Virus record (IMG/VR): IMGVR_UViG_3300022752_000052 | Location: 1-64,000 of that record | Length of the DNA stretch: 64,000 nucleotides | Origin: an uncultured virus (IMG/VR IMGVR_UViG_3300022752_000052) | Lineage: Duplodnaviria; Heunggongvirae; Uroviricota; Caudoviricetes | Reading direction: 5' to 3' (one strand) | Part shown: one piece after another, positions 1-64,000 of the stretch | Layout of the letters: the number at the start of each line of letters is the position of its first letter | How positions within the stretch are numbered: the first letter of the stretch is position 1 | Program-made: the position numbers and the translations under genes | The notes under the pieces: model-generated | Database searches by the model: none | Told to the model about the DNA's origin: nothing | What the model saw: the letters and a program-made list of their open reading frames with translations, nothing else

Positions 1-191
1 ACTTGATTCCATACTTTATGACTCACTCGATCCCCTACTTGCTCCCCTACTTGATACTCTACTTGACTACTTAATTGCTCCCATACTTGATTCCTCACTT
101 GAATACTTACTTGCTCCCATACTTGACTACTTACTTGATTCCTTAGTTGATACTCTACTTGACTACCTGCTTGATTATTTACATTCTTCAT
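1..191 (-). CDS. QVxx tetrapeptide-repeat protein (partial, runs off window)
   Basis: Read by hand: ATG at 191 gives MKNVNNQAGSQVEYQLRNQVSSQVWEQVSIQVRNQVWEQ...; start overlaps the TGA of the upstream paralog. Confidence 0.7.
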   Translation of the reverse strand, partial: MKNVNNQAGSQVEYQLRNQVSSQVWEQVSIQVRNQVWEQLSSQVEYQVGEQVGDRVSHKVWNQ

Positions 192-400
192 AACTTTACA
201 TTTTGTTTTACTTGATTCCTCACTTGACTACTTACTTGATTCCTTACTCGAATACTTACTTGCTCCCATACTTGACTCCATACTTGATTCCTTACTTGAT
301 AACATACTTTATTATCTACTTGATTATATACTCGATCACTTACTTGCTCCCATACTTGACCCCATACTTGATTCCTTACTTGTCCTTTTATATTCTTCAT
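188..400 (-). CDS. QVxx tetrapeptide-repeat protein
   Basis: MKNIKGQVRNQVWGQVWEQV...VKQNVKL with 12-bp periodicity; start placed at 400 by analogy with the paralog (ORF-track extension to 631 is low-complexity). Confidence 0.7.
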   Translation of the reverse strand: MKNIKGQVRNQVWGQVWEQVSDRVYNQVDNKVCYQVRNQVWSQVWEQVSIRVRNQVSSQVRNQVKQNVKL

Positions 401-445
401 AACTTTACATTTTGTTTTACCTGGTTTTCTAAATATTTCGCGGGG

Positions 446-900
446 ACACCACATAATACATAATCCCAGCATAACATATAATAATAATAATAAACATGAC
501 AAAGATACAACATTAAAATAACATATCCAAACATTAATAACAATAAAAAATAAAAACATCCAACATAACATTAATACATTTATACTATCATGTATACTAT
601 CATGTCCTCCATACATCATCCAATATAACATGTAATAAAGACATCAATAACAATAAAAATAAAATCATAATCAACATGATAGTAACATATAATGCAATAA
701 ATAAAAAATTAAATAAAAAACATGATAAAATAATATATCATTTATTTTACCATTCCCCTAAAATAAAATACCATCATGACAATCTTCAAAAAAATCATAG
801 TAACATGATATTCAATGAGTAATATAACATGAAATAAAAAAATAATACAAATAATGTCTATCCCATGTAAAAGCCATGTTGGAAATGATGTTAATTTATC
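446..900. other. G-depleted AT-rich non-coding tract
   Basis: 9 G versus about 36 C in 481-720; begins right after TTTCGCGGGG at 436-445. Confidence 0.7.
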
Positions 901-1201
901 GTAAAATGTGCAGCAGAAAATACGCTCTATAATGTATGTAAACTTGAAGTGCATTCCTAGTAATTGATGAGGTAATTGGTTGTTTGTGAGCCCCGTTTTC
1001 ACACCGAATGCCTTTATTTCGCACACAGAGGCCGTCTAAAAGACTCTAGGTGCAACCCTTCGTCTAGTTCCACCCACCATGAGAAGATGCAGCAGAATGA
1101 ACGCTACATGCCTTAAAATTGATTCTATGATGTCTATGGGAAATTCATTTTAAACACATATTTAATATTAAAAAAACATGCATAATGATGGATTTTTTCA
1201 T

Positions 1202-1260
1202 CATTTTGTGCATTTTTTAGACATTTTGTGCATTTTTTAGACATTTTGTTGTGCATTTTT
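1202..1260. repeat. 20-bp tandem repeat (CATTTTGTGCATTTTTTAGA, about 2.7 copies)
   Basis: Directly visible. Confidence 0.8.
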
Positions 1261-1282
1261 AAGGATTATCGATAAAAAATAG

Positions 1283-1448
1283 CATTGATTGTCAACGTTT
1301 TATGATTTTTTATATTTTTTTCAACATAGGGAGATAGAAAAAAATGCATTAATTCCATCTAAAAAGCATGTTTGAAAATATTATATCATTGACAATCAAC
1401 ATTTTACATTTTTTTTATATTTTTTTCAACATAGGGAGATAGAAAAAA
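1283..1448. repeat. About 61-bp direct repeat, 2 copies (1283-1343, 1387-1448)
   Basis: CATTGA-nnn-TCAAC...TTTTTATATTTTTTTCAACATAGGGAGATAGAAAAAA in both copies. Confidence 0.8.
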
Positions 1449-1450
1449 GA

Positions 1451-1485
1451 AAAAAGGGCCGGATTATAACTTGGCCGGCCCTTTT
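1451..1485 (-). terminator. Intrinsic terminator
   Basis: AAAAGGGCCGG...CCGGCCCTTTT hairpin just after the stop of 1489-1677. Confidence 0.7.
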
Positions 1486-1488
1486 CCG

Positions 1489-1677
1489 TTAGATTAAAAT
1501 TAGTACACTTGCAATTAGGGACAAGCTAGATACAATTAGGAGCCATCCTGGTACATTCTTTTCCCATGCTGATGATACTGATCCGGATGGTTCTTTTGAT
1601 GCTAAGATTACAACTCCCATGATTCCAAAAATAAGTGCAATAACTGATAATAAAACAAAAACACTAGTTGATAACAT
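1489..1677 (-). CDS. Small two-TM membrane protein
   Basis: Two hydrophobic stretches in 62 aa. Confidence 0.65.
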   Translation of the reverse strand: MLSTSVFVLLSVIALIFGIMGVVILASKEPSGSVSSAWEKNVPGWLLIVSSLSLIASVLILI

Positions 1678-1742
1678 GATTAAAACATTTATTGATTGAG
1701 AATAAATACTGATTTTGGCTACGTTTTACTACCGGAGTTGGT

Positions 1743-2135
1743 TTAGAACGGTAAGTCATCATCGGATAGTAGAGAATCGGATGTATTGGACAAGCTGGCT
1801 ACCTCAAATGAATCATCGAATACATTTTCTTTAGCTTTCTTTTCCGGAGCTTTGTACGCTTGTTTGCTTGTGGCATCGTCTTTCTTATATGTGTCGATGC
1901 TTATTGCGTGCGTTCTTAGCTTTTCTCCTTCTTTAATATCTTTTAGGGGCCATGCGATGAGGGGTATGTATTTCTTTCCGGTCTTTTCCGACTCATATAC
2001 AAACTCCATAACTTCCGGATCCTTCATGCACATTTCGAACAGGTCGGTGATGCAGAGGTTCATTCCAAAGCCGGTCGAATCTTTTGTGTTTATCAACCTG
2101 CCGTTTCCTACAAACTTTTTCTTTTTAGCTTCCAT
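1743..2135 (-). CDS. Putative ssDNA-binding protein-like phage protein
   Basis: GKKYI motif, disordered linker, acidic C-terminal SDDDLPF tail typical of SSBs. Confidence 0.55.
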   Translation of the reverse strand: MEAKKKKFVGNGRLINTKDSTGFGMNLCITDLFEMCMKDPEVMEFVYESEKTGKKYIPLIAWPLKDIKEGEKLRTHAISIDTYKKDDATSKQAYKAPEKKAKENVFDDSFEVASLSNTSDSLLSDDDLPF

Positions 2136-2151
2136 GATAATTTTTGGGGGG

Positions 2152-2484
2152 TTAACCTTTTTTTATTGATAATTTAAACTCTTCTATGCCCTTAGCAACC
2201 TTTTTTGTGATCCACGGGAAAAGCTTACCGTTCTCTAACATGTCGAACCATTCAATCTTTTTTGATGGTCTATGAATGGCTGCAATGTATGTCATGTGTG
2301 TTTTGACTGCCGGTTCATAATCACCGGTTATAACATACAATTCTATTCCGTCTGTTTGAAGTCGTTTACCGCAGTATCTAACACCGTTCGCAATGATAGA
2401 CATTTCATCGTAACATCTTTCTAATATGTTAGCCGGTATATTACTATTGTTATTCATATTAGATGTCGTTAGAATTATTTTCAA
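2152..2484 (-). CDS. Hypothetical protein
   Basis: 110-aa ORF in minus-strand operon. Confidence 0.7.
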   Translation of the reverse strand: MKIILTTSNMNNNSNIPANILERCYDEMSIIANGVRYCGKRLQTDGIELYVITGDYEPAVKTHMTYIAAIHRPSKKIEWFDMLENGKLFPWITKKVAKGIEEFKLSIKKG

Positions 2485-2788
2485 TGTCTTTATTCAAGGT
2501 ATACATGTAGTGACTTTTTAAAACGTATGTCGCTACTCCGTATTCTTCTTCCTGTTGCTTCATTACTTTTAGTTCTCGTTCTTTCTCCTGTATTTTTTTA
2601 GAGTAAGTGTAATTCTTTTTCGTTACCTTAGTTATTGTTACTTCTTTTGTTGATATGGATGATAAGTCGATATCGCTTATCGCCTCCGATATTTTTTCCC
2701 TAAGATCCGTTTCTTTTTCTTTGAGAATCTTTTGTTGTCTAATGAGGCTACCAACCTGGTTTATCCATTCCGTTACTTCATTTTTCAT
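2459..2788 (-). CDS. Coiled-coil hypothetical protein (paralog of 18566-18865)
   Basis: Shares K..Y.YSK....E..LK..K..E...G.ATY pattern; TATCTTTG promoter upstream at about 2809-2816. Confidence 0.75.
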   Translation of the reverse strand: MKNEVTEWINQVGSLIRQQKILKEKETDLREKISEAISDIDLSSISTKEVTITKVTKKNYTYSKKIQEKERELKVMKQQEEEYGVATYVLKSHYMYTLNKDIENNSNDI

Positions 2789-2937
2789 AATTTCATTTAT
2801 TTATTTGGCAAAGATAAAACATTCTATTGATATATGCAACACCTGGTCAAAGTTTTTTTCGCATAAATTTTTCCCATCTATCCAGGATGCGTTCTTCAAT
2901 TTTCCGCGGGGCCATTTTTTTCAGCCCCGCGATTAAT

Positions 2938-3348
2938 TTATGCCGGTAGGGTTAATATACCTTTACATGATTTATAATATTTTCCTTTTTCAGAATCTAT
3001 TTCTATTTCATGATTTATCTCATTTATGAATTCTGTAAGTTTTGGAACTTTTACATTTTCAGATACTTTCTCCATGTAATTTAAAAACACTTTTGTATCT
3101 TCTTCCGTTTTCAATAAGAATGCCTGCATGTTCTTTTCTTCATCTTCAAACAATGGAAAGAAGAATACATTTGTCACATCTTCCGGATCTTCTAGTAACA
3201 GGTAAGCCGTACATAAATAATTTGAATCTGGGAATGTTTTAATAGATGTAATGACGTTATTGAATATAGACATCTTATTATCTATGGACTCTCCTAATGA
3301 TAATGAATCTAATGATATGAGATCCTTTGTTTCTAATTTTTTAGACAT
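2938..3348 (-). CDS. Hypothetical protein
   Basis: 136-aa ORF followed by GCGGGGC...GCCCCGC hairpin at 2906-2930. Confidence 0.75.
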   Translation of the reverse strand: MSKKLETKDLISLDSLSLGESIDNKMSIFNNVITSIKTFPDSNYLCTAYLLLEDPEDVTNVFFFPLFEDEEKNMQAFLLKTEEDTKVFLNYMEKVSENVKVPKLTEFINEINHEIEIDSEKGKYYKSCKGILTLPA

Positions 3349-3362
3349 GTTGTGAGATGTTT

Positions 3363-3716
3363 TTAATTTGTTAGTAAAAAGAACTTCACCGCCGAAATTA
3401 GGTCCCCGAAATTCTTGTAGTGGCCTCCTTCAAAGTAGTATCGTTTTTTCCTGTCGTTGTAAATCACTTCCTCTTCCCGGCCGTTAAAGGCTACTACAAG
3501 GTTATCCTGTTTCGGTTTGATGAAGGTTAGCATGTGATTTAATGTCTCTACGAAATCATCATGTCTGCTAACAATTACGTATTCGAATTTGTTTTGATCA
3601 GGCACAAAGAAAACCGTGTTATTGACTATAGAATAAATCGGGCAATCTGTACTATCCGTTTGGCCGTAAGATAGTAAAGATACGAATAATAAAGCACATA
3701 AACTAATTTTTCTCAT
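3363..3716 (-). CDS. Secreted hypothetical protein
   Basis: Signal-peptide-like N-terminus MRKISLCALLFVSLLSYG-Q. Confidence 0.7.
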   Translation of the reverse strand: MRKISLCALLFVSLLSYGQTDSTDCPIYSIVNNTVFFVPDQNKFEYVIVSRHDDFVETLNHMLTFIKPKQDNLVVAFNGREEEVIYNDRKKRYYFEGGHYKNFGDLISAVKFFLLTN

Positions 3717-3805
3717 ATAATTTTTTGTTTGTTTTTTAAAAGGAAGACAGGATAACCGGAGAGATTAGAGCCTGTCTTCTAAATGCACCACTTAAACTTT
3801 GCTCT

Positions 3806-4801
3806 TTATAAACCGGTCTGTTCTAATATTTTCCGGTGTGTTGTATTGTCTATCGAATCATACCATTTTAAAAACCGTTTGATCCCTTCTCTATATTTTA
3901 CTTTTGGTTCGTAACCTAGATTTTTCAGCGGGGCTACATCAGATGCAGTAAATAAAACATCTCCGTCTTGCATCCGTTCAAAATTCCGCAGGGCCCCAAT
4001 ACCAATCTCCTCCTCCAGGACATCAATAAAATCTAATATCTTAATACTCTCATTGCTACCTATATTATATAACATGTACTTGACATCCGTTTCATTTTTA
4101 ATCACAATATTAATCCCATCAATAATATCATCAATGTAAGTAAATTCTCTAAACATCTCTCCATGATTATAAATGTCAATAGGAATCTTATTATAGATGT
4201 TATATGTAAATTTATAAACCATCATATCTGGTCTACCCCATGGACCATACACTGTAAAGAATCTAAGACCTGTAGTACGCATGTTGAACAAATGACTATA
4301 TACATGTGCCGTCAATTCATTCATCTTCTTAGTCGCTGCATAAAAGGATACTGGCCCATCCGTTCTATCATCTGTACTAAATGTCATATCCATGTTATCT
4401 CTCATTCCATATACACTTGAACTAGATGCATACACTAAATGCTTTACATCATATTTCTTACATGCTTCTATAATGGTTAAAAATCCCTGGACATTTGATC
4501 GGGCATAGAGATCCGGATTTTTAATGCTAGATCTCACTCCTGCCTGGCCCGCAAGATTTATAACCATGTCAAACTTGTGAAGAGAGAATATAGGTTCTAC
4601 CTGATCCCTGTCTGCTATGTCTACGTTGTGATACTCAATGCCCTTCGTCTTATGCAGGTTATCCAATCTCATTCTATTTAATAACCGGGCATCGCTTCTC
4701 TCAAAGAAGTCCACACCTATCACTTTGTGCCATTGGGTTAACATAGAGTGTGCTAGATGACTGCCTATAAATCCTGCGACGCCCGTTATTAGTACTTTCA
4801 T
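3806..4801 (-). CDS. NAD-dependent nucleotide-sugar epimerase (UDP-glucuronate 4-epimerase-like SDR)
   Basis: TGVAGFIG, LAGQAGVR, ASSSSVYG, YAATKK, GLRFFTVYGPWGRPDM. Confidence 0.92.
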   Translation of the reverse strand: MKVLITGVAGFIGSHLAHSMLTQWHKVIGVDFFERSDARLLNRMRLDNLHKTKGIEYHNVDIADRDQVEPIFSLHKFDMVINLAGQAGVRSSIKNPDLYARSNVQGFLTIIEACKKYDVKHLVYASSSSVYGMRDNMDMTFSTDDRTDGPVSFYAATKKMNELTAHVYSHLFNMRTTGLRFFTVYGPWGRPDMMVYKFTYNIYNKIPIDIYNHGEMFREFTYIDDIIDGINIVIKNETDVKYMLYNIGSNESIKILDFIDVLEEEIGIGALRNFERMQDGDVLFTASDVAPLKNLGYEPKVKYREGIKRFLKWYDSIDNTTHRKILEQTGL

Positions 4802-4814
4802 TTTAGTTATTTTT

Positions 4815-4842
4815 TTGTAGTCAGGACAGATTCTAACCTGTA
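4815..4842 (-). ncRNA. Degenerate tRNA-like 3' half (T arm + acceptor strand)
   Basis: ACAGG-TTAGAA-TCTGT-CCTGACT-ACA; same 3' end as the elements at 5101, 5230 and 9540. Confidence 0.4.
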
Positions 4843-5100
4843 AGAGTACACGCCCTCTTAATTATTTAAAATTTAATATATAAATGTTTCTAAAAATCCA
4901 AAAAAACTAACACCCTAATTTATCCAACTTACAGATGTTATGGCTGTCCCCCTAGACAAGGGGTTAGGAATAGTCATTTCGTCCTAACGAGGTCGGGTTG
5001 ACACCCCCTGACGTTCTCCCTATACGTCAATGTACGTACCTATACAGTAATCACTCTGTTTCATCATATTAGGCATACTATCTGGTGATTAACCAGAACG

Positions 5101-5175
5101 TGTGGTCAGAATAGGATTTGAACCTATATTATCAAGCTATTACCCCTGAGGTGTTACCAATTTCACCACCTGACT
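5101..5175 (-). ncRNA. tRNA-like RNA with non-canonical 8-nt anticodon loop
   Basis: AGTCAGG-TG-GTG-AAATTGGTAA-CAC-C-TCAGG-GGTAATAG-CTTGA-TAAT-ATAGG-TTCAAAT-CCTAT-TCTGACC-ACA. Confidence 0.65.
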
Positions 5176-5229
5176 AACCCCTTTGTTTATCTTCAGAGAA
5201 CGGGTACTCTTGCACAACATTTAAGCTGT

Positions 5230-5264
5230 TGGTAGTCAGGACAGGATTTGAACCTGCCCCGACC
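5230..5264 (-). ncRNA. tRNA minihelix (acceptor stem + T arm + NCCA)
   Basis: GGTCGGG-GCAGG-TTCAAAT-CCTGT-CCTGACT-A-CCA. Confidence 0.6.
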
Positions 5265-5274
5265 ATTTTATTTA

Positions 5275-5544
5275 CTAAGAAAACGGTCTATGCACTATGT
5301 CTCCCTTGTCTTCTATGGAGAGCATTACATAAGCATCATCCTCACACCATGAATTCCAACCATCGTACCAATCATCTTTTGTGTAGTTAGTCCACTTAGC
5401 TGACCTGTCTCTATTTATTTCATCTAAGACATCTTCTATATACCATGTTAATTCTTCATTAGATATAGGGTCTAACATAGTGAATACAAAATCATTGACA
5501 TTTCTGCCTGGTAAGAAATCATCTAAATACTTGAATATTGCCAT
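5275..5544 (-). CDS. Hypothetical protein (acidic, Trp-rich)
   Basis: 89-aa ORF, EINRDRS..W..Y..DW..GW pattern. Confidence 0.75.
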   Translation of the reverse strand: MAIFKYLDDFLPGRNVNDFVFTMLDPISNEELTWYIEDVLDEINRDRSAKWTNYTKDDWYDGWNSWCEDDAYVMLSIEDKGDIVHRPFS

Positions 5545-5572
5545 TTTTTAAGTTTTTCGCGGTGACTAATAA

Positions 5573-6199
5573 TTAATATTTTTTACAAGAAGTTAGAATT
5601 TCATGACACAACTCTTCTGGAATTCTGCTTCTTTCATAAGAACCCTTCCTTCCTTGAGTTCCTGTCTTTGAACCTCTAGGAGCAGGGGTATGGTGACATT
5701 TCTTATTACCATTTTTACATATTGGTCTAGGAACCCAATCTTCTGAATTAGTCCATATATCTGTAGGCTTCGCTCTGTCGTCTCCGTACTGGCAATACCA
5801 TACTGTATGTCTTTTAAATTCTTGCATCCATGGCATCTTTCTTAACATGCCTCTTGGATTCTCTATGAAGAAAACCATGTTAGGATTAATCTCTAACCAT
5901 TCCTTTATCAATGATATGAAATGTTGATTAGTGATGTCGCACTCGCTAGCGTACTTGCTCTTCGGCTCTACGCCATTTCTGTGAGTAGATATAGCAGCAA
6001 TAGTGTATGTTGTACAATCTGGAGATGCCCAAATAATATCTGGAACAAACGGAACATCTTCTTTCTTTAGTTTTGAAATGTCTATCTGCAAATCAATACC
6101 ATCAAAGTTTTCCCAATCAACAGAGAATACGTTCATGTCTAATTGAGCAGCAGCTTTGCCAATAGACTTACTGCCTGCGAATAATTCTAATACGTTCAT
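5573..6199 (-). CDS. Short C5-cytosine DNA methyltransferase-like protein
   Basis: Motif I LELFAGS, catalytic WASPDC, motif VI IENP, YCQYG...KPT; little or no target-recognition domain. Confidence 0.8.
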   Translation of the reverse strand: MNVLELFAGSKSIGKAAAQLDMNVFSVDWENFDGIDLQIDISKLKKEDVPFVPDIIWASPDCTTYTIAAISTHRNGVEPKSKYASECDITNQHFISLIKEWLEINPNMVFFIENPRGMLRKMPWMQEFKRHTVWYCQYGDDRAKPTDIWTNSEDWVPRPICKNGNKKCHHTPAPRGSKTGTQGRKGSYERSRIPEELCHEILTSCKKY

Positions 6200-6228
6200 C
6201 TTTTAGTTTAGTGGTTAATAATATGATA

Positions 6229-6285
6229 CAAAGATAGGGGTACCGGATCTACTATACAATACCCCTATAGTTAATTTTTTGTTAA
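6229..6285 (-). promoter_or_regulatory. Bacteroidota-type promoter inside a palindrome (family P1)
   Basis: TTG-N20-TATCTTTG with upstream TTAAC boxes. Confidence 0.7.
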
Positions 6286-6482
6286 TTAGCGTAGATGTTT
6301 GTATTCCTTCTAACTTCCTTGCTAATCTTGTAAGTACCGAAGTAATGCATTTTAGCCTTAGAGAGCAATCGTATGGCCTCTTTTTTAGTGTAGGCAGTAA
6401 CACAAGCGGCACCACAATAAAAGCCATTAGAATCAATCCTTGTGCCATTTAGGATAGCTACCCATTCCTTATTATTTCTCAT
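6282..6482 (-). CDS. Hypothetical protein
   Basis: 66-aa ORF directly after the stop of 6484-6777. Confidence 0.6.
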   Translation of the reverse strand: MRNNKEWVAILNGTRIDSNGFYCGAACVTAYTKKEAIRLLSKAKMHYFGTYKISKEVRRNTNIYAN

Positions 6483-6483
6483 A

Positions 6484-6777
6484 TTATTTTTTATAGTTGT
6501 TTAAAAATTCGGTGTACACATGGTCATACAATACTTCATCGGAATCATCTAAAATATTCATGTCAACATTCTCTACAATCTTACATGTCAATGCATCCAA
6601 ATTTTCCATGATAGACTCAAATGAACCCATCATGTGAGTAAATAGTAGGACATCTTTAGCATCTTTTGTTCCAAGTTTTTCTGATGTCTTATCGTCCTCA
6701 TTCATGATTTCATTACAGATGTTTGATACATGATAGGAAACAATCTTGAATAAATAAGAACTTCTGTCAATGTTCAT
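6484..6777 (-). CDS. Hypothetical protein
   Basis: Start moved to MNIDRSS (6777), downstream of the promoter at 6810. Confidence 0.7.
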   Translation of the reverse strand: MNIDRSSYLFKIVSYHVSNICNEIMNEDDKTSEKLGTKDAKDVLLFTHMMGSFESIMENLDALTCKIVENVDMNILDDSDEVLYDHVYTEFLNNYKK

Positions 6778-6809
6778 TTTTTTTAGTTTAGTGGTGAATA
6801 AATATAGTG

Positions 6810-6866
6810 CAAAGATAAGGGTATCGGATATACTATGCAATACCCTTATCGTTAATGTTTTGTTAA
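6810..6866 (-). promoter_or_regulatory. Bacteroidota-type promoter inside a palindrome (P1)
   Basis: TTAACAAAACATTAAC-GATAAGGGTATTG-N20-TATCTTTG. Confidence 0.8.
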
Positions 6867-7102
6867 TCTTCGTCCTCGTCGGAAAGGGGAACATATCCTT
6901 CCTCATTTTCTAGAGCATCGGTAATTGAATACCATATCTGCTCCATGGTCGCTCCGTTGGTAAGAGCATCATTTAATATTCTATGAGCATCTTCCACACT
7001 TGCTCCCTTGTGTAAGGATTGTACGTCCTCAATGTGCCATAGGTTATCAACAAAGTAACCATGGTCTCTTAATACCTTTTTTGCATCTTCTACTGCGTCC
7101 AT
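6863..7102 (-). CDS. Hypothetical protein (paralog of the C-half of 7470-7910)
   Basis: DAVEDAK.VLRDHGYFVDNLWHI shared. Confidence 0.8.
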   Translation of the reverse strand: MDAVEDAKKVLRDHGYFVDNLWHIEDVQSLHKGASVEDAHRILNDALTNGATMEQIWYSITDALENEEGYVPLSDEDED

Positions 7103-7129
7103 TTTTTTTTTAGTTTAGTGGCGATTAAT

Positions 7130-7369
7130 TCAAAACAATATTATTCGAGCATCTCTTTCGGTTATATAGCCAACCTCTAAGGCTATGTCACAACCATTCT
7201 CTAATGCTTTCAAAAGGTCTTCGTAGGATTCGCATAGTCCTTCGCTTAGGTCGTCATCTAGTACATAGATAGAGCCGTCGAATAAACCTGACTGATAAAC
7301 TTCTTTAGCTTTATCGGTAATCAATAACCATACAAAACCATCAACAATTTTAATTTTTTGGTTGTCCAT
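7130..7369 (-). CDS. Hypothetical protein (paralog of the N-half of 7470-7910)
   Basis: MDNQKIKIVDGFVWLLITDKAKEVYQSGLFDGSIY identical; start moved to 7369. Confidence 0.8.
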   Translation of the reverse strand: MDNQKIKIVDGFVWLLITDKAKEVYQSGLFDGSIYVLDDDLSEGLCESYEDLLKALENGCDIALEVGYITERDARIILF

Positions 7370-7401
7370 TTTTTTTAGTTTAGTGGTGAATAAATATAGT
7401 G

Positions 7402-7458
7402 CAAAGATAAGGGTATCGGATATACTATGCAATACCCCTATCGTTAATGTTTTGTTAA
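7402..7458 (-). promoter_or_regulatory. Bacteroidota-type promoter inside a palindrome (P1)
   Basis: Near-identical to the 6810 copy. Confidence 0.8.
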
Positions 7459-7469
7459 TCTCCGAATTC

Positions 7470-7910
7470 CTAGAAGATGTTCTCATCTTGGAAGTACAAC
7501 TCAATTGCATCAATAATTGCTAACGAGATTTGATCCGTGATATCTTCGTTGGTAAGAGCCATTTTTAAAATCTTTTGAGCATCTTCATCGCTAGCCTCCA
7601 TGTAGTTAAATTGAACATTCTGGATATGCCATAGGTTATCAACAAAGTAACCATGGTCTCTCAATACCTCTTTTGCATCTTCTACTGCGTCAGTATTCCT
7701 AGACCGTCCGATTTCTATTGCAATTTCAAGACCTCTCTCTAATGCATCAATAAGTTCTTCATAGGTCTCTATAAAGTCTGTTTCTACATCGTCATCATAT
7801 AGCGCGTAGATAGAGCCATCGAATAAACCTGACTGGTAAACTTCCTTAGCTTTGTCGGTAATCAATAACCATACAAAACCATCAACAATTTTAATTTTTT
7901 GGTTGTCCAT
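7470..7910 (-). CDS. Two-domain hypothetical protein (fusion of the two neighbouring paralogs)
   Basis: N-half matches 7130-7369 and C-half matches 6863-7102. Confidence 0.8.
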   Translation of the reverse strand: MDNQKIKIVDGFVWLLITDKAKEVYQSGLFDGSIYALYDDDVETDFIETYEELIDALERGLEIAIEIGRSRNTDAVEDAKEVLRDHGYFVDNLWHIQNVQFNYMEASDEDAQKILKMALTNEDITDQISLAIIDAIELYFQDENIF

Positions 7911-7941
7911 TTTTTTAGTTTAGTGGTGAATAAATATAGTG

Positions 7942-7998
7942 CAAAGATAAGGGTATCGGATATACTATGCAATACCCCTATCGTTAATGTTTTGTTAA
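7942..7998 (-). promoter_or_regulatory. Bacteroidota-type promoter inside a palindrome (P1)
   Basis: Identical to the 7402 copy. Confidence 0.8.
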
Positions 7999-8483
7999 AA
8001 GGGTAAGTTGGTATTTAGAATGTTAAGACCTTCTTCTCTCTTCTGCTTGCATAGGTTTCTTAAGTAATTAGAACCTTGCTCAGTCATTAACAAGTCTTCT
8101 ATTTTTGTACGCTTACCGCCTACAAGTACTTCAAGCAAATTGTAGAAGTTTTCTGTACCAATACATAACCCCTTACTAAAATCCTTTTCTCGTTTTTTCT
8201 TATAATAGTCTTTTAACCAAGAATTGAACAGTTCATCTACTACATTCTCTACGCTAGGCTTACCTACATAATTATCATTGTCAGGAAGAGTTTTACAGTA
8301 AGACTCCATTTGGCCGTACAACTCTCTATCGCCTATACAATAACAGTAGGTATATCCCCCCATTCCATCATTTTTACAGTACCCTACTTTCTTTCCGTTA
8401 AAGAAAACATTTGCTTGGAAACAACAAGTCTCTTGTGAATTCCATTCAGAGAATTTAACACTCTTTAATTCAATCTTATTCAT
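7995..8483 (-). CDS. Hypothetical phage protein
   Basis: SQET.CF.A.V..NGK.VG...NDG.GG pattern; own promoter at about 8515. Confidence 0.8.
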   Translation of the reverse strand: MNKIELKSVKFSEWNSQETCCFQANVFFNGKKVGYCKNDGMGGYTYCYCIGDRELYGQMESYCKTLPDNDNYVGKPSVENVVDELFNSWLKDYYKKKREKDFSKGLCIGTENFYNLLEVLVGGKRTKIEDLLMTEQGSNYLRNLCKQKREEGLNILNTNLPF

Positions 8484-8568
8484 TTTTTTAGTTTATGTGG
8501 TGAATAATATAGTGCAAATATATGGGGGATATTTGAGAAAGTCAATACCCCCCTATTTTAATTATTTC

Positions 8569-9141
8569 TTAATTTTCCGCGGGGCTACCCTCTCTATATA
8601 TCCTAATCATTTCTTCCATGTCTTCAGCATCAACATAAGAATAATCTTCCTTAATTTGTTCTTCACTTTCAATAAATCCCTCTTCAACATCAATAACAAA
8701 ATCTTCAAAAAAACCATCAGTACCTAAATGCTTATATTGATATTCCCTATAAGACATTTCAACTATACTCAATTCATCCCCATTTTCATCAATATCTATA
8801 ATACCTGCAAAGCCCATCCCTGGCTCTGAATATTCAATCCGTCCGTTCACTCCGTACTTCTTACATACTTTTTGAACAAATTCATTACATGGACTCCAAG
8901 CCGTTTCACAATTAAAATAATCATGTTGCTCCATTGTATCCCTAATGTCGTCATCCATCATCACACTCCATTTAGTACCGAACTCCGCATTCCATACATC
9001 ATAATTCCATTCACTCTTAATGTCCGTCAATGCAGTGAACATGCAATGACCATCCTTAATCATGCTAACATCTTTTTTCAATGTCTGCATAGCTTTTTCC
9101 GTACCTTCAAATGAGATACAATTTGAACACCAATTTGGCAT
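8569..9141 (-). CDS. MPNWC-start protein (DUF1281/YubB ferredoxin-like family)
   Basis: MPNWCSN, W...FGTKW, ETAWSP, YSEPGMGFAG motifs. Confidence 0.7.
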   Translation of the reverse strand: MPNWCSNCISFEGTEKAMQTLKKDVSMIKDGHCMFTALTDIKSEWNYDVWNAEFGTKWSVMMDDDIRDTMEQHDYFNCETAWSPCNEFVQKVCKKYGVNGRIEYSEPGMGFAGIIDIDENGDELSIVEMSYREYQYKHLGTDGFFEDFVIDVEEGFIESEEQIKEDYSYVDAEDMEEMIRIYREGSPAEN

Positions 9142-9434
9142 AATCTAAAAATTTAAATGGTTAATAATATGTCGCAAAGATAATAACATTCTATCTAATA
9201 TCATAATCATAGAATGAAAAATATATGTTAAATAAATGTTAAAATGAAATGCAGTAAAATGTAACTCATACTATATCTCATCTATTCCCTATCATCTAAT
9301 TGACATTGCAAAAATACACCCCATTTCCCTATTATCCTAATTTCAAATGTTAAAAGGATCTAAGAAAATGTTAAAAAAATGTTAAACCCGAATCCCCACA
9401 CATTACTGGCCATGCTGGAAAGAGGGGCCTGGAA

Positions 9435-9474
9435 AATTTACTCGGGCAAGGCTTTGCCTTGCCCGAGCGAAATT
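9435..9474. repeat. Cassette-boundary site 1 (type A, loop TTT)
   Basis: AATTTA-CTCGGGCAAGGC-TTT-GCCTTGCCCGAG-CGAAATT. Confidence 0.85.
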
Positions 9475-9539
9475 CACTAGCAACAAAAAAACTCCTGACA
9501 TAGACTGCCAGGAGCGAACCACTTAAACTTATTAACCTT

Positions 9540-9665
9540 TGGAAGTCAGGGCAGGACTTGAACCTGCAAGGCTACCGCGCTACCGCGTTGATACTTTTTT
9601 TATTTAACGTGAGGATAGCGTAACCTCATTACAGTTTTTTAGCGTCTACCTTCCGCCACCTGACT
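9540..9665 (-). ncRNA. tRNA-like RNA with anticodon/variable arm replaced by a ~70-nt insert
   Basis: AGTCAGG-TG-GCGGAAGGTAGACGC...GCAGG-TTCAAGT-CCTGC-CCTGACT-T-CCA; perfect 7-bp acceptor and 5-bp T stem. Confidence 0.7.
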
Positions 9666-9682
9666 TATCATTTACTTATTAA

Positions 9683-9892
9683 TTATTTCCTTTTTTCATA
9701 AGAATTAAATACATCACTAGATGGGATATAATTAGCCTCGTTCTTATAAAACAAAGCTGCATTAATTATAGCACTAATAAGTTCTTCTTCAGTCAAGTAC
9801 ACAAGTTCTGATGAATCAAACTCGTCTGAAAGTAAGTCTTCTAAAGTAATTACTAAATCTTTTCTAGTAAGATTTTTTAGTTCTACTAACAT
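9683..9892 (-). CDS. Small acidic hypothetical protein
   Basis: Start moved to MLVELK (9892). Confidence 0.7.
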   Translation of the reverse strand: MLVELKNLTRKDLVITLEDLLSDEFDSSELVYLTEEELISAIINAALFYKNEANYIPSSDVFNSYEKRK

Positions 9893-9915
9893 AATTTTAT
9901 AATTTAAAGTGGTGA

Positions 9916-10143
9916 TTAATAATCTTCTTCGATACACTCGATATGAAATGCTATTACATCTTCATCATCTTTAGTAAGAGTGCCAGCTTTAGCTCTCTCC
10001 AATAATTCAATTAATTCATTATAATCATCAAACATTTTATCTTCTTCTTCTTCGTCCATATAAGGTGAGTATATCATACAATGAGGATTGTAGGTTTCAA
10101 ACCAAGATTCTAACTTATCTAACATTTCATTGTCTAGCTGCAT
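9916..10143 (-). CDS. Small acidic hypothetical protein
   Basis: 75 aa, D/E-rich; promoter at 10178. Confidence 0.75.
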   Translation of the reverse strand: MQLDNEMLDKLESWFETYNPHCMIYSPYMDEEEEDKMFDDYNELIELLERAKAGTLTKDDEDVIAFHIECIEEDY

Positions 10144-10177
10144 GATTTAAAATTTAAAGTGGTGAATAATTATAGTG

Positions 10178-10234
10178 CAAAGATAAGGGTATCGAATATA
10201 CTATGCAATACCCTTATCGTTAATGTTTTGTTAA
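10178..10234 (-). promoter_or_regulatory. Bacteroidota-type promoter inside a palindrome (P1)
   Basis: Same family as 6810. Confidence 0.8.
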
Positions 10235-10236
10235 AA

Positions 10237-10791
10237 CTAGTATATTAGTTTTTTCTCTTGAATTAATAGTTCTGTGATGTCCTTTATATCTCTACCTAAG
10301 ATATGGAGCTTGATTACATCTTGCCCTAGTTCGATGATTTGAGAAACAGATTCTAGGGGGTATTCCTTATAAGAAGAATGCTCTAACCATCTTTTGCCTA
10401 TCCTAATAGTTCCCGTAAAATTGCAAGATAATTTTCTTCCACAACTTTCAAAAGGAGCGGCAAGATAGATTTTTATATATCCTCTACCATGGCCAAACAT
10501 TAAAGATTCACTAATCCCGTTATAATATAAAGTGATTTCATAATCTCCTCCACAAGCTAAATGAGCATACAGATTGTTGTAACCATTAACTTCAAAATAA
10601 GGTAAATCTAATTTATCCATAACATTGGATAGTTCACCATAATAACTAAGCACAAGTTCTTTGAATCTTTTAATAACTTCTAGATTGTGAGAGTCTATAT
10701 CTCTTACATTCTGATTTGACTCTTGAATCAAAGTTGACAAATTAAATACAGACAAATCAATATTGCCTTTGGTGGCTTTTAGTTCAAACAT
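10237..10791 (-). CDS. Hypothetical protein
   Basis: Start moved to MFELK (10791). Confidence 0.75.
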   Translation of the reverse strand: MFELKATKGNIDLSVFNLSTLIQESNQNVRDIDSHNLEVIKRFKELVLSYYGELSNVMDKLDLPYFEVNGYNNLYAHLACGGDYEITLYYNGISESLMFGHGRGYIKIYLAAPFESCGRKLSCNFTGTIRIGKRWLEHSSYKEYPLESVSQIIELGQDVIKLHILGRDIKDITELLIQEKKLIY

Positions 10792-10823
10792 AATAAATAA
10801 ATTTAGTGGTTTAAAATATAGTG

Positions 10824-10880
10824 CAAAGATAAGGGTATCGGATATACTATGCAATACCCTTATCGTTAATGTTTTGTTAA
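10824..10880 (-). promoter_or_regulatory. Bacteroidota-type promoter inside a palindrome (P1)
   Basis: Same family as 6810. Confidence 0.8.
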
Positions 10881-10896
10881 TTTTCCGCGGGGATTT

Positions 10897-11307
10897 TTAA
10901 CTCTTATATTCCCCCAATCCCATACCGTCAGGAATAGAATCAATACACAATTTATAGTCAACCGAAACAATGTGAGAAATATCCCTATTATCAATATCTT
11001 CCCCCAGAAAAGTCCAATTAGGAGCAACTTTAGGATTGTACTTAATTTTAAAATCAGACTCTTTAATAAAATCAGAATATCTAATCTCTAAATGATTACA
11101 TAAAATCCATGCACATACAACCTTAGTACTTTCCCCATTAAAAATCTTAGTAGCTAATTTCTTATTATTCTTTAAAGTGCATCCCATCATGATTAATTGA
11201 ACTTCACATGGATTGTAATATGTGACAACTCCATTATTGCCAATCACTCTCCATTTCATATAATTTTCTCCACGTTGTAAAGAGAATCTAACTTTAATCC
11301 TTTTCAT
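10897..11307 (-). CDS. Hypothetical phage protein
   Basis: 136-aa ORF with own promoter. Confidence 0.8.
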   Translation of the reverse strand: MKRIKVRFSLQRGENYMKWRVIGNNGVVTYYNPCEVQLIMMGCTLKNNKKLATKIFNGESTKVVCAWILCNHLEIRYSDFIKESDFKIKYNPKVAPNWTFLGEDIDNRDISHIVSVDYKLCIDSIPDGMGLGEYKS

Positions 11308-11393
11308 GTTTTTTAATTTAAGTGGTTAATAATCTGATGCAAATGTAGGGGGAATATTTGATAAAGTAAATACCCCCCTATGTTAATGTTATG

Positions 11394-12101
11394 TTAATGG
11401 ATTACATTGTAAATATTCTTAGCTTTCTTTCCACCTTCACACAATCCACATTTAGCGCAGCTTACTTGCTTTTCTTTTGCTATGGTTGGTGCTGATGGAC
11501 AAAGGATAGCACCTTCAACCTCACTAGCATTGTAAGACCTGAATCCAAGGCCTTCGGCTAATTTTACGTCAAAGATATTATGCGTACTAGCCATTAAGTA
11601 TTTTGCATAAGGCTTATTCTCTGGTTTGTGCCATTGGTGAGTATAGCCTGAAACCTTACCAACCAAAGGCCTTATTTGTTCTATCAACTCAAAAGGTAAT
11701 AATGTAGGCTCTCCATACGTTCCCAATCTAGCAAAGGATATTTTAACCTTTTTTGTAACGCTCGTAATTTGTTCCATTACGCCTTCAGCTCCTTCCGGAA
11801 TTAATCCGTTATCCAAACGCTTTTTTAAGGCTTTTAATTTTGCAATCAATCCCCATGCTAGGGATCCGTTCGCATGGGTATAGCAACCTCCTGACTTTCC
11901 GTCGTTTGCATTATAAGAGAACTTACAATCAAAACATACCTTTGAGTCATTTTTTAGGCTACCTTCATTAATCTGGTCAATAGAAAAATGATAAGTTTGT
12001 AAGATAATTTCGCCTTTTTTAGCGAGCTTCGGAGTGGCACTAGGCTTGATATCGATACAGTGGATAACGTCGCCTAATCTGAAATTAATTTGCTTAAGCA
12101 T
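11394..12101 (-). CDS. Cys-rich Gp88-like (radical-SAM-like) protein, paralog of 16125-16844
   Basis: CxDC...GCY, RLGxYG, GYTHQW, MAST, CP, CxxCxLC. Confidence 0.6.
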   Translation of the reverse strand: MLKQINFRLGDVIHCIDIKPSATPKLAKKGEIILQTYHFSIDQINEGSLKNDSKVCFDCKFSYNANDGKSGGCYTHANGSLAWGLIAKLKALKKRLDNGLIPEGAEGVMEQITSVTKKVKISFARLGTYGEPTLLPFELIEQIRPLVGKVSGYTHQWHKPENKPYAKYLMASTHNIFDVKLAEGLGFRSYNASEVEGAILCPSAPTIAKEKQVSCAKCGLCEGGKKAKNIYNVIH

Positions 12102-12326
12102 AACTTGTGTATTTAAGTGGTTAATAATCTGATGCAAAAATAAAAAGTAATTTTCTATTTTCCAAATTTAAGGCAAACTTTTTTTAAATTATTTTTTTGC
12201 CTTTCTAATTACTCTCTCTCTTAACAACACCACAAAGATAAGCATAAAAACAATACCTAGTAGTTAAGGGAGTGTTAATGTTTTCCCTATTTTAGTTAAG
12301 GAAATGTTAAGATCCGCCCCTGCAAA

Positions 12327-12366
12327 AAATTACTCGGGCAGGGCAAAGCCCTGCCCGAGCGAAATT
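12327..12366. repeat. Cassette-boundary site 2 (type A, loop AAA)
   Basis: CTCGGGCAGGGC-AAA-GCCCTGCCCGAG-CGAAATT. Confidence 0.85.
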
Positions 12367-12376
12367 CACTGGCATG

Positions 12377-12411
12377 AAAAAACCCTCCCGGAGTTAACCA
12401 GGAGGGTTTTT
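12377..12411 (-). terminator. Intrinsic terminator
   Basis: AAAAACCCTCC...GGAGGGTTTTT directly after the stop of 12414. Confidence 0.75.
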
Positions 12412-12413
12412 AT

Positions 12414-12890
12414 TTACGAGTGCATATTCACTAAGACAACAAAAGTAAATTTGCCATTAGTGTATAATTCAGAAATACCAGGTTCGTCAATACTTCCGTC
12501 ATAAAAAGTATCTGACCATATATCAACTTTAGTAGGGTCTGAAAGACTTGCTATTTCAGATTGCTCTTTGCAATAATTAGCGGCACATCTCCAATCAAAA
12601 GGATGAACTATTTCAGTATTCTCTAAATTAGACACCTTAAGGAATGCTTGCTTGTAGTAATCATTTACCTCTGTTAAAAAATTAAATCTATTTGGGTCAT
12701 TAAGTAATTCATCCTTAGTTATCCATTTCTCATCAAAAGATTCAGAGAATGATTTGTCTTCTTTGCAATGAGAACCCATGATAGTAAACCAATTATTCTC
12801 TGTACCCCAATCAAATAGATAGTCCTCAACAATGCCAATAGCGTCGGAATGAGAATCAGCTTTTGTTCTAATTAAATGCAGATTGTGCAT
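12414..12890 (-). CDS. Hypothetical protein
   Basis: Start moved to MHNLHL; ends VVLVNMHS. Confidence 0.75.
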   Translation of the reverse strand: MHNLHLIRTKADSHSDAIGIVEDYLFDWGTENNWFTIMGSHCKEDKSFSESFDEKWITKDELLNDPNRFNFLTEVNDYYKQAFLKVSNLENTEIVHPFDWRCAANYCKEQSEIASLSDPTKVDIWSDTFYDGSIDEPGISELYTNGKFTFVVLVNMHS

Positions 12891-12979
12891 AATTTTAAAA
12901 TTTAAAGTGGTGATTAATATTTTACAAAGATAGGAGGAACATTTTACATTTCCAAACATTCCCCCCACATTTTTTTAAA

Positions 12980-13705
12980 TTAATTTGCGAACTCCATAGA
13001 AAGATTAGCTAACCTCTCATTGATAATTGCAGTCTTGTTTGGGTCTTTCAATGCAGAATATTTTCTTCTACCTGCAAACCCATTAATCAATTTTTCTTGA
13101 ATGCGATTCTGAATTGCCCAAAGCGTATTTTCATCATCTGCGAACCTTTCTGACGCAAGTAATACCTTAGCCTCATTTTCTGTAAAGGCTCTCTTAAAAC
13201 GCAAAGCAGCAGCCTTCATGGCGAATTCAATAGCCTTTTCTTCGGTCAAGTTTACAGACATTTGCTGCAATACATATTCCTCGAGTTTAGGTAGCAATTC
13301 AAAAAAGTTGGCTACAATCTCACCTGAAATAACTTTCTCTGAAATATCGATTGCCTTCTTTCCAAAATGCCTTATTTTGAAAATCTTAGATTCAAATCTT
13401 GAATCCGATACAGTTAGTCCGTTTGAGCATACTAATCTAAATATCCCCATTGAACATTCAAACCCAACCGTTCCGTCAAACGAATTACGGATAACGACCT
13501 CTGGATATAAGGTTTCACCATTTAAGATTAATTCCTTATTGTACCTCATTCTAATAAGGTGCGCGGAACTTTTAGCACCTTTCTTTTTAGTCTGAAAGCC
13601 CGAAAGCTCAAAACCATTAGACTGAAGGTCATTAATTAATTTCTTTGAGCTAATAGCTACATACTTTGCGCTTAGATTTGCGCTTACTTCTTCTGTGAAA
13701 AGCAT
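12980..13705 (-). CDS. DUF932/DUF945-family protein
   Basis: NSFDG, GIFRLVCSNGL, LW..NRIQE motifs. Confidence 0.8.
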   Translation of the reverse strand: MLFTEEVSANLSAKYVAISSKKLINDLQSNGFELSGFQTKKKGAKSSAHLIRMRYNKELILNGETLYPEVVIRNSFDGTVGFECSMGIFRLVCSNGLTVSDSRFESKIFKIRHFGKKAIDISEKVISGEIVANFFELLPKLEEYVLQQMSVNLTEEKAIEFAMKAAALRFKRAFTENEAKVLLASERFADDENTLWAIQNRIQEKLINGFAGRRKYSALKDPNKTAIINERLANLSMEFAN

Positions 13706-13930
13706 ACATTAAAAATTTAAAGTGGTTAAGAATCTGATGCAAAAATAAAGAGTAATTTTCTATTTTCCAAATTTAAGGCAAACTTTTTTTAAATTATTTT
13801 TTGCCTTTCTAATTACCCTCTCTCTTTATAACACTACAAAGATAAGTATAAAAACAATACCTAGTAGTTAAGGGAGTGTTAATGTTTTCCCTATTTTAGT
13901 TAAGGAAATGTTAAAATCCTGGTCCTGCAA

Positions 13931-13970
13931 AAATTACTCAGGCAGGGCTTTGCCCTGCCTGAGCGAAATT
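13931..13970. repeat. Cassette-boundary site 3 (type A, loop TTT)
   Basis: CTCAGGCAGGGC-TTT-GCCCTGCCTGAG-CGAAATT. Confidence 0.85.
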
Positions 13971-14033
13971 CACTGGCATGAAGATCCCCGACGGACACTA
14001 AATCCGACGGGGCAAAAAACAAGTCATGTATTC

Positions 14034-14243
14034 TTACCTTAGCTTTGCTCTAAAATAATTAAAAACTTCGGGGATATCTTTCTTGTAATACGGTTGATTA
14101 TCCTTAAGCCATTCCTTTAGTTCTTTGTCATTTTTAAAAGGTGCTGTCCAGGAATGACTATTAATAATTCTATTAAAAGTGGGCTCAAGTTCATCTATAA
14201 AATCTTGAACTGTCCAACCTTCCCAAATATGTTTATTATTCAT
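14034..14243 (-). CDS. Hypothetical protein
   Basis: Start moved to MNNKHIWEGW. Confidence 0.75.
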   Translation of the reverse strand: MNNKHIWEGWTVQDFIDELEPTFNRIINSHSWTAPFKNDKELKEWLKDNQPYYKKDIPEVFNYFRAKLR

Positions 14244-14336
14244 TTTACTTTTTTTAAGTTTTTCGCGGGGATTAATATAATTTAAAGATAGGGAGAACAT
14301 TTATATTTTTAAACATTCCCCCATCTTTTTTAAATC

Positions 14337-14729
14337 CTATCCATATATAATTTCATTTAAAAATACAATCTGTAAAACAACATCTCCAGTAACTGCATCA
14401 TCATTATCATTTATCATGTCTAACAGATGGTCTAAGGGAACATTCTTAACTCTTTCATGTACTGTATCTAATGTAATATATTCTGTATCCATTCCACCTT
14501 CAAGGTCTTTCAATCCAATTCTAACTCCATCTCTTAACATTTGCATTAAAACATCTTCATAACATGGACTACTCAATTTAGCCTTAGCATTATTGTAGTC
14601 AGATTGTTTGTACTTTAAATCAAGTCCATATCCACTACACATATAATCCAATGAATTACATAAAGCATTGAAAAAAATCTCTTCGCTCAATTCATTTGTA
14701 AGCGAAACTTTTAAACCTTCTTTGTTCAT
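14337..14729 (-). CDS. Hypothetical phage protein
   Basis: C-terminal DAVTGDVVLQ...EIIYG motif. Confidence 0.8.
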   Translation of the reverse strand: MNKEGLKVSLTNELSEEIFFNALCNSLDYMCSGYGLDLKYKQSDYNNAKAKLSSPCYEDVLMQMLRDGVRIGLKDLEGGMDTEYITLDTVHERVKNVPLDHLLDMINDNDDAVTGDVVLQIVFLNEIIYG

Positions 14730-14771
14730 TTTTTAAGTATTTAAGTGGTGATTAAGATATTGAAATTCTAC

Positions 14772-14999
14772 TTATCTGTTTTCCATAATTTGACTAATCA
14801 TAATATCCATTGCTTCCTTATGCGTGAGAATGTTTCCAAACTCTAACATACTTTCTTCATCATAATATACTCCATTTCTGTCATTCCATTTTAACCAACT
14901 AATTAAGCTTTCTCTTGTCCATTTGCTTAATTCCTCTCTTAATTGTGATTCATTCATAGAATCATCTAAGATTCCATAAAAATTATGTCTTGTTCCCAT
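14772..14999 (-). CDS. Hypothetical protein
   Basis: Start moved to MGTRHNF; WLKWNDRNGVY. Confidence 0.75.
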   Translation of the reverse strand: MGTRHNFYGILDDSMNESQLREELSKWTRESLISWLKWNDRNGVYYDEESMLEFGNILTHKEAMDIMISQIMENR

Positions 15000-15081
15000 A
15001 GATACTTTATTTAAGTGGTGATTAATATAAGGCAAAGATAAGGGGAATATTTTACATTTCCAAACATTCCCCTCACATTTT

Positions 15082-15576
15082 TTACGCTAATTGAAAAACT
15101 TCTTTTGCTTTTAGATTCTGAATGCAGTCAACCTCAATCATTCTCAATTCAAACTCATTAGATTCCGTTTCTGGTTCTATTTCTTGCATTCTTTTAACTA
15201 ATGCTAACCGATTCCGTTCTGTTGTTGCGTCTGGAAAACCCCATCTAACTTGTTTTCCTGGAATTAAGAAAATGCGTAGAAATTTCTTTAGGTTCTTTGG
15301 ATTGTCGAATAAATGACCTTTGTTATCCAAAGCTCTAGCCCAACCTGGATTTACTACAACTTCCTCGCCCTCTCTATTCTCTAATCTTTTTTTGTAGGTG
15401 CTACCCAATTGGCAGGTACGAAAAGTAATGCAGCGCACTTCTTCGCGAGAAATACCATTAGCAGCCAACCAACCATAAGTTAGCTTTTTTGCTACCTTTT
15501 CTGCTGATGACTCATACTGGATAGCAGCAAAAGTGTTTCTAGGCGATAAGCCCTCGATGAAATTTAGAATACTCAT
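15082..15576 (-). CDS. Hypothetical protein
   Basis: 164-aa ORF with own promoter. Confidence 0.8.
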   Translation of the reverse strand: MSILNFIEGLSPRNTFAAIQYESSAEKVAKKLTYGWLAANGISREEVRCITFRTCQLGSTYKKRLENREGEEVVVNPGWARALDNKGHLFDNPKNLKKFLRIFLIPGKQVRWGFPDATTERNRLALVKRMQEIEPETESNEFELRMIEVDCIQNLKAKEVFQLA

Positions 15577-15705
15577 AAGACTTGTTTATTAAGTGGTTTA
15601 AAATTATGATACAAAGATAAGGGTAAAATCAATACCTAGTAGTTAAGAGAATGTTAATGTTTTCCCTATTTTAGTTAAAGAAATGTTAAAATCCGCCCCT
15701 GCAAA

Positions 15706-15745
15706 AATTTACTCAGGCAGGGCGGAGCCCTGCCTGAGCGAAATT
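15706..15745. repeat. Cassette-boundary site 4 (type A, loop GGA)
   Basis: CTCAGGCAGGGC-GGA-GCCCTGCCTGAG. Confidence 0.85.
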
Positions 15746-15811
15746 CACTGGCATGAAAGATCCCCGACGGACACTAAATCCGACGGGGCTAAAAAACAAG
15801 TTATTATATTT

Positions 15812-16042
15812 TTAGTAGTTTATGCCTCCTTCGCATCTACCGTTATTAAAAATTTGGTCGTCGCTTGGGTCTTCGTCGTAAATTGTTAGTATGTAATTTA
15901 CAAATTTTTCTAAGTCCTTTTTTGATATACCGTTGAACCCGTCGAAGTCCTTAAGTTCTGATACCGTTTCTTTTGCAAGTATTATAAGCTCTTCGTTTAT
16001 GTCGTTTTGAGAGCTTGCAGATATCCTACTGTTGATTGCCAT
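15812..16042 (-). CDS. Hypothetical protein
   Basis: 76-aa ORF between promoter and hairpin. Confidence 0.7.
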   Translation of the reverse strand: MAINSRISASSQNDINEELIILAKETVSELKDFDGFNGISKKDLEKFVNYILTIYDEDPSDDQIFNNGRCEGGINY

Positions 16043-16124
16043 AACTTTATAATTTTAAGTGATTAATAATATGTTGCAAATATAAGGGGAATATTTGAAA
16101 TATCCAAACATTCCCCTATATTTT

Positions 16125-16844
16125 TTAGTGTTTAGGAATATAAATATTTTTTGCGCTTATTGAATTTCCCGCACAAAGTCCACAATTGGCGCAAGATACC
16201 CTTTTTTCCTTTTCTATCGTTGGTGATGATGGACACATAATACTGTTTTCTATGGTGCCTACATTGAACGTCCTGAAGCCTAAATCATTGGCTATTTTTG
16301 CCTCAAAAATATTATGCGTCGAAGCCATCAATAATTTAGCGTATTCCTTAAATTCCGGTTTGTTCCACTGATGGGTATAACCCGTTTTACGTTTTGCTAA
16401 TTTAGATAAACCGTTTAACAAATCTAAAGGTAGTGTAACCGCTTCACCATACGAGCCAAACCGTACTAATGAAATATTTAGATTTTTGGCAGTCAATTTA
16501 TCTAAATACTTGTTTAATAAAGGCAGTACGTCGCTATAATCTGTAGCTAATAAACCTAATTTATACTTTTTATTAAGAGAGCGTAATTTAGATTTTAAGC
16601 CTTTTAGCATATTACCTTTATGCGTATAACAGCCACCACTTTTACCGCTGTTTTGATTGTAGCTAAAAGGACAATCTAAACAATTTTCTTTATCTTGAGT
16701 AAAGTCATTGTTTATAACTTGCTGCAAATCATAGTGATACGTTTGTACAACAAAACGACCACCAAGTTTTTTTGTAGCCGATAATTTAAGGTCTATAGAA
16801 TGTACTGTTTGACCTAAAATAAAATTGAAACCTAAGATTTTCAT
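16125..16844 (-). CDS. Cys-rich Gp88-like (radical-SAM-like) protein, paralog of 11394-12101
   Basis: Same motifs: CLDC, GGCYTH, RFGSYGE, GYTHQW, CANCGLC. Confidence 0.6.
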   Translation of the reverse strand: MKILGFNFILGQTVHSIDLKLSATKKLGGRFVVQTYHYDLQQVINNDFTQDKENCLDCPFSYNQNSGKSGGCYTHKGNMLKGLKSKLRSLNKKYKLGLLATDYSDVLPLLNKYLDKLTAKNLNISLVRFGSYGEAVTLPLDLLNGLSKLAKRKTGYTHQWNKPEFKEYAKLLMASTHNIFEAKIANDLGFRTFNVGTIENSIMCPSSPTIEKEKRVSCANCGLCAGNSISAKNIYIPKH

Positions 16845-16985
16845 AACCTGTTTTTGTTTAAGTGATTAATTAATTGCATTACAAAGATAATACTATTTTT
16901 TAAATTTTAATAATAAGTTTAGTTAAAAAAGTGTTAATGTTTTCCCTATTTTAGTTAAAGAAATGTTAAGATTCGCCCCTGCAAA

Positions 16986-17025
16986 AATTTACTCAGGCAA
17001 GGCTCCGCCTTGCCTGAGCGAAATT
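16986..17025. repeat. Cassette-boundary site 5 (type A, loop TCC)
   Basis: CTCAGGCAAGGC-TCC-GCCTTGCCTGAG. Confidence 0.85.
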
Positions 17026-17079
17026 CGCTAGCATAAGAATGCCCACCAAACCGTTCCGTTTGGTGGGTTTCTTTATTTA

Positions 17080-17316
17080 TTAGTGAGCTAAAAGATATAT
17101 CCCAGGTTGTCCCTTTGAAGGTCCGTTTCCAACAGGTATCGGCCTTATGGGCTTTTGTATTTTAAATTGGTTTTCAAACCGATTAATTTCGTTATCCAAT
17201 TCATAGGCTACATCTATAAAATCGGTAAAATCTAAATTACCGTTTTCTGAAATTGCCTTTTTAATAGCCGATTGAAGAGTTTTTAAAGCGCCTTTTTTTT
17301 CTTTTAAAGTAACCAT
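17080..17316 (-). CDS. Hypothetical protein
   Basis: 78-aa ORF; P1-like promoter at 17350-17406. Confidence 0.7.
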   Translation of the reverse strand: MVTLKEKKGALKTLQSAIKKAISENGNLDFTDFIDVAYELDNEINRFENQFKIQKPIRPIPVGNGPSKGQPGIYLLAH

Positions 17317-17402
17317 TTTTAAGTTTTTTGTGGTTTAAAAATTATAAAGCAAAGATAAGGGTATTGAATGTATTATGCAATACCCTCGGTGTTAACGTTT
17401 TG

Positions 17403-17579
17403 TTAAATTATCAGTACTGCAAATAATACAATTAGCAATATCCATAAGGACGAACCAATAAAAAATTTTGTTAACGTCTGTTTTACTGTATCGCCGTCGG
17501 CTTCGCTATTTAAAATCATAGCGTATAAACTAATCGGAAACCAACAGCCTAAAAAGAAAATTAAAATGAATAGGTACAT
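17403..17579 (-). CDS. Small two-TM membrane protein (not in ORF track)
   Basis: Translated by hand: MYLFILIFFLGCWFPISLYAMILNSEADGDTVKQTLTKFFIGSSLWILLIVLFAVLII. Confidence 0.65.
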   Translation of the reverse strand: MYLFILIFFLGCWFPISLYAMILNSEADGDTVKQTLTKFFIGSSLWILLIVLFAVLII

Positions 17580-17725
17580 AACTTGTTTATTTAACGCCTT
17601 CGCTTCATTGCGACTGCATTACAAAGATAATACTATTTTTTAAATTTTAATAATAAGTAGTAGTTAATAAGTGTTAATATTTTCGCTATTTTAGTTAAAG
17701 AAATGTTAAAATCCGCCCCTGCAAA

Positions 17726-17765
17726 AATTTACTCAGGCAAGGCGGAGCCTTGCCGGAGCGAAATT
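17726..17765. repeat. Cassette-boundary site 6 (type A, loop GGA)
   Basis: CTCAGGCAAGGC-GGA-GCCTTGCCGGAG. Confidence 0.85.
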
Positions 17766-17854
17766 CGCTAGCGGATTGATTCGGACAAAATCCAGGATTT
17801 ATAGGTAGCTATTATTTGAGGGGTTGAGCCGTAACTCAACCCCGAATTTCCGTT

Positions 17855-18052
17855 CTACAATCGGTTGTATTGAGACTTTGCGACTCTTAGCTGACCTTCT
17901 GTTAGAACATCCTTAGCCCACCTCTTGAAGGAAGCAAAGTTCACCACGGTATCTATGTCCCTACCGTTCTGGGTTACTCTAACTTTTTTTCCTAGTACAG
18001 AAGCTGAGAAAATGATTCTGATACCGTTCGATTCTAAAATGGTGCTTTTCAT
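17855..18052 (-). CDS. Small basic hypothetical protein
   Basis: Sole ORF of its unit, with promoter and hairpin. Confidence 0.7.
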   Translation of the reverse strand: MKSTILESNGIRIIFSASVLGKKVRVTQNGRDIDTVVNFASFKRWAKDVLTEGQLRVAKSQYNRL

Positions 18053-18196
18053 GGTACTTGTTTTTACGTTTAAGTGATTAATTAATTGCTTTTGATTGCA
18101 TTACAAAGATAAACAAAAAAGTAATAAGTAGTAGTTAATAAGTGTTAATATTTTTGCTATTTTAGTTAAAGAAATGTTAAGATCCGCCGCTGCAAA

Positions 18197-18236
18197 AATT
18201 TACTCAGGCAAGGCGGAGCCTTGCCGGAGCGAAATT
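18197..18236. repeat. Cassette-boundary site 7 (type A, loop GGA)
   Basis: Identical core to site 6. Confidence 0.85.
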
Positions 18237-18263
18237 CGCTCTGACAAGGGTCCTTAAGTTTCC

Positions 18264-18500
18264 TTAGTTGCACTCACATTTTATGCGTAGTGTGTTTACG
18301 TCGACTTTGATACTGTTATACTCAAGGTCTATACCGTAGAACTTAACCGTTTCATTAATCAAAGAATCCGTTTTGGTAAACGTTCCAGGCATCTCCCATG
18401 ACCGCGTACCTACTTTTTCTAAGTACTCCGTTTTGCCTCCGTTTGACTGTGGAACGCATACATAAACATAAATGATAATGATTATTAATTTGCCTAACAT
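18264..18500 (-). CDS. Small protein with hydrophobic N-terminus
   Basis: 78 aa. Confidence 0.65.
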   Translation of the reverse strand: MLGKLIIIIIYVYVCVPQSNGGKTEYLEKVGTRSWEMPGTFTKTDSLINETVKFYGIDLEYNSIKVDVNTLRIKCECN

Positions 18501-18565
18501 GATATATAATTTAAAGTGTTAAAAATTTGTTAAAGTAGGGTAGGCTTTCGCCTACCCCTTTTGGT

Positions 18566-18865
18566 TTACTTTGTGCTTAAGAATTGCCATGTAGGCGTCT
18601 CTTCGTAGGTTGCAATGCCGTTATTTTGCTCGTTGGTTTTACGCGTTTTAAGCATTTTTTCCAACGTTCTAACCCATTTTGAATATGCCCACGTTTTGTT
18701 CTTACGAATGCTTACAGTGAACCCACCTACTTTTAATAGGGTTAAGTTTTGGGACTGTAAACCTTCAATGATTTCAGCGCGAAGCGTTTTTTCCCTTGCT
18801 TCTAAAATTGATTTTGCAGCCAATACCTCTTTTAATTCAACTGCAACACTTTCTAAATTTTTCAT
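18566..18865 (-). CDS. Coiled-coil hypothetical protein (paralog of 2459-2788)
   Basis: KTWAYSKWVRTLEKMLKTRKTNEQNNGIATY; followed by GAAA-loop hairpin at 18538-18557. Confidence 0.75.
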   Translation of the reverse strand: MKNLESVAVELKEVLAAKSILEAREKTLRAEIIEGLQSQNLTLLKVGGFTVSIRKNKTWAYSKWVRTLEKMLKTRKTNEQNNGIATYEETPTWQFLSTK

Positions 18866-18985
18866 AACTTTGTTTTTTAGTGCTCTCGCTTCATTGCGAT
18901 TGCATTACAAATATACAACAAGATTTTTATATTTAATAACTTTTAGCAAATAAATTTCAATATTTTTTTAAATTGATCCGCAAAA

Positions 18986-19025
18986 AATTTACTCGGGCTT
19001 CCTGTTAGTCAGCCCTAGCAAAATT
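18986..19025. repeat. Cassette-boundary site 8 (type B)
   Basis: AATTTA-CTCGGGC-TTCCTGTTAGTCA-GCCCTAG-CAAAATT. Confidence 0.85.
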
Positions 19026-19055
19026 CGTTCGCTTCCGTTCGGTTCCGTTTGGGCA

Positions 19056-19088
19056 TAAAAAAACCCCGAACCGTTTCCGGTCCGGGGC
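19056..19088 (-). terminator. Repeated intrinsic terminator (also about 20726, 21393, 22092, 24100)
   Basis: Minus strand CCCCGGACCGGAAACGGTTCGGGG followed by a T tract. Confidence 0.8.
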
Positions 19089-19097
19089 TGTTTGGTT

Positions 19098-19529
19098 TTA
19101 GAACTCTTGCCACATTTCTTGAGTGACGTCCTGCATTTCTTGTACCCATATATCGAATAAGGGGTGTTGAGATTCGTCGAACTGTTCCCATTGTTCCTTT
19201 TGGTACATCCCCTCCCAAAACTCAGATTCTTCAGGTAGTGCATCTATTTGTTGAGGGAAAAACTTTTCGGGGTGATAAGATAACAAAGACATAAAAATTA
19301 TCTCTTCTGATTTCTTTGCCCAATTTTTGAATTCTTGGATAAAAAATTCAGGACCAATTGAAATTTCTGTACCGTCCTGTAATTCTTTTTGGCATTTCCG
19401 GAACGCTTCATAGAATGCCAATTTTGTATCTTCCTGCCCAACTCCAAATCCAACATAGACTTGAGCAGTGTTTAAAATTGGGAACATGGCATTGAATATT
19501 GTCGCCACATAATTCTGATTGTTTTCCAT
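19098..19529 (-). CDS. Acidic hypothetical protein
   Basis: 143-aa sole ORF of its unit. Confidence 0.75.
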   Translation of the reverse strand: MENNQNYVATIFNAMFPILNTAQVYVGFGVGQEDTKLAFYEAFRKCQKELQDGTEISIGPEFFIQEFKNWAKKSEEIIFMSLLSYHPEKFFPQQIDALPEESEFWEGMYQKEQWEQFDESQHPLFDIWVQEMQDVTQEMWQEF

Positions 19530-19642
19530 AAGGATAAAGTATTTAAGTGATTAATTAATGACTCAAAAATACAACATAAAACTATATAATCATAACTTTT
19601 ACCTAATTATTTTGCTAAAAACACCATATTTGATCCGCAAAA

Positions 19643-19682
19643 AAATTACTCGGGCTTTCTGTTAGTCAGCCCTAGCAAAATT
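19643..19682. repeat. Cassette-boundary site 9 (type B)
   Basis: CTCGGGC-TTTCTGTTAGTCA-GCCCTAG. Confidence 0.85.
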
Positions 19683-19735
19683 CGGCGGGGATTAATCATA
19701 AACCAATCCCAGCCGTAAACTACATCTATCATCAT

Positions 19736-20005
19736 CTATAAAAACCAATACTTCATGCAAACTAATGCTATATAAATCCAAACTAAATCATTAAATATAC
19801 ATTTTAAATCAATCCTATCATCTTTACTTATAATGTTTAATAATTCCTTACATATATCCCAAATGTTATTAATGACAATGATAACCAATAATAATTTAAT
19901 CCAGAATGCCCAATCATGAGGAACTGCATCAATGGATAAAAATCTCATTACATGCGTTCCAAATTGGATTGCATCATTATTCAAAAGAGATGATAGACTA
20001 TTCAT
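19736..20005 (-). CDS. Small membrane protein
   Basis: Two hydrophobic segments; lies in a skewed tract. Confidence 0.55.
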   Translation of the reverse strand: MNSLSSLLNNDAIQFGTHVMRFLSIDAVPHDWAFWIKLLLVIIVINNIWDICKELLNIISKDDRIDLKCIFNDLVWIYIALVCMKYWFL

Positions 20006-20095
20006 GTTAATGTGTTTGAAATGTGATATGATAAAATGTAATCCGTTCTAATGATAAAACGAACCCCGACCGTTATAAGCCGAGGTTCGTCCGTT

Positions 20096-20227
20096 CTAAA
20101 TGTTTTTAATTATAGTGCCTATGATTACTAGCACAATCATTAATAACATTCCTACATAGAATGACACGCAAACAATCTCGATATGATTGTTTTTGATGTC
20201 GATTAACATTCTTTGAGTTCTCGACAT
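20096..20227 (-). CDS. Small single-TM protein
   Basis: Start moved to MSRTQR. Confidence 0.55.
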   Translation of the reverse strand: MSRTQRMLIDIKNNHIEIVCVSFYVGMLLMIVLVIIGTIIKNI

Positions 20228-20286
20228 AACTATTTGTTTAAGGGGTTTAAAAAGTGCCCCGCGATATAACCGCGGGGCTTTTTTGT

Positions 20287-20532
20287 TTAGGCCTTTTTTA
20301 AGCAATCCTCGATAAATTCTACGGCATTGTTCAATAACCTTTCTGTTGAATGCATGTGGACGTTTTCAACTTCATTTGGAAATTTACCTTTTAATCTGTA
20401 AAATTCCTCTCTTGTTTTTACCATAGATTCTAAGTACTTTTCCTGTGATTCTTTAGAACCATAGTACTTTTGTTCAACCATTGTTGAAATAATCAAATCC
20501 GCGAATACTTGGCTTACAATGAATGCTGACAT
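20287..20532 (-). CDS. Hypothetical protein
   Basis: 81 aa; promoter upstream and GCCCCGCG hairpin downstream. Confidence 0.75.
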   Translation of the reverse strand: MSAFIVSQVFADLIISTMVEQKYYGSKESQEKYLESMVKTREEFYRLKGKFPNEVENVHMHSTERLLNNAVEFIEDCLKKA

Positions 20533-20645
20533 AAGGATAAAATATTTAAGTGATTAATTAATGACTCAAAGATACAACCAGTTACGCTATATTCCTAATA
20601 TTTTGTCAATTATTTTACCAAAAACACCCTATTTGATCCGCAAAA

Positions 20646-20685
20646 AATTTACTCGGGCTTTCTGTTAGTCAGCCCTAGCAAAATT
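20646..20685. repeat. Cassette-boundary site 10 (type B)
   Basis: As site 9. Confidence 0.85.
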
Positions 20686-20771
20686 CGTCGGCGTCCGTTT
20701 CGTTTTGATACGTTCCGTTTGGGCATAAAAAAACCCCGAACCGTTTCCGGTCCGGGGATTCTGTTTAGGAG

Positions 20772-21200
20772 TTACATAAAAAGCAGCCACTGATATTCTA
20801 ACCCTCTTGCGAGTAAATAATCCCCAAAGGACATTGAGCCGTGAGTAGAAGAGTGACACACGCAATCGTGAATGTTAACACCTACCGCTGGAGTGATATG
20901 AGGGATTAAAGCCTGCTTCAGGAACCCTTTAACCGCGCCATTATAGGTGCAGTATGTTTTGCCGTCTCTTTCCTCAATTTCATAGGTGAACTGGCTCCAC
21001 GCCGTGTAGATTAGCATGTAGCCCTCTTTCCAGATTATCTCCGCATAAGAGTCGGTAAACTCTAAATCTACCATTCTAGCTTTGTTACGGTAAGGTATCC
21101 CGTTTTCGTCGTGTACCATTTCAAAATCAGAGTATTTGTCAGATTGGCAATACTCTAATAGGTCTGCAATTGATTGAGAAATTTCAAATGTGATTTTCAT
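20772..21200 (-). CDS. Hypothetical protein
   Basis: 142-aa sole ORF of its unit. Confidence 0.8.
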   Translation of the reverse strand: MKITFEISQSIADLLEYCQSDKYSDFEMVHDENGIPYRNKARMVDLEFTDSYAEIIWKEGYMLIYTAWSQFTYEIEERDGKTYCTYNGAVKGFLKQALIPHITPAVGVNIHDCVCHSSTHGSMSFGDYLLARGLEYQWLLFM

Positions 21201-21312
21201 GATGTAAAATATTTAAGTGATTAATTAATGACTCAAAGATACAACCAGTTAAGCTATATTCCTAATATTTTGGCAATTATTTTGCTAAAAACACCATATT
21301 TGATCCCCAAAA

Positions 21313-21352
21313 AATTTACTCGGGCTTCCTGTTAGTCAGCCCTAGCAAAATT
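21313..21352. repeat. Cassette-boundary site 11 (type B)
   Basis: As site 8. Confidence 0.85.
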
Positions 21353-21436
21353 CGTCGGCATCCGTTCCGTTTCGATACGTCCGTTTGAGCATAAAAAAAC
21401 CCTGAACCGTTTCCGATTCAGGGTTTTATCTATCAC

Positions 21437-21688
21437 TTACAGTTGTTGAATCTTAATCAACACTTCATCTACTTGTGAAGGTGATAAGTACCCAAGTACG
21501 TCGTCCGTTATGGGTGTAGTATAACATAACTTGTCATTTTTTAAGACGGCTAACTCATACAATCCCATATTGCCACCGTAGCTAAATGGGTGTTTTACAA
21601 CACTAGCGCCGTAACCATTAGTAAATTCAATACGGCTAACGACTCCTCCCATTTTTGGTTCAAAAACTAAATCCTTAAATGACTTCAT
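21437..21688 (-). CDS. Conserved-looking phage protein
   Basis: F.NGYGASVV...SYGG..GLYELAVL...TPITDDVLGYL pattern. Confidence 0.8.
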   Translation of the reverse strand: MKSFKDLVFEPKMGGVVSRIEFTNGYGASVVKHPFSYGGNMGLYELAVLKNDKLCYTTPITDDVLGYLSPSQVDEVLIKIQQL

Positions 21689-21723
21689 GATAATAAAATT
21701 TAAAAGTTAATAATATTAAAAAG

Positions 21724-21751
21724 TACGCGTTTTAGGTATGCGCGCCCCACC
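21724..21751 (-). repeat. Intergenic GTGGGGCGCGCATAC-N6-7-ACGCGTA motif, copy 1 of 4
   Basis: Other copies at 24413-24440, 24847-24874, 25333-25359. Confidence 0.8.
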
Positions 21752-21756
21752 ATTTT

Positions 21757-21909
21757 TTATAAGGGTGTCCCCTCCTTCTCTGTGATACGGTAATAAGTAC
21801 CATTATCAAATTCAGTAACGTGTATTACGTTCCAGTATTTGTCTTGATTCTTGGCAATTGCGTTTTTTGCGCACTTCAAATACTTATAAAATTTAACTTT
21901 GTACAGCAT
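21757..21909 (-). CDS. 50-aa protein, paralog of 24881-25033 (not in ORF track)
   Basis: MLYKVKFYKYLKCAKNAIAKNQDKYWNVIHVTEFDNGTYYRITEKEGTPL. Confidence 0.75.
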   Translation of the reverse strand: MLYKVKFYKYLKCAKNAIAKNQDKYWNVIHVTEFDNGTYYRITEKEGTPL

Positions 21910-22020
21910 AGCCGTAAATATTTAAGTGATTAACAATGACTCAAAGATACAACCAGTTAAGCTATATTCCTAATATTTTGGCAATTATTTTACCAAAAAC
22001 ACCATATTTGATCCGCAAAA

Positions 22021-22060
22021 AATTTACTCGGGCTTCCTGTTAGTCAGCCCTAGCAAAATT
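22021..22060. repeat. Cassette-boundary site 12 (type B)
   Basis: As site 8. Confidence 0.85.
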
Positions 22061-22136
22061 CGTTCGCTTCCGTTCGGTTCCGTTTGGGCATAAAAAAACC
22101 CCGAACCGTTTCCGGTCCGGGGCTTTTCTGATTTGA

Positions 22137-22541
22137 TTAATGACCATAATCAAATCCGAAAAAAATCTTTTTGCCAGATTTCAATACATACTCAGATGTA
22201 TGAATACCACAGCACATTTGATTAACTGATTTGATGAATTCATGTTCATCATCATTTATGGTGTAATTACCGATGAATTCATAATTATCATTGTTAAAAT
22301 CATCAAGGGGAATGAGTTTTTCCACCTCAATTAACTCTTCAATAGTAATGTTTGATCCGACACCCATTACTCTTTTAAGGAAGAATACATTTGGGTCATT
22401 GGATTCAATAATTAATCTAGCTTGTGCTAGTGCATTTTCTAGTTTTCCTCTCTCAGATGGGTTCGAGATTGCATCATTAATTTGATTAAATAAATAATCA
22501 ATTGCATTTAATGCCAACTCAATTTTAATTTCCTTATTCAT
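22137..22541 (-). CDS. Hypothetical protein
   Basis: 134-aa sole ORF of its unit. Confidence 0.8.
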   Translation of the reverse strand: MNKEIKIELALNAIDYLFNQINDAISNPSERGKLENALAQARLIIESNDPNVFFLKRVMGVGSNITIEELIEVEKLIPLDDFNNDNYEFIGNYTINDDEHEFIKSVNQMCCGIHTSEYVLKSGKKIFFGFDYGH

Positions 22542-22650
22542 AACAAAATATTTAAAAGATTAACAATGACTCAAAGATACAACCAGTTAAGCTATATTCC
22601 TAATATTTTGGCAATTATTTTGCTAAAAACACCATATTTGATCCGCAAAA

Positions 22651-22690
22651 AATTTACTCGGGCTTCCTGTTAGTCAGCCCAAGCGAAATA
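22651..22690. repeat. Cassette-boundary site 13 (type B)
   Basis: CTCGGGC-TTCCTGTTAGTCA-GCCCAAG-CGAAATA. Confidence 0.8.
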
Positions 22691-22763
22691 CGCTAGCCCT
22701 CTTTGGCTACGTTCCATTGAATAAGAGAGAGCCTCCGTCCGTTTCCGTCCGGAGGCTTCCGTT

Positions 22764-22889
22764 CTACTCTTCTTCCTCTTCGTCCTCTTCCTCTTGTCCC
22801 TCAATTAATTCACATACTAAGAGGTCCGCCTCATAGTCATCAAGTAACTCCTCGGTTACTAAGGTTCTTAAAAACTCTTCGTGGCTCAT
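22764..22889 (-). CDS. 41-aa highly acidic peptide (not in ORF track)
   Basis: MSHEEFLRTLVTEELLDDYEADLLVCELIEGQEEEDEEEEE. Confidence 0.65.
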   Translation of the reverse strand: MSHEEFLRTLVTEELLDDYEADLLVCELIEGQEEEDEEEEE

Positions 22890-22943
22890 AACTTTAATTT
22901 TAGTGGTTAAAAATAGCCCCGCGTTTTACCGCGGGGCTTTTTT

Positions 22944-23156
22944 CTAGCATTTAGAATAGAACAAGTGGAAACTTGAACGCTCTTCTGGTGTTGCCAAGAT
23001 AGCTTCTGTCTTGCGTATGTCATCAGGAGCATCACCTATGGCATACTTTTCAACTGAAACATAAATCATACCTTCGCGAGTAATACCGGCCCATTTACCA
23101 GTTTTTAACTGAATAAATTTTGAAGCCTTAACTTCAGAAAACTTTACTTCGTACAT
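22944..23156 (-). CDS. Hypothetical protein
   Basis: Probable start MYEVKF (23156); GTG at 23180 is an alternative. Confidence 0.65.
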   Translation of the reverse strand: MYEVKFSEVKASKFIQLKTGKWAGITREGMIYVSVEKYAIGDAPDDIRKTEAILATPEERSSFHLFYSKC

Positions 23157-23277
23157 AACCTGATTTTTTAGCGCAGCCACCCCATTGCGACTACCCTACA
23201 AATATACAACAGAAAAGCATAAATTCATAACATTAGTACATATATTTTACCAAAAACACCATATTTGACCCTCAAAA

Positions 23278-23317
23278 AATTTACTCGGGCTTCCTGTTAG
23301 TCATCCCTAGCAAAATT
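23278..23317. repeat. Cassette-boundary site 14 (type B)
   Basis: CTCGGGC-TTCCTGTTAGTCA-TCCCTAG-CAAAATT. Confidence 0.8.
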
Positions 23318-23431
23318 CGTTCTGTCCGTCAATTCATCCGTCCATCTATTCGTTCTATCCGTCATTGCATCTATCCGTCTTTTATATGGGTCTGTCCGTC
23401 GGTGCCGTTCTATTGTGCTGTTCTGTTTGTT

Positions 23432-23957
23432 TTTTGCGGGGAACTATCATGTACATATAATATCAATCCAGAAATATAATACATCTTTTATAAACATTCA
23501 ATTATACATCACTTACATTATATAACATTTAATATAACATCTATCATAACATCTAAACTACATTATATCATATCATCTTATATACATTATCCTATACATA
23601 CATCTAATAATACATCTATCTACCATACATCTAATATACAACATTTATATTACATATCCTAACATCTATCTATATAACATTAAATAAAAAATATAATATC
23701 TAATATACATCTATCTATCATCTAATATAACATCATTTAATCTATATAACATCTATACAACATAAGGTATATCATTTAATCTATATAACATCTAATATAC
23801 ATCTAATATACATGGTACATATCTTATCAGGCAATTCATTATATGTTTTATTATATCCTATTCATCTATCATCTATCTATCATCTATTGTATCATGTGTA
23901 TCTAATGTATCTAATGTGTGTGATGTATGTAGTGTGTGTGATGTAATTGGGCCCCGC
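23432..23957. other. Non-coding skewed tract bounded by convergent GCGGGG / CCCCGC motifs
   Basis: No G in 23472-23765; no C in 23912-23951; rich in CATCTA and CATCTATC. Confidence 0.8.
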
Positions 23958-24138
23958 GATATTGTCCTGTCTATTGTATGCCTGTCTAATGGTCTATCTA
24001 ATGCACTATCTAATGTGTGCCTGTTATTGTATGTGTGTGTCGTTGGGTGCCCCCTACGTCGTCGGGCGAAGCCCAGATCTAATAGGGTTAGAACCAGGCA
24101 AAAAAAAACCCCGAACCGTCACCGGCCGGGGTTTCTGT

Positions 24139-24384
24139 TTAGTTTGGATAGGTAGGTGGCACACCCTCCCATGACCCGCTAAGGTCTAGTTTATTTACTA
24201 ACCATTGAGCTAACTTATTATTGTTTACCGCTGACTTAGGCAACCATACCAGTCTATTTAATTTTACCGCGCCGCCCCAATGAATATCTATATGAAGGAT
24301 CTCACATTGGTATGCTTTCTCTGTTTCCTTTTGCACATAGGCGGCGAAGAAAGCGCCGTTTCTTTTAAACTCAATCGTAATCAT
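24139..24384 (-). CDS. Hypothetical phage protein
   Basis: KETEKAY...VWLPKS pattern. Confidence 0.75.
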   Translation of the reverse strand: MITIEFKRNGAFFAAYVQKETEKAYQCEILHIDIHWGGAVKLNRLVWLPKSAVNNNKLAQWLVNKLDLSGSWEGVPPTYPN

Positions 24385-24446
24385 AATATAAAATTTAAGT
24401 GATTAAAAAATTTACGCGTTGTTGGTATGCGCGCCCCACCTTTGAT

Positions 24447-24806
24447 TTATCTATTTTCGTAGGCTTTTTCGTAGGCTTTGTTTTGTTCCTCTTCGTACAA
24501 GTTAGGAAACCATCTGTTAGTGACTGCCCATTCTACATTGTAAGCCGCATGGTCAAAATAACATGCAAAGTATTTTGTGTATGCTGTTTCTCTTTGGTAT
24601 TGTTCGTCCTCAAGAGAGAACAACCTTTGTATTTCAAGGTCAATTAACTCATACCACAATTTATTATTACAAGCATACCTTGATGACTCGTTTTCGATAC
24701 GATTTATAATACGATACCCATCTTTTTTTCCAATTTCTTTATTAATGTTTGCATAAAGAAGCTCAATGATGGTATTTTTTGAGAAATTAAAATTAATTAT
24801 TGACAT
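24447..24806 (-). CDS. Hypothetical protein
   Basis: 119-aa ORF flanked by GGGGCGCGC motifs. Confidence 0.7.
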   Translation of the reverse strand: MSIINFNFSKNTIIELLYANINKEIGKKDGYRIINRIENESSRYACNNKLWYELIDLEIQRLFSLEDEQYQRETAYTKYFACYFDHAAYNVEWAVTNRWFPNLYEEEQNKAYEKAYENR

Positions 24807-24880
24807 GACTGTAAATTTAAAAAGTTTAAAATAATTTTTTGAAATTTACGCGTTGTTGGTATGCGCGCCCCACCGACTTT

Positions 24881-25033
24881 TTATAGAGGTATTCCCTCTA
24901 TTTCTGTTATTTGGTAATATATTTTACCAAAAAACTCAACTTTTTTATAAGAATTCACATATTTATGTGGATTCTTATTAATAGCGTTTACTGCACATTT
25001 GCGGTAAACATAAAATTTCACATTGTAAAGCAT
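24881..25033 (-). CDS. 50-aa protein, paralog of 21757-21909 (not in ORF track)
   Basis: [50 protein letters not shown]. Confidence 0.75.
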
Positions 25034-25064
25034 AACTAAAAATTTAAAAAGGTTAATGATTTTT

Positions 25065-25295
25065 TTAAGCGTGATTTATGCAATAGATTAAACAGTCCAA
25101 TTCAATGGCAAATAGGATAACTTGTAAATATAACCAAAAAAATAGTAAAGTAGTATTTCGTTTATTTGGGTCTGTTTTTATGACCTTATCAATCCATATT
25201 ATGAAATAGCCCAAAGATAGTAAAATCATTGTTATAGAGGCTAATAAGGACCAAAAAAGTTGTTCGTGTGTTAATGATGTTAATAAGTTAAACAT
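25065..25295 (-). CDS. Small two-TM membrane protein
   Basis: Two hydrophobic helices. Confidence 0.65.
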
Positions 25296-25367
25296 AGCTA
25301 AAAAATTTAAAAGATTAAAAAGTGGTTAAAATTACGCGTTTTAAGTATGCGCGCCCCACTGTTTTTT

Positions 25368-25487
25368 TTAGAAAGTACCGTGTAAACCGGCGTTAGCCGT
25401 GTCTACAAATTTGCATACTACATAAAAAAGAGTAGCAAATAAAGCTAAAATAATAACGATACATACAATTTTTTGTGAAGTTTTCAT
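25368..25487 (-). CDS. 39-aa single-TM peptide (not in ORF track)
   Basis: MKTSQKIVCIVIILALFATLFYVVCKFVDTANAGLHGTF; promoter TAGATTTG upstream. Confidence 0.55.
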   Translation of the reverse strand: MKTSQKIVCIVIILALFATLFYVVCKFVDTANAGLHGTF

Positions 25488-26343
25488 AACAAAAAATTTA
25501 AAGGTTAAAAAGTTAATTTGTTAGTGCAAATCTAAAAACTTTTTTTGAAAGTAAAAACTATTTGCAAAGTTTTTTTAATTTTTTTTATTCCATACTTTAC
25601 TTTATTTATGTTCCTCACATTGTAAGTAAAGCATTTTTCAGTCTTTCAAATATACGCGCTAAACTTTTTTAGTGCGTCGTACTTCGTAACCGATTAAGTA
25701 CACCACAAATATCGGTTTTCAGATATTGGCTGTCAAGCATTAGGCTAAAAAAATTTTCAAAAAAAGGACCGATCCGCCAAAACCCGCATGGTTATTGGGT
25801 TCTAGCCTCCTGGATATTTTCGATAAGCTACAAAAAACGCAAATTTAACGTGCGCAAATATACCTCTTTTCATATCGAGGTCCATTTTTTTCCCTACTAG
25901 TTATTTATATACCATTTGAAGTAACTTACTAGGCAACCTATTAATTATCAGGCTTTTACGATTTTCCCTATACAGTTTCGGCACTTCTCCGGAATCAATA
26001 TTTAAAAAACCGGCGGGAAAAAAAATTACCACAGATGTCTTTTGGAATCCATATAACATGAGACATACATCAAATAAAAATGACAAGATACATGAAATAG
26101 AAATTAAAAATAACATGAACTCAAAATGAAAATAAAATTTAAAATAACATGAAATATTAAATGAAAAAAGGATGAAAAATAACATTTAAGAAAGCATGAA
26201 ATATAACTTTAAAAACAATGATAAGTAAATGTAGAGAAAATGTATAAAATGAAATGATGATAATATGTAAAATGAAATGAAATGAAAAAAGTGATGTCTC
26301 TAAATGTACTTATATGAGAGAAGCAACATGAAAAAATAATGAT

Positions 26344-26907
26344 ATGAAGAAGACTCCCAAAATGTTAATGAAGGAAGATGAGATAAAGATGTTTGAGGAT
26401 GTAGTGAGGAATTGCGGTTTTTATTTTGAATTTGGATGCGGGGGGAGTACTTTTCGGGCGTGTGAGTTAGGGGCAAAGAAGATTGTTTCCGTAGAGTCTC
26501 AAAAAATGTGGATAGATGAGATTAAGCAGTATGAGCAAGTAAAGGTCCACCCAGATATAACTTTCCTGGCTATTGATATTAATGCTGGAGATATGGGTAG
26601 GCCGATAAATAATACCAAGCAAAACAACTTTCCTTTGTATTCTTCTGCTATTGACAACTACAAAAACATTGATGTTGTATTAGTTGACGGTAGATTTCGT
26701 GTAGCATGTGCCTGTAAAGCTGTCATAAATCGCGTACAATCAATTTTAATACACGACTTTACTAATCGGGCTCACTACCACGATATCCTTCCTTATATTG
26801 AGATTATAAAGCAAACTGGTACATTAATCCAGGCCCGGCCGAAGAGTGATATTAACATGCAGGATTTAGAAAAATTATATGAAAATTACAAACTAAACCC
26901 AAGTTAA
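26344..26907 (+). CDS. Class I SAM-dependent methyltransferase-like protein (glycan O-methyltransferase type)
   Basis: FEFGCGGST, SVES, VLVDGRFRVAC, IHDF. Confidence 0.7.
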   Translation: MKKTPKMLMKEDEIKMFEDVVRNCGFYFEFGCGGSTFRACELGAKKIVSVESQKMWIDEIKQYEQVKVHPDITFLAIDINAGDMGRPINNTKQNNFPLYSSAIDNYKNIDVVLVDGRFRVACACKAVINRVQSILIHDFTNRAHYHDILPYIEIIKQTGTLIQARPKSDINMQDLEKLYENYKLNPS

Positions 26908-26909
26908 AA

Positions 26910-28781
26910 ATGAAAAAAGTATTTAGTATTATTTCTTTGTTTTTTTTCTTTTTTTCGCTACATGCACAAAAAGAAAATCCGGTATCTATATTTTTCAAAG
27001 ATGAATTTTTTTCGTTAATTGAAGAAGAGGTACAACATGTAAAATATATGATGATAAACAAAAGCCAGGTAGATTATATTTTTGAGTCGAAGCCTGATAG
27101 TGTTTCCATTATTTTACCTACTCCAAAAAGAAAAGAGATTATAGATTTGGAGAGAATTGATTTATTTACGGATAGCGCGAGTATATATACAAGTTCTGGA
27201 AAATCCCATAAACCTACTTGTTTAGTTTACTATGGAAAAGTGCGAGGAGATGATGGAGGATTTGCTAGTGTTGTTATAGATAAAGACGTTTTCTACTCTC
27301 ATATTATGGGTGATGGCCAAGGATGGATTTTTTCTTCTGTAGATGGATTGCTTTACGGAACGTGGAATCAAGAAAATTACAAAGATACTACAAATTTTAA
27401 GTGTGTTATGTTAGATAGGGAGGGGAGTGTAATTACGAATGAAGTAAATAAAAAGGTAGGTACTCCTGTAGATAAATTAATAACCATGTATATTGAAGCT
27501 GATTATGGCATGTATACTAAGCTAGGTAGTGCTAAAAAAGTAATTAGTTTTATAGAGAATGTATTTGCGCAAACTTTTATACTGTACAAGAATGAAAAAA
27601 TAAACATAAAAATAAACAGGTTAAAAATATGGGATACTCCTAGTGGGTATACTTATAATAGTTATGAGATGTTATTTAGTTTTGGTTATCAAATGAGAAA
27701 ACAACCTTTGACAGAAACCTTTGGAAAATTAGTATCTCTTGAAGGATCTTTTGGTGTTGCGTGGTTGAATTCATTATGTGATGATCCTTTTTATAGAACT
27801 AGTTATTCTGGATTAACGGAGAATACCTTACCTTATCCGAATTATTCTTGGAACTCTCACGTAATGACACATGAAATTGGGCATAACATAGGTTCTCCGC
27901 ACACACAATCATGTTCTTGGAATGGAAATAATACTGCGCTTGATGGTTGTTGGTTTATAGAGCCTACCGGTCCTGTTCCCTGCAAAACTCCTGAAATTAC
28001 CCCATACACAAAAGGGACTATAATGTCTTACTGTCACTTAAATCTAAATGTAGGAGTAGATTATAAATGGGGCTTTGGATTGCAGCCCGGAAATTTAATA
28101 CGCCAAAAAGTATCTTTCGCTAATTGTCTAGAAAAATATTTGCCTGAAAGTAAAGAATGTCCGGGTAAAGATTCTTCTTACACAAAGATAAATATAAAAA
28201 TTTCTGCGAATAAATTTTTTGAGGATTTTTACTATTCTATAAAACAAAACAATAAAATAGTATTAGAGTATAATCCAAATCAAAAGAGGTTAACACAAGA
28301 TACTTCGGTTTGTATTTTAAAAGACTCCTGTTTTACTTTGACTATAAGACATATGGCTAAGCCTCCTTTTGTGAATAAAATAAACTTTTCTATACATCAT
28401 GATTCTATTGTTATTTATGAAATATCTAATGTATACAGAACAAATGATTCAATAAAATTATGTCTTAATAATCAAACTGTAAAAAAAATAAATCAAAATC
28501 TTTTACCTCTGTCCAAAGATAATATAATGTACAATGATTGGATGAATGATGAAATGCAAATTGATAGATGGAACATGTTTTTGAATTTTAATGACATGCT
28601 ATTTACAGATTTATTTAGCGAATGGAAACTATATAATCTTAACGGTGTTTTAGTGGGATCCGGTAATAGTATTAATGACTTAAATGATAAACAAAGAAAA
28701 TTAGCAACAGGAATTTATATTTTATTAGGAAATAATAAATACTATAAGAAAATTTTTATATCAAACAATACAATTAAATAA
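26910..28781 (+). CDS. Secreted M12 (reprolysin-like) zinc metalloprotease with T9SS-like C-terminal domain
   Basis: Signal peptide, HEIGHNIGSPH, Met-turn GTIMSYCH, C-terminal LYNLNG.LV...LATGIYIL...KKIFI. Confidence 0.85.
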   Translation: MKKVFSIISLFFFFFSLHAQKENPVSIFFKDEFFSLIEEEVQHVKYMMINKSQVDYIFESKPDSVSIILPTPKRKEIIDLERIDLFTDSASIYTSSGKSHKPTCLVYYGKVRGDDGGFASVVIDKDVFYSHIMGDGQGWIFSSVDGLLYGTWNQENYKDTTNFKCVMLDREGSVITNEVNKKVGTPVDKLITMYIEADYGMYTKLGSAKKVISFIENVFAQTFILYKNEKINIKINRLKIWDTPSGYTYNSYEMLFSFGYQMRKQPLTETFGKLVSLEGSFGVAWLNSLCDDPFYRTSYSGLTENTLPYPNYSWNSHVMTHEIGHNIGSPHTQSCSWNGNNTALDGCWFIEPTGPVPCKTPEITPYTKGTIMSYCHLNLNVGVDYKWGFGLQPGNLIRQKVSFANCLEKYLPESKECPGKDSSYTKINIKISANKFFEDFYYSIKQNNKIVLEYNPNQKRLTQDTSVCILKDSCFTLTIRHMAKPPFVNKINFSIHHDSIVIYEISNVYRTNDSIKLCLNNQTVKKINQNLLPLSKDNIMYNDWMNDEMQIDRWNMFLNFNDMLFTDLFSEWKLYNLNGVLVGSGNSINDLNDKQRKLATGIYILLGNNKYYKKIFISNNTIK

Positions 28782-28783
28782 TA

Positions 28784-29044
28784 ATGTTTGACTGTATACT
28801 TCTTTTTACATTTCAAGTATTTTTTAACATTTTAAAGACATTAGAAATAAGATATACATATAATAATCAAATTACTAAATCTTTGATAAATACCATTATG
28901 ATAAACGTAATATCTTTAGCATCATTATATTTTTCTATTGATGCTTTAATACAAGGAAATTTATACATGATAGCATCCTATATCTTGGGTAGCTTTAGTG
29001 GAAAATTTATTAGCATGAAGTATATGAATAATAAAAAAATGTAG
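28784..29044 (+). CDS. Small multi-TM membrane protein
   Basis: Hydrophobic 86 aa. Confidence 0.7.
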   Translation: MFDCILLFTFQVFFNILKTLEIRYTYNNQITKSLINTIMINVISLASLYFSIDALIQGNLYMIASYILGSFSGKFISMKYMNNKKM

Positions 29045-29107
29045 AATAGTTTAAAAAAATGCTTGTAATTGTACTATAAGTACATATTTATGCTAAAAAA
29101 TAAACTA

Positions 29108-29464
29108 ATGAAAATTTATTTGACTATACTGCTATTGTTAGCTAGTACTTTACTCCTTAGTCAAGAGTATAAAGATTCTATATCAATTAACTACGGGCCC
29201 TGGGGAGTTTACCGAGACGGTGTATATACCTATGGAGGAAAAGTCATGAAAAATAAAGAAAGTTTTATATACGAGTTAATGAGCAATTTATACATAGATA
29301 GAGACAACAGAATTATAACAGAATACGATTTTATCTATTGTTATTCTTTATGGAATGGCAATTTTTACATCAGAGATAAAACTTTTGTGTACTTTGATTT
29401 CTTTAAGTTAAGTGTAAGAAAAGAAATAAAATCTTGGATAAAGAGAAAAAAACTTGCGCGGTAA
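29108..29464 (+). CDS. Secreted hypothetical protein
   Basis: MKIYLTILLLLASTLLLS-Q signal-like start. Confidence 0.65.
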   Translation: MKIYLTILLLLASTLLLSQEYKDSISINYGPWGVYRDGVYTYGGKVMKNKESFIYELMSNLYIDRDNRIITEYDFIYCYSLWNGNFYIRDKTFVYFDFFKLSVRKEIKSWIKRKKLAR

Positions 29465-29607
29465 ACTTTTTTTTCTTATATTTGTTGAAATATTACGATG
29501 AATAAAGAAAATAACGCGAAAGAAAACCTTTTATCTTCGGGAAAAGTTTTTAAGGTAAAAATACTTTTACAAGAAAGTATTATATATACTACTGTAATAA
29601 ATAAAAA

Positions 29608-29679
29608 AGCGGGATAGTGTAATGGTTAACACATAGGACTCATGATCCTATACTGCTAGTTCGACTCCAGCTCCCGCTA
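29608..29679 (+). tRNA. tRNA with CAT anticodon (Met or Ile2)
   Basis: AGCGGGA/TCCCGCT acceptor, GTGT/ACAC D stem, TAGGA-CTCATGA-TCCTA, TTCGACT T loop; one T-stem mismatch; CCA not encoded. Confidence 0.85.
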
Positions 29680-29788
29680 CTAATTCTTTTTCGATTTCCT
29701 CTCAAACAAAGTAATATTTTATAACATAACTCACACGTAATATGTGAGCATACTAAAAATTTTTTATAACAAAACAAAATCTTTAAAA

Positions 29789-30319
29789 ATGAAAAAGGAC
29801 TCTTTAGAACAAGTTGTTAAATTTCAAAAAATGTTAGGTCGACATGAAGAAAAATCTGTGGAACATGTACAAAATGCTTTATCTTTGTTTATGGACGAAG
29901 TCGCAGAATTTATAGATGAATTTGTTGTACTTGATGAAAGCGATTTACAAGATAATGTAGATTTTGATATATTAGACCGCAGAAATATTGCTAAAGAGTC
30001 TATAGATATTATTTACACATTAGTAGGTATATTAGAGATAATGAATATACCTGTTGTTGAATCTTTGCAGAGAGTAAATGAAAGTAATTTTTCTAAGTTT
30101 TTACCTTCAAAAACTATGGCGGAATCTCAAGTTTTAGCAGTAAGAAAAAAGTATCAAATGATTGAAGGAGGAGAAACTGTAGATGTTAAATCTGTAAATT
30201 TTGAGGGGGAAGATTATTTTTATTTATCTAGAACCTCTGATGGTAAAATGTTGAAACCTATGTCTTATGAAGAAGCCGATATGTCTCACATCGATTCTCC
30301 GGGAATTGAAAGAGTGTAA
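29789..30319 (+). CDS. MazG-like / PRA-PH nucleotide pyrophosphohydrolase
   Basis: DE..EF, KE..DI.Y, V.ESNFSK, DGKMLKP. Confidence 0.75.
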   Translation: MKKDSLEQVVKFQKMLGRHEEKSVEHVQNALSLFMDEVAEFIDEFVVLDESDLQDNVDFDILDRRNIAKESIDIIYTLVGILEIMNIPVVESLQRVNESNFSKFLPSKTMAESQVLAVRKKYQMIEGGETVDVKSVNFEGEDYFYLSRTSDGKMLKPMSYEEADMSHIDSPGIERV

Positions 30320-30321
30320 AA

Positions 30322-31239
30322 ATGGGAGAAAAAATGGAAACCTATGTGAGGGAAAATAAAAAATTGCCGATATATCTAGGTTTGGCTATTGTTATATCCT
30401 TTCTTTTAGGGTCTTTATCAAGCCATAATTCTTTTCCTAGTTATGATAAACATGAAATATTTTCCGGGGGTTCTATTGAATATGTTGTGAAATATGTATA
30501 TGATACCGTGTATGTAGAAAAATCGTCTTACAAGATAATTAAAGATACGGTGTATATAGAAAATAAAGTAAATATGGTAAAGGACGGAGTTGCGGTTAAA
30601 CCTAACAAATCCGTTCCTTTTACTATTCCTTTTACAACATTTTCATCTAGATCTCATGGTCACGATTTTAAAGAATATACTCATACTGAGGCTATAGAGT
30701 ATTTACAGAATAAAGGATTTAGAAATCTAAATGGACTTAGTCTAACGACTTTACGTAGAATAAACTTACTTTATAATTATGACTCTCTTCTATATGCCGT
30801 ACATCATATGACAGATTTTCCTGTATCATTTATTTATGCGTACTTTATATTAGAAGCTACTTCAGCAGGGGTAGAAACAGATTTATGGAGGTTATACGGC
30901 AATCCTGGAGGAGTGAAGAAATTGGGTAATCATAACTGGATTAATTTAAAAACAGTTGAGTACATTAAAGGCCGTAGAAGAACTGTAAAACAAAAATTCT
31001 TCTCCGCTAAAAATACCGAAGAAGGTCTTAAAGTATGGGCATCCGTTTTTAATGCTAATAGATATGAGAAGTGTAAAAAAACAGATTATAGTCTTCCTCA
31101 AATGCAAATTTACAGAAACTTATGTAAATGTATGATGAAGTCCGGATATCATACAAGTCCTGATTATGAAATTAGAGCTGAGTATATGAAAGAATATTGG
31201 GATTTTAAAAAATTATATTTTCCTAAAAGATTAAAATAA
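30322..31239 (+). CDS. Membrane-anchored glucosaminidase-like peptidoglycan hydrolase
   Basis: N-terminal TM; ILEAT, NPGGVK, SGYHTSPDY motifs. Confidence 0.65.
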   Translation: MGEKMETYVRENKKLPIYLGLAIVISFLLGSLSSHNSFPSYDKHEIFSGGSIEYVVKYVYDTVYVEKSSYKIIKDTVYIENKVNMVKDGVAVKPNKSVPFTIPFTTFSSRSHGHDFKEYTHTEAIEYLQNKGFRNLNGLSLTTLRRINLLYNYDSLLYAVHHMTDFPVSFIYAYFILEATSAGVETDLWRLYGNPGGVKKLGNHNWINLKTVEYIKGRRRTVKQKFFSAKNTEEGLKVWASVFNANRYEKCKKTDYSLPQMQIYRNLCKCMMKSGYHTSPDYEIRAEYMKEYWDFKKLYFPKRLK

Positions 31240-31273
31240 TTTTGCCCTATACTATTTATTTAAAAATGAAGAT

Positions 31274-31573
31274 ATGAACCAAAAAGTAATTGAACAAATG
31301 AAGGAATCTCTAGCTGAGTATGAAATGCTAGATTTAGGTGTAAATAAACTTGAAGATAAGGATATGTTCAGAGAAATTCTGAAAATTTTCTTTAGGAACA
31401 TGGATAAAACAATTTTCAAAACAGACAAACAAGGAAATGTTTTATTTAATGATGAGGGTGAGGAAATAATTAACTGGTTTGAATTAGTTAAACTTGTTTT
31501 ATTTAGTTTATCAAAATTAATTGGTAATTATATGGCCCTCAAAAAAATTGCTCAAGTAAAAAAATTATTATGA
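31274..31573 (+). CDS. Hypothetical protein
   Basis: 99 aa, coupled to the S8 gene. Confidence 0.7.
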   Translation: MNQKVIEQMKESLAEYEMLDLGVNKLEDKDMFREILKIFFRNMDKTIFKTDKQGNVLFNDEGEEIINWFELVKLVLFSLSKLIGNYMALKKIAQVKKLL

Positions 31574-33102
31574 AATTTTCCGTATCTGATTTACAATTCG
31601 CACAAAGAGTTAATTTTGATCTATTAGCCAAGTATTTTAATGCTTTAGGAGAAAACCATGATATTATCCTTCCGCCACCGCCTACTCCTATTTACGCAAC
31701 ATTACAATCTAGTATATTATCAAATGGTAACTGGGGATATTCGTTTTTGAAAACTGATTTTATTGCTGAAAAAATAAAAAAGGGTGAGAAACCTTCTCGT
31801 AAAATATTGTATTGTGTTGTCGATACCATGGCGTATCCAAATCACAATGATTTATTATCGGGCAATCAATTTGTTCCAAAAAAGTTTTGCTTGGATCACA
31901 CTACGGATAAAACCGGAATCGATGGTCATGGACATGGTCACCACGTTTCAGGTACTATTATGGGGAAACATCCTAATGGATTCCCGCTTGGTCTTGCCTA
32001 TGTTAAAGACGTACCTACCGAAGATCTTATTATGGCACAAAAGGGATTAAATTCCAATGGTTCTGGCGCATCCGATTGGCTAGTAAACGCAATTTTACAT
32101 GCGGCTAATGTATGGGAAACGGAGTATAAAAAACTAGGTTATTTGCTTGTTTACAATTTCTCTTGGGGAGGCGGGAGCGAAACTCCGGCAATATCAAGAG
32201 CAATTGAGCAAGTTATTGCTAGAGGAGCCTTTGTAAATGCTGCTGCCGGTAACGACGGTAGCGGAGTGGTAGGTTGGCCTGCTGCTCATAAGGAAGTAAT
32301 TTCTTGGGCGGCTTGTGATCAATCAGGTAGAAGAGCTAATTTTTCTCAATATGGAAATGAATTAGAGGCAATAGCTCCAGGTGTTTCTATCTGGTCTACC
32401 TTTAAAGACCCTAATAGTTATGTTTCTTGGGATGGTACAAGCATGGCTACTCCACACGGAACCGCTGCCATGGGACATGTTCTTAAGTGGTATCCAGAAA
32501 TAAAAACTCAAGCAGATTTAATTTCCTTCTTAGCAACCAATAGCACTGATGGGGGAGTTGAGGGCAAAGATATTGAGTACGGTTTCGGTTATCCTATGCT
32601 AGATAAAATGCTATCTAAGAAAACTATCATACCAGAACCAGTTAAACCTCCTGTAGAAGCTGAGGAGCCAGTAATTCCTAGTCCGGAAGCTAGGACTTCA
32701 TTTAGAAATCTTACCATAGAAATAGATGCTACACAATCGTTATTATGGAAAGTGCAGCATCCTTGGAATGATAAAAAAATAAACGCATTATTATATAATA
32801 TTAACAAATTGTCTCTTCCGGAAAAAGATAAATTAAATAATCCTAGAATTTATAAAAAAATATATATAAACAAAGTATTTTTTAAAGTTAAAAGCATGTT
32901 AAATTATGATGTAGCATTGAATTATTATAAAGAATATCTAGATTCATTCTTTAATAATCATTGTGTTTTTGTTAACAATGGTTCGGATGTTCATGATGTT
33001 CTTGCTTTTATATCTTTATCACTACAAAATTTAAAAGTTAATATAGAAACAATTCAAGCTGTAGATGAAAAAGGAAATAAAATAATTTATACTATCAAAT
33101 AA
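31570..33102 (+). CDS. S8 subtilisin-family serine protease
   Basis: VVDT, HGHHVSG, AAAGN, GTSMATPH. Confidence 0.9.
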   Translation: MKFSVSDLQFAQRVNFDLLAKYFNALGENHDIILPPPPTPIYATLQSSILSNGNWGYSFLKTDFIAEKIKKGEKPSRKILYCVVDTMAYPNHNDLLSGNQFVPKKFCLDHTTDKTGIDGHGHGHHVSGTIMGKHPNGFPLGLAYVKDVPTEDLIMAQKGLNSNGSGASDWLVNAILHAANVWETEYKKLGYLLVYNFSWGGGSETPAISRAIEQVIARGAFVNAAAGNDGSGVVGWPAAHKEVISWAACDQSGRRANFSQYGNELEAIAPGVSIWSTFKDPNSYVSWDGTSMATPHGTAAMGHVLKWYPEIKTQADLISFLATNSTDGGVEGKDIEYGFGYPMLDKMLSKKTIIPEPVKPPVEAEEPVIPSPEARTSFRNLTIEIDATQSLLWKVQHPWNDKKINALLYNINKLSLPEKDKLNNPRIYKKIYINKVFFKVKSMLNYDVALNYYKEYLDSFFNNHCVFVNNGSDVHDVLAFISLSLQNLKVNIETIQAVDEKGNKIIYTIK

Positions 33103-33690
33103 TTACCTATAAGGCAATCCTCCTAACCAAAGAACCAAAGACTTTCTAGTACCAAATTCAATAGGAGTAACGCGATGTAACATAAAGGATGGGAAGATTA
33201 CAACCCGTCCTTTATTTTTTGGTATGATTGTATCATGTTTTCCGTATTTTAAAACTAAGTCTCCTCCGGAATAATCTTCTGGTCCTGTTAATTGAACTAC
33301 AATTGATATTTTTCTAAAACAAACAGGAGGTACTCCTCCGCAATCTATATGCCAATCGTACATTCCTGAATCAGCGCTATCGTATATAGTGTATTGTATA
33401 TTTTCTACACTGTCTCCTATGTTAAAGTTCCACATAATATTATTTGCCTCATCAGCAAATTTAAATAGCTTCTCATACAACCAATTGCTTTCATCGGTTA
33501 TAGGAAGCCATTTTATAGTACTTCTTCTATATTCTGTAATATCTTCCGGAGATCCTAGTACGGATGCATTTTGAGAAGCTACTTTTGAAGCTATGTTCTC
33601 TACTGATTCTAATTCTAGATCAGTGAATCCAGAAGAAAATGTATAATAATTTGTTAAGTTTGGAACAAATTGTTTGAAACCTATTGCCAT
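33103..33690 (-). CDS. 2OG-Fe(II) oxygenase (prolyl-hydroxylase-like)
   Basis: YDWHID, RKIS, YSGGDL, FPSFMLHRVTP, RKSLVLW. Confidence 0.88.
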   Translation of the reverse strand: MAIGFKQFVPNLTNYYTFSSGFTDLELESVENIASKVASQNASVLGSPEDITEYRRSTIKWLPITDESNWLYEKLFKFADEANNIMWNFNIGDSVENIQYTIYDSADSGMYDWHIDCGGVPPVCFRKISIVVQLTGPEDYSGGDLVLKYGKHDTIIPKNKGRVVIFPSFMLHRVTPIEFGTRKSLVLWLGGLPYR

Positions 33691-33691
33691 A

Positions 33692-33898
33692 TTATCCTAG
33701 TATTACTTTTTTATTTTCTGTTAATGTAAATGATTTTTTAATTCTATCAATATATTCCTCGGTAACATATACGGAAATCCAATCTGAACTACTTTCTTCA
33801 GATAAAAGAATAAAGTCTTTTTCTAATATGCAATCTGTTACAGTAATGTCATTATTTACTTTTTCTACATCCTGTCTTTTAACCCAAATCTGTTTCAT
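33692..33898 (-). CDS. Hypothetical protein
   Basis: Tightly packed operon. Confidence 0.65.
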   Translation of the reverse strand: MKQIWVKRQDVEKVNNDITVTDCILEKDFILLSEESSSDWISVYVTEEYIDRIKKSFTLTENKKVILG

Positions 33899-34076
33899 TT
33901 TCTTCTGTTTTTAAATTTTCTGTATTTTTTATAAGGTAGTCCTGTATAGCAGATACTACTCCAGTTTTCTTTCTTTTAGACTCTTCTAAAATACTTGTTA
34001 TATATATAATATCATATTCTAAACGACCCAGTTCTAAATACAAATGGTCTAATAAATTTTCTTTTTTTTCGCTCAT
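33879..34076 (-). CDS. Hypothetical protein
   Basis: Tightly packed operon. Confidence 0.65.
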   Translation of the reverse strand: MSEKKENLLDHLYLELGRLEYDIIYITSILEESKRKKTGVVSAIQDYLIKNTENLKTEENETDLG

Positions 34077-34309
34077 TTTAAAACTTCGTAGTTTTCTAAA
34101 AATTTATCTATTCTTTCTTGAACTTCGGAAAAATCCGGATTAATTTTATTGGAGATAAGATATTTTTCTAGCTTCTCTCTTTTTCTCGGGAATTCACTCC
34201 TGTTATTCAAGTAAATATTAAACAAATATTCGTTGTAATAAGTTTTGTAATCTTCTGTATTTTCAGCTGAATTGTATAAAATACTTTCGCTCCATTCTAA
34301 TGAAATCAT
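34073..34309 (-). CDS. Hypothetical protein
   Basis: Tightly packed operon. Confidence 0.65.
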   Translation of the reverse strand: MISLEWSESILYNSAENTEDYKTYYNEYLFNIYLNNRSEFPRKREKLEKYLISNKINPDFSEVQERIDKFLENYEVLK

Positions 34310-34311
34310 AA

Positions 34312-34836
34312 TTAAAAGTTTTTGGGTCCTATTAAATTTCCTACATTTATATAATAACAGTTATAGCATAGAACTCTTATATTATCTATTTTTTGATTGT
34401 CGCTATTTCCATCTTTATAATCAAGTAATAAAGCGCTAGTATCATCCGACAACCTTTTTTCTTCAAATCCACAAAGACAGCATTTTTCTTTTACTAGTCC
34501 GGACATAAAGAGTCTTTTCTTGAAGTAAGTTTTATTACGAGATATTTTTTTTCCCTCTAATACTTCTTTCAAATCACTAAAAAAATCTGATGCTTTAGGA
34601 GATCTAACAATACCTACACCTTTTTTATTATTAGAAATCTCGTACCAAGTTAATCCATTTTCAGGATTTTTGTATATTGATGCATATTTTTTAAATGTTG
34701 CAGGAGATACTCTTAAGAACTTTGCTGCTTGCGCAGATGACCTTGTGTTTTCTATTGCATATCTAACTTCGGACTCACTAAGATTAATTTGAGGTCTTCC
34801 GCTAGGATTAAAAGATTTTCTTTGAAACAGGCCCAT
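34312..34836 (-). CDS. HTH + degenerate HNH-like zinc-binding protein
   Basis: AQAAKFLRVS HTH-like; CCLCG...DG...N...LCYNC. Confidence 0.6.
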   Translation of the reverse strand: MGLFQRKSFNPSGRPQINLSESEVRYAIENTRSSAQAAKFLRVSPATFKKYASIYKNPENGLTWYEISNNKKGVGIVRSPKASDFFSDLKEVLEGKKISRNKTYFKKRLFMSGLVKEKCCLCGFEEKRLSDDTSALLLDYKDGNSDNQKIDNIRVLCYNCYYINVGNLIGPKNF

Positions 34837-35249
34837 TATATATTAGTTACGATTAATTCAAAATTTAATTTATCTAATAAAAGTTCTTCGCATAACTCGT
34901 AGGCTAAATCAGCATCGACAATTGTTTTAAAATCTACTTTCTTATTTTTATATAATATAGTAGCTAATTGCTCAGCTTGTGTAGAAGTTATACCTAAAAA
35001 ATTATAAAAACTTTTTACGTAGTATTCATAATCATAACCGCATTCAAAAACTGTTATCTTGTATTTGAATTCATCATCTTTTTTTATCCATTCATCAGGT
35101 AATGTAACATTGGATATATCATTAGGAATATCATCTATAGCATCCATGAAATTATCATATTCTTTTGATGATAATAAAGAATTTGTATTAGGATCTACTA
35201 AATACATGAAAACTTTTTCTAATGATAAAATCCACTTTAATTTATACAT
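34836..35249 (-). CDS. Hypothetical protein with ClpS-like C-terminal region
   Basis: YEYYVKSF...QAEQLA.I...K pattern. Confidence 0.45.
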   Translation of the reverse strand: MYKLKWILSLEKVFMYLVDPNTNSLLSSKEYDNFMDAIDDIPNDISNVTLPDEWIKKDDEFKYKITVFECGYDYEYYVKSFYNFLGITSTQAEQLATILYKNKKVDFKTIVDADLAYELCEELLLDKLNFELIVTNI

Positions 35250-35451
35250 GTTTCATTTTTTTTAGAGCATTTTTAATTACAATACATTTAGTAAAATCAT
35301 TAGTTTTTTCAAAGTAGGATAACATTTTTTCAGATATGTCTATTTTTTGTTTTTTAGTAGCTTTCTCCGACCAATTAGAGAAATTATTTTTTGATGTGAT
35401 ATCATATATTAAATTCATTGCTGCATCTTCATAATCACGTATCTGAGCCAT
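35242..35451 (-). CDS. Hypothetical protein
   Basis: 69 aa; YFEK.NDF.KC..IK motif. Confidence 0.65.
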   Translation of the reverse strand: MAQIRDYEDAAMNLIYDITSKNNFSNWSEKATKKQKIDISEKMLSYFEKTNDFTKCIVIKNALKKMKHV

Positions 35452-36169
35452 CTTCTTTAGATTTTTGAGGTGCTATTTGTTTTTTAGGTGTTATTTCTTG
35501 TTTTTTGGGCTCTTCTTTATCTTTGTTATTTTTTGTGTCACTAGATTTATTTTTAGGCTCTTCTACTGGTTCCACTTCTTCTTCAATAAATTCGCTTATA
35601 TGCAAAGTCATAACAGGATTTTTAAGTTCTCTTCCGTTTATTTTTAACTTTGCAGGTGATAGCTCTGATGGGTCTTCGGTAAAATATCCTATTGAAAATT
35701 CGTTATCTTTAAGCAGTCTCACTATAACTCCACTATCTCCTGAGTCGTTTCTTACAATTTGATAGCCACTTTCTTCTAGAGTTGTATCTGCTCCTTGAGC
35801 TCCTAAATCTTTTACTTTAGTTTTGTCTTCTTCTTCCGGCTCTGTTTGATTTTTTGTTGTATCTTCTTCTTCTGTAAAAGTATCAAAAAATTTCTCCCAT
35901 AGTGCTCTTGCCTTTTTTATGTTGAATATTTTTATTTTATCTTTTGTTCTACTTAAGGCACTATCAATACGGTTTAAAATACCTTGTGCTACTTTAGATT
36001 TATATCCTCTAGGTAAGTCTGATCTTTTCAAAGTTAAAATTGATTTAGCAGCTCTTTTAGAATCTGCAAACTCAAATTTCATACCTTGCTTCTTTACTCT
36101 CTGATCTAGCTCGGCTGTAGAAAGTGTTTTTAAATCCTTATCATTTTGTTTTAAATCAGAATCGGCCAT
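35435..36169 (-). CDS. Hypothetical charged protein
   Basis: 244-aa ORF. Confidence 0.75.
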   Translation of the reverse strand: MADSDLKQNDKDLKTLSTAELDQRVKKQGMKFEFADSKRAAKSILTLKRSDLPRGYKSKVAQGILNRIDSALSRTKDKIKIFNIKKARALWEKFFDTFTEEEDTTKNQTEPEEEDKTKVKDLGAQGADTTLEESGYQIVRNDSGDSGVIVRLLKDNEFSIGYFTEDPSELSPAKLKINGRELKNPVMTLHISEFIEEEVEPVEEPKNKSSDTKNNKDKEEPKKQEITPKKQIAPQKSKEDGSDT

Positions 36170-36170
36170 A

Positions 36171-36785
36171 TTATTTTATTAGGGATTCATTAATTGCAAT
36201 ACCTGTTATTCCTAAGGTTACTTTACCTAATTTTCTAGGGAACAGGATAAAAATGAAATCAGTGACAATACCTGATAATTTTACAGACTCTTTATAAATC
36301 ATAACGGAGCCATTAGATAGTATTTCTTTTTCTTTTTTAGTGATTGTATCATGAGCTTCTTGTCCTAATATGCATTTATCAGATTGTCCTAAATGATTAG
36401 ATATTGATTCAGTGCAATTCTTTACAAAAGTATCAACATAAGCCGTATTAGTTGCTAGTAATTTTCCATCTGAACTTTTTAACCACATAGGCAAAGGCAA
36501 ATCTAGTGCTGAGCTTTCTAACAAAGATATTCCATTTTTTAAAACAAATATTTCTTGTTTTAGTTTTAGATTATCTTCAGAAGTCGTTGCGGTCTTAGAT
36601 TCTAACTCGTGAAGTTTTTCCTCTAAATCTTCAATAATTTTATCTTGCCTTTCTAGTAGAGTATTATAATCTACAGATTTTTGCTTATTTTTATTTATCC
36701 AATAGGAAAATATGTGTCTTATACCTAGCGCACTAAGTATAGCGGTTATACCATAGAATAAATTGGTTATTTCAGGTAATTTCAT
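36171..36785 (-). CDS. TM + coiled-coil + PAS-like domain protein
   Basis: LPLPMWLKSSDGKLLATN.AY...G.SD...G.TGIAI. Confidence 0.65.
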   Translation of the reverse strand: MKLPEITNLFYGITAILSALGIRHIFSYWINKNKQKSVDYNTLLERQDKIIEDLEEKLHELESKTATTSEDNLKLKQEIFVLKNGISLLESSALDLPLPMWLKSSDGKLLATNTAYVDTFVKNCTESISNHLGQSDKCILGQEAHDTITKKEKEILSNGSVMIYKESVKLSGIVTDFIFILFPRKLGKVTLGITGIAINESLIK

Positions 36786-37483
36786 TTTTTACTCTTTTTA
36801 TCGGCGGCATCCATTTGCCTCACCACTTTATTTGCCCACGATTTTCCTGCATTTCCTCCCCATAATAACCCTGCAATATAACCTCTGTCTTGGACAGGAG
36901 TTTTACCGGCGTCTACTTTTAAATTTTTATTGTGCCTGCTAAAGAAATTTCTCATTCTCCTGACTGTTTCAGGACTCATTTTACTTTTATTTTTTAGGTT
37001 TGAAGCTCTCTGTACCCCGGATCCAACCCCTGCTTTTTTAGCCTGTTTTGCATTAAGTCCGCCTTTTCCTCCAGATTTTTTTCTCATTTCTAATCCCCTC
37101 TCTGCTGCTTTTGCAACGCTGTCTGGAGGAGTGAAATTTATATGGTCATATTTACCCTCTAGTATTTTAATTATATGCTCTTTGATAAAAATAATAGATT
37201 CTTTATTCATCGCATCTTCTCCATCTGTACTCCCTATATCTGGTATTGATGCATCAGATTTATTTAGCATATCAAGAGAATAAGAAGTAGACCCTATCTT
37301 AATTTTAGTTATAGCTTTATAATCAAATGGAGTTGGTTTACCTGAGGGATTATAGCCAGTCCCTCTAATTTTACCTAAATCGTCTTTAGAAGATACAGAA
37401 AGTACATTGCCGTCAACAAAAACTTTCAAAGATAAGCCAGTGTCTAAATACTGTGATAGATATTCTTTATCAAAATATAGCAT
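36782..37483 (-). CDS. Hypothetical, possibly head-associated protein
   Basis: FTPP..VAKAA.RGLE...GVQRA...RMRNFFSRH...LLWGG.AG..WA domain seen in phage head-region genes. Confidence 0.55.
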   Translation of the reverse strand: MLYFDKEYLSQYLDTGLSLKVFVDGNVLSVSSKDDLGKIRGTGYNPSGKPTPFDYKAITKIKIGSTSYSLDMLNKSDASIPDIGSTDGEDAMNKESIIFIKEHIIKILEGKYDHINFTPPDSVAKAAERGLEMRKKSGGKGGLNAKQAKKAGVGSGVQRASNLKNKSKMSPETVRRMRNFFSRHNKNLKVDAGKTPVQDRGYIAGLLWGGNAGKSWANKVVRQMDAADKKSKK

Positions 37484-37534
37484 AATGTTTTTTATATAAA
37501 TAGTATAAAGAGAACTATAAAATATAAATAATGA

Positions 37535-38047
37535 TTAAGACTTCTTTTTTTTCTTTCGAGCGGCCTGTGCTTGTTTCCATAACTTATCATCTGCGCTTCT
37601 AGCCCCTCCAACTCCGGTTATAAAACTATTAACTCTGCCCATAGCCCATTGGTCTTGACTAACCCCTGGTCTGTGCCCGGAATTCCAGGCTGCTTTACCT
37701 TTGTTATATACCTGTCTTAAAATACCTAGAGGAATATCCGATTTCTCTGCTTTATTTTTCAAACCTTCTTCAGAAGAGTCCTCATCAAGAGAAATTGCGT
37801 CCATGTATTCAACAATTTTGTTTTTAATAATTTCTCCAAATCTCTTTTTAAAAGCACTAGTTGCGGCTCCTTGTTTCGTTTTTATCCTTTTACCGTCATC
37901 ATTATAATCAGCATCCCAATCTTTTTTGTACGTGTCTTTTCCTTTGTACTTTTCAATTTCTTTTTTCATAGCTTCTTTAGACCCCATTTTACCTTTATCT
38001 TTTAGTCCTTTAAGATATTTTTTAGGTATTTTATTTTGATCTTCCAT
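37535..38047 (-). CDS. DUF5824-like protein
   Basis: LKNKAEKSDIPLGILRQVYNKGKAAW.SGHRPG....WAMGRVNSF. Confidence 0.6.
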   Translation of the reverse strand: MEDQNKIPKKYLKGLKDKGKMGSKEAMKKEIEKYKGKDTYKKDWDADYNDDGKRIKTKQGAATSAFKKRFGEIIKNKIVEYMDAISLDEDSSEEGLKNKAEKSDIPLGILRQVYNKGKAAWNSGHRPGVSQDQWAMGRVNSFITGVGGARSADDKLWKQAQAARKKKKKS

Positions 38048-38055
38048 AATAATTT

Positions 38056-39426
38056 TTATAAGATATTATTTAATTTTTCCATTTCTAAAAAGCTTAAAAC
38101 AGGTCTATATCTATCAAAATATTCCGGGTAAATTTCTTTATATATCCTTAATTGATAGATATTATTTACTGTTATTAAATTATTTTCATAAGTTTTTGAA
38201 ATAGATTTGTCATTTTTAATATGTATTGTGCCAATGTTACTTTCATACATTCCGGGACTATAATTTTCAATAATAAATGGGAATTTTTGCAGAAAGTCAA
38301 ATACCTCATTAACTTTAATCTTATCCCATTCCATGCTAATAACTATGCTATCATCTATCACTATCTGATTTACAGGAGTGTATTTATAGTTGTATCCATA
38401 AAGTCTGTCAGCTAAGTAGTATAATGTATTTGCCTGTTCTTTATCTATGTAAAACTTAATTAAATCTCTATATTTTTTATCTCCTACGATATGCAAAGAA
38501 TCGGAAAAAATTTCTAAGAATCCAATAAAATCTATAAACTCCTCATCGCTTGGTTGATTCATTTCAGAAGACATGTCGACAATGATTCCAATATTATATT
38601 TTTTATTTGGAGAAATTGCATGATATTCATTTTGAAGTGGCATCCCTCCCCATTTTCTAATGAAATTTCTTGTAGATATAATGTTTTGCTTCTCCCACTC
38701 ATCAGAATTTTTACCAACTTGTGTAATAGTTGGGTTGAATCTGGATCCTCTGCATGTCATGTGATATACAAATCCTTCCCATGTTTGTATAAATGTTGCT
38801 CCATTTAGCATTAATCTATTCCAAATGTCAGAATCTTCTTTTGATTGGACATAAAATAAAGAATCATGACCTCCAATTTTCAAAAATTCCTCTTTGTAAA
38901 AAGCCCATGGAGCAAATACGCCGTTTGTTGTTTTATCTTTTTTCGAAGATTTTGTTTTCATGTTGTGAACTAATTCTATGAACTTACTCTCCATGAATGT
39001 TTCCGGCTCCGTTCCTAAATCTGATATTATTTTTTCATGTCCCGGAGGATGTAGAGGAGGTTCCACTCTAGTAAGTGAGACAATGGTTTTTTTATCTACC
39101 ATGTTTTTTTCAATAGCGTCTAATGCTCCAGGAGCTAAATACATGTCGCAATGCCATATAATGCATATGTCATAAGAAGATCTTCTAACTAAAGCATCGT
39201 ATAATATAGTGTGTCCCAATCTCGTATTTCCTTCATTTCGCATGACTTTTAGCATAGGATTTATTAAAGATTCACTATAAACCCAATCCCATGTACCATC
39301 AGTAGAAGCGTCATCGGCAAAGCAAATTTCAACTTCATGATTTCCCTTATTTTTCATAATAGAATCATAAGACCATTTAAAGTATTTTAAGTTGTTTCTT
39401 CCGGGTACAATAAAACTAATTTTCAT
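38056..39426 (-). CDS. Glycosyltransferase family 2
   Basis: ISFIVP, DDASTDGT, HCDM, GGHD, EDSD. Confidence 0.88.
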   Translation of the reverse strand: MKISFIVPGRNNLKYFKWSYDSIMKNKGNHEVEICFADDASTDGTWDWVYSESLINPMLKVMRNEGNTRLGHTILYDALVRRSSYDICIIWHCDMYLAPGALDAIEKNMVDKKTIVSLTRVEPPLHPPGHEKIISDLGTEPETFMESKFIELVHNMKTKSSKKDKTTNGVFAPWAFYKEEFLKIGGHDSLFYVQSKEDSDIWNRLMLNGATFIQTWEGFVYHMTCRGSRFNPTITQVGKNSDEWEKQNIISTRNFIRKWGGMPLQNEYHAISPNKKYNIGIIVDMSSEMNQPSDEEFIDFIGFLEIFSDSLHIVGDKKYRDLIKFYIDKEQANTLYYLADRLYGYNYKYTPVNQIVIDDSIVISMEWDKIKVNEVFDFLQKFPFIIENYSPGMYESNIGTIHIKNDKSISKTYENNLITVNNIYQLRIYKEIYPEYFDRYRPVLSFLEMEKLNNIL

Positions 39427-40432
39427 TTACTAAATTATTAAGTTTGTTTATGAAACGGTTTTTGAATGCTGATTCAGAATAGTGAGAGTCATATAAATGT
39501 TTTGTTTCCTCTGAACACATTTCATAAAAACCTGGATTCGCTAGCTTTTTTATAATATCTACTGCTTGTGATGTGTTTCCTAGTCTAACTGTAGTATACG
39601 GATGTAGATTATCCTGAGTGTCAAGTCCCTCATAACCAACACAAGGAATACCTAAAAAAGAACAATTTAAAGCAAAAGTACCTGCTGCATGCGTTCGCAT
39701 TAAATGTACGCCTATTTTAGCTTTAGATGCTAATTGATTAATCCACTCCATCCAAGAGCAATAAGGCAAATGTGTAATGTCGGGAATGTAGTCCTCATCT
39801 TCTTTTTTTCGACCCATAGAAGGAGCAAAGATAGGTATTAAAGTATTTCCCGTAGACCATTCTTTTCTTGATGACGCAGAAACTATAAACGAATCCATAC
39901 CTCCATACCAAGAACAAAAATTACCTCCTATGACAATACCTTCAGCATCTCTTCTTTTTGGAACTACGTTTTTTATGGTATCTTCAATCATAAGAGAAGG
40001 CATTACTAAACACTCTAGATTAGTTATTCCCTTATAGTATTTTTTATCTGCTGAATTATGACAAAGAATAAAGTCGCACTCTCTTAATGCGTTATAAAAA
40101 TTAAACTGACCTTTTATATCATAATCTTGCCAATACCAGTTTGGACCTTCCTGCATCATAGTAACTTTATCAGCAAAATATTCTCTAATAAAATTAATTT
40201 CTAAATATGGTTTATTTTTACCGGGTATTATAATAGCTAGGTCAAACTTTTTAAAAGACGTAAACGATTCAATATACTTTTTTATTAAGTGAGAATCAGC
40301 GGGTACACTAACTGCATCTAAAGCAATCGACCAAGCTACATCTGTTCTAGCATTCTCAAAATTTCTAGGATATTTAGTAAAATTTCCTATTTCGGATATT
40401 ATTGCTATGTTCATATTTATAAAACTTTGCAA
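39416..40432 (-). CDS. GT-B fold glycosyltransferase (putative)
   Basis: AAGTFALNC..LGIPCVG region; cluster context; start may be MNIAII. Confidence 0.65.
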   Translation of the reverse strand: MQSFINMNIAIISEIGNFTKYPRNFENARTDVAWSIALDAVSVPADSHLIKKYIESFTSFKKFDLAIIIPGKNKPYLEINFIREYFADKVTMMQEGPNWYWQDYDIKGQFNFYNALRECDFILCHNSADKKYYKGITNLECLVMPSLMIEDTIKNVVPKRRDAEGIVIGGNFCSWYGGMDSFIVSASSRKEWSTGNTLIPIFAPSMGRKKEDEDYIPDITHLPYCSWMEWINQLASKAKIGVHLMRTHAAGTFALNCSFLGIPCVGYEGLDTQDNLHPYTTVRLGNTSQAVDIIKKLANPGFYEMCSEETKHLYDSHYSESAFKNRFINKLNNLVNEN

Positions 40433-41004
40433 ATTATCCCTTCGCTGTCAACTAATACAACAGAATTAAAAACATTAAATCCGGATTCGTGGCCTATTCT
40501 ATGAGTATCCTCAAGTCTACCGGAAGTTATAGCCTCATCTATAGCTTTTTTAACTCCTCTTGCTGTTGGATGTCCATAATCATCAAAGACAATATATAAG
40601 TCTTTATCCTCTTTTTTCATTCGTAAGCATCTCTCAATATCTTCTTTAACATTTGAGTAATCATGAACACAATCAATAAAACATAAATCAATGCTATCAT
40701 TTATGTTTATGTATGTTTTATTTGAGTAAGCATCTCCAATAATACAAGTTATATTCTTTCTGCCCTTCGTATTTTCTATTACCTTTTTAATATTATCTTC
40801 TAGGTGATCAATAGTATATACTTTTTCAGATATGTAAGACAATACTCTAGTTGTATACCCCCAGTTAGATCCTATTTCTAAACAAACTTTTATATTTTTG
40901 TCAGAAAAAAAATCGAGTAAATCTTTCTTAAATTTGTGAGATGTAGTGTTTTTATTCTCCTTTTTATCGGGAATGTCTTTTAAAATTTCTTCGTAGTTAT
41001 ACAT
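40417..41004 (-). CDS. Class I SAM methyltransferase (Methyltransf_24-like)
   Basis: LEIGSNWGYT, FIDCVHDY, VFDDY. Confidence 0.85.
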   Translation of the reverse strand: MYNYEEILKDIPDKKENKNTTSHKFKKDLLDFFSDKNIKVCLEIGSNWGYTTRVLSYISEKVYTIDHLEDNIKKVIENTKGRKNITCIIGDAYSNKTYININDSIDLCFIDCVHDYSNVKEDIERCLRMKKEDKDLYIVFDDYGHPTARGVKKAIDEAITSGRLEDTHRIGHESGFNVFNSVVLVDSEGIICKVL

Positions 41005-41926
41005 AAAGTAATCTAGTTAATTTTTCGTAAAATATTTTATTCTGATTAACAATGAAATCCCTAAAAAGGTTACATTTATAATGATATTTATCAGGATTTC
41101 TAATTATTTCCGATACTAATTTGTGTAGTTCGGAAGGGGATTTTATAAAGTTCATGTAATTTTCAGCACCAAACCAATCGATATCATAAGGATAGGTAAC
41201 TATAGGACATTTAGAAAAAGCTATTTCAGAGTATCTATTATTAATCATACCTAATTCTCTTTGGCCTTTACCTATTATGGCTATAGCACTCTTAGCTGAT
41301 TTGTATAAGGAACCAATATCATCAGGAGGTAAAATACCAACTAAATTTTCATGATTACCCCAACCTTGACCATATATAGATAATGAATCATTACCTCCGG
41401 AAAAAAATATTTCTCTTTCTAGCTTGTAAGATTCATCTGTAAGTCTATTAAATCCCATTCCCAAAAATACACATCTCTTATCATACATGGGATTGTATAT
41501 TAATTCAGAATCATTTATAGCTAAAAAATAATAATTAAATGTTTCAGCGCATATGTTAGTATAAACATCATCATATAATTTTTTAGAATTAGTTATCAAT
41601 TTATCGTAATATGTTCCCCATCCTTTCAAAATTCCATCGTATCCTAAAACTCCATTAGATGTAGCGCATAATATTCTATTCCTACATTTTACATTTTTTA
41701 TGATATTAAATGTAGCAGCATCTAACATTTCATAATAAATAACATCAGGATTTAATTCATCTATACTATTTTTAAATTCTTCTGACATCTCTTCATTTAT
41801 TTCTGACATGTTAAGTTGATGTACTGTAGTTACTTCATGTCCTCTTAAATGCAATTCTGATCCTAATGCTTGGGATAATTTATAATTACCCATAGGGAAA
41901 GGTTGATGTATGATTAATATTCTCAT
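40997..41926 (-). CDS. CgeB-like GT-B glycosyltransferase
   Basis: IYGQGW, LYKSAK, INNRYSEIA. Confidence 0.75.
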   Translation of the reverse strand: MRILIIHQPFPMGNYKLSQALGSELHLRGHEVTTVHQLNMSEINEEMSEEFKNSIDELNPDVIYYEMLDAATFNIIKNVKCRNRILCATSNGVLGYDGILKGWGTYYDKLITNSKKLYDDVYTNICAETFNYYFLAINDSELIYNPMYDKRCVFLGMGFNRLTDESYKLEREIFFSGGNDSLSIYGQGWGNHENLVGILPPDDIGSLYKSAKSAIAIIGKGQRELGMINNRYSEIAFSKCPIVTYPYDIDWFGAENYMNFIKSPSELHKLVSEIIRNPDKYHYKCNLFRDFIVNQNKIFYEKLTRLLYV

Positions 41927-42576
41927 TCTTGAAATATAATTAATAATTCCATGTTATAAGGTTGAGATGCATATACGGAATATCCATAGGAGTTAGATAA
42001 TTCTTTTATTAAGTTAATTGTTATTTTTGTATAATCGCATTTGCCATTTTGATTTGTACCGAATAAGTGAGCGTCATCAATACCTATTAAATCATTTTCC
42101 TGGGCAGTTTCAAAGATTAGTTCAAGTTCTCTAAGTAGGGGTACATCTTGTTCTCCTCTAGCGTATTTTTCGGCACCTGCGTGAGCATCTAACCAAAAAC
42201 ATATGGGATTCGTCCTGTCTTTTAAAAACTCTGATAGGAAAGCAGTGCTGTCGTTTTTATATAACGTTAATTTTCCATCAAAGTAAGTTTCCTTTTCAAT
42301 AAAATCTGAATCTTCCGTATCGTCCGAAAGAATCTCATCATAAAATTTCCCCCTTTTTTCTATTTGCTTGAATCTATTAGAGGCAATTTTTGCAATAGAA
42401 TCTCCTAACTCAACTGTGTGCCACTGAGAGAAGTCGTCTAAATTTCCAACATGCCGTAAGGTTGTAAGCGCCGTACCTCCTTTAAAAGTTCCTGTCTCTA
42501 CAAAAATTTCCGGACAAGGTCTTTTTAATTTTTCGCTTGCTATTGCATGATAAAACGATGGTAAAATGTAACCCAT
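41923..42576 (-). CDS. SAM methyltransferase-like protein
   Basis: FVETGTFKG, FWLDAH, PLLREL, IDDA. Confidence 0.75.
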   Translation of the reverse strand: MGYILPSFYHAIASEKLKRPCPEIFVETGTFKGGTALTTLRHVGNLDDFSQWHTVELGDSIAKIASNRFKQIEKRGKFYDEILSDDTEDSDFIEKETYFDGKLTLYKNDSTAFLSEFLKDRTNPICFWLDAHAGAEKYARGEQDVPLLRELELIFETAQENDLIGIDDAHLFGTNQNGKCDYTKITINLIKELSNSYGYSVYASQPYNMELLIIFQE

Positions 42577-42588
42577 GATATAAATTAT

Positions 42589-42843
42589 TTAATTAGTTTC
42601 GGTATCTGTTTGTTCATCAAAGTATAATCCGTATATATTTATCAGTAAATCAGCTATTTTGTTGTCTATTCCGTCAAGCCAATTAAATTTTCTCTCGTAG
42701 TAAATTTTTCTAACTTCATCTATGTAAGAATCTTCATAATTTGAAAGCATAAAAGCTACATCTAATTCTGAGTCTTCTTCATCATCTGAAAATTTAATTA
42801 AATCTCTGAGGGTTTTTTGAATTAATTTTAAGTTGCTTTCCAT
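42589..42843 (-). CDS. Acidic hypothetical protein
   Basis: 84 aa. Confidence 0.7.
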   Translation of the reverse strand: MESNLKLIQKTLRDLIKFSDDEEDSELDVAFMLSNYEDSYIDEVRKIYYERKFNWLDGIDNKIADLLINIYGLYFDEQTDTETN

Positions 42844-42845
42844 TG

Positions 42846-43763
42846 CTATTTAAATGTTAAGTTAAACAAATCTCTGTCAATTTTATTTTCGACATAATCT
42901 CCTAGTGTTTTCATACTATAAGAGTTATCTGATAAATCAAAATATCCATCCCAATCATCACCCTTCTCTCTCCAAAAATTCCTGCCTGTTTCCGTTTTTA
43001 GGAAATCTTCTATTTTATTTACTCTATTATTAGGATATTGATTATTAAATTCATCTATTAAGTTTCTAAAATTGCTTTGAGCTGATTCATCCGGAACAAA
43101 ACCATATCTTAAATATACATAATAACCTGTAGAATTACTTCTTCTCAGGAACTCTCCTTCTATTTTTCTTATTTTATTCTGGTTTTTTAAATTAGCTATT
43201 TGTCTAACAAGTAAATTTAAACCGCCGCCAGAAATATTCTCTCCCTCGGATTTTATGGTTTGTATGGACTTATTTATCAAATTTTTAGTGTTGAAATTAT
43301 ACTCCGTTTCAACATAATATCTCTTAGATTCAAATAAAAAGTAAGTAGCTCCGGAACTTTTTTTGGATATAACTACTCTTTGAACATCCGATAAATCTGT
43401 ATTCGGAGATATTCCGCTCATATATGCCAAAAGTCTATATTCTCTTTCTACTTTTTTGTCCATAAATTTGGGATTGTCCAATTTTTTCTGCTTCTTCCAA
43501 GATATCCTTGCCTCATCATCTGATCCTCCAAAAAACATATTTTCGTCACTTTCTTTAACCGCCCTATAATTTAAAACTTTTATAGGATACTTGAATTCTT
43601 TTTTATCTACTTTAAAATCTTTTATAGAAGAAGGTTTATTATTATTTTTTACTTCTTTAGCGAGATTCTTACTTATTTTTTTCAGATTTCTTCCACTAAC
43701 TTGTATTTTTTTAAGACTTTTTTCTAAATCTTTCACTATGTTTTTTAAATCTTTAGAATCCAT
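42846..43763 (-). CDS. Hypothetical protein (possible GNAT-like C-terminal fold)
   Basis: GGG..LL..QI...GYYVYLRYGF. Confidence 0.55.
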   Translation of the reverse strand: MDSKDLKNIVKDLEKSLKKIQVSGRNLKKISKNLAKEVKNNNKPSSIKDFKVDKKEFKYPIKVLNYRAVKESDENMFFGGSDDEARISWKKQKKLDNPKFMDKKVEREYRLLAYMSGISPNTDLSDVQRVVISKKSSGATYFLFESKRYYVETEYNFNTKNLINKSIQTIKSEGENISGGGLNLLVRQIANLKNQNKIRKIEGEFLRRSNSTGYYVYLRYGFVPDESAQSNFRNLIDEFNNQYPNNRVNKIEDFLKTETGRNFWREKGDDWDGYFDLSDNSYSMKTLGDYVENKIDRDLFNLTFK

Positions 43764-43764
43764 G

Positions 43765-44799
43765 CTATATATTTAATTCTTTTATATAATCTTTATAAGT
43801 AAGTAACCTTTCTTGTCTATTATTTCCGTATAGAAGTTCTAAGTTTTTCTTGTTTATGTCTCTTACTATATTGTACCAATCTCCTTTTTTTTCTTGAGTG
43901 CTTTTTTGACCATCTGATTTTGACACAGCATACTTCCTCTTTTCTGGATGTTCTCTATTATGTACTTTCAAAATATTTTTTACTACATATTGAACGTAAT
44001 AATTTTGCATAACTTTCATGCATTCTTGCATAAAAGCTGTATCTTCTCCGCTCAGGCCCCAAAAACCTAAAGGTATGTTAGCGCCAGCTTTTATTAATTC
44101 AGAACTTATACATAATAAACTACCATCAAATTTAGGACTATACAAGACATTAACATCAATATCAGATTCATATTTTTTATTAATCTTATCCATTTCATCT
44201 TTAGTCATGACATATCTTATAGAGTGTTTTTCTGTAAAGCACCTAGGATCTGATTTTTCGTAGTATGTAGAATTCAAAAATTCTGGATGTTCTAATACCT
44301 CCCAGGAAGAATCCCACATTTTTCTATCCGCAAAAGTAATAATATATCTGTAAAATTTAGCATTATCAGATGACTTTTTTATTTTATCTAATGTAGAAAA
44401 AGTATTATGAGGAACTAAGCAATCTGTTTCTCCCCAAATAACAATATCTACTTTATTAGCATAATTGTAATTCAAGTCTCTTCTGTAATTTACCATTGTA
44501 TATAAATCTGAAGAATTTGGTAAATGCCCTTGTATTATTTTACAATTAGTCTCTTGCTTTAATTTATGAATAATATTCATAAATTTCCATTGAATATTTT
44601 TAGCTGTTTCCGGACTTTCGCAAGATTCGAACAAATAACATGTATTTAAAAATAAATCAATGGTTATATTTTCTTGATTTTCAATTTCTTTTACTGAATC
44701 AATAATACTATCAACTAAGTAAGGAAGCATGTCTATTTCATAAAACATAACATTTGTTCCTATAACATAGGTATAATCTAGTTTAACCATATCTTTCAT
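43765..44799 (-). CDS. GT-A fold glycosyltransferase (putative)
   Basis: WGETDC, GEDTAF; cluster context. Confidence 0.65.
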   Translation of the reverse strand: MKDMVKLDYTYVIGTNVMFYEIDMLPYLVDSIIDSVKEIENQENITIDLFLNTCYLFESCESPETAKNIQWKFMNIIHKLKQETNCKIIQGHLPNSSDLYTMVNYRRDLNYNYANKVDIVIWGETDCLVPHNTFSTLDKIKKSSDNAKFYRYIITFADRKMWDSSWEVLEHPEFLNSTYYEKSDPRCFTEKHSIRYVMTKDEMDKINKKYESDIDVNVLYSPKFDGSLLCISSELIKAGANIPLGFWGLSGEDTAFMQECMKVMQNYYVQYVVKNILKVHNREHPEKRKYAVSKSDGQKSTQEKKGDWYNIVRDINKKNLELLYGNNRQERLLTYKDYIKELNI

Positions 44800-45523
44800 T
44801 TAAAAAATTATGTGTTTCAAGCATCCAAGCACCTGGAGTTGGTTTAACTCCTCCATTAAAATGATATATCCACCCAAATCTAGTATGTAGCATATTAGAG
44901 GTTAGTACCTCAAATCTATTCATATCTTGCATATTATACTCATAAGGTAAATATACTTTTTCTATATTATGAATTTCAGATAAATAATTAAGTATAGGTT
45001 GATCTTTACCTACACCTGTACTTTGAAAATCTAAAATTTTTTTATTTTCCGTATTGTAAAAATCCTTTACTGAGTCAAAAAAAGATTTATGAGATTTGTT
45101 AAATATCATAACTCCTGAGTTAAAGTATTTGAATGGGCTTAATACTTCGCTATTTGGAAAAACCAATTGCTGGCAATTCTCAACGCTTCGGCAAACCCAA
45201 TCCATACATCCGTAATTTCTTACTACGCCAAATTTATCTCCGACTAAATCAAATACATAAGGCATTTTAGGATGAACTATTGTGTCAGAATCTACATACA
45301 AAACTCTATTATACTCAATATCGTTTGCAGAGAGTAAATCTAAAATAAAAATTTTATTCCACTGAAAACCTAAATCAGACACTATTTCGGAATCTATGGA
45401 AAATAAGTCGACATTGTTTAAGTCACACCATTTTTTCCAAGATTTAGAGCTAATTGAATATCCTTGATTAGCGGATCTTTCGGATTTGTTAATAGCTATT
45501 TGAACAACTATGTCTTTACTCAT
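44783..45523 (-). CDS. GT8/GT34-like nucleotide-diphospho-sugar transferase
   Basis: WNKI, YVDSD, YFNSGV, DQPILN, IYHF. Confidence 0.8.
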   Translation of the reverse strand: MSKDIVVQIAINKSERSANQGYSISSKSWKKWCDLNNVDLFSIDSEIVSDLGFQWNKIFILDLLSANDIEYNRVLYVDSDTIVHPKMPYVFDLVGDKFGVVRNYGCMDWVCRSVENCQQLVFPNSEVLSPFKYFNSGVMIFNKSHKSFFDSVKDFYNTENKKILDFQSTGVGKDQPILNYLSEIHNIEKVYLPYEYNMQDMNRFEVLTSNMLHTRFGWIYHFNGGVKPTPGAWMLETHNFLNERYG

Positions 45524-46322
45524 AATTATGTTTTATTAAATCCCATGTTTTTGACATCAACTCATATCGGTCTCCTCTAGTAGGAAATCCGCTAAATAAC
45601 CAAAACCATCCATATTTTATAAAAAATGGTGTAGTATTTTGTGTATTCCAATTATGACTAAGCCAATTAAATCTATTGAGATGAGTTAGCATAAACTTAG
45701 GATTAAGAGTATCTACGCTAAAAGGAATTTTGTTATCCTGAACAAAGTAATTAAATACAGGCTGATCTGTACCCCTTTTTATTTTTTCATTTTCGAGGTA
45801 CATTATCTTTTCTCTATTTGTCAAGAAGAAAATTTCTAAATCGGATAGAAAACTGTAATTGTCTTTATTAAGAAGAACATTTCCTGTACATAAATATTTT
45901 GTCAAATCAAAATCAACAGAAAACAAATCTTTATATCCATCTATCCCCTCTGTTATCCAAAATAAATTTTCTAAAGATCTATGAGCGTAAACTATTTTGG
46001 AATCTAATTTTTTACCCTCCCAGGGAGCGGAAGCATCCCATTTAATCATGCTAGATCCGTCTATTGCCCAAATCCAATTAGGGTCAATACCTTTCTCTGT
46101 TATTACTTTTTTCATATCAAACCATCTCTGCCAAGTAACTTTAGTCCCTTCGTGAAATGGTTTATAATTATCTAATTCGTAAGGAACAAAAGCAACATTA
46201 TTTTTATTACACCACCATTCCCATGTTTTTCTTGACACGTCTAAATACTTAAACCCCCCATGTTTATCGTTCATGTGAGGATTTGGATTTTTTACCCCAA
46301 TCCAATACACAACATTTTGCAT
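45516..46322 (-). CDS. GT-A glycosyltransferase, paralog of 44783-45523
   Basis: W..WC..NNV, TGNVL, TDQPVFNY, YGW. Confidence 0.7.
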   Translation of the reverse strand: MQNVVYWIGVKNPNPHMNDKHGGFKYLDVSRKTWEWWCNKNNVAFVPYELDNYKPFHEGTKVTWQRWFDMKKVITEKGIDPNWIWAIDGSSMIKWDASAPWEGKKLDSKIVYAHRSLENLFWITEGIDGYKDLFSVDFDLTKYLCTGNVLLNKDNYSFLSDLEIFFLTNREKIMYLENEKIKRGTDQPVFNYFVQDNKIPFSVDTLNPKFMLTHLNRFNWLSHNWNTQNTTPFFIKYGWFWLFSGFPTRGDRYELMSKTWDLIKHNYE

Positions 46323-46325
46323 ATA

Positions 46326-46823
46326 TTATAGTTTGTTTTTATTTCTCATTAAATACCCTAGATACTTAGACTTAGATTTTTTCTCTAGTATATAATTTCT
46401 GTGTATTTGATTTCTAGAATTATCGCACCATTCTAAATTAGAAACTGTATTATTTGTTTTGTCTCCGTCTATATGATTTACTTGTGGGTAATTATTAGGA
46501 TTTGGAATAAAAGCCATGGCTACAGCCCTATGCATTGCTACATTAAATCTTGAAATAGGTCCATCCTCTTTTGTCTCATAAGAGAATCTTATCATTAAGT
46601 AGCCGGCTGTTGTAAATGATTGGGCTAGAATTATTTCATCTAATGTATAAGACAGTTCGGAAAGAGGCTTTCCATTCTCGTTTTTTCTTTTTTGTACACA
46701 TAACCTACTCATTCTTTTTACTCTTCCTAAGTTAGAAACTTGATACCATTTTTCGTAGTTAGGAAATGGTTTCCAAACCTCTCCGGGTAAATTTTCAAGA
46801 CTTCTATTCTCTCTAATACTCAT
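46326..46823 (-). CDS. NUMOD4-HNH homing endonuclease
   Basis: EVWKP..NYE..YQVSNLGRVK; HRAVA.AF; VNHIDGDKTNN.VSNLEW. Confidence 0.9.
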   Translation of the reverse strand: MSIRENRSLENLPGEVWKPFPNYEKWYQVSNLGRVKRMSRLCVQKRKNENGKPLSELSYTLDEIILAQSFTTAGYLMIRFSYETKEDGPISRFNVAMHRAVAMAFIPNPNNYPQVNHIDGDKTNNTVSNLEWCDNSRNQIHRNYILEKKSKSKYLGYLMRNKNKL

Positions 46824-47000
46824 TTAATTTCTAACTTATTTTCTAGTTTGTGTTCTAAAAGGTCTGTATAAATAAAAATTAAAAAAATCGGGGTGAATTA
46901 AGCACCATCTAGGATTTATCCTTATTTTATCTTAAACTACCGATTCTAATTAGTAACTAATATACTATATAATAGTTATATGACAAAATGAAAAACAACA

Positions 47001-48263
47001 TCACTCTAATAAACAAGAATTTTTCCCTGTTTGTTGAATTAATTCCCAATATTTTTTATTGGCGCTATCTTGTATATAAACATCAGGTTCATTATAAGGT
47101 AATCTATTCATGTAAGCTCCTTTAAAAAAATATCCCTGATTTCCGGAAGTTACTCCTGCGTTATGGTAAATATTGTATCTGTACCAATCGTTCTCGGAAT
47201 CTGTAGACCAAGAGAATCCTAAATTACCATGAACTATTGTGTTTTTACCTAAATTCCATGCAGTGAAAAGAATAGCCCACATATCAGCGCACCAAATTTG
47301 CAGTTCCATGTAATTCGAATCATCTTGTTTTTTTACGTTATTTATTTGCGTAATATCAGTGTATAGTTTTTCGCACTGTTCTTCCACAGATAACCAGAAG
47401 AAAGGGCTAACATCTTTCATTATATATTGAGCTCCTATATTATTTTCGTTATTTTGTTGTACTATGCTTTTGGGTATTCCACTAATATTGCACATAGCAT
47501 TTAAAATGTCTTGTCCTTTACTTTCTATATAATCGGAAGAAAGATACGAATTGCAATTAGAGCCATACCAGTTATTGTCTTTTAATAAATCTGTAGTAAG
47601 CCACTCATTAATAGGCCTAGTAAAAGCAATATCACAATCATGGTAGAATATAATATCATCTTTTAAGCTAGGATTCCTTAGCCAGTGTTGTTTAAGTATA
47701 TTAGGTCTTATAGAAGATACATAATTTTTAGAAGTTCTAGTATCCAAGTAGAAAAAGAATTTAACATGTCTATACCTCATCAACAGTTTAAACCATTCAG
47801 TAGGGATTGTCTCAGTTTCATCTAAAGCACATACAATATTTATAGAAGCGGGATTAACACCCATTGATAGGAAATTATTAATCATTACTTCAACTTGCCA
47901 TGCATAATATAGAGTGGCCGGCTGTGCGCAAACAAATTGAACAGTTTTATCTTCAGTTTGTATGGGTTCGGGCATAACTGGATTTGTATTATATGTAGGA
48001 ATTTCAGCTGCTAATGCCTGTATTTCATCTGACATAGCTTTATCTACCTCCGCCCATTTTCCTTCCGGGCAAGCATTTTCTACCGGTGAATATATCTTAC
48101 CTTTAAGTAAGCATCCGCAAACACCACAATGAACCGTAGGAGATGTTTTCTTATGTTCACAGGCATCACAAATTTGAATTCTAGCTTCAGCTAATTTACT
48201 TTGTTTTTCATTTGGGTTTATAGCTATACCCCAAGACTTTAAAATTTCTACTAATTTATTCAT
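47001..48263 (-). CDS. Cys-rich N-domain fused to HPAT/SERGT-like glycosyltransferase
   Basis: RIQICDAC...CGVCGC.LK.K...CPEGKW, then YYAWQ, SIRP, HDCD, WCADMWA. Confidence 0.6.
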   Translation of the reverse strand: MNKLVEILKSWGIAINPNEKQSKLAEARIQICDACEHKKTSPTVHCGVCGCLLKGKIYSPVENACPEGKWAEVDKAMSDEIQALAAEIPTYNTNPVMPEPIQTEDKTVQFVCAQPATLYYAWQVEVMINNFLSMGVNPASINIVCALDETETIPTEWFKLLMRYRHVKFFFYLDTRTSKNYVSSIRPNILKQHWLRNPSLKDDIIFYHDCDIAFTRPINEWLTTDLLKDNNWYGSNCNSYLSSDYIESKGQDILNAMCNISGIPKSIVQQNNENNIGAQYIMKDVSPFFWLSVEEQCEKLYTDITQINNVKKQDDSNYMELQIWCADMWAILFTAWNLGKNTIVHGNLGFSWSTDSENDWYRYNIYHNAGVTSGNQGYFFKGAYMNRLPYNEPDVYIQDSANKKYWELIQQTGKNSCLLE

Positions 48264-48274
48264 GACTATTATTA

Positions 48275-49312
48275 CTAGTATTTAGTTACTCCGTTTAAAC
48301 TTGCTAAAATGTTATAAAAATTCAATACAAAATTCTGCGGGGAATACATATCAATCAACATATTCCTCACATTGTTATTAATATCTTTAACATCATTATT
48401 GTTCAATGACAATACAACATCAATAAGATCATTTAAATCATCCCAATTATTATTACATGCAAAATAAGTCTCCCTGTCTATATACGGATTAGGATTAGTT
48501 ATTACATTATTCATAAAAGGCTTAATCATTATACATCCAGAATTCCATATCTCAAAATCCCTAAAACATATCTCCCCCATACCAAAAGGAGATATAGCAC
48601 ATTTACTTCTCATCAATGCTATGTTATAATCCTCAGGAGAAAGCCTGCCAGAAACGATATTATAGGTATCATCCAATCTATCCAATGTATCCAAGCTCCG
48701 CTTTCTATGTCTGCTATAATATAAATCGTTGCGAATTCCAAAGTCATAATTCTCCTTATGATCCGCTTGATAAACTGCAAATATATCATGTTCCTTTTTT
48801 ACTTCATGATTCGCGAATTGCATATAATGTGGATGATAGTACCCGAGATTATAACCAGATAAAACAATGTCATCATATCTTTTTACATCATAGGAAATCT
48901 TATCCTCCCGGCCGGCATACATGTTCCACCATTCCTTACCCAATGGAGATGGAATGCTATATACATCTTTACTATATATTTGATTCTTTATTAATTTTTC
49001 TGCATTGCTATTTTCAAATACATCATAAGATCCTAAAATAGATGGAGAATCAGAACCATCATATAGCATGAATCTTCCATCTATCTCATGTAATCTCTCT
49101 AATCCATAATTAATAGACTCCTGTAAAGACTTCGCCCGCCGGTTAATAAAACATTCATCTCCTAAAATGCTTATATCCCAACTGTCTACCATATCCCCAG
49201 CAATAATAAAATCTATTCCTACATCTTTGAACAAATCTTTATACATCAAAAATCCTCTATATGTAGCCTTATTTCTACCCCTATCAACATCAACTAATCT
49301 AATACGTAACAT
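48275..49312 (-). CDS. GT-B glycosyltransferase (putative)
   Basis: SKCAISPFGMGEICFRDFE...G. Confidence 0.75.
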   Translation of the reverse strand: MLRIRLVDVDRGRNKATYRGFLMYKDLFKDVGIDFIIAGDMVDSWDISILGDECFINRRAKSLQESINYGLERLHEIDGRFMLYDGSDSPSILGSYDVFENSNAEKLIKNQIYSKDVYSIPSPLGKEWWNMYAGREDKISYDVKRYDDIVLSGYNLGYYHPHYMQFANHEVKKEHDIFAVYQADHKENYDFGIRNDLYYSRHRKRSLDTLDRLDDTYNIVSGRLSPEDYNIALMRSKCAISPFGMGEICFRDFEIWNSGCIMIKPFMNNVITNPNPYIDRETYFACNNNWDDLNDLIDVVLSLNNNDVKDINNNVRNMLIDMYSPQNFVLNFYNILASLNGVTKY

Positions 49313-49338
49313 AAGTTCAACATTTAGGAATAATCATA

Positions 49339-50109
49339 TTATAATTTAGAATACATTTCATTTTGACTTATCTGCTTATTAATACTCTTAACATGCAATA
49401 AACACCAATTCCATTCATCAGGTATAGCAGCATAATGTGAATATCCTGTAATTACTTCATGTACCTTATTCTTAAATCTAATCTTATCTAAATTCCTATA
49501 TATCCTCGTTTGATAATCCGGAAAATTAATAATAGGCTTATAATAAACAACAGACCTTATATCTTTACTACTATTAATGTTATACTCCTCCTTAATCAAA
49601 TTATTAATCTCAAGCAATTTATATAAATCAGAATAAATACTTATAGGCTCTAAAGTAGATTGAATAGCTATATCTTGTTTGCTGATTTTCCAATTCCAAT
49701 GATTAATCCATTCTTGTGTAATGTTTTCTACAATGTTAACTCTAGGAACGGCAATCATTTCCATGTCTGCATTAATTTCCAACAATGTTTTTAAATTATA
49801 CAACAAAAAATCATTCAATAACTCATCTGCATCAATTTGAAAAATCCATTCTCCTCTTGCATGCTTAAACAAATTATTTTTAAATGTTGCAAAATCTCCG
49901 TTCAATGGAAAATTAACATGATTTATATGTTCTGATATAGGATGATTCTTAATTACATCCAAAACATCATTAGTTACCCTGGAGGAGTCCGTCTGCACAA
50001 TAATTTCCGTATCTACTGCAATAACTCCCTCCAATAAAGAAAGTAAGACAAATAACTCATCTTTCTCATCACAGGCAGTAACACAATATGAAAGGTAAAT
50101 GTTATCCAA
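49339..50109 (-). CDS. Glycosyltransferase family 2
   Basis: F...KN, WIFQIDADE, PDYQTRIYRN, VHE. Confidence 0.85.
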   Translation of the reverse strand: MDNIYLSYCVTACDEKDELFVLLSLLEGVIAVDTEIIVQTDSSRVTNDVLDVIKNHPISEHINHVNFPLNGDFATFKNNLFKHARGEWIFQIDADELLNDFLLYNLKTLLEINADMEMIAVPRVNIVENITQEWINHWNWKISKQDIAIQSTLEPISIYSDLYKLLEINNLIKEEYNINSSKDIRSVVYYKPIINFPDYQTRIYRNLDKIRFKNKVHEVITGYSHYAAIPDEWNWCLLHVKSINKQISQNEMYSKL

Positions 50110-50569
50110 TTTCTTTATGTTTTGGTAAATTTAATTCATATAATTTTTCAAAAGCATTAGAAAAAGCATCCGCATTAAATTCAATACAATTATCTACATC
50201 AACTTTTCTCCTTATTATAGCATTAGGGTAATTCTTAACATCATCATCCGTAAAATCAATAATCTCACATACCTTCCAAACCATCCTCTTAGTATCCCCT
50301 TCGTCCGGAAAAATTACCGCCTTGTCTAAAGAAAATACAAAAGGATACCATACCAAGTTTTCTACATCAACGTGTCTTTTATCTATACAAATTCGGGGCA
50401 GCGTCGACTCATACTGAATCTGGGCGTCGGAGCCTAGAACTAGGCTCGAGTCTGTATAGTAGCCGCTGCCCATGCAAAGTTTTGTCAGCAATCCAGTATC
50501 TGTAAGTTCTACAATTACTTCTTGTTGTCCGGTTATAGGAGATAGTTCCTCGAAAGTTACATCAATCAT
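50102..50569 (-). CDS. Hypothetical protein
   Basis: 155 aa in operon. Confidence 0.75.
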   Translation of the reverse strand: MIDVTFEELSPITGQQEVIVELTDTGLLTKLCMGSGYYTDSSLVLGSDAQIQYESTLPRICIDKRHVDVENLVWYPFVFSLDKAVIFPDEGDTKRMVWKVCEIIDFTDDDVKNYPNAIIRRKVDVDNCIEFNADAFSNAFEKLYELNLPKHKEIG

Positions 50570-51846
50570 TCTACTAGTTTTAGTTTTGGTAAATTAAGTT
50601 TATTTATCTTAGGTTGGTTTTGAATTTCAATTGAATCCAGAATTCCTTCTAATTTATCGACCATTTTCTCAAAAGTAAAATGAGCTAACGTATGAAGTCT
50701 TTGTTTTTCCGCGTTTTCTTTATGCTTATTATATCTAGTAAAAACATCTGCAATAACTCCAGCAGAATACATATAATCGACTGTAAACCATTTAGATTCC
50801 TGTATAAACCAATCATTTAGAACTGATTTATCCACGGGCTCTAGTCGGCCGGGAAGCAGAGAACAGTATTTTGGATTTAAGAAATCAGTATGTCCAGACC
50901 AATTAGATGCTATGATAGGCTTCCCAGTTACGGAAAATTCAGCTAGAGGTCTTCCATACCCCTCTCCTTTTGTAAAGGAAATCATAGCTTTTACTTTTGG
51001 GTCGTTGTATAAATTATTCATTTCTCCATCTGTCAAATCTCCATGTAGGACATAAATGTTTGGACCAGACTCTCCGTCTAAAATAGACCTAATTTTTGAT
51101 TGAATTTCATTTAAATCACCTACTGAATACTTACCTCCACTTGTTTTTAAAATTAATGCCGGTCTATTTTTGGCTGGCATTCTTTTAAATGTATCAAAAA
51201 ATACTCTTATCATAGCTCCTACATTCTTTCTATCATTACCGAAAGAACCTTGCAACCAATGTCCAACAAATAGGAAACAGAAATCTTCTTTAACATGCTC
51301 TAGAATGTTCATATTTTCATCAGGATGCATTTTGTTGGTGTAAACTGTTGTGTCCACACCCTCAAATAAAATCTCTTTTCTAAGGCTATCTCTGAGCTTT
51401 AGAGTGCCTTCTAATTGATTTGTATGTTTATTTACTTTATCAAATACAGAATCATTTATAACATCAAGAGAATGTTTGGATGTTGTCAATAGCATATCCA
51501 TATTGTTACATCCCTCAATCCATTTAGGAGAACACATATCTGTTTCTATCCCAGCAGTGAAACCTATGTTATATTTACCGCATTTGACAAATTCATTAGG
51601 TATTGTCAACTGAATAAAAATATCATCATTAGCATCCGTTTTTGGTACGATTCTTTTTATAATTTCTGCATCAGAAGGGTTGTTTTTATCTAATCCATTA
51701 GTAGGAGTATTTCCCCATGCCGTAGAAACTATTTTTAAATCATATTTATCCTTTAATGATATCAATGCCCATGCTATGTCTCTGCCGTGTGCCCCATATC
51801 CGGAAGCCGTATATACTGGTGCGACTAAAGTAACTTTCTTTTTCAT
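50566..51846 (-). CDS. Glycosyltransferase family 4
   Basis: SGYG, RKN, KGEGYGRPLAE, SGHTDF. Confidence 0.88.
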   Translation of the reverse strand: MKKKVTLVAPVYTASGYGAHGRDIAWALISLKDKYDLKIVSTAWGNTPTNGLDKNNPSDAEIIKRIVPKTDANDDIFIQLTIPNEFVKCGKYNIGFTAGIETDMCSPKWIEGCNNMDMLLTTSKHSLDVINDSVFDKVNKHTNQLEGTLKLRDSLRKEILFEGVDTTVYTNKMHPDENMNILEHVKEDFCFLFVGHWLQGSFGNDRKNVGAMIRVFFDTFKRMPAKNRPALILKTSGGKYSVGDLNEIQSKIRSILDGESGPNIYVLHGDLTDGEMNNLYNDPKVKAMISFTKGEGYGRPLAEFSVTGKPIIASNWSGHTDFLNPKYCSLLPGRLEPVDKSVLNDWFIQESKWFTVDYMYSAGVIADVFTRYNKHKENAEKQRLHTLAHFTFEKMVDKLEGILDSIEIQNQPKINKLNLPKLKLVE

Positions 51847-53339
51847 AGAATTCCTATTGCTTTATTAGTTTTTTCTGGTTTTATTTCATGTAGTGAATAT
51901 CTAGATCTCGGCTTCCAATTATCAAGAGCTAAATTGATATTTTTTATAAATCTATTACACATTTCTTCTGCTGACATTCCTACTTTCGGATCAAGAGCAT
52001 AAGCCGTTCCTTTGCTCCCTAATGCTTTTCTTTCTTCTCTAGGAATTTTGTACCAATAAAATATAGCCTCGGCCACTTCCTCAAAGGATACTCTGTCATC
52101 AAAAATATAGGGAGTTGCCGGTGAACCTTGTAGAGATCTATTGTTAGGAAATACTGGAAATGCCCATTCGCCATGCTTTCTAAAGGTTCCTGCGTGATTA
52201 GTAGGGAAATCTTTTGTAAATGTTATGTACTTTCCTTTATTGTCTACGAAACCACACTGGTCTTGTAATCCTCCTGTTACATTATTTATAATAGGAGTGC
52301 CGGCCATTAGTGCTTCAGCTCCTGAAAGACCGAATCCTTCATTAGATGCAATATTTAAAACAACATCCGCAAAATTATACCAAAAATTTAGTGTCTTTGT
52401 ATCTATTTTTTTATCAGAAAAAATGACTTTTCCTTTTGGGTTTAAAGCTTTTACCGTTGCAATTAAGTCTGTACCATTTCCATCGATAGGGTCTGTATGC
52501 ATGACTAAAATACATCTACTAGCTTTATCATCATCTTTTAGATATTCGCAAAATCTAGTAAAAGCTAGAATAACATCCCCCGGTTGTTTTCTTCTTATAT
52601 TTCTATTATTCCAAAAAATTAAAAAATCAGTAGGCGTTTCTTTTTTAAAATCAGATATATAAGCATTGTATTCATCATATACTTTGCTACTTGGAAGAAT
52701 CTTATATATGTGTTTATTATTTATTCCATGAGGAATGTAAGCAGTGTAAGTTGTATCTATATCAAAAGATTTTGGTTCGCCAGAATCTAAATCATAATAT
52801 TTATATTCATTTTCTTCTAATACTACATTAACTAAATTATGAGTTTGCTTTGATATATTAAATATGAAATCACATGAAGCATAAAATTCAGAATTCCAAT
52901 GTGGATATGGCAAATCGTCCCATATATTATAATACATAATAGGAATAGATGTTCTAATTTCTCTCTCCATATCATATAACCATTCCCAAAATCTTGGGTC
53001 CGTAAAATGTAAAATCGCATCAGGCGACTCTCTAGTTATTATTTCTCTTAATTTGTGTGGATCTCCGTACCCATTATTAGGGTATATAAGCACGCTAGCG
53101 TCATCTATTCCTATTTCTTTGTTGACATCATCTGAAACATCAATAATTTTACCGGCATCAGGATTTTTTATAGCAGCTCCAATTTGAACCCAATCAAAAT
53201 ATTTAGCTGTACCTACTACAATTTCCCTAGACATTACTCCAATACCTGAGTTTAATCTTAAATCATCCGACAGGAGTAGAATTTTTTTCTTTTTAGGACG
53301 ATTAGTTATTTTCTTTAGTTTTGGTAATTCAAAATTCAT
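51843..53339 (-). CDS. Glycosyltransferase family 4
   Basis: NRNIRRK, NEGFGLSGAEALMAGTP. Confidence 0.88.
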   Translation of the reverse strand: MNFELPKLKKITNRPKKKKILLLSDDLRLNSGIGVMSREIVVGTAKYFDWVQIGAAIKNPDAGKIIDVSDDVNKEIGIDDASVLIYPNNGYGDPHKLREIITRESPDAILHFTDPRFWEWLYDMEREIRTSIPIMYYNIWDDLPYPHWNSEFYASCDFIFNISKQTHNLVNVVLEENEYKYYDLDSGEPKSFDIDTTYTAYIPHGINNKHIYKILPSSKVYDEYNAYISDFKKETPTDFLIFWNNRNIRRKQPGDVILAFTRFCEYLKDDDKASRCILVMHTDPIDGNGTDLIATVKALNPKGKVIFSDKKIDTKTLNFWYNFADVVLNIASNEGFGLSGAEALMAGTPIINNVTGGLQDQCGFVDNKGKYITFTKDFPTNHAGTFRKHGEWAFPVFPNNRSLQGSPATPYIFDDRVSFEEVAEAIFYWYKIPREERKALGSKGTAYALDPKVGMSAEEMCNRFIKNINLALDNWKPRSRYSLHEIKPEKTNKAIGIL

Positions 53340-53345
53340 AATATA

Positions 53346-54311
53346 TTATTTGTTTATATAATCTCTAGCTTCTTCTGGACATAAATCAAACCTATTTTTA
53401 AATTCACAGTAATTGCAATTAAAGCAATTATTTCCTGTTAAAGCGGGATATAGGATATCTTGTCTAGCATTTCCTTGCTTATCAAAAACTTTTTTTATGA
53501 ATGTTTTAAATTCGATTATAGAATTTTCTACAGACTTTTTTGACTGTGCAGGTTTAAATATCTGAACCCTGCTTACAGGGAAATCGTATCCATCTGTTAT
53601 TCTTCTCACTATAGTAAATCTACAATCCACATCTTTTATCTCGAGTCCTAAACTCTTGGCTAAAAAATTTTTATATAATAGTATTTGAGATATTTTTATT
53701 TTATCTTTTTTTGAATAGGAGCTCCATCCTTTTCCTGAAGTTTTTATATCGTCTATTACTAATTTATTATTTTCTTTGTCATAAAAAAGTAAATCAATAA
53801 ACAAAATAAAATAAAGAGGCTCCTCAGAATCTATTATTTTTATCATCAGAGGAACCTCTACTCCCAAAAGAGACCAATTATCTCTATTGTAATATAAATT
53901 ATGACTACTTCTTATATGATTTAAAATACTAACTCCTTGCTCCCAAAATTCCGTCAGTTCTAGGCTAGTAGAAAAATGCTTGCCATAATTAGTAAAATCT
54001 TTTTTATATACTTCTTTTATTCTATTTTTTAATTCTATACTAAAATCAATTTCATTTTTATTTTTAAATTTATTATCATGATTTTCGATTAAATATTCCT
54101 GTAAAACTTCGTGGAAAGCAGTCCCAAAAGTCATGTGTATAGAAGGAGGTCTAGTACCTAGCTTTAATACATAACTCAAAAACCATTTTTTAGGACACTG
54201 ACTGTACATAGAAAATTGAGAAAATGAAACATGTTTATGAGGTATTTCTTTTACTTTATTAGCAAAATCAATAGACTCCTGTAATTTTATCTTTACTTGT
54301 TCCAAAACCAT
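53346..54311 (-). CDS. PD-(D/E)XK nuclease (RecB/Cas4-like)
   Basis: SFSQ..Y.QCP, FGTAFHE, FIDL, IDDIKT, Q..LY, C..C...C. Confidence 0.85.
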   Translation of the reverse strand: MVLEQVKIKLQESIDFANKVKEIPHKHVSFSQFSMYSQCPKKWFLSYVLKLGTRPPSIHMTFGTAFHEVLQEYLIENHDNKFKNKNEIDFSIELKNRIKEVYKKDFTNYGKHFSTSLELTEFWEQGVSILNHIRSSHNLYYNRDNWSLLGVEVPLMIKIIDSEEPLYFILFIDLLFYDKENNKLVIDDIKTSGKGWSSYSKKDKIKISQILLYKNFLAKSLGLEIKDVDCRFTIVRRITDGYDFPVSRVQIFKPAQSKKSVENSIIEFKTFIKKVFDKQGNARQDILYPALTGNNCFNCNYCEFKNRFDLCPEEARDYINK

Positions 54312-54322
54312 TTATTGATGAA

Positions 54323-54544
54323 TTAAGATAATTTTTCCATGTCTATAGGATTTCCGCAAGAATCGCATATGAAAACAGGAATAGTTACTATTTTATCTTT
54401 TGTGGTTCCGGTGTATAATTTGCTAATTTTTTTAAGCATTATAACTTGTTTAAAATATTCTGATTCGCAAGAATTACAACAAATTCCATCTAATTGATCT
54501 GAAGTTATTTGTAATTTTGGAGGTTCTATAGGAGGTATATTCAT
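54323..54544 (-). CDS. Zinc-ribbon protein
   Basis: CNSC and CDSCG. Confidence 0.75.
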   Translation of the reverse strand: MNIPPIEPPKLQITSDQLDGICCNSCESEYFKQVIMLKKISKLYTGTTKDKIVTIPVFICDSCGNPIDMEKLS

Positions 54545-54619
54545 ATATTATTTTTAGTAAAAAAACAAAGAAAATTATAAAAAGTTTTATTCTACTATAA
54601 ATAGTTATATATTAATTAT

Positions 54620-56977
54620 TTAATGTCCTTCTTGCCAATTTTTAGATATTTCTGGAGGGGCTTTTAGCGCAATGCTTAATTTTGTTGAGTTCTCCATTAT
54701 GTCTTGAACAATATTTAGCGCATCCTCTTTTCTATTTTCCTCAACTTTAAAAATTAATTGGTCGTGAATTTGAGCTACTACTAGTCCTTTTATTCCTCTT
54801 TTTATAAACTCTCTATTTATAAAAAGAGCTGATTTATTGACAATATGAGCTGCCATGGATTGTATTTGAATATTTTTAGCATTATTTAAACCATTCTTAT
54901 AATCTCTATACATATCAAGAACTTCTTTTTCTCCATACTCTCTTTTTAAACTTTCCCTAAAGTCATAGTCTAAAAGTTTATCCTGGTATTTTTTATAATA
55001 AAATTTAACTTTAGGCAAATGTCTTATTCTACCAGATTGGCATTTTATAAATCCGTTATTTTTTACAAAATCTTCACTCTCAATCATCCATTTTTTTAAT
55101 TCAGGATATGCATTTAAATATCCATCAATTAATATCTTGGCTTCTTTTACAGAAACATCAATTGTTTTACTTAAAGCATAGGCGGACATACCATAAGGAA
55201 TACCTAAAGAATAACTTTTTGCTTTATTCCTAATAGTTTTATTGGCCTTTTTTAGGAAATTACTATCCTCCGGATCAGCAGAGTATTGAGTTAGTTTTTC
55301 CGTATCTATAGCAATACGAGAATAAAAATCCCAATTTTTCCTAAATATTTCTCGCAACCCTTCGTCTCCGCTTATATGAGCAAATATATGAGGTTCTAGA
55401 CTTACATAATCACAGTCAATAAAAACAGTATTTTTGTCACATATAAAAAATGTTCTAATCATATTAGTATATTTATATACTCTAGGGTCTACCCCTTGAT
55501 TAGATTCAAATGGTCTTGGAAGTTGCTGAGCGTCACTGCTATATCTCCCCGAAACTGTACCATGTTGCTGATAGTAAAAGTAATATCGGTCATTTTCACA
55601 GTTATCTAAGAATCTATCCATATAAGCTGATTTTAACTTTGTCAGCTTATTATAGGTAGTTAACTTTTTACTCCACTCATATTTATCTTCAAGTGTCTCT
55701 AAAAAACTTTCGTTAAATTGAGGTGCTCCTTTATCTGTATAAGTTATGGGTTTTTCTTTAAGAAAGTCAAAAACAAAAGAGCCTAATTGCTGCTTAGAAT
55801 TTATATTTATAAGCTCATTATCATTTAATTTTTTCCAAAGATTTACTGCACAAAAAGATAAATTTTTTTTCAATTCATTTGACATTTCATAATTCGTAAA
55901 AGATTCTCCTAAGAGATATTTTTTTATTTCTGAATCAGGTAGAGACAGCACTGATTTTTTAAGTATTTTAATTTCTCCTTTGTCATTTGTAAAATGACTT
56001 ATTAATCCATATAAATTAATTAACTCCATCAGTAAAGGTCCTTTTGAGGGAATCAGGTAGTTTTCTTTTTCTTTAAAACTAGGGTATTTACTAGCAGCTG
56101 TAAAATATACCCATCGTTTAAAATCCGAAGATTGTCTTAAAGATGTATAGACTTCTTGCTTTATTTGATTTATATCATCTAATATATCTTTCTGGGCTTC
56201 TTTTATTTTTTCTATGTCCATCAAAATACCCTCCCTTTCCATGGGAACTGTTACTTCTTTATACAAAGGCATTACTTCTATGTTATAGAAAAAGTCCTCT
56301 AAATCTTCCTCTTTTAAAATTTTAGAAAATAACATAAAAATACGCATAGTTAAATCAGTATCTGCGCAGGCATATTTAGCTAAAATATCTAAATCTGCTT
56401 TATAAATCTCAAAATTATCTTGTGTTATTTGACCTCCATTTCTTTTTACAGATTCTTTCATTAAGATTTGCTCTTCGTTTGCTTCCTTATCTACGTCTAA
56501 AAAAATGTGTTTTTGAACCATCTTGCCTATTGATTTTAAAGCAAAGGGTCTTCCTAGTCCCACAGATCCTTCTTCTCTAGTTGTATGAACTAATAAAATA
56601 GTATCAGCATGTAAAGAAGGTAATAAATCTATTTCATAATTACTTAATACAATAGATGTATCATAAGAAGCATTATGCATTATTAATTTTTTACCTATCA
56701 ATTTCTTAACTAATCCGATAGCTAATTTTATATTATTGTAAGATTCTATAGAAAGATTTAAAAGCTCTTGTTTTTCTACAGACCATTCGTAAGTAGGTAA
56801 ATAATAAGAAAGCCCGGGTTTAAATCCAAAAGATAATCCTACTATTATATCTTTTCTAACATTTAAGCCTGTTGATTCTACGTCAAAGCTTATTATGTCA
56901 TAAGAATCAATCATGTTAGATAATTCCTTTATTTTATCTATAGTATTACAAGTAGTATAATTTTTTGTTATTATCAT
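54620..56977 (-). CDS. polA: DNA polymerase family A with 3'-5' exonuclease
   Basis: FDVESTGL, HNASYD, YACAD, GTVSGRYSS, DYVSLE, R..AK..SLG..YG, IQ, QIHDQ. Confidence 0.93.
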   Translation of the reverse strand: MIITKNYTTCNTIDKIKELSNMIDSYDIISFDVESTGLNVRKDIIVGLSFGFKPGLSYYLPTYEWSVEKQELLNLSIESYNNIKLAIGLVKKLIGKKLIMHNASYDTSIVLSNYEIDLLPSLHADTILLVHTTREEGSVGLGRPFALKSIGKMVQKHIFLDVDKEANEEQILMKESVKRNGGQITQDNFEIYKADLDILAKYACADTDLTMRIFMLFSKILKEEDLEDFFYNIEVMPLYKEVTVPMEREGILMDIEKIKEAQKDILDDINQIKQEVYTSLRQSSDFKRWVYFTAASKYPSFKEKENYLIPSKGPLLMELINLYGLISHFTNDKGEIKILKKSVLSLPDSEIKKYLLGESFTNYEMSNELKKNLSFCAVNLWKKLNDNELININSKQQLGSFVFDFLKEKPITYTDKGAPQFNESFLETLEDKYEWSKKLTTYNKLTKLKSAYMDRFLDNCENDRYYFYYQQHGTVSGRYSSDAQQLPRPFESNQGVDPRVYKYTNMIRTFFICDKNTVFIDCDYVSLEPHIFAHISGDEGLREIFRKNWDFYSRIAIDTEKLTQYSADPEDSNFLKKANKTIRNKAKSYSLGIPYGMSAYALSKTIDVSVKEAKILIDGYLNAYPELKKWMIESEDFVKNNGFIKCQSGRIRHLPKVKFYYKKYQDKLLDYDFRESLKREYGEKEVLDMYRDYKNGLNNAKNIQIQSMAAHIVNKSALFINREFIKRGIKGLVVAQIHDQLIFKVEENRKEDALNIVQDIMENSTKLSIALKAPPEISKNWQEGH

Positions 56978-56988
56978 AACCTATATAA

Positions 56989-57453
56989 TTAAAAATCAAT
57001 TTTTTGAAAAAATATATAATTATCCAAAAAAGATTTCATCTCTTCTACAGATGCATCCCTTCTTCCTGTGTTAGCAAAAACAGTAGTCAATACAATATTA
57101 TCCGCATCATACCCCCTAGAATTGTCTAATCTATCTATACTAGGCTTTCTTAACTTATCCTTCATAGTAAAATCTAAAGGTATATTTAGCCAATAACAAA
57201 GACCATTCTGTTTATCTTTTAATGATTCTAAAAATTTCATGTCAACTCTTTTATCTTTAGGTTTTCTAGGTTTTCTTACACCTTTTACAAGAGTAGAAGG
57301 TGGAAGAGATTCTTTGCTAGATAAGTTACCTAATAAGCAATACTTCCAATTTTTATTATGACATTTTTTACATGTACGTCTTCTTCTACCATTTCCGGAT
57401 TGGTGAAAATCATTCTCTTCCTTCTCTATTCCACAGCTAATGCATACTTTCAT
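56989..57453 (-). CDS. Putative HNH-like endonuclease
   Basis: CISC..CKKC; QNGLCYW; PSIDRLDNSRGY..NIVL....N. Confidence 0.7.
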   Translation of the reverse strand: MKVCISCGIEKEENDFHQSGNGRRRRTCKKCHNKNWKYCLLGNLSSKESLPPSTLVKGVRKPRKPKDKRVDMKFLESLKDKQNGLCYWLNIPLDFTMKDKLRKPSIDRLDNSRGYDADNIVLTTVFANTGRRDASVEEMKSFLDNYIFFQKIDF

Positions 57454-57462
57454 GAAATTATT

Positions 57463-57759
57463 TTAATCTTTCAAATCATCAAAATCAGTCCACTTCTTAT
57501 CTCTTAAAATTAATATTAAATATCCTATCAAATCGACTACATCATTTTTTCTTAATTCCTCAGAGTTTTGTATCCTTTTCAATTTATCATCGGCTCTGTA
57601 TCCAAATTTATGCTTATCAGTAAATATATTTAAGGGAGAGTCCGCGGCTCCATTATACTTAGAGTCTTTATATAAGACAAGATTTTCTAAGTTTTTAAAA
57701 ATTTTTTTTATTTCTTCTTCAGGAGAAGATTTTTCTTTTACTTGTTTATAATCAATCAT
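57463..57759 (-). CDS. DUF1599/Nmad1-like (nucleotide-modification-associated) protein
   Basis: K..KY, R.DDKLKRI.N, D..DLIGY.IL. Confidence 0.65.
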   Translation of the reverse strand: MIDYKQVKEKSSPEEEIKKIFKNLENLVLYKDSKYNGAADSPLNIFTDKHKFGYRADDKLKRIQNSEELRKNDVVDLIGYLILILRDKKWTDFDDLKD

Positions 57760-57812
57760 GGTATAGTTATTTTACGATAAAACCAATAAATAATAATAAA
57801 GTTTTATAAAAA

Positions 57813-57834
57813 GAGGAGGCTTTTATGCCTCCTC
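57813..57834 (-). terminator. Intrinsic terminator after nrdA
   Basis: GAGGAGGC-N6-GCCTCCTC with T tract on the minus strand. Confidence 0.7.
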
Positions 57835-57893
57835 GCAAAAAAACTTTCAACAACTTAAATACCTCTTGTTTATTATATGATATAAAATAAAAA

Positions 57894-59618
57894 TTAACCT
57901 TCACAGACAATACACTCGGAATACAAATCTCTCTGTTGTTTACTATCGGCTCTTAGATTGCTCTCAGATCTTAAATAATACAAAGATTTAATTCCTAATT
58001 TCCAGGCTTCGATATGAACTTGATTTATCCATTTTGCAGGTGCATCATGAAAGAAAGCTAGATTTATAGACTGTCCTTGATCAATATATTCTTGCCTAAT
58101 TGCTGCTTGTCTAACCAACTCTAATTGATTTATTTCCTTAAATGTTCTAAATACTTCTTTTTCTTCATCTGTTAAACCATCTATATTTCTAACAGAACCT
58201 TTATCTTCCGCAATAATATCCCATATTTGAGGGGTATTAAGTCCTTTTTCGTCTAGTAATTTTTCTAAATCAGGATTTCTTCTTAGGTGAGCTCCTTTTG
58301 CATCATCATCCATATACAAATTGGCGGCAAATGGTTCAATTCCTTGAGACATTCCTCCGGCCAATTTAGATGAACTTCTATTGGGAGCTACAGCTACACA
58401 AGTTAAATTTCTATACCCGCTCTTCTCACACCAGGCAGGTTCGCCAAACTCTTTAGCCATCCACATAGAAGCTTTATCTGATTTTTCCTTTATATGACTA
58501 AAAATAACCCTAGTTAAAGAAGTTGCCTGTATTCCCACGAAAGGTATTCTCATTTTTTGTAAAAGTGAAGCCCATCCTAATGCCCCTAATCCTAAAGCTC
58601 TAGATTTTTCGGCAAATCTTATAGAGTCTTCAATTCCTTGTATATGTTTAGCTTTTTCTAAAAACTCAGAGATTACTGCATCTAAGAATATAGTGGCATA
58701 ATATACTGCATCTGTTTTTGACCATTCATCCCATTTATATAAATTCATGGAAGATAGGCAACATACAAAAGTGTGATTTTCATCAGAAGGTAACATTATT
58801 TCTGCGCATAATTGACTGTGTCTTACCTTTAAATTATATGCGGAAAATGTACTTTTAAGATTTGCATTAGCATTATCCACAAAAAATGTATATGGCTCTC
58901 CAGTTTTAACTCTAGTTTTTATATGCTCTAACCACAACTCTCTTTTGCTACCATTTTTATTAATAACTTCCTCCATAAAATCATTAGAGAATTTTGCTCC
59001 CATATGAATATTATGACATTGTCTATTAATATCCCCTTTTGGTTCTCTTATTTTTAAGAAGTCAGAAAACTCCGAGTGATTTGCGGATAAATATACAGCT
59101 ACAGCACCTCTTCTCATTTTACCTTGTTTAGATGCTATAATAGTAGAATCAAAAGATTTTATAAAAGGTATAATTCCATCAGTAGTTCCATTTGATCCGT
59201 CTTTTATTAATGCTCCTTTAGGTCTAATTTCAGAAAAATCATATGCAGTACCTCCACCGTGTTTAGATAGTATAGCCATTTCAAGATTTTTTCTGTATAT
59301 ATCGTACATGGAATCACCTACATATCCGCCAAAACATGATATAGGTAATCCCCTGTTAGTTCCAAAATTACTCATTACCGGAGTAGATGGTATCAGCCAT
59401 CCATTCCAAAGTATTTCAAAAAATTTAGAAAAAAGTTCAGGTTTGTTTAAGTACTTTGCGGCTGTAATAGCTAACCTGATATACGCATTTTTAGGAGTTT
59501 CTTTATTTTGTAAATATCCTCCTAGTATAGTTGTTAGGTAGAGGCTATTATTACCCCACTCAGGTATGTCATTTATTGTCCATCCCTGTTTTTTTGCTAA
59601 GTCGTGTAATTCGTTCAT
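57894..59618 (-). CDS. nrdA: Class I ribonucleotide reductase alpha subunit (no ATP cone)
   Basis: STPV, PISCF, GGG, QLCAEI, CCLSS, APN, DQGQS, LYY, C-terminal CIVCEG. Confidence 0.93.
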   Translation of the reverse strand: MNELHDLAKKQGWTINDIPEWGNNSLYLTTILGGYLQNKETPKNAYIRLAITAAKYLNKPELFSKFFEILWNGWLIPSTPVMSNFGTNRGLPISCFGGYVGDSMYDIYRKNLEMAILSKHGGGTAYDFSEIRPKGALIKDGSNGTTDGIIPFIKSFDSTIIASKQGKMRRGAVAVYLSANHSEFSDFLKIREPKGDINRQCHNIHMGAKFSNDFMEEVINKNGSKRELWLEHIKTRVKTGEPYTFFVDNANANLKSTFSAYNLKVRHSQLCAEIMLPSDENHTFVCCLSSMNLYKWDEWSKTDAVYYATIFLDAVISEFLEKAKHIQGIEDSIRFAEKSRALGLGALGWASLLQKMRIPFVGIQATSLTRVIFSHIKEKSDKASMWMAKEFGEPAWCEKSGYRNLTCVAVAPNRSSSKLAGGMSQGIEPFAANLYMDDDAKGAHLRRNPDLEKLLDEKGLNTPQIWDIIAEDKGSVRNIDGLTDEEKEVFRTFKEINQLELVRQAAIRQEYIDQGQSINLAFFHDAPAKWINQVHIEAWKLGIKSLYYLRSESNLRADSKQQRDLYSECIVCEG

Positions 59619-59627
59619 TTTTATAAT

Positions 59628-60593
59628 TTAAAATAAGTCATCGCTGTTCCAATCTTCATTAGGTTTAGCGTATCCGGTTTCTCTATTATCGAAGAAGTCT
59701 GTTTGTTGTTCACCAGAAACCATTATGTAAAACCAAGACATATCATCTATTGATTTTTGGTCTACTTTATATACTGGTTTTAGTCCTAATTCAATTAATT
59801 TTCTATTGGCTCTATCATACATAAAATTCTTGAGATTGTGTTTTGATAAAGTCTCTAATTCTCCCATTTCAAAAATACTCTCTATGTACGCAAACTCATT
59901 AATTAAAGACAAATGAATGCCCTGCATAATACTATTTTTAAATTCCGGCGTCCATATTTCAGGATTTTCAGCAATCAATTCTCTAAACAATCTACATCCA
60001 GCTTCGCTATGTAAACTTTCATCTCTTACAGAAAATATCATTTGTTGTCCAATACCTTTTAGTCTGTTTGATTTTCTAAATGAGAGGAGGACTGCAAAAG
60101 AACTAAATAATTGAATACCTTCGGCGCATGCAGAAAATAATGCTAAACTTCTTGCAATGTTAGATATAGATGTATCATTTTTATCTACATCAATAAGAAC
60201 TTGCAATTTATTCATTGTTGCCTCATCTTGCAGGAATGCTTGAAAATCATCTAAACCTAAAGTATCATTTAAATATGAATAAGCTGTAGCATGTATTGTT
60301 TCAAATGCTCCAAATGTTACTGCCATCATCTTAATTTCAGGAACGGGAAACCATGTAGTAACATATTGAGACCAATAGTCATTTACATGTGTTTCAGTTT
60401 GGGCAAATCCTTTTAAGATGTTACCAATGACATTTTTTTCAGATGGATTAAGATTTTCATCCCAATCTTTGATGTCTTTTTGCATATTAATTTCTGTATG
60501 CAACCAGTGGGCATTTTGTTGTTTAAACCAATAATAATAAGCCCATTGATACTCAAATGGTTTGAAATGCAGTCTTTCTTTTAATAAAGGCAT
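59628..60593 (-). CDS. nrdB: Ribonucleotide reductase beta subunit
   Basis: W...E, ETIH..AY, EG..LFSSF, RDESLH, DFF. Confidence 0.93.
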   Translation of the reverse strand: MPLLKERLHFKPFEYQWAYYYWFKQQNAHWLHTEINMQKDIKDWDENLNPSEKNVIGNILKGFAQTETHVNDYWSQYVTTWFPVPEIKMMAVTFGAFETIHATAYSYLNDTLGLDDFQAFLQDEATMNKLQVLIDVDKNDTSISNIARSLALFSACAEGIQLFSSFAVLLSFRKSNRLKGIGQQMIFSVRDESLHSEAGCRLFRELIAENPEIWTPEFKNSIMQGIHLSLINEFAYIESIFEMGELETLSKHNLKNFMYDRANRKLIELGLKPVYKVDQKSIDDMSWFYIMVSGEQQTDFFDNRETGYAKPNEDWNSDDLF

Positions 60594-60660
60594 GTTGTTG
60601 AAGTTATGAATTTTATTGAAATATGATTGAGTAAAAATAAGTACTCAAGTAGTGAAGTTA

Positions 60661-62025
60661 TTAATTTGAAATTTCTTCGTACTCTTTAAAAAATCTATCG
60701 ACTTCTGCCGGATCAAAAGCACTTGAATTTTTTGGAGCAGGACCTCTATCATCATCATCTGACATGATATTATTTATTTGATGTTTACCGCATTGTGTAT
60801 CTAATAATCCTTCAAATGATAATCCTAATTCTCCTAATCTTGATGCTACAATGTGATAAATGTTTTTTCTTGATAATGAAAACATGAAATCACATACCAT
60901 GAGAACATTATATGATTCTGCAATGTGTTCTCCATTTACAATCTTAGCTGATTCTGATGTTCTGTTTGCTTGAGATGGAACCCATGCTGGAACTTTATAT
61001 TCATCTGCAATATTTCTAATGTCTGTAAAGATTTCATCTAATGCAAATCTTTTTTCTGTTTTAGTTGATTTTAGTAATTTAGGGTCATCTATAATGATTA
61101 GTCCCGGCGAAATTCCTTGATGATTACATTGGTCTAAATGTCCCCTAATAGTCATAGTAGATGCTTTGTAAGCCCCAAATTTTTTTATAATAAGCTTTCC
61201 TGGGATATCAGACATCTTTTTTTCTATAAGAGGCATGTTTTCTTGATTTAATTTATCTAAAGAAATGTCCGTAATGTAAGCATCAATCCTTTTAGATATC
61301 TGAGTAGGGTATAATTCCATTGTATAATAGATGACATTAACTCCTAACTCCATTGCATGCGCAGCTAGAGAAATTAATAACCAGGATTTTCCTCCTTTCG
61401 GCGGGCATAAAACAACACCTAATTCTCCAAAAGATAATCCGCCTCTCATGTATGAATTTAATACAGGCCATGGAGTAGGTATTGGATTTCTGTCGTCCTC
61501 TGTGTATCTATTTTCCAGTGTATCCTCATATATATAGCCTAAATCTAGTTCTGAACCAGCATTGTGGGCTTTGTTAATAGCAGAGAAAGCGGCGTCAAAA
61601 TCATTATTTTTTACTAAGTCTACGGCATTTCTCAATGCCTTAACGTATTCTCTATTTCTGCAAAACTCTACAATTTTATCTTTAACATGCTGTAAATCTT
61701 TAGCATCTCCTAACTCTAACGAAGATTTTAAAAATATAAAGATACTTTGCGCAAAAATTTTATTTCTCTCCGATTGAGAATCGTTGTCGTCTTTGTTTGC
61801 TAGTTCTTTAATATTAACTTTCAAAACATCTACGGTAGGCTGAAGTTTATAGGTTTCATAATAGGAGTGCATCTTTTCAATTATCCAAGACATCGACTCG
61901 TTCTCGAAATAATTAGAATCTAAGATGTCAATTATACGAGTAAAAAATAACTCGTCATTAAGTAAATTGTACAAAACTTTCTTTTGGAAATCGGAGCCAA
62001 AAGAATTTAATAAATTAGCTGTCAT
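60661..62025 (-). CDS. dnaB: Replicative SF4 helicase (DnaB/T4 gp41-like)
   Basis: PPKGGKS Walker A, YTMEL, IIIDD, SQANR, IAES. Confidence 0.85.
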   Translation of the reverse strand: MTANLLNSFGSDFQKKVLYNLLNDELFFTRIIDILDSNYFENESMSWIIEKMHSYYETYKLQPTVDVLKVNIKELANKDDNDSQSERNKIFAQSIFIFLKSSLELGDAKDLQHVKDKIVEFCRNREYVKALRNAVDLVKNNDFDAAFSAINKAHNAGSELDLGYIYEDTLENRYTEDDRNPIPTPWPVLNSYMRGGLSFGELGVVLCPPKGGKSWLLISLAAHAMELGVNVIYYTMELYPTQISKRIDAYITDISLDKLNQENMPLIEKKMSDIPGKLIIKKFGAYKASTMTIRGHLDQCNHQGISPGLIIIDDPKLLKSTKTEKRFALDEIFTDIRNIADEYKVPAWVPSQANRTSESAKIVNGEHIAESYNVLMVCDFMFSLSRKNIYHIVASRLGELGLSFEGLLDTQCGKHQINNIMSDDDDRGPAPKNSSAFDPAEVDRFFKEYEEISN

Positions 62026-62027
62026 TA

Positions 62028-63050
62028 TTATGATTTTAATCTGTTTACAAAATTCCTATACCAAGAATCAAAATTATCTATTTTAGAATAAAGTCCGTCG
62101 AAAGAAAACATTTCTCTAAATTCATAATCATGGCTTATAGGTACAAATTCTCTAAGTATTCTACTTATAGCACTTTTAGTATGATAAGATATATTAACAT
62201 CATGTAATTGAATCAATTTATAATTCAATTCTAGCTTGTTGAAATCATTTATAATATTATCAAGTCCTTTATATTTTTTACCTCCTGAAATCAAATCCTT
62301 GGCTCTTCTATAAAAGAAATCTATATTATCTATCTTACCTTTTTGTATTTCAGGAAAAAACTTAACAATATACTTTTCTCCCACTGACCCAAAGCTAGGA
62401 ATATTATCACTACGGTCTCCTATAAAAGCTTTGTAATATACGAAGTTTTCCGGTATAACTCCAAATTCTTCCACAACTTTTTTTGGAGAATATAGTATTT
62501 TTTTTGTTGGGTTATAAACTTGTATGTTTTCTGATACTAGTTGGAGGTAATCTTTATCCGAAGACATTATAAATTTATACTTATAATCTTCTAGTTCGGA
62601 AGACTTTACTAGGATAGAAATTACATCATCTGCTTCTACTCCGTCCATGATTAATTGAACTAGTGGTAAGCTGTTTAAATACTCAATGAGTCTTCTTATT
62701 TGTCTGTCAGACTCCTTATCAGTACTTTCCGATTTATTTTCTACTAGTCTATTCAGTTTTAAACCTTTATGTTTTCCGGATTTATAGCCTTTATACATTT
62801 TTCTTCTTCTTACTGATCCTCCTTGACCATCAAAGACTATTATTACTTTGTTTATATTATAAGTTTTAACAAAAGAAAACATAGTTTCTATAAATCCAAA
62901 GGCACCTCCAATAGTATGTCCGTCAGTATTTAAAGTAGGATAAGCGCAAAAACATCTAACAAACAAGTTTGTACCATCTATTATAAGAACTGTTTTTTCA
63001 TTAGATAAAAACCTATGATTATCTAATAATTTTGATACATCAATAGTCAT
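62028..63050 (-). CDS. 5'-3' exonuclease / flap endonuclease (PolI N-terminal or T4 RNase H-like)
   Basis: IIDGTN, VFDG, YK, EADDVI, SSDKDYLQL, GDRSDNIP. Confidence 0.92.
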   Translation of the reverse strand: MTIDVSKLLDNHRFLSNEKTVLIIDGTNLFVRCFCAYPTLNTDGHTIGGAFGFIETMFSFVKTYNINKVIIVFDGQGGSVRRRKMYKGYKSGKHKGLKLNRLVENKSESTDKESDRQIRRLIEYLNSLPLVQLIMDGVEADDVISILVKSSELEDYKYKFIMSSDKDYLQLVSENIQVYNPTKKILYSPKKVVEEFGVIPENFVYYKAFIGDRSDNIPSFGSVGEKYIVKFFPEIQKGKIDNIDFFYRRAKDLISGGKKYKGLDNIINDFNKLELNYKLIQLHDVNISYHTKSAISRILREFVPISHDYEFREMFSFDGLYSKIDNFDSWYRNFVNRLKS

Positions 63051-64000
63051 TTCCTGATTCTTCTATGTGAACAAAAGGTGTAGAATCTCCTTCGTCTGCT
63101 ACATTTCTATTCACATAAGTAGTAATATAGTATTCCGATATATTAGCTAAAATGTCTTTTCTAATTTCTTCTCTAGAAAAAAGCTTATCATAAAAATCTT
63201 TTCTTTGAAATCTTATGTCTTCTAGTATTTCGCCGGTTTCTTTGTTACAATACTTGTAAGTATACCAAGCGCCAGAAGACGTCGCTAAGCCCTTGTCTTT
63301 TAAAAAGTCCATAATTGAACTAACATCATCAATTCCTGAATTATACATAATATTAAAAGATGCTTTTCTATGTGGGGGACCAATTCTGTTTTTAATAATT
63401 TCTGCTTCAGTAGTAACTCCTAAAGGTAAATCTTTTTCCGGGCCTTGTATCTTTCCTTTTTTAACTAATTTTACTCGAATAGTAGAATGAAATCCGATTG
63501 CCTTACCCCCTGATGTAGTGTATGAATCTCCTCGTCCTGGTAAAGCCTGTAAATTTTGTCTCAGCTGATTAGTAAATATAAGAAGTATTTTTTCTCTGCC
63601 TAATAAGTTTGTTAATTTTCTCATAGCTTTGGAAATTATAATAGCTTTTTGAGTTGCCCATCCATCTTTATCGTAATTTCCTTCAATTTCATCTTTTGTA
63701 CTAGCCCCCATAACAGAATCTACTACAATTGTTACAATGACATCTTTATTAGATGCTCTAGTTTGCTCAATAATTGTTTCTACGGAGTTAAAAACATCCT
63801 CGATGACTTCGTGTTGGACATAGACAAAGTTTTTTGTTAAATCAACTCCTATTGCTCTTAGAAAATCTTTACTCACGGAACTTTCCGTATCGATAATAAT
63901 TCCTATTCCTCCTTTCTTTTGAGTCTCTTTAATAGCATGAGCCGCTAGTAGAGACTTACCTGATTGTTCTAATCCAATTAATTCAACTATTTTTCCTACA
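63040..64000 (-). CDS. recA: RecA/UvsX recombinase (5' end outside window)
   Basis: Frame is open to the window end: GKIVELIGLEQSGKS, IIDTE, VVDSV, NQLR, TSGGKAIGF, KNRIGPP. Confidence 0.92.
   Translation of the reverse strand, partial: VGKIVELIGLEQSGKSLLAAHAIKETQKKGGIGIIIDTESSVSKDFLRAIGVDLTKNFVYVQHEVIEDVFNSVETIIEQTRASNKDVIVTIVVDSVMGASTKDEIEGNYDKDGWATQKAIIISKAMRKLTNLLGREKILLIFTNQLRQNLQALPGRGDSYTTSGGKAIGFHSTIRVKLVKKGKIQGPEKDLPLGVTTEAEIIKNRIGPPHRKASFNIMYNSGIDDVSSIMDFLKDKGLATSSGAWYTYKYCNKETGEILEDIRFQRKDFYDKLFSREEIRKDILANISEYYITTYVNRNVADEGDSTPFVHIEESGNDY

Follow-up and report, generated by a model that had tools for sequence, protein, structure and literature searches.

The termination factor Rho requires a C-rich loading site, and the rut sites that serve it are C-rich, G-poor and unstructured. 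The Chi sites of RecBCD/AddAB are short, over-represented and strictly oriented G/C-rich words, G-rich on the recognised strand, whose polarity sets the single-stranded tail 5' of the site; we know of no base-avoidance zone flanking them. Strand-asymmetric deamination gradients are found on the vertebrate mitochondrial H strand and on the non-transcribed strand of bacterial genes. T4-type phages reportedly possess promoter-early stem-loop (PeSL) cassettes, said to have been described by Arbiol and colleagues in 2010, and to our knowledge that description includes neither the motif nor the C-poor zone considered here. Of the T4 replication origins, oriF and oriG consist of a promoter plus an unwinding element with an R-loop. 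T4 has 12-nt repeats at oriE and origins near gene-direction switches (PMC3016281).

The window, i.e. the whole stretch of 64,000 nucleotides that was analysed, makes up the initial 64 kb of a contig of 77.6 kb from a T4-like phage of a Flavobacterium-type host, and its promoters are of the Bacteroidota type. The genes of the early small-gene region lie on the - strand, with TAnnTTTG boxes as promoter boxes and many repeated hairpin-plus-early-promoter cassettes (families D7, D9 and D10) between small genes; the first + strand gene is at 26344, and the + strand genes head away from this region. The motif, TTYNGCGGGG on the + strand and therefore with the core CCCCGC on the gene-sense strand, borders zones in which the sense strand is poor in C. 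These zones share with rut tracts their strand specificity, a length of at least 100 nt, a C/G imbalance, low structure and polar action, the + strand being G-poor with a C/G ratio of 1.8-23.5 over the 240 nt past the motif against 1.26 contig-wide. By contrast, the gene-sense RNA of the zone inverts the composition of a rut, with little C and normal G, non-coding zones show no C enrichment, and the definition of rut holds no fixed GC-rich hexamer at the border. The motif resembles Chi as a short, over-represented and oriented G/C-rich word, and its polarity would likewise set a single-stranded tail on the 5' side, but its copies cluster in the early region rather than being spread genome-wide. 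The cassettes of the window resemble PeSL, the motif often lying at the junction between gene and cassette, but they carry the depletion only when the motif is present. In comparison with deamination gradients, the base shifts have the same direction and are graded with distance, whereas the phage gradient covers a few hundred nt, is anchored at the motif and shows a substitution flux that speaks for selection and not for a higher mutation rate. A parallel to the T4 origins is the conserved non-coding array of the window, which has a 12-nt period and lies near a gene-direction switch. However, oriE lies within gene 5, at least nine motif copies are too numerous for origins, and the U-rich sense RNA of the phage (T 0.40-0.45) would probably give weak RNA-DNA hybrids. 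A published description of such a motif-plus-zone element was not found in literature searches.

Motif copies and the zones beside them

All nine copies of TTYNGCGGGG reported in the preliminary description were recovered at their coordinates, on the + strand only, against 0.25 on average and never more than 2 in shuffled sequence. In the whole contig, the + strand holds the core GCGGGG 13 times, where base composition predicts ~0.8, and CCCCGC five times; GCGGGG/CCCCGC hairpins at 2906/2925, 20257/20272 and 22917/22931 take up three of each core word. For non-hairpin copies that match the consensus, the motif strand is the gene-sense strand in 10/10 cases (nine in the window and one at 65995). 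The features of the window are as follows, with the strand on which CCCCGC or the C-poor sequence is read.

436..445, - strand: motif copy, reading CCCCGCGAAA on this strand and lying within the 5' leader of a QV-repeat gene, ~50 nt past the TAnnTTTG box at 507
446..799, - strand: non-coding C-poor zone (+ strand: 12 G, 61 C)
2902..2911, - strand: motif copy, 3' arm of the hairpin GCGGGGC..GCCCCGC, with weak depletion
3924..3933, - strand: motif copy within the epimerase gene (3806-4801)
3984..3993, - strand: one-mismatch copy, TTCCGCAGGG on the + strand, adjoining the tract within the epimerase gene
3994..4164, - strand: C-poor zone within the epimerase gene
8575..8584, - strand: motif copy within the final codons of gene 8569-9141 (DUF1281_C protein), with a hairpin-promoter cassette downstream
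8585..9364, - strand: C-poor zone across gene 8569-9141 as far as the promoter boxes 9182 and 9316, with its core at 8585-8806 (8 G on the + strand)
10883..10892, - strand: motif copy right past the stop of gene 10897-11307, with a hairpin-promoter cassette downstream
10893..11312, - strand: C-poor zone over gene 10897-11307 (sense C 0.092), reaching promoter box 11347
14261..14270, - strand: motif copy a few nt past a promoter-like box, within the leader of gene 14034-14240
14271..14990, - strand: C-poor zone over genes 14337-14729 (sense C 0.089) and 14772-15035 (0.095), to promoter box 15040
19681..19690, - strand: motif copy, 3' arm of the hairpin GGCUGGGAUU..AAUCCCCGCC, adjoining a terminator element
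19691..19903, - strand: C-poor zone that overlaps the 3' portion of gene 19736-20005
23432..23441, - strand: motif copy at the edge of a conserved non-coding repeat region
23452..23888, - strand: strongest zone (8 G in 437 nt on the + strand, 294 nt G-free), an array of 12-nt TAGATGTTATAT-like repeats kept in relatives
23952..23957, + strand: inverted copy, CCCCGC on the + strand, at the opposite edge of the repeat region, with ~45-60 nt of C-poor sequence 5' of it
48333..48342, - strand: motif copy among the final 20 codons of gene 48275-49312
48343..48458, - strand: C-poor zone within gene 48275-49312

On the gene-sense (-) strand the layout is a C-poor, T-rich zone of 100-700 nt, then CCCCGC, then an A-rich tail of ~30 nt, and a start codon follows many motif copies by 8-45 nt. 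The zone spans the distance from the promoter box of the unit to the motif at three sites (9316/9182-8584, 11347-10892 and 15040-14270). In the epimerase gene, synonymous C-ending codons are rare already from about codon 105, C is almost missing at codon positions 1 and 2 of codons 211-260, and amino-acid usage is skewed within this conserved enzyme; genes 48275-49312 and 49339-50109 are moderately C-poor along their whole length (0.10). At 32 of 72 distinct sites, a hairpin is predicted in which a G-run further upstream pairs with the motif as the 3' arm; its closing pair differs by site family (GGGA/UCCC, GGGGC/GCCCC or GGGAUU/AAUCCC). Such a hairpin is missing at 40 of the 72, no one RNA structure fits all sites, and this speaks against an action on the sense transcript.

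The G counts given previously proved exact (9 G and 36 C in 481-720, 5 G in 19691-19860 and none in 23472-23765), the last being the longest G-free run at 294 nt, where 200 shuffles gave 96 nt at most. Over the 300 nt right of the motif, G is at or below 0.09 at eight of nine sites (contig mean 0.141, 5th percentile 0.09); the sole exception is 2902 (0.123), where the effect had already been called weak. The mean G over 240 nt at the nine sites is 0.064, against 0.137 +/- 0.011 at random positions in - strand-coding parts, and 0 of 100,000 random sets reached so low a value. Over the final 240 nt of - strand genes, G averages 0.136 without a motif (n=72) versus 0.085 with one (n=6). The depletion is absent at terminators and hairpin-promoter cassettes that lack the motif, with a mean G of 0.172 in D6 terminator elements (n=9) and values from 0.117 to 0.196 in cassettes (n=9). 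G-poor tracts also occur apart from the motif: six of the ten highest-scoring G-poor segments start at most 26 nt from GCGGGG or GCAGGG (3988-3993, a one-mismatch copy accepted in this comparison), but four do not. The mirror-image C-free tract described before CCCCGC at 23952 is short, since 23800-23951 has 20 C and the C-poor part is limited to its last 60 nt (3 C).

The base shift grades toward the motif and breaks off sharply there: in a sense-strand profile of 74 sites, 65 of them outside the contig, C falls from 0.14 to 0.06 and is back at 0.15 right past the motif. G is not lowered in this profile, which is therefore a skew and not AT-richness. A comparison of orthologues across relatives limits the consistent depletion to the last 150-250 nt before the motif. 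The graded profile would be equally compatible with a distance-dependent process on DNA, which counts against a reading on the sense transcript.

Conservation and the nature of the base shifts

The motif and its zone are kept in five related contigs (65 sites), and the copy at 48333..48342 occupies the equivalent place in six relatives (L002, L005-L009). C over the upstream 240 nt is at most 0.108 at 19/19 CCCCGCGGAAAATT sites of low-GC relatives, and is 0.18-0.25 at three unrelated low-GC matches. The largest tract is non-coding and 85% identical to a relative over 1301 nt. The shift is common to relatives whose neighbouring protein is ~69% identical, in line with the earlier opinion that it is evolutionary and not an artefact. 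For one orthologous gene, low C is seen in only part of the relatives, whether or not a motif lies downstream (in the G007 orthologue the motif is present, yet C = 0.148), an independence that sits uneasily with an element of the sense transcript. In the cultured relative immuto, the early gene 127 has 5 C in 357 nt; its C-free stretch extends from directly past the promoter box to the C-rich arm of the next hairpin, and the customary C's of its leader are replaced. CCCCGC is not enriched in immuto (150 kb), with one copy per strand.

The preliminary description placed the shift at synonymous positions and equated it with C>T plus A>G 5' of CCCCGC. Third codon positions do change in this manner within zones, where C falls from 0.116 to 0.071 and A from 0.389 to 0.282, while T rises from 0.370 to 0.464 and G from 0.125 to 0.183; avoidance of C alone does not explain the rise of G and fall of A, a further point against the sense-transcript reading. 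However, the shift is not confined there, since codon positions 1 and 2 lose C too: sense-strand C at positions 1/2/3 is 0.074/0.117/0.071 in zones versus 0.113/0.185/0.116 outside, a near-equal proportional loss of 35-39% at constrained and synonymous positions. In non-coding zones C alone drops, with A and G unchanged. Among related contigs, C<->T differences relative to A<->G are about half as frequent in zones as outside (odds ratios 0.41-0.66 in 6/6 comparisons, p < 0.05 in five). Between G006 and G007, pyrimidine sites show a C<->T exchange of 0.021 per site in zones versus 0.036 outside, and A<->G exchanges and transversions are higher in zones. The lowered C<->T flux argues against an equilibrium mutational hot spot, which should keep the flux up, and is consistent with C being selected against, or with a bias that acts like selection, for example biased gene conversion. 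From these sequence comparisons, and from the skewed amino-acid usage of the epimerase, the avoidance of C looks to be maintained by selection or a selection-like bias, and not to be a passive mutation scar.

Alternative explanations

It is possible, though unlikely, that the motif is a signal at the DNA level, i.e. a strand-specific nick or break site, a Chi-like stop, or a point at which replication or recombination starts. The 5'-to-3' removal of the + strand right of the motif would expose the - strand zone as a single-stranded 3' tail, G/T-rich and C-poor, with its end at the motif, and this tail would be selected as a substrate of the phage recombinase, priming forks in the direction of transcription. 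RecA favours G/T-rich DNA, and among the gene products of the phage are a RecA-like protein, a 5'-3' exonuclease, a gp32-like protein, a DnaB-like helicase and an HNH endonuclease. The sharp boundary and the gradient over a few hundred nt would suit such a signal, as would zones independent of gene or promoter position (one being within the epimerase gene), two inverted copies that flank the conserved non-coding repeat array near the gene-direction switch, and the T4 parallel (PMC3016281). However, the position of oriE within gene 5 makes this analogy loose, the inverted copy has a zone of just 45-60 nt, the C-free stretch of immuto tracks one transcript in a genome where CCCCGC is not enriched, and GCGGGG as Chi would put the zone on the degraded side.

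A polar terminator for antisense (+ strand) transcription is quite unlikely. The + RNA would be ordered as a hairpin (at some sites), a U-rich run, GCGGGG and a G-poor, A/C-rich unstructured stretch acting as a rut-like loading site for Rho. The high C/G ratio of the + strand is in its favour, and the loss of sense C and gain of sense G at third positions both raise antisense C/G; moreover, hairpin, U-rich run and GCGGGG stand together on the + strand at 8575, 10883 and 19681, and an identical 'T-run + GCAGGGG' tail is found behind - strand D6-family terminators. Yet the early region has no evident source of + strand transcripts, the + strand genes running away from it, and non-coding zones lose only G, with antisense C at 0.18 vs 0.184. 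There is no clear 12-nt C or YC period outside the repeat array, the + strand hairpin occurs at only 3-4 of the nine sites, and the role of GCGGGG would be left unexplained.

A passive footprint of single-stranded DNA deamination or mispairing, which had been the original suggestion, is very unlikely. The - strand by the motif would repeatedly become single-stranded (as a gap, an R-loop or a replication intermediate), whereupon C and some A deaminate. The decrease of the amino bases C and A and increase of the keto bases T and G at third positions, together with the gradient, match the deamination asymmetries known from mitochondria and transcription strands. Against this, C<->T flux runs the opposite way in 6/6 comparisons (although gene conversion, if biased, may imitate selection here), all codon positions lose C equally, non-coding zones lose C only and show no A-to-G shift, the 85%-identical non-coding tract is strongly conserved, immuto has a C-free gene spanning a whole transcript, and G is introduced at 2 of 21 variant positions in 23472-23765 (contigs of four public runs; the region is repetitive and this point weak).

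It is scarcely credible that no element exists and that the depletion is a by-product of acidic early proteins, AT-rich intergenic DNA or duplicated cassettes: a number of genes 5' of the motif code for acidic or hydrophobic proteins, lowering C at codon positions 1 and 2, and the largest tract is a repeat array whose unit has no C, but this reading is contradicted by the profile with its unlowered G, by the shift within one conserved enzyme gene (the epimerase), by the shifts of third positions and non-coding DNA, by motif-less boundaries showing no depletion, and by genes that are not paralogues (best pairwise E-value 0.045).

A possible element of the sense transcript

We propose, with a probability of roughly 0.4 and from sequence features, that the motif and its zone form a selected, oriented element acting on the sense transcript. 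This proposition is favoured because the motif strand is the gene-sense strand, zones run from promoter box to motif at three sites, the C-free stretch of immuto gene 127 follows one transcript, 32 of 72 sites have the hairpin with an upstream G-run, and many copies precede a start codon by 8-45 nt. Against it, the inverted copy at 23952 has no adjoining + strand gene, and no promoter was found inside the repeat region to drive a C-free RNA. It can be hypothesised that the sense RNA ahead of the motif, being C-poor, cannot form stable G-C helices and would give Rho no C-rich loading site. CCCCGC would then be the first C run and a defined pairing partner for a G-run, located either upstream of the motif or in the hairpin-promoter cassette that follows. 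The avoidance of C may be driven by the benefit of escaping Rho, a C-dependent ribonuclease or CTP-directed immunity, all of them candidates. The motif with its zone is an oriented cis-element of the early small-gene region in this T4-like, Flavobacterium-type phage lineage, and by such pairing it would mark the end of a unit or control read-through into the next gene.

Oriented motif and C-poor zones

The preliminary description had reported nine copies of TTYNGCGGGG, all on the + strand, and all nine were confirmed in place, with 0.25 expected; its counts of bases in the tracts that follow proved exact. On the gene-sense (-) strand the motif reads CCCCGC, and the G-poor tract of the + strand becomes a zone poor in C lying 5' of it. 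G is at or below 0.09 over the next 300 nt at eight of the nine sites, for a contig mean of 0.141, and the G-free run at 23472-23765 (294 nt) is three times as long as the longest run of 200 shuffles. In a permutation within the parts coding on the - strand, the observed mean G was reached in 0 of 100,000 draws. Gene ends without the motif (n = 72) average 0.136, so the depletion is not general to gene ends, and none was found at nine terminators of the D6 family (0.154-0.200) or at nine hairpin-promoter cassettes devoid of the motif (0.117-0.196). When the G-poor segments of the contig are ranked by strength, six of the top ten start no more than 26 nt from the motif or a one-mismatch copy; the other four are without the motif. 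The mirror-image tract described ahead of the inverted copy at 23952 is real, but merely 45-60 nt in length. Over the 77.6 kb, the + strand carries GCGGGG 13 times and CCCCGC five times, for which composition predicts about 0.8 and 2, and the pattern read backwards scored 0 in the relatives.

In gene orientation, the C-poor zone is followed by CCCCGC and then by N-GAA(A/T)(A/T)T with about 30 nt of A-rich sequence (A = 0.44 in the first 30 nt after the motif). The position of the motif relative to genes varies as listed below, and in relatives it is additionally found in a spacer of about 25 nt separating two genes.

Motif copies in the window
445 and 14270, - strand: within a 5' leader
3933 (variant at 3993), - strand: inside the epimerase gene
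8584 and 48342, - strand: last codons of a gene
10892 and 19690, - strand: directly past a stop codon
23441, - strand: non-coding DNA

The zone extends from the promoter box to the motif of the same unit at three sites and is shorter elsewhere (120-240 nt). The epimerase gene illustrates its reach into coding DNA: synonymous C-ending codons fall from about half to about one eighth, starting at codon 105, C at codon positions 1 and 2 is nearly gone in the 50 codons preceding the motif-like copy, and usage recovers in part past that copy. Across codons up to 300 nt 5' of the motif, C stands at 0.074, 0.117 and 0.071 at positions 1, 2 and 3, compared with 0.113, 0.185 and 0.116 elsewhere in the contig, and it is at position 3 only that A decreases and G increases. 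In non-coding zone DNA, C drops to 0.025 from 0.161, with A and G unchanged.

Several other accounts were tried and rejected. The motif is not accompanied by a second conserved element at a fixed distance, as expected of a promoter part, and a start codon lies just 27 nt from the copy at 14270; the C-poor genes are not paralogues (best pairwise E-value 0.045); and RNA folding across the nine sites gave z-scores from -3.99 to +0.89 with no shared structure. Whole-gene C content does not track a downstream motif in the MNKEGLK gene, where the relative G007 has the motif yet a C content of 0.148. A clear period was not found for C or YC at 12-nt spacing within the zones.

Conservation, base changes and the case of immuto

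The motif and its surroundings occur at the same place in six relatives, in which the neighbouring protein is 68-69% identical. Its 14-nt form, CCCCGCGGAAAATT, is present in just 52 stretches of the whole viral collection, with a C-poor 5' flank at 19 of 19 matches in low-GC relatives and at 0 of 3 unrelated low-GC matches. A profile around CCCCGC, compiled from 74 sense-context sites on six contigs (65 of them outside this contig, in related genomes that are not independent), displays C declining from 0.14 at -400 to 0.06 at the motif and T rising from 0.30 to 0.40, and baseline composition resumes immediately past the A-rich tail.

The tracts had been attributed to ssDNA deamination or mispairing anchored at the motif. 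The direction of the shifts at third positions (C -0.045, T +0.094, A -0.107, G +0.058) matches that description, and C>T, with A>G, on one strand and graded with exposure is indeed a feature of such footprints; the features that define a neutral footprint are nonetheless only half present. At equilibrium, a mutational hot spot would exhibit C<->T changes per pyrimidine site that are equal or higher, whereas selection against C would lower them. Between relatives, C<->T relative to A<->G inside the zones is about half that outside, with odds ratios of 0.41, 0.65, 0.66, 0.56, 0.58 and 0.46 (p from 0.0002 to 0.1) in six comparisons that have genomes in common and are not independent, and biased gene conversion would give the same picture; A<->G changes and transversions are not reduced. 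A neutral origin is not supported, given the lowered flux and a loss of 35-39% of C at all three codon positions. The equal loss at constrained and synonymous positions and the conservation of a non-coding tract, together with this flux, argue against a passive mutation scar.

An independent case is provided by vB_FspM_immuto (immuto), a cultured Flavobacterium phage that is the nearest named relative, at 47% identity over the entire DNA polymerase. Its early gene 127 (68286-68642) contains five C in 357 nt, with none at third positions, for values of 0.055 to 0.18 in neighbouring genes, and encodes a very acidic protein of 118 residues almost free of amino acids with C-requiring codons. The C-free stretch extends from directly past the promoter box to the C-rich hairpin arm of the following cassette, and in the leader the C's present in other leader copies are replaced. 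CCCCGC is not enriched in immuto, so the avoidance of C on the sense strand predates the motif and reaches beyond it. No homologue of the C-free gene was found in the lineage studied here in a search with 21 immuto early proteins, which gave one unrelated match. According to the published account, every G of immuto DNA is replaced by fdPreQ1, a 7-deazaguanine derivative (PMC10516641). A 7-deazaguanine system was considered for the present lineage and rejected: immuto DpdA has no match in four records of relatives (G000-G003, which are incomplete), and the contig has only two small genes between the DNA polymerase and RNR genes, where immuto carries que/dpdA.

Genome setting and the non-coding repeat region

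The window covers bases 1-64000 of a virus contig that is 77.6 kb long. The protein families of the contig annotation indicate a T4-like tailed phage: family-A DNA polymerase, both RNR subunits, a DnaB-like helicase, a 5'-3' exonuclease, a PD-(D/E)XK nuclease, a gp32-like protein, a T4 baseplate protein and a gp19-like tail tube protein. Apart from 26344-33102, almost every gene is on the - strand. In the first 25 kb, numerous small genes have repeated hairpin-plus-promoter cassettes and terminator elements between them, and the promoter boxes match TAnnTTTG, the Bacteroidota promoter consensus. Relatives in IMG/VR comprise one 98.6-kb record at 99% identity and more distant ones of 34-143 kb, all being fragments by CheckV estimate; DNA searches of the phage collection, near and distant, returned nothing useful. 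Two tRNAs alone reached the Rfam gathering score.

Further elements of the window
1-430: two tandem small genes, each preceded by the same conserved leader, whose proteins consist almost wholly of the 4-residue repeat x-x-Q-V (about 27 copies, with a DNA period of 12 nt); both the contig and its 99% twin terminate inside this array
5102-5175, - strand: tRNA gene (Rfam tRNA, 42.7 bits), anticodon not assignable by ARAGORN
6176-17406: many hairpin and early-promoter cassettes (families D5, D7, D9 and D10; box TAnnTTTG) between small genes, similar to the promoter-early stem-loop cassettes of T4-type phages
8569-9141: C-poor early gene for an acidic protein with a DUF1281_C (Api92-like) domain, a family known from leading regions of conjugative plasmids
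9425-22698: nine D6 terminators, each a 13-bp GC-rich stem followed by AAATTTTTGCAGGGG, a tail resembling the motif as read on the other strand; the left flank GTGAATTTCGC is similar to the A-rich tail of the motif
26040-26340: A-rich non-coding DNA upstream of the + strand genes, with repeated AACATGAAAT units reminiscent of numerous start-codon-like contexts with tiny ORFs, and an 81-nt C-free run on the + strand; the word ATGTTAT (- strand) is concentrated here and in two non-coding zones
29608-29680: tRNA-Met gene
33103-54311: cluster of about 20 kb adjoining the replication genes, with GT1/4, GT2 and GT8 glycosyltransferases, a methyltransferase, a 2OG-Fe(II) oxygenase and unknown genes; immuto carries a similar cluster
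46326-46823: small NUMOD4 and HNH endonuclease gene amid the glycosyltransferase genes, a candidate homing or nicking enzyme

The repeat region, which includes both flanking inverted copies of the motif and the C-free array, shares 85% identity with a relative over 1301 nt and is more conserved than most coding DNA of that comparison. At 23520-23810 it comprises 24 copies repeated with a period of 12, and TAGAT/TAGAC cores recur along about 900 nt. The wider conserved region at 23150-24410 contains dozens of these cores in the same orientation, falls into three compositional domains and has a strong two-way terminator at 24100-24140 as its boundary. It is possibly an origin or a protein-binding array; a same-orientation non-coding repeat array beside an AT-rich region is shared with iteron-type replication origins, at this one site only. 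T4 oriE was rejected as a model, since it sits inside gene 5. In contigs of four public DNA runs, 21 positions vary within the G-free run and two of them yield a G, which is a weak hint because the region is repetitive and covered piecemeal.

Possible roles of the zones and their significance

We propose, with a probability of roughly 40%, that the element functions on the sense transcript. This proposition is based on the coincidence of the motif strand with the gene-sense strand, on the zones that run from promoter to motif, on the single-transcript case of immuto and on the hairpins. The motif constitutes the 3' arm of a hairpin at 32 of 72 distinct sites, its 5' arm being a G-run within the zone; the closing pairs differ among site families, and at 8584 and 10892 the closest G-run belongs to the hairpin of the following promoter cassette. 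In a C-poor RNA, a C-run would be the sole strong partner of G-runs, and the motif could therefore choose which helix forms. The gain from such an RNA may lie in evading Rho, C-dependent ribonucleases or CTP-directed immunity. Against the sense-transcript reading stand the 40 sites without a hairpin, the inverted copy at 23952, which has no gene, the failure to find a promoter inside the repeat region, an orthologous gene whose C content varies irrespective of the motif, and the gain of G at third positions, which this reading does not explain. The element lacks the traits by which a sense-strand intrinsic terminator is defined, the motif being followed by the A-rich tail with no direct U-run and forming a hairpin at a minority of sites; true terminators, with a CCCCGC/GCGGGG stem and T-runs, were located at 20257-20277 and 22917-22936.

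A role at the DNA level, whether as a nick or break resected on one side, as a Chi-like stop or as a start of replication or recombination, would explain why the zones end sharply, why they are graded, why they do not depend on genes and why an inverted motif pair flanks the repeat array, and with Chi sites the motif shares over-representation as an oriented short word in the genome (13 versus 5 copies on the + strand); the immuto case is left unexplained, and we regard such a role as unlikely. Somewhat less probable still is a Rho-type terminator acting on antisense (+ strand) transcripts, which would explain the two shifts at third positions and the shape that the motif takes on that strand, a T-run plus GC clamp also seen on the - strand at D6 terminators. 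Rut tracts are C-rich, G-poor and unstructured RNA over about 80 nt or more. In the zones, it is only on the antisense strand that G is low (0.01-0.10) and the C/G ratio 1.8-23.5; C is not enriched in non-coding zones. This account is short of a source of antisense RNA, and no + strand promoter was identified. It is improbable that the lineage keeps 'C-less' early transcripts that can be made without CTP and are immune to host defences based on cytidine nucleotides (the ddhCTP chain terminator of prokaryotic viperins, CTP depletion or C-specific ribonucleases), as a whole gene in immuto and as graded zones ending in a C-run checkpoint in the present phage, where transcription would stall at CCCCGC under compromised CTP and the motif would thus be a nucleotide sensor gating the next gene.

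No published description of the signal was found in the literature on cytosine-lacking phage transcripts or genes, on ddhCTP and cytosine-poor phage genes, or on G-less or C-less phage sequences, and among the immuto papers listed, the titles and opening lines of abstracts contain nothing on it. If the proposed reading is right, phages would encode a function by keeping a given base out of one strand across hundreds of nucleotides, an omission maintained even where protein sequences bend and anchored to a 6-nt oriented signal. It would represent a new type of cis-information for phage early regions, with a bearing on how early genes escape host termination, ribonucleases and nucleotide-based immunity, or on how replication or recombination starts at fixed sites. 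As immuto is cultured and combines a nearly C-free early gene with modified G, the question is directly testable at the bench.

Follow-up and report, generated by a model that had tools for sequence, protein, structure and literature searches.

Four tRNA-like elements on the minus strand of an uncultured phage contig raise the question of what a tRNA body serves when the arm that reads codons is replaced or missing. They lie in a window of 64,000 nucleotides (IMG/VR IMGVR_UViG_3300022752_000052), the whole stretch of DNA that we analysed, and we designate them elements A (9540..9665), B (5103..5175), C (5230..5264), and D (4817..4842). All four were found where the first-pass annotation had placed them, with the common 3' end that it had described: sequence inspection and a motif count found the 3'-end motif GGTTCAARTCCTRYYCTGAC three times in the window, where 0.02 copies would be expected and none of 100 shuffles gave as many, and no additional copy in the 77.6-kb record. 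The window holds four copies of a widespread phage RNA, two intact (A and B) and two cut down (C and D). On our family model, R1, B and A scored 58.9 and 56.5 bits (E 8e-12 for A) compared with 32.1 bits for the window's tRNA-Met; neither C (32.0 bits) nor D (15.4 bits) reached a full-length match, and both were counted as derivatives. It is, in our judgement, a finely balanced call that a phage-borne, non-decoding RNA family built on a leucine-tRNA frame includes A and B as intact members, and we are equally divided on whether C arose from such a frame by deletion and D by decay. We found no earlier published description of such a family in the literature.

Element A carries a full frame of the tRNA-Leu type. 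Its acceptor stem (AGTCAGG at 9665-9659, paired with CCTGACT at 9550-9544) encloses a leucine-type D arm (9656-9642) and a T arm (9567-9551), followed by a discriminator U73 at 9543 and an encoded CCA (9542-9540). The D arm is separated from the T arm by an insert of about 70 nt (9640-9569) that forms two hairpins (9628-9610 and 9587-9576). The D arm, encoded CCA, insert, and acceptor stem originally proposed for A were therefore all present, with the correction that the stem consists of 7 bp plus a discriminator U, an eighth pair, A-U, being possible beyond it. A was absent from the matches to the Rfam tRNA model at E ≤ 10; a homolog of A in another contig (L072) scored 34.6 bits on the same model. 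A further homolog (L139) shares U73 with A and keeps both insert hairpins with one both-sided change in each, and the strain variants within A sit in the loop of the first hairpin (9616-9621). In element B, a 73-nt frame, the insert folds into a hairpin of 5 bp with the 8-nt loop GGUAAUAG, which lacks U33, and there is a variable region of 4 nt. CCA is not encoded in B, and its discriminator is A73, as in C and D.

Element C is a minihelix, a 7-bp acceptor stem stacked on a T arm: the 5' strand of the stem, GGTCGGG (5264-5258), directly adjoins the T arm (5257-5241), and its partner strand CCTGACT (5240-5234), with G-U at two positions of the helix, is followed by A73 and an encoded CCA. The absence of D and anticodon arms claimed for C was confirmed, as frame positions 8-48 are missing, but C turned out to be a true minihelix and more than a 3' half; on the family model its 3' half alone is convincing, with a doubtful distant 5' partner at 5410. 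Element D comprises a decayed T arm, which has lost one C and in which C56 is altered, and an acceptor 3' strand (CCTGACT-A, 4825-4818), in agreement with its description as a degenerate 3' half (E 0.16 on the family model). A possible 5' strand lies at 4929-4923, and D itself lies directly before the leader of an epimerase gene (3806-4801), which it adjoins. Because C and D resemble relics, some copies of the frame may be non-functional. Truncated and degenerate copies of this kind would fit an origin of the whole family as decaying tRNA-Leu pseudogenes or recombination scars that persist as crossover points between gene cassettes. In related strains, contig breaks or joins indeed fall precisely on element ends, at 4815/5282 (with an acceptor-strand remnant) and, in several cases, at 5232 within C; in runs X8 and X10, nine letters that read as the acceptor 3' strand replace 4816-5281. 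A T arm with its trailer was also found moved between unrelated contexts.

The family as a whole argues otherwise. Two scans of IMG/VR for the frame (at least 122 and at least 126 stretches) yielded at least 251 distinct elements of 67-182 nt in uncultured phage contigs, a large family. What the elements have in common is the acceptor AGTCAGG, U8, a D arm of the leucine type, U48, a T arm, and mostly A73 and C74 (among the 251 elements listed, U48 in 216, A73 in 213, C74 in 238, and an encoded CCA in 6), the near-invariance of the acceptor sequence being partly a product of the search patterns used. Variant acceptor stems were also found (AGTCGAT/ATCGACT, AGTCATA/TATGACT, GACCGAG/CTTGGTC, and, from the comparison with contig L395, GGCAAGA/TCTTGCT). 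In 77 sequences, 97.8% of the cells in the frame helices were paired, compared with 30-39% in slid controls, and 12 of 15 frame pairs showed both-sided changes, which 0 of 500 shuffles reached. A lack of stem covariation had been named as the mark of decayed pseudogenes, and the frame helices do covary. In the same 77 sequences, T8, A14, A15, and G18 of the tertiary core were at least 90% conserved, and T54, T55, C56, and A58 were invariant. Neighbouring proteins are far less conserved than the frame, with the best cluster present in 13 of 75 loci. Such conservation, covariation, and retention of the bases of tertiary contacts would not survive in at least 251 distinct pseudogene copies, and we regard the origin by decay or scarring as very unlikely.

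In contrast to this constant frame, the segment separating the D arm from the T arm is hypervariable, with 209 sequence clusters, 181 of them singletons, among the elements listed. Where the anticodon and variable arms would normally be, the elements carry inserts of about 15-130 nt, among them tetraloop hairpins of the UUCG or GCUU type and second T-arm-like hairpins. Insert folding was modestly better than that of shuffles (mean z -0.54, n = 206, p 3e-11), and both-sided changes occur in inserts between A and L139 and in small clusters (2-6 sequences each). Inserts showed no excess complementarity to their own surroundings (±10 kb). A normal anticodon arm (5-bp stem, 7-nt loop, U33, purine 37) is absent from A, B, and C, its place being taken by two unrelated hairpins in A and an 8-nt loop in B, with no arm at all in C. 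Since the codon-reading arm is replaced by a different folded insert in each copy, these RNAs cannot decode, and the family-wide exchange of anticodon and variable arms for unrelated inserts strongly supports the first-pass proposal that they are not decoding tRNAs. The opposite reading, real decoding tRNAs with odd loops or spliced-out inserts (B, for instance, as a quadruplet-reading suppressor), could appeal to the score of B on the Rfam tRNA model, which lies above the RF00005 gathering threshold (42.7 vs 29 bits), and to the 29-45 bits that many family members obtain. However, the 8-nt loop of B begins with GG and has no U ahead of the would-be anticodon; the loop without a U-turn reported for B is thus upheld by the Rfam tRNA alignment, the element itself now being bounded at 5103-5175. 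As had been anticipated, ARAGORN returned an undetermined call for B ('tRNA-???') and none for A, C, or D, and on 33 family members its anticodons were scattered or undefined, even though one leucine-type frame is used throughout. Splicing to a normal tRNA, the other outcome considered beforehand, would need sequence resembling anticodon-arm halves beside the inserts; nothing of the kind flanks them, so the inserts cannot be spliced in this way. Canonical tRNA-Leu genes are moreover present alongside the frames: contig L173 carries 13 frames next to 14 canonical tRNAs, Leu(taa) and Leu(tag) among them. Decoding is accordingly disfavoured to the point of being hardly tenable.

The frames resemble canonical type-II tRNA-Leu (RF00005) in their acceptor, D, and T arms and in the 3' flank of the gene. 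Many cultured phages have annotated tRNA-Leu genes that match their 5' half, and the best chromosomal matches to the family model in a Flavobacterium MAG were tRNA-Leu(taa), (gag), and (caa), at 54.4, 48.9, and 44.9 bits, the last having a D arm identical to that of the frame. They differ from canonical tRNA-Leu in lacking an anticodon arm or regular variable arm, with unrelated inserts instead, and none of the host-type tRNA-Leu genes examined has the acceptor AGTCAGG. In bacterial genomes, only 6 of 120 pattern matches contained both frame halves, all six in short metagenome-bin contigs (4-33 kb, where listed). Leucyl-tRNA synthetase is described as requiring A73 and a core of U8-A14, G18-U55, and G19-C56, with a dispensable anticodon arm, and U73 as lowering leucylation 45-fold in Aquifex (PMC2377443). 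The family carries a core of this type (U8-A14, A15-U48, G18-U55, G19-C56), and the synthetase could also read those frames that keep A73. Retention of the leucine identity set (PMC2377443) would likewise suit decoys or titrators of host tRNA-binding factors, such as tRNA-cleaving defence nucleases, leucyl-tRNA synthetase, or readers of the upper half. The phage specificity of the frame and the hyperdiversity of the inserts, which an arms race would suit, point the same way, and defence nucleases that remove the anticodon arm do exist (OLD; PMC13648713). Against such decoys, which we consider unlikely, stand the inserts, in which no conserved anticodon-loop mimic was seen, and the examined loci, at which no protein linked to the frames was found.

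The acceptor, D, and T arms are the part of a tRNA that is read by RNase P, by RNase Z or exonucleases, and by the CCA-adding enzyme. Among 235 canonical tRNAs at the loci that carry family members, 226 have C74, and 'CAA' is their commonest tail, as it is in the family. With a 3' flank matching that of the canonical tRNAs in their contigs, the leucine frames are probably excised by host tRNA-trimming enzymes. A Bacteroidota-type -7 box was found just upstream of only 8 of 105 elements. The frame would be transcribed within longer transcripts and then cut free at both ends, yielding a nuclease-resistant, tRNA-shaped RNA that displays the insert, together with flanking RNAs with precise cut ends. 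The sequences themselves establish anatomy, distribution, conservation, and covariation, along with the loss of decoding, the tRNA-like 3' context, and the complementarities; cleavage, stability, charging, and any regulatory effect of the RNAs are our inferences. A look through RNA sequencing runs found none that contains the stretch.

What such cuts would release is suggested by the trailers of A and B. Directly downstream of A (9481..9539, minus strand) lies a single-stranded 'anti-leader' (9539-9516), followed by an intrinsic terminator hairpin (9515-9491), located by a terminator scan, and a T run. The complement of the anti-leader core, TTTAAGTGGTT, occurs about 18 times upstream of minus-strand genes, from 9152 to 24404, and the trailer formed 35 duplexes of -10 kcal/mol or below with 95 start regions, compared with 13.2 for shuffles (0 of 200 matched it). 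A cut at the 3' end of A would thus free a small RNA of a 28-nt seed and a terminator hairpin, predicted to base-pair with about 35 early-gene leaders. This complementarity is not family-wide, own and foreign loci scoring equally (p 0.77), and a second anti-leader copy lies behind an ordinary gene without a frame, which makes the trailer system separable from the frame. The layout of a tRNA-type 3' end, single-stranded seed, and terminator recalls E. coli 3'ETS-leuZ, a small regulatory RNA that is excised from a tRNA-Leu precursor trailer and acts by base pairing (PMC8166272). Whereas 3'ETS-leuZ serves as an Hfq-assisted sponge for small RNAs (same source), the A trailer is predicted to be complementary to mRNA leaders and comes after a non-decoding frame. 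Frame and anti-leader trailer together make a concrete, testable candidate switch for the whole early-gene set of the window. Directly behind B lies a conserved, structured trailer RNA (4895..5102, minus strand; about 215 nt, with a U-rich run at its end), which a cut at the 3' end of B would release. It is about 95% identical in L395, where the frame ahead of it differs in its 5' half, insert, and acceptor stem, and in runs X10 and X12 contigs match only 4901-5126. Its consensus fold has 51 pairs, with both-sided changes in two, and it matched no Rfam family.

These trailers would also suit pure punctuation, in which the frames are only RNase P/RNase Z cutting signals between mRNAs and small RNAs and the inserts are filler. 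A same-strand ORF starts within 40 nt downstream of 32 of 101 elements, an ORF stops within 40 nt upstream of 31 of 101, the 3' context is that of canonical tRNAs, and a minihelix such as C would be enough as a signal. Plant-mitochondrial t-elements, tRNA-like folds with a conserved T arm, operate in this way: they direct RNase P/RNase Z cuts, set mRNA ends, and may gain non-encoded C/A (PMC1920247). They are organellar and degenerate, without a constant full frame or a diversified insert, and their cleavage is mapped, whereas for the leucine frames the evidence is positional. No cutting signal needs the D arm, U8, A14/A15, G18, and U48 that the frames keep, and dense arrays (13 frames in about 5 kb in L173) leave little to separate. 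Pairing in insert hairpins is, moreover, preserved by both-sided changes. Punctuation alone is therefore a possible but doubtful reading.

Of the three roles first suggested, a scaffold displaying a variable insert fits the anatomy best, given the constant frame, the many insert clusters, and the compensatory changes inside inserts, while punctuation fits the 3' flank and the trailers of A and B. The frame is most likely a self-trimming, stable carrier for other RNA parts. We give a probability of roughly 0.35 to the full version of this scaffold reading, in which phages of Bacteroidota-type hosts run a natural tRNA scaffold that host enzymes excise, CCA-tail, and perhaps leucylate, and that is reused up to 13 times per genome; it would express and stabilise small RNA domains, unrelated to each other and numbering in the hundreds (antisense seeds, aptamers, or decoys), and launch trailers such as the anti-leader of A, and recombination at the frame would swap modules between phages. 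The engineered scaffold of Ponchon and Dardel has the same design, with the anticodon arm swapped for an RNA of interest and the acceptor, T, and D arms retained, and host enzymes process the chimera and protect the inserted RNA in E. coli (PMC3753655). That scaffold is man-made on tRNA-Lys or tRNA-Met bodies, whereas the phage frames occur naturally, in multiple copies, and have a leucine-type body. If the RNAs are made as predicted, phages evolved the RNA engineers' trick of hiding an RNA of interest in a tRNA body that the cell trims and protects, and applied it to hundreds of different inserts; this would open up an extensive, uncharted group of phage small RNAs whose hosts have no Hfq-type chaperones.

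tmRNA is recognised by a G3-U70 alanine identity and a tag reading frame, and YrlA/Y RNAs by a Ro-binding helix that the two RNA ends form, with rsr as a neighbouring gene. Neither assignment held: pair 3:70 is U-A and not G-U, with no ARAGORN or Rfam tmRNA match, and the RNA ends form the acceptor stem, with no Rfam Y-RNA match, and none of the 86 proteins of the window has a Ro-type domain. The likeness to both lies in tRNA-like modules inside larger non-decoding RNAs (PMC4201824). Phage T4 RNAC and RNAD (species 1 and 2 stable RNAs) are likewise small RNAs of a phage tRNA gene region, and PMC3014915 gives their biological roles as unknown. They are single genes and not a multi-copy family of one frame with many inserts; the scaffold reading, if true, would offer a rationale for this old puzzle of tRNA-cluster RNAs. 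Some members of the leucine-frame family sit inside tRNA clusters, and annotators should be aware that an odd anticodon in a 'tRNA' call from a phage contig often marks an RNA that does not decode.

The window combines a replication module with a long minus-strand run of small early genes, and on its minus strand we found all four tRNA-like elements claimed by the first-pass annotation. The virus record totals 77.6 kb at about 44% completeness, and the DNA runs containing the window place the phage in a lake or freshwater habitat; no RNA run is among those listed for 4700-9800. Element A (9665-9540, minus) has a 7-bp acceptor stem (AGTCAGG/CCTGACT), a leucine-type D arm, U73 and an encoded CCA; about 70 nt separate its D arm from its T arm (GCAGG-TTCAAGT-CCTGC). 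Element B (5175-5103, minus) matched the Rfam tRNA model at 42.7 bits, with an 8-nt loop, GGUAAUAG, and was called 'tRNA-???' by ARAGORN. Element C (5264-5230, minus) consists only of an acceptor/T-arm minihelix, A73 and CCA, and element D (4842-4817, minus) is an acceptor 3' strand preceded by a damaged T arm. A common 20-nt motif occurs three times in the window, where 0.02 occurrences are expected, and has no further copies elsewhere in the 77.6-kb record.

Scans of IMG/VR returned at least 122 stretches with the 3' motif and at least 126 with a 5' 16-mer, and at least 251 distinct elements of 67-182 nt could be extracted from the matches listed. Members share a constant order of parts: AGTCAGG, U8, the D arm (usually GGCGGAAT(T)GGTAGACGC), a variable middle, U48, the T arm, CCTGACT, A73 and C74. 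Among the matches listed, U48 is present in 216, A73 in 213 and C74 in 238 of the 251 elements, and CCA is encoded in only 6. The invariance of the acceptor is partly an effect of the search patterns used, but neighbours found with Rfam or our own model carry covarying stems (AGTCGAT/ATCGACT, AGTCATA/TATGACT, GACCGAG/CTTGGTC and GGCAAGA/TCTTGCT). Across 77 aligned sequences, 97.8% of the cells in the three frame helices are paired, compared with just 30-39% in slid controls, and both-sided changes occur at 12 of the 15 frame pairs, a number reached by none of 500 shuffles. With the family covariance model built from this alignment, B scored 58.9 bits and A 56.5, followed by the real tRNA-Met of the window (32.1), C (32.0) and D (15.4).

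The first-pass annotation had also proposed that these elements are not decoding tRNAs, and several lines of evidence support this. The middle regions of the elements among the matches listed form 209 sequence clusters, of which 181 have a single member; some inserts are plain tetraloop hairpins, and a second T-loop-like motif is present in 10 of the 251 elements among these matches. The Rfam tRNA model spans many members end to end (100-158 nt, 29-45 bits), and the anticodons that ARAGORN assigned to 33 members were scattered or missing. Elements are frequently located in tRNA clusters. In the IMG/VR contig L173, an array of 13 leucine-frame elements at about 1100-6150 (about 5 kb) carries 12 different inserts, one of them present twice, and is adjoined on the same strand by 14 canonical tRNA genes that include Leu(taa) and Leu(tag). 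Splicing of the insert to give a normal tRNA was rejected, since nothing similar to anticodon-stem halves was found bordering the inserts. Readings of the elements as tmRNAs or quadruplet suppressors were both rejected as well. One member, seen at L140/L143/L145 (= L107), has an additional D-loop hairpin and a T-arm-like hairpin in its insert, and its conserved trailer of two hairpins is also that of L139, a homolog of A.

The constant frame is of the leucine type. Its 5' half resembles annotated tRNA-Leu genes of many cultured phages, and in a Flavobacterium metagenome bin three tRNA-Leu genes were the top chromosomal matches of the model, above Ser. In this bin, tRNA-Leu(caa) has a D arm identical to that of the family and likewise its 'A-CAA' 3' flank. 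In a second bin (Sediminibacterium), Tyr was the top chromosomal match. Leucyl-tRNA synthetase is described as requiring A73, U8-A14, A15-U48, G18-U55 and G19-C56, with a dispensable anticodon arm (PMC2377443). The bases conserved in the family are those required by this enzyme; A itself has U73 instead of A73.

The 3' context of the family is also that of the canonical tRNAs on the same contigs, in which C74 is present in 226 of 235, 'CAA' is the commonest tail and CCA is seldom encoded. A Bacteroidota-type -7 box lies immediately upstream of only 8 of 105 elements, and about one third of the elements abut same-strand ORFs. We infer that host tRNA maturation enzymes excise the elements from longer transcripts. 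Such a route would resemble that of plant-mitochondrial t-elements, which are excised by tRNA maturation enzymes (PMC1920247), and a further parallel may be drawn with engineered tRNA scaffolds, which are processed and protected in E. coli (PMC3753655). The top protein cluster accompanying the elements was found in just 13 of 75 loci and none was RNA-related; therefore, the partners of the frames should be host factors. HNH endonucleases lie near elements in a few loci.

Directly 3' of A, a 28-nt stretch is followed by a strong terminator. Against 95 minus-strand gene starts, this stretch gave 35 pairings at -10 kcal/mol or better, whereas shuffled versions gave 13.2 and none of 200 reached 35. 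Leaders at 9152-24404 contain about 18 copies of the complement of the trailer core. These leaders belong to an early-gene cassette (9150-24400, minus; about 18-35 genes) that consists of a hairpin, a promoter-like box (TTTG...TATTATT), a leader of the type AAYCACTTAAA, which is complementary to the A trailer, and an ATG. The layout behind A is reminiscent of the 3'ETS of E. coli leuZ, as described in PMC8166272. A second anti-leader, TTTAAGTGGTG (3740-3800, minus), lies just 3' of the stop codon of an epimerase gene, with a hairpin and then a T-rich run behind it; the 3'-end design is the same as behind A, yet a tRNA-like frame is lacking. An anti-leader trailer as a family-wide property was rejected (p 0.77, n=104). 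The trailer of B (4895-5102, minus) is a non-coding structured RNA of about 215 nt that contains compensatory pairs, ends in a U-rich stretch and has no Rfam family. It is about 95% conserved in the otherwise unrelated contig L395, where it is preceded by a frame with a different 5' half and acceptor stem, and some lake-run contigs carry this module with the T arm alone.

Rearrangements map to the borders of the elements. In related-strain contigs, 4816-5281 is replaced by a 9-letter remnant of an acceptor strand; the 3' end of C (5232) is a breakpoint in several contigs; and in one contig a trailer and terminator of the A type follow a 3' end of the C type. Some of the joints seen have short sides (5126/9544, 4863/5232 and 5256/9640) and are hints only, as repeats or other organisms can produce them. 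Thus, the constant frame is also a marker of exchange points.

L139 is the sole close homolog of A and retains both insert hairpins through one both-sided change each, with different loops; strain variants in lake runs are located in the hairpin 1 loop of A. Additional compensatory changes were seen in small insert clusters, and inserts fold modestly better than shuffles (mean z -0.54, p 3e-11). Together, compensatory changes and folding are suggestive of functional inserts, if thinly so. Inserts as antisense RNAs to neighbouring genes were rejected: within +-10 kb, the longest complement was 9.68 nt compared with 9.70 in foreign loci, and 0 of 60 exceeded controls. A single-stranded linker of the A insert (9587-9602) has a 16-nt exact complement on the mRNA strand at record position 68066-68081, in a 672-aa ORF (67362-69377) with no PHROG family; none of 100 shuffles gave more than 14 nt. 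Within the 10-kb L139 fragment, the L139 insert matched only itself.

We found no description of the family in the literature, Rfam or 50,697 cultured-phage records. Rfam returned nothing but tRNA for the window, the B-D spacer and 20 related loci, and megablast of the region against cultured phages gave no match. An 82-nt member matched 161 cultured-phage records through one half only, mostly in annotated tRNA-Leu; among the matches listed, 0 of 60 records (161 total) had a two-piece match. Flavobacterium phage immuto, which is related to one of the contigs, lacks the element. A 16-mer scan of bacterial genomes gave 120 loci with both halves in only 6, and we estimate that the others are of about the number that chance would give a 16-mer across 596 Gb. 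Candidates that resemble tRNA receive a general mention in a catalogue of viral structured-RNA candidates (PMC10690425); the family was not found in the searched part of the catalogue's supplements and may be among its unnamed candidates. Among the roles suggested initially, scaffolds and processing punctuation fit the elements best, and the elements may also act as decoys.

Elsewhere in the window, small neighbouring ORFs (7470-7910, 7130-7513 and 6863-7102) resemble a duplicated gene (6860-7910), one copy of which is divided between two ORFs (N-terminal and C-terminal), both with a leader cassette of their own. The gene at 3806-4801 encodes a NAD-dependent sugar epimerase/dehydratase, and a series of genes for glycosyltransferases and methyltransferases occupies 38000-53400, which together suggests surface-sugar or DNA-sugar modification.

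Follow-up and report, generated by a model that had tools for sequence, protein, structure and literature searches.

Stem-loop and promoter modules in a gene array of an uncultured T4-like phage: probable PeSL-type cassettes recombining by homology

Introduction

What is the role of fourteen co-oriented inverted repeats that punctuate an array of small genes in an uncultured virus? The original prediction saw in them either an undescribed system of cassette acquisition or shuffling, comparable to integron attC sites or to the promoter/stem-loop cassettes of T4-type phages, or a binding site for a phage protein. The viral record is 77.6 kb in length, and the window analyzed here is its first 64,000 nt. 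Its source is an uncultured freshwater T4-like myovirus with a host from Bacteroidota. The relative G003, 98.8–99.8% identical to the record in long collinear blocks (window positions 1–20786 and from 24842 onward), encodes the T4 portal, gp23 capsid, gp21-type protease, T4-type terminase, sheath and gp25 proteins. The same arrays were found in five related IMG/VR contigs and in approximately 40 lake metagenome contigs; the six-genome comparison set comprises 68 sites.

Each site is the stem-loop half of a composite module of about 120–170 nt that precedes every small transcription unit. We consider this module to be probably a terminator/promoter cassette of the PeSL (promoter-early stem-loop) type that recombines by homology, its hairpin-plus-promoter layout being, by analogy, one that T4-type phages are already known to have. 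We do not regard it as an integron-like system.

Organization of the site array

A pattern search allowing up to two mismatches identified 14 co-oriented bipartite sites in the window, with cores exactly at the predicted positions (0.14 sites expected by chance, sd 0.40, largest 2; 100 shuffles). Since the palindromic core reads on both strands, the 28 pattern matches represent 14 places; four cores (17732, 18203, 22657 and 23284) require one mismatch on the plus strand. The covariance model built from the 68 sites and run over the whole record found the 14 places on the minus strand at 61.8–71.2 bits and no further copies, the remaining matches being weaker plus-strand echoes of seven of these places and one chance-level match (E=0.84). 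In the bacterial genomes examined all 80 pattern matches scored at most 29.2 bits, compared to 62–71 bits for true sites. The array is confined to one 14-kb region, with site-to-site distances of 471–2892 nt.

On the minus strand all 14 places have the same order: the end of a unit, the site, a −7 box (TAnnTTTG) and one to five ORFs. This agrees with the prediction of an array of self-contained units that have promoters of their own, and with the predicted position of the site between the end of one unit and the promoter of the next. The same layout, with a fixed offset, was seen at 65 of the 68 sites in six genomes, and the record contains neither a site without a promoter nor such a promoter without a site. 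A published study gives TAnnTTTG at −12 to −5 as the sigma-A consensus of Flavobacterium psychrophilum (PMC9723704). The box lies at +76/77 from the site in seven cases, at +91/92 in four, at +102 in two and at +124 in one, and three otherwise different promoter classes have the site in common. Conservation of the flanks (AATTT ... AAATTT) and of the stem base equals that of the −7 box. Such conserved flanks, common to three promoter classes, are unusual for simple terminators and would suit a protein site, which speaks against the terminator reading.

All modules are on the minus strand, module 14 being the first and module 1 the last in the direction of transcription. Module 1 (9309..9477; core 9441–9467, flanks 9429–9477, −7 box 9309–9316 at +124) contains TTAACAT boxes, scores 69.8 bits with the covariance model, folds at −28.2 kcal/mol (z −7.3) and is predicted to drive a long operon beginning with the ORF 8569–9141. 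Modules 2 to 7 are of type A. Module 2 (12233..12369; core 12333–12359, −7 box 12233–12240 at +92) has four TTAAC boxes, and G003 and runs X4 and X6 carry its loop in flipped orientation; for module 3 (13837..13973; core 13937–13963, −7 box 13837–13844 at +92; −30.3 kcal/mol, z −7.5) runs X4 and X8 show a flipped loop. They are followed by module 4 (15612..15748; core 15712–15738, −7 box 15612–15619 at +92), module 5 (16882..17028; core 16992–17018, −7 box 16882–16889 at +102; 71.2 bits), module 6 (17622..17768; core 17732–17758, −7 box 17622–17629 at +102; −24.5 kcal/mol) and module 7 (18104..18239; core 18203–18229, −7 box 18104–18111 at +91), the last two having one C-U stem mismatch each. 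No separate terminator hairpin was found upstream of module 7.

Modules of type B have a degenerate inner stem. These are module 8 (18908..19028; core 18992–19018, −7 box 18908–18915 at +76) and, all with the box at +77, module 9 (19564..19685; core 19649–19675, box 19564–19571), module 10 (20567..20688; core 20652–20678, box 20567–20574), module 11 (21234..21355; core 21319–21345, box 21234–21241), module 12 (21942..22063; core 22027–22053, box 21942–21949; −16.5 kcal/mol, z −3.7), module 13 (22572..22693; core 22657–22683, box 22572–22579) and module 14 (23199..23320; core 23284–23310, box 23199–23206), which has the weakest hairpin (−9.8 kcal/mol, z −1.65).

The gene units between the sites (9683..23180, minus strand) contain 27 tested ORFs. 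For 23 of them no PHROG family was matched at E≤0.001, and the other four match families of unknown function; only one, the ORF 12980–13705, passes the Pfam cut-off (DUF932). No DNA-binding domain was found among these ORFs in the Pfam and PHROG scans. The array region is hyperplastic and rich in ORFans.

Folding and variation of the hairpin

Folding confirmed the predicted 12-3-12 hairpins in copies 1–7 (−24.5 to −30.3 kcal/mol with flanks, z −5.6 to −7.5; three folded), apart from the two C-U mismatches. Copies 8–14, which were predicted to have lost most of the inner pairing, indeed fold more weakly (−16.5 and −9.8 kcal/mol; two folded), but a 12-3-12 structure can still be drawn for them if purine-purine mismatches are allowed. 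The outer arms pair imperfectly, as foreseen, AATTT with AAATT across a CG/T internal loop. Within this window every core is exactly 27 bp long, as predicted, but beyond it the length varies: among the 68 sites, the core has 27 nt in 47, 28 nt in 20 and 29 nt in one, the differences being due to a bulge or to a loop of 4 nt. This variation favors a hairpin, as a rigid dimer operator would tolerate it less well.

In the alignment of the stems 88.7% of the cells are paired, compared to 79.4% in shuffles and 27.6–58.1% with slid partners, and 100 double-change cells were observed vs. 34.2 expected, a value reached in none of 500 shuffles. Seven of 18 pairs are changed on both sides; since 86 of 500 shuffles do as well, and since perfect palindromes self-correct by mutation, the covariation is not a proof of selection. 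The metagenomes add further stem variants (41 distinct cores among 87 sites). Loops were found in both orientations across relatives, and clean flips of the loop distinguish strains that are nearly identical; at the DNA level, a perfect palindrome may flip its loop and change both arms jointly.

The arrangement suggests the following expression of the array. The host RNA polymerase would start each unit at the sigma-A-type promoter with its TAnnTTTG box, and the GC-rich hairpin with its T-rich tail, 76–124 nt upstream of the box, would stop or attenuate transcripts from the preceding unit, so that each unit would be insulated. Both the terminator role and the promoter activity are predicted from sequence. 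In a simple scan for terminator-like hairpins, the top matches were four of the 14 sites, exclusively on the minus strand; TAAA separates the stem from the T run, which is just three nucleotides long in five of the 68 sites. A canonical terminator is already present immediately upstream in 29 of 65 distinct contexts in six genomes, and the site thus appears redundant there. Such upstream terminators do not make up for weak hairpins in the sites (22/44 vs. 36/82, Fisher p=0.58).

Comparison of relatives and candidate recombination enzymes

The six genomes have largely the same gene order. Whole-unit events were observed in G001, which has an additional f2-f6 unit, and in G005; some units are duplicated or reordered, f19 and f20-f21 being among the reordered ones, the type-B end is hypervariable, and in some gene families the adjacency across a site varies, all these unit-level rearrangements coming from metagenome assemblies, where repeats can cause mis-joins. 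A 1.17-kb duplication in G003, 100% identical, is suspect as a possible mis-join. The near-identity to G003 (98.8%) stops at window position 20786, about 100 nt upstream of the module 10 site. In the type-A part most differences in gene content lie within units, away from sites and modules. Ends of homology scatter over the module edges (−10 to −30, +30–40, +120–140 and +160–170) and do not mark a single point in the site.

The site interiors are similar within a genome and different at orthologous positions between genomes: the core differs in 28 of 39 context pairs with flanks at least 95% identical. Between the near-identical genomes G000 and G003 the modules diverge by 2.4–2.6%, the ORFs by 1.0% and other intergenic DNA by 1.4%, and within the module the hairpin has no higher density of differences than the remainder.

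Six-frame searches for tyrosine recombinases (PF00589), serine recombinases (PF00239) and Y1 HUH enzymes (PF01797) identified none in all five contigs searched, while positive controls were detected; Pfam scans of 93, 30 and 4 ORFs likewise revealed neither an integrase or resolvase nor a Y1 HUH enzyme. The prediction that the window lacks a recombinase is thus correct for site-specific enzymes only, as a RecA-family gene starts at 63040 (63040..64000, continuing to 64218 past the window end, minus strand; PF00154, E 4.1e-47). In the record it adjoins a gene of a gp32-like single-stranded DNA-binding protein (PF08804). An endonuclease VII-like gene, encoding a putative junction-resolving nuclease, is located at 56989..57453 on the minus strand (phrog_3322, 7.6e-19; phrog_1035 "endonuclease VII", 1.1e-15; no Pfam match).

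Because the module is repeated, the RecA/gp32-type recombination of the phage could use it as portable homology. Such exchange, in which the RecA-family protein probably takes part and the endonuclease VII-like protein possibly does, would account for the observed homogenization of modules within a genome and, by the same homology, for the occasional duplication, deletion, swap or reordering of whole units. Of the proposed cassette shuffling, this much holds: the module marks the places of whole-unit differences between relatives (the f2-f6 unit of G001, f19/f20-f21 and the type-B end). The integron-like acquisition system is not supported, in view of the enzyme searches in five contigs, the separate promoters and mostly conserved order, the many gene indels inside units, the scattered homology ends and the density of differences in the hairpin. 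Conserved synteny and breakpoints spread over the shared promoter sequence, named in the original prediction as contrary evidence, are largely what the relatives display.

Alternative explanations

It is possible, though rather unlikely, that a phage or host protein binds the site as an operator in double-stranded DNA, with the hairpin potential being secondary; through its two half-sites (AAATTT, 1–2 nt, CTCRGG) a single factor could turn all units of the array on or off at once, for example in passing from early to middle expression. In the 68 sites there is little or no variation in the bases of the flanks and outer stem, and the intervening 13–15 nt vary freely, one site type serves three promoter classes, and type B retains the flanks, the outer stem and the length despite the degraded inner pairing, all consistent with an operator. 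Its inner stem, however, shows covariation, with no fewer than six distinct arm sequences, and the spacing of the half-sites varies by 1–2 nt. The distances to the −7 box (+77, +91/92, +102 and +124) are out of helical phase between classes, which argues against a positioned activator. As for a candidate protein, the relative G004 encodes two ParB_N-domain proteins of unknown role, but the Pfam and PHROG scans of the array ORFs gave no DNA-binding domain.

The hairpin might also be an RNA processing or stabilizing element, read-through transcripts being cut at or protected by the helix; in T7, RNase III sites separate the early messages. We regard this as improbable, as each unit has its own promoter and processing is needless for separating messages. 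The 17-bp interrupted helix (a lower AAUUU/AAAUU stem, the internal loop and the upper 12-bp stem) is conserved, as would be expected of such an element. In the sense strand of type-B cores, purine-purine mismatches outnumber pyrimidine-pyrimidine ones (86 vs. 6), but they come mostly from one lineage, and G-U (5) and A-C (4) mismatches are equally rare, so that wobble pairs give no strand signal. An RNA-library contig of a relative crosses one terminator and site (19144 to 18973), but it may be DNA carry-over, and contigs cannot reveal ends.

A dedicated recombination site, at which a folded hairpin or cruciform is recognized by a site- or structure-specific enzyme for attC-like excision and insertion of units, is very improbable given the absence of integrase, resolvase and Y1 HUH enzymes from the five contigs searched. 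Some whole-unit junctions do fall within approximately 10 nt of the hairpin (left −8 to −16, right +34 to +46), but others are at +70, +98, +111–146 and +172, piling up at every edge of shared homology. The topology of the extra G001 unit is that expected from insertion of an excised circle, the loop flips indicate that the palindrome is active as DNA, and junction-resolving nucleases are encoded (the endonuclease VII-like protein, and endonuclease I in G004); nevertheless, core divergence does not exceed that of the rest of the module, the units have their own promoters with the gene order mostly kept, and nothing similar to GTTRRRY, the attC core motif, was seen in the inspected alignment of the element.

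Finally, it is scarcely credible that the hairpin serves as the promoter of a single-subunit RNA polymerase encoded by the phage, on the model of N4, whose virion polymerase recognizes extruded DNA hairpins, despite the 3-nt loops on GC-rich stems upstream of early-looking genes, as the phage is T4-like, RNA_pol (PF00940) had no match in five contigs (a search without a positive control) or in the Pfam and PHROG scans, the stems have 12 bp and not 5–7, a host-type −7 box lies at a fixed distance downstream, and the loop, being found in either orientation and inverted from one strain to another, cannot provide the signal by its sequence.

Comparison with known systems

The PeSL-type cassette remains our preferred reading, and several other systems share some features with the array. 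Integron attC/IntI systems also have imperfect palindromes, with an unpaired base in the outer arms, punctuating arrays of small co-oriented genes; here, in contrast, there is no integrase in the five contigs searched and no fixed crossover point or attC core motif, each unit has its own promoter, and the gene order is largely conserved. REP/BIME elements, intergenic palindromes mobilized by RAYT (Y1 HUH) transposases, are likewise short, imperfect and located at gene ends with conserved flanking bases, whereas the sites described here are always promoter-coupled, confined to one 14-kb region, not accompanied by a Y1 transposase in five contigs and absent from the bacterial genomes examined (≤29.2 bits). 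Small hairpin-loop inversions in plastid genomes, for example in PMC6824564, and quasipalindrome template switching resemble our observations in that a short loop between perfect inverted arms occurs in both orientations in close relatives and both arms change together; this is a mutational behavior and not a function, seen here in a phage regulatory repeat of strains about 99% identical.

The likeness to PeSLs, suggested in the original prediction, fits best. These elements of T4-type phages, in which such repeats serve as seams for gene shuffling, were described by Arbiol et al. 2010 (PMC2839356) for RB49/phi1 and by Comeau et al. 2014 (PMC4122927) for T4/PST and KVP40/nt-1. As far as described there, PeSLs differ in having −35/−10 promoters and a length of about 100 nt, compared to about 120–170 nt here; the −7 TAnnTTTG promoter is explained by the Bacteroidota host. 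In our array the stem-loop lies 76–124 nt upstream of the −7 box, and its flanks are strongly conserved and common to three promoter classes. Terminator and promoter activity and mini-circles were demonstrated experimentally for PeSLs, whereas our modules are known from their sequence. In both cases a repeated composite of a host-type promoter and a stable stem-loop, without a dedicated recombinase, is concentrated before ORFans in a hyperplastic region, the phage being a myovirus that has T4-like core genes and encodes a recombination system of its own, and unit-level insertions, deletions and replacements beside the repeats separate relatives.

Fourteen copies of a palindromic site

All 14 copies claimed in the original prediction were recovered by pattern search, with cores exactly at 9441, 12333, 13937, 15712, 16992, 17732, 18203, 18992, 19649, 20652, 21319, 22027, 22657 and 23284. 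The search returned 28 matches (0.14 expected by chance), since the palindromic core of each of the 14 places reads on both strands. In the entire IMG/VR virus record (77.6 kb, estimated completeness 44%, the window being its first 64 kb), the flank motifs occur in these 14 places only. A covariance model of the site, built from 68 related sites in six genomes, scored them at 61.8–71.2 bits, every one on the minus strand, and found no additional copy. Rfam 15 at gathering score matched none of the sites, and only two tRNAs in the window reached the threshold.

A tRNA lies at 5102–5175 on the minus strand (42.7 bits in Rfam, anticodon unassigned by ARAGORN). About 125 nt at 9540–9665, also on the minus strand, resemble a tRNA in having a T arm, a CCA end and an acceptor stem whose strands match, with some 50 extra nt in mid-sequence; this sequence is called by neither ARAGORN nor Rfam, and other lake contigs have a different sequence in this region (loose ends at 9562 and 9661).

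On the minus strand, a site reads GAATTTYG, the 27-nt palindromic core and TAAWTTTT. It is preceded by the end of a gene unit, often with its own hairpin, and followed by a conserved promoter region ending in TAnnTTTG; site and promoter region together are referred to as a module. Three sites of type A, the strong-hairpin modules in the left part of the array, fold into 12-3-12 hairpins reaching into the AAUUU/AAAUU outer arms (−24.5 to −30.3 kcal/mol, z-scores −5.6 to −7.5). Two sites of type B (modules 8–14, right part) fold more weakly (−16.5 and −9.8 kcal/mol), and type B can still be drawn at full length with purine–purine mismatches. The stem length is 12–13 bp. The core length, held to be exactly 27 bp, is constant within this genome and not in the family: among the 68 sites of the six genomes, 47 cores have 27 nt, 20 have 28 nt and one has 29 nt, the additional bases being a bulged G or a 4-nt loop, so the constant length is a trait of this genome.

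Pairing is supported by the alignment, where 88.7% of cells pair, compared with 79.4% in shuffles and 27.6–58.1% with slid partners. Double changes occupy 100 cells versus 34.2 expected, a value that none of 500 shuffles attained. Counted by pair, double changes occur in 7 of 18, which is unexceptional given that 86 of the 500 shuffles reach this number. The inner arms have at least six forms, complementary in every case.

Promoter boxes and gene units

The sequence TAnnTTTG stands at a fixed offset from all 14 sites of the window and from 65 of the 68 sites in the six genomes. The seven type-B modules have it at +76/77 nt, type-A modules at +91/92 (four modules) or +102 (two modules), and the last module at +124. 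Eleven of the 14 modules have an ATG about 40 nt past this box; modules 1–3 have longer leaders, and their first long ORF begins about 130–170 nt past it. PMC9723704 gives TAnnTTTG, at −12 to −5, as the −7 box of Flavobacterium psychrophilum sigma-A. The −33 element of the module promoters is non-consensus. The repeated intergenic motif carries a putative promoter of the host housekeeping sigma type.

Each unit of small ORFs between two sites has its own −7 box and would presumably be transcribed from it, with early timing. Twenty three of the 27 ORFs tested between sites belong to no PHROG family, the four matches are all to families of unknown function, and a single ORF passes the Pfam cut-off (DUF932).

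The two module types also differ in short repeats. Type-A promoters (12240–12320, 13845–13925, 15620–15700 and others) contain four TTAAC boxes arranged in two pairs, with 11 nt within a pair and 32 nt between pairs, the final box standing where the −33 element would be. This arrangement points to a promoter class separate from type B and dependent on an activator, as T4 middle promoters are. Short ACGGA-containing repeats (AACGGAAC-like) are found at type-B sites only, between the unit terminator and the site, in 2–3 copies (19019–19060, 20679–20735, 21346–21395, 22054–22100 and 23311–23420, with about ten copies before the first site).

The phage, its relatives and their distribution

Large ORFs of the window encode a family-A DNA polymerase, DnaB, ribonucleotide reductase, exonucleases, an endonuclease VII-like protein and many glycosyltransferases, and a RecA-family recombinase (PF00154, 4e-47) and a gp32-like protein are encoded at or just beyond the window end. 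The related contig G003, which is 98.8–99.8% identical to the record over long collinear blocks (window 1–20786 and 24842 onward), adds T4-type genes for the portal, the gp23 capsid protein, the prohead protease, terminase, sheath and baseplate proteins. The closest cultured phage is Flavobacterium phage vB_FspM_immuto (PolA identity 46.9%), which gave no match to the covariance model of the site. Parts of the window are present in 20 public sequencing runs from 10 studies, seven of which hold half or more of the sampled words, and nearly all of the 20 are lake or other freshwater metagenomes. On these data, the source is an uncultured freshwater T4-like myovirus with Bacteroidota-type promoters.

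Pattern scans identified arrays in five further IMG/VR contigs (G001–G005). A metagenome scan yielded 107 stretches, and the 80 loci fetched gave 42 segments with 87 sites and 41 distinct cores, on about 40 contigs. The clade is widespread in lakes and therefore offers many natural variants. The flank pattern also occurs in at least 121 places in bacterial genomes. All 80 bacterial loci fetched and 20 of 22 single-match IMG/VR loci scored at most 29.2 bits, the exception being another phage contig (L069, 62.9 bits); the bacterial-genome matches are chance hits to the flanks. One further contig, G006, was rejected as a family member (E=0.68 to the site model).

Genes for glycosyltransferases, 2OG-Fe(II) oxygenases, sulfotransferases and methyltransferases are very dense at 33103–53339 and in G004 (L090 and L091), which also encodes ThyX. 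Such a density could point to heavy modification of the DNA or to glycans on the virion.

The site as the probable stem-loop half of a promoter cassette

According to PMC2839356 and PMC4122927, the PeSLs (promoter-early stem-loops) of T4-type phages join a host-type promoter to a stem-loop terminator; the composite is repeated in hyperplastic ORFan regions and serves as portable homology for modular shuffling. The array described here lies in the hyperplastic part of a T4-type genome, mainly before ORFans. A repeated and structured site, coupled at a fixed distance to a promoter box, spread in a phage clade and accompanied by some unit-level rearrangements, matches T4-type PeSLs overall, and hence we read it as probably the stem-loop half, a predicted terminator or insulator, of a PeSL-type cassette, with shuffling that would be homologous and not site-specific.

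In a simple terminator scan four of the 14 sites pass, all of type A, and rank as the best hits, on the minus strand only, and the region has 35 terminator-like hits versus 8.2 expected. The terminator signal is weakened by the TAAA spacer preceding the T run and by the shortness of this run in some copies. In 29 of 65 contexts a canonical terminator lies upstream, and there the site would be redundant, which likewise counts against a terminator role. Such terminators do not compensate for weak site hairpins, being found in 22 of 44 weak and 36 of 82 strong contexts (p=0.58). A strand signal from wobble pairs was rejected (five U-G versus four A-C core mismatches), and a micro-ORF at type-A sites, with its ATG ahead of the site and its TGA within the right arm, was dropped because its frame is lost in 28-nt cores and the ATG is missing in type B. 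The RNA-library run X20 contains contigs of 180–337 nt within ORFs and one crossing a terminator and a site; these contigs show no ends and possibly derive from DNA.

The flanks and the stem base are conserved as strongly as the −7 box over the 68 sites and are common to three promoter classes that otherwise cannot be aligned. Flank conservation of this unusual strength also counts against a terminator role and keeps alive the explanation that the site is an operator bound by a protein, which we consider rather unlikely compared with the stem-loop half of a PeSL-type cassette.

Rearrangement of units among relatives

Gene order from family f25 to f13 is largely conserved across the six genomes, with exceptions at the level of units. 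A second f2–f6 unit, 82% identical to the resident one, is located on the opposite side of f18 in G001, and the f19 and f20–f21 units stand in reversed order in G005. Even the record and G003 diverge at the type-B end (window 20786–24842), and the sole large difference between these 99%-identical sequences is within the array. Across 153 sites in 48 sequences, adjacency is fixed for F3 to F0 (15 of 16) and variable elsewhere (for example, F4 to F9 and F4 to F7, seven times each). Some whole-unit events are bounded by modules and many type-A indels lie within units, all as seen in metagenome assemblies; the gene differences inside units with no site near concern f27, f53, f4/f43 and f28/f29 and argue against a mechanism centred on the site.

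A small ORF family, f4 (54–92 aa), is inserted inside units at several positions, between f9 and f10, before f12 and after f44, in G002, G004 and G005 (L081, L082 and L083/L084). It is related to a part of a 208-aa methyltransferase-like ORF (window 5573–6199) and may be a small mobile insert.

When modules from different contexts were compared in pairs, which are not independent, homology ended at module edges and not at one point. Of 304 pairs, 140 have their left end between −39 and +9. Among 184 pairs, the right end lies at +30–49 in 19, a position at which different promoter classes have just the site in common, at +120–149 in 43, at +160–179 in 61 and at +220–269 in 47. In the unit events homology ends at −8 to −16, +3, +34–46, +70, +98 and +111–172.

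All unit orders rest on short-read assemblies. In G003 (L079, 16154–18004) a second copy of the f42 unit lies 1166 nt from the first. The two are 100% identical over a stretch that begins within one hairpin and extends through the following promoter; either modules recombined very recently by unequal crossover or the repeat is an assembly loop or artefact. In contigs of four runs, joints connect, for example, 19584 with 22593, which correspond to each other in two modules; a short side of 21–51 nt at repeats makes such joints indistinguishable from graph paths.

Roughly 600 nt of AT-rich, non-coding sequence at 23440–24020 are made up of degenerate copies, about 24 in number, of a 12-nt unit (TAGATGTTATAT-like, minus strand). 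This field is located between a strong terminator (about 24095–24130) and the first site of the array, within the part that diverges between the record and G003 (87% identity), and looks like an iteron array or origin, or else an array of protein-binding sites.

Palindrome dynamics

Both loop orientations are seen for AAA/TTT, GGA/TCC, TAAA/TTTA, GATA/TATC and GAA/TTC. At the orthologous site at 12333, TTT in the record versus AAA in G003 is the sole difference in 171 nt. In other lake samples this loop (12345–12347) is flipped in runs X4 and X6 and not in X8, and the loop at 13949–13951 is flipped in X4 and X8 and not in X6. Among 39 context pairs with flanks at least 95% identical, the core is the same in 11, differs in length in 16 and in both arms in nine, with two loop inversions and one other loop change. 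Site interiors of one genome resemble each other, and those at orthologous positions in different genomes are unlike, which is concerted evolution. This shows frequent exchange between modules and palindrome behaviour at the DNA level; the loop sequence is clearly irrelevant to function. With loop flips and two-arm replacements among strains about 99% identical, the hairpin is a clear example of palindrome dynamics.

It could be proposed that the hairpin is more than a passive terminator, namely a DNA-level hotspot that actively drives recombinase-free, structure-triggered cassette shuffling. In this scheme, a structure-specific phage nuclease of the endonuclease VII or endonuclease I type would nick or cut the palindrome once extruded, and repair from a paralogous module would follow; gene conversion, flipped loops and swaps of entire units with their promoters would all be driven by the site. 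The phage does encode endonuclease I and an endonuclease VII-like protein, along with RecA, gp32, a Rad50/Mre11-like protein and exonucleases. The divergence between the record and G003 argues against a hotspot, being no higher in the core (2.6%, 7/270) than in the rest of the module (2.4%, 38/1600), with 1.4% in other intergenic sequence and 1.0% in ORFs. The module as a whole is fast-evolving, the hairpin forms no special peak, and we regard an active role as very improbable.

Comparison with known systems

The lack of a site-specific recombinase, first noticed for the window, extends beyond it: six-frame searches of five contigs, in which the positive controls matched, found neither Phage_integrase (PF00589, 0/5; control matched in 14/14 genomes) nor Resolvase nor Y1_Tnp (PF01797, 0/5; control matched in 6 genomes). 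RNA_pol (PF00940) had no match in the five contigs, searched with no positive control, and none in the Pfam and PHROG scans of this incomplete genome. Integrase, resolvase, Y1_Tnp and RNA_pol were likewise absent from the Pfam results for 93 ORFs of G004, 30 of G003 and 4 of the record.

The array would extend composite terminator/promoter cassettes, described so far in T4-type phages of Proteobacteria, to an uncultured freshwater T4-like clade with Bacteroidota-type promoters; a search of the literature on Flavobacterium phages found no description of such cassettes. This supports the view of a general role of repeated regulatory modules in letting large lytic phages keep swappable small accessory genes. 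The module is also a possible insulated expression part for Flavobacteriia.

Integrons combine a tyrosine-recombinase integrase with an array of promoterless cassettes under a common promoter, the cassette boundary being fixed in the site; here no integrase was found in the five contigs, each unit has its own −7 box, and homology ends are scattered and piled up at module edges. N4-type hairpin promoters go with a single-subunit RNA polymerase encoded by the phage and have a short stem of 5–7 bp and a specific 3-nt loop, in contrast to the 12–13 bp stem seen here with both loop orientations and flips between strains. REP/RAYT systems have a Y1 HUH transposase in the genome, unlike the five contigs searched. 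The array is no new kind of system. Compared with T4-type PeSLs, it is distinguished by the phylum of its host, by the type of promoter, by how far the hairpin lies from the promoter, and by well-documented palindrome dynamics.
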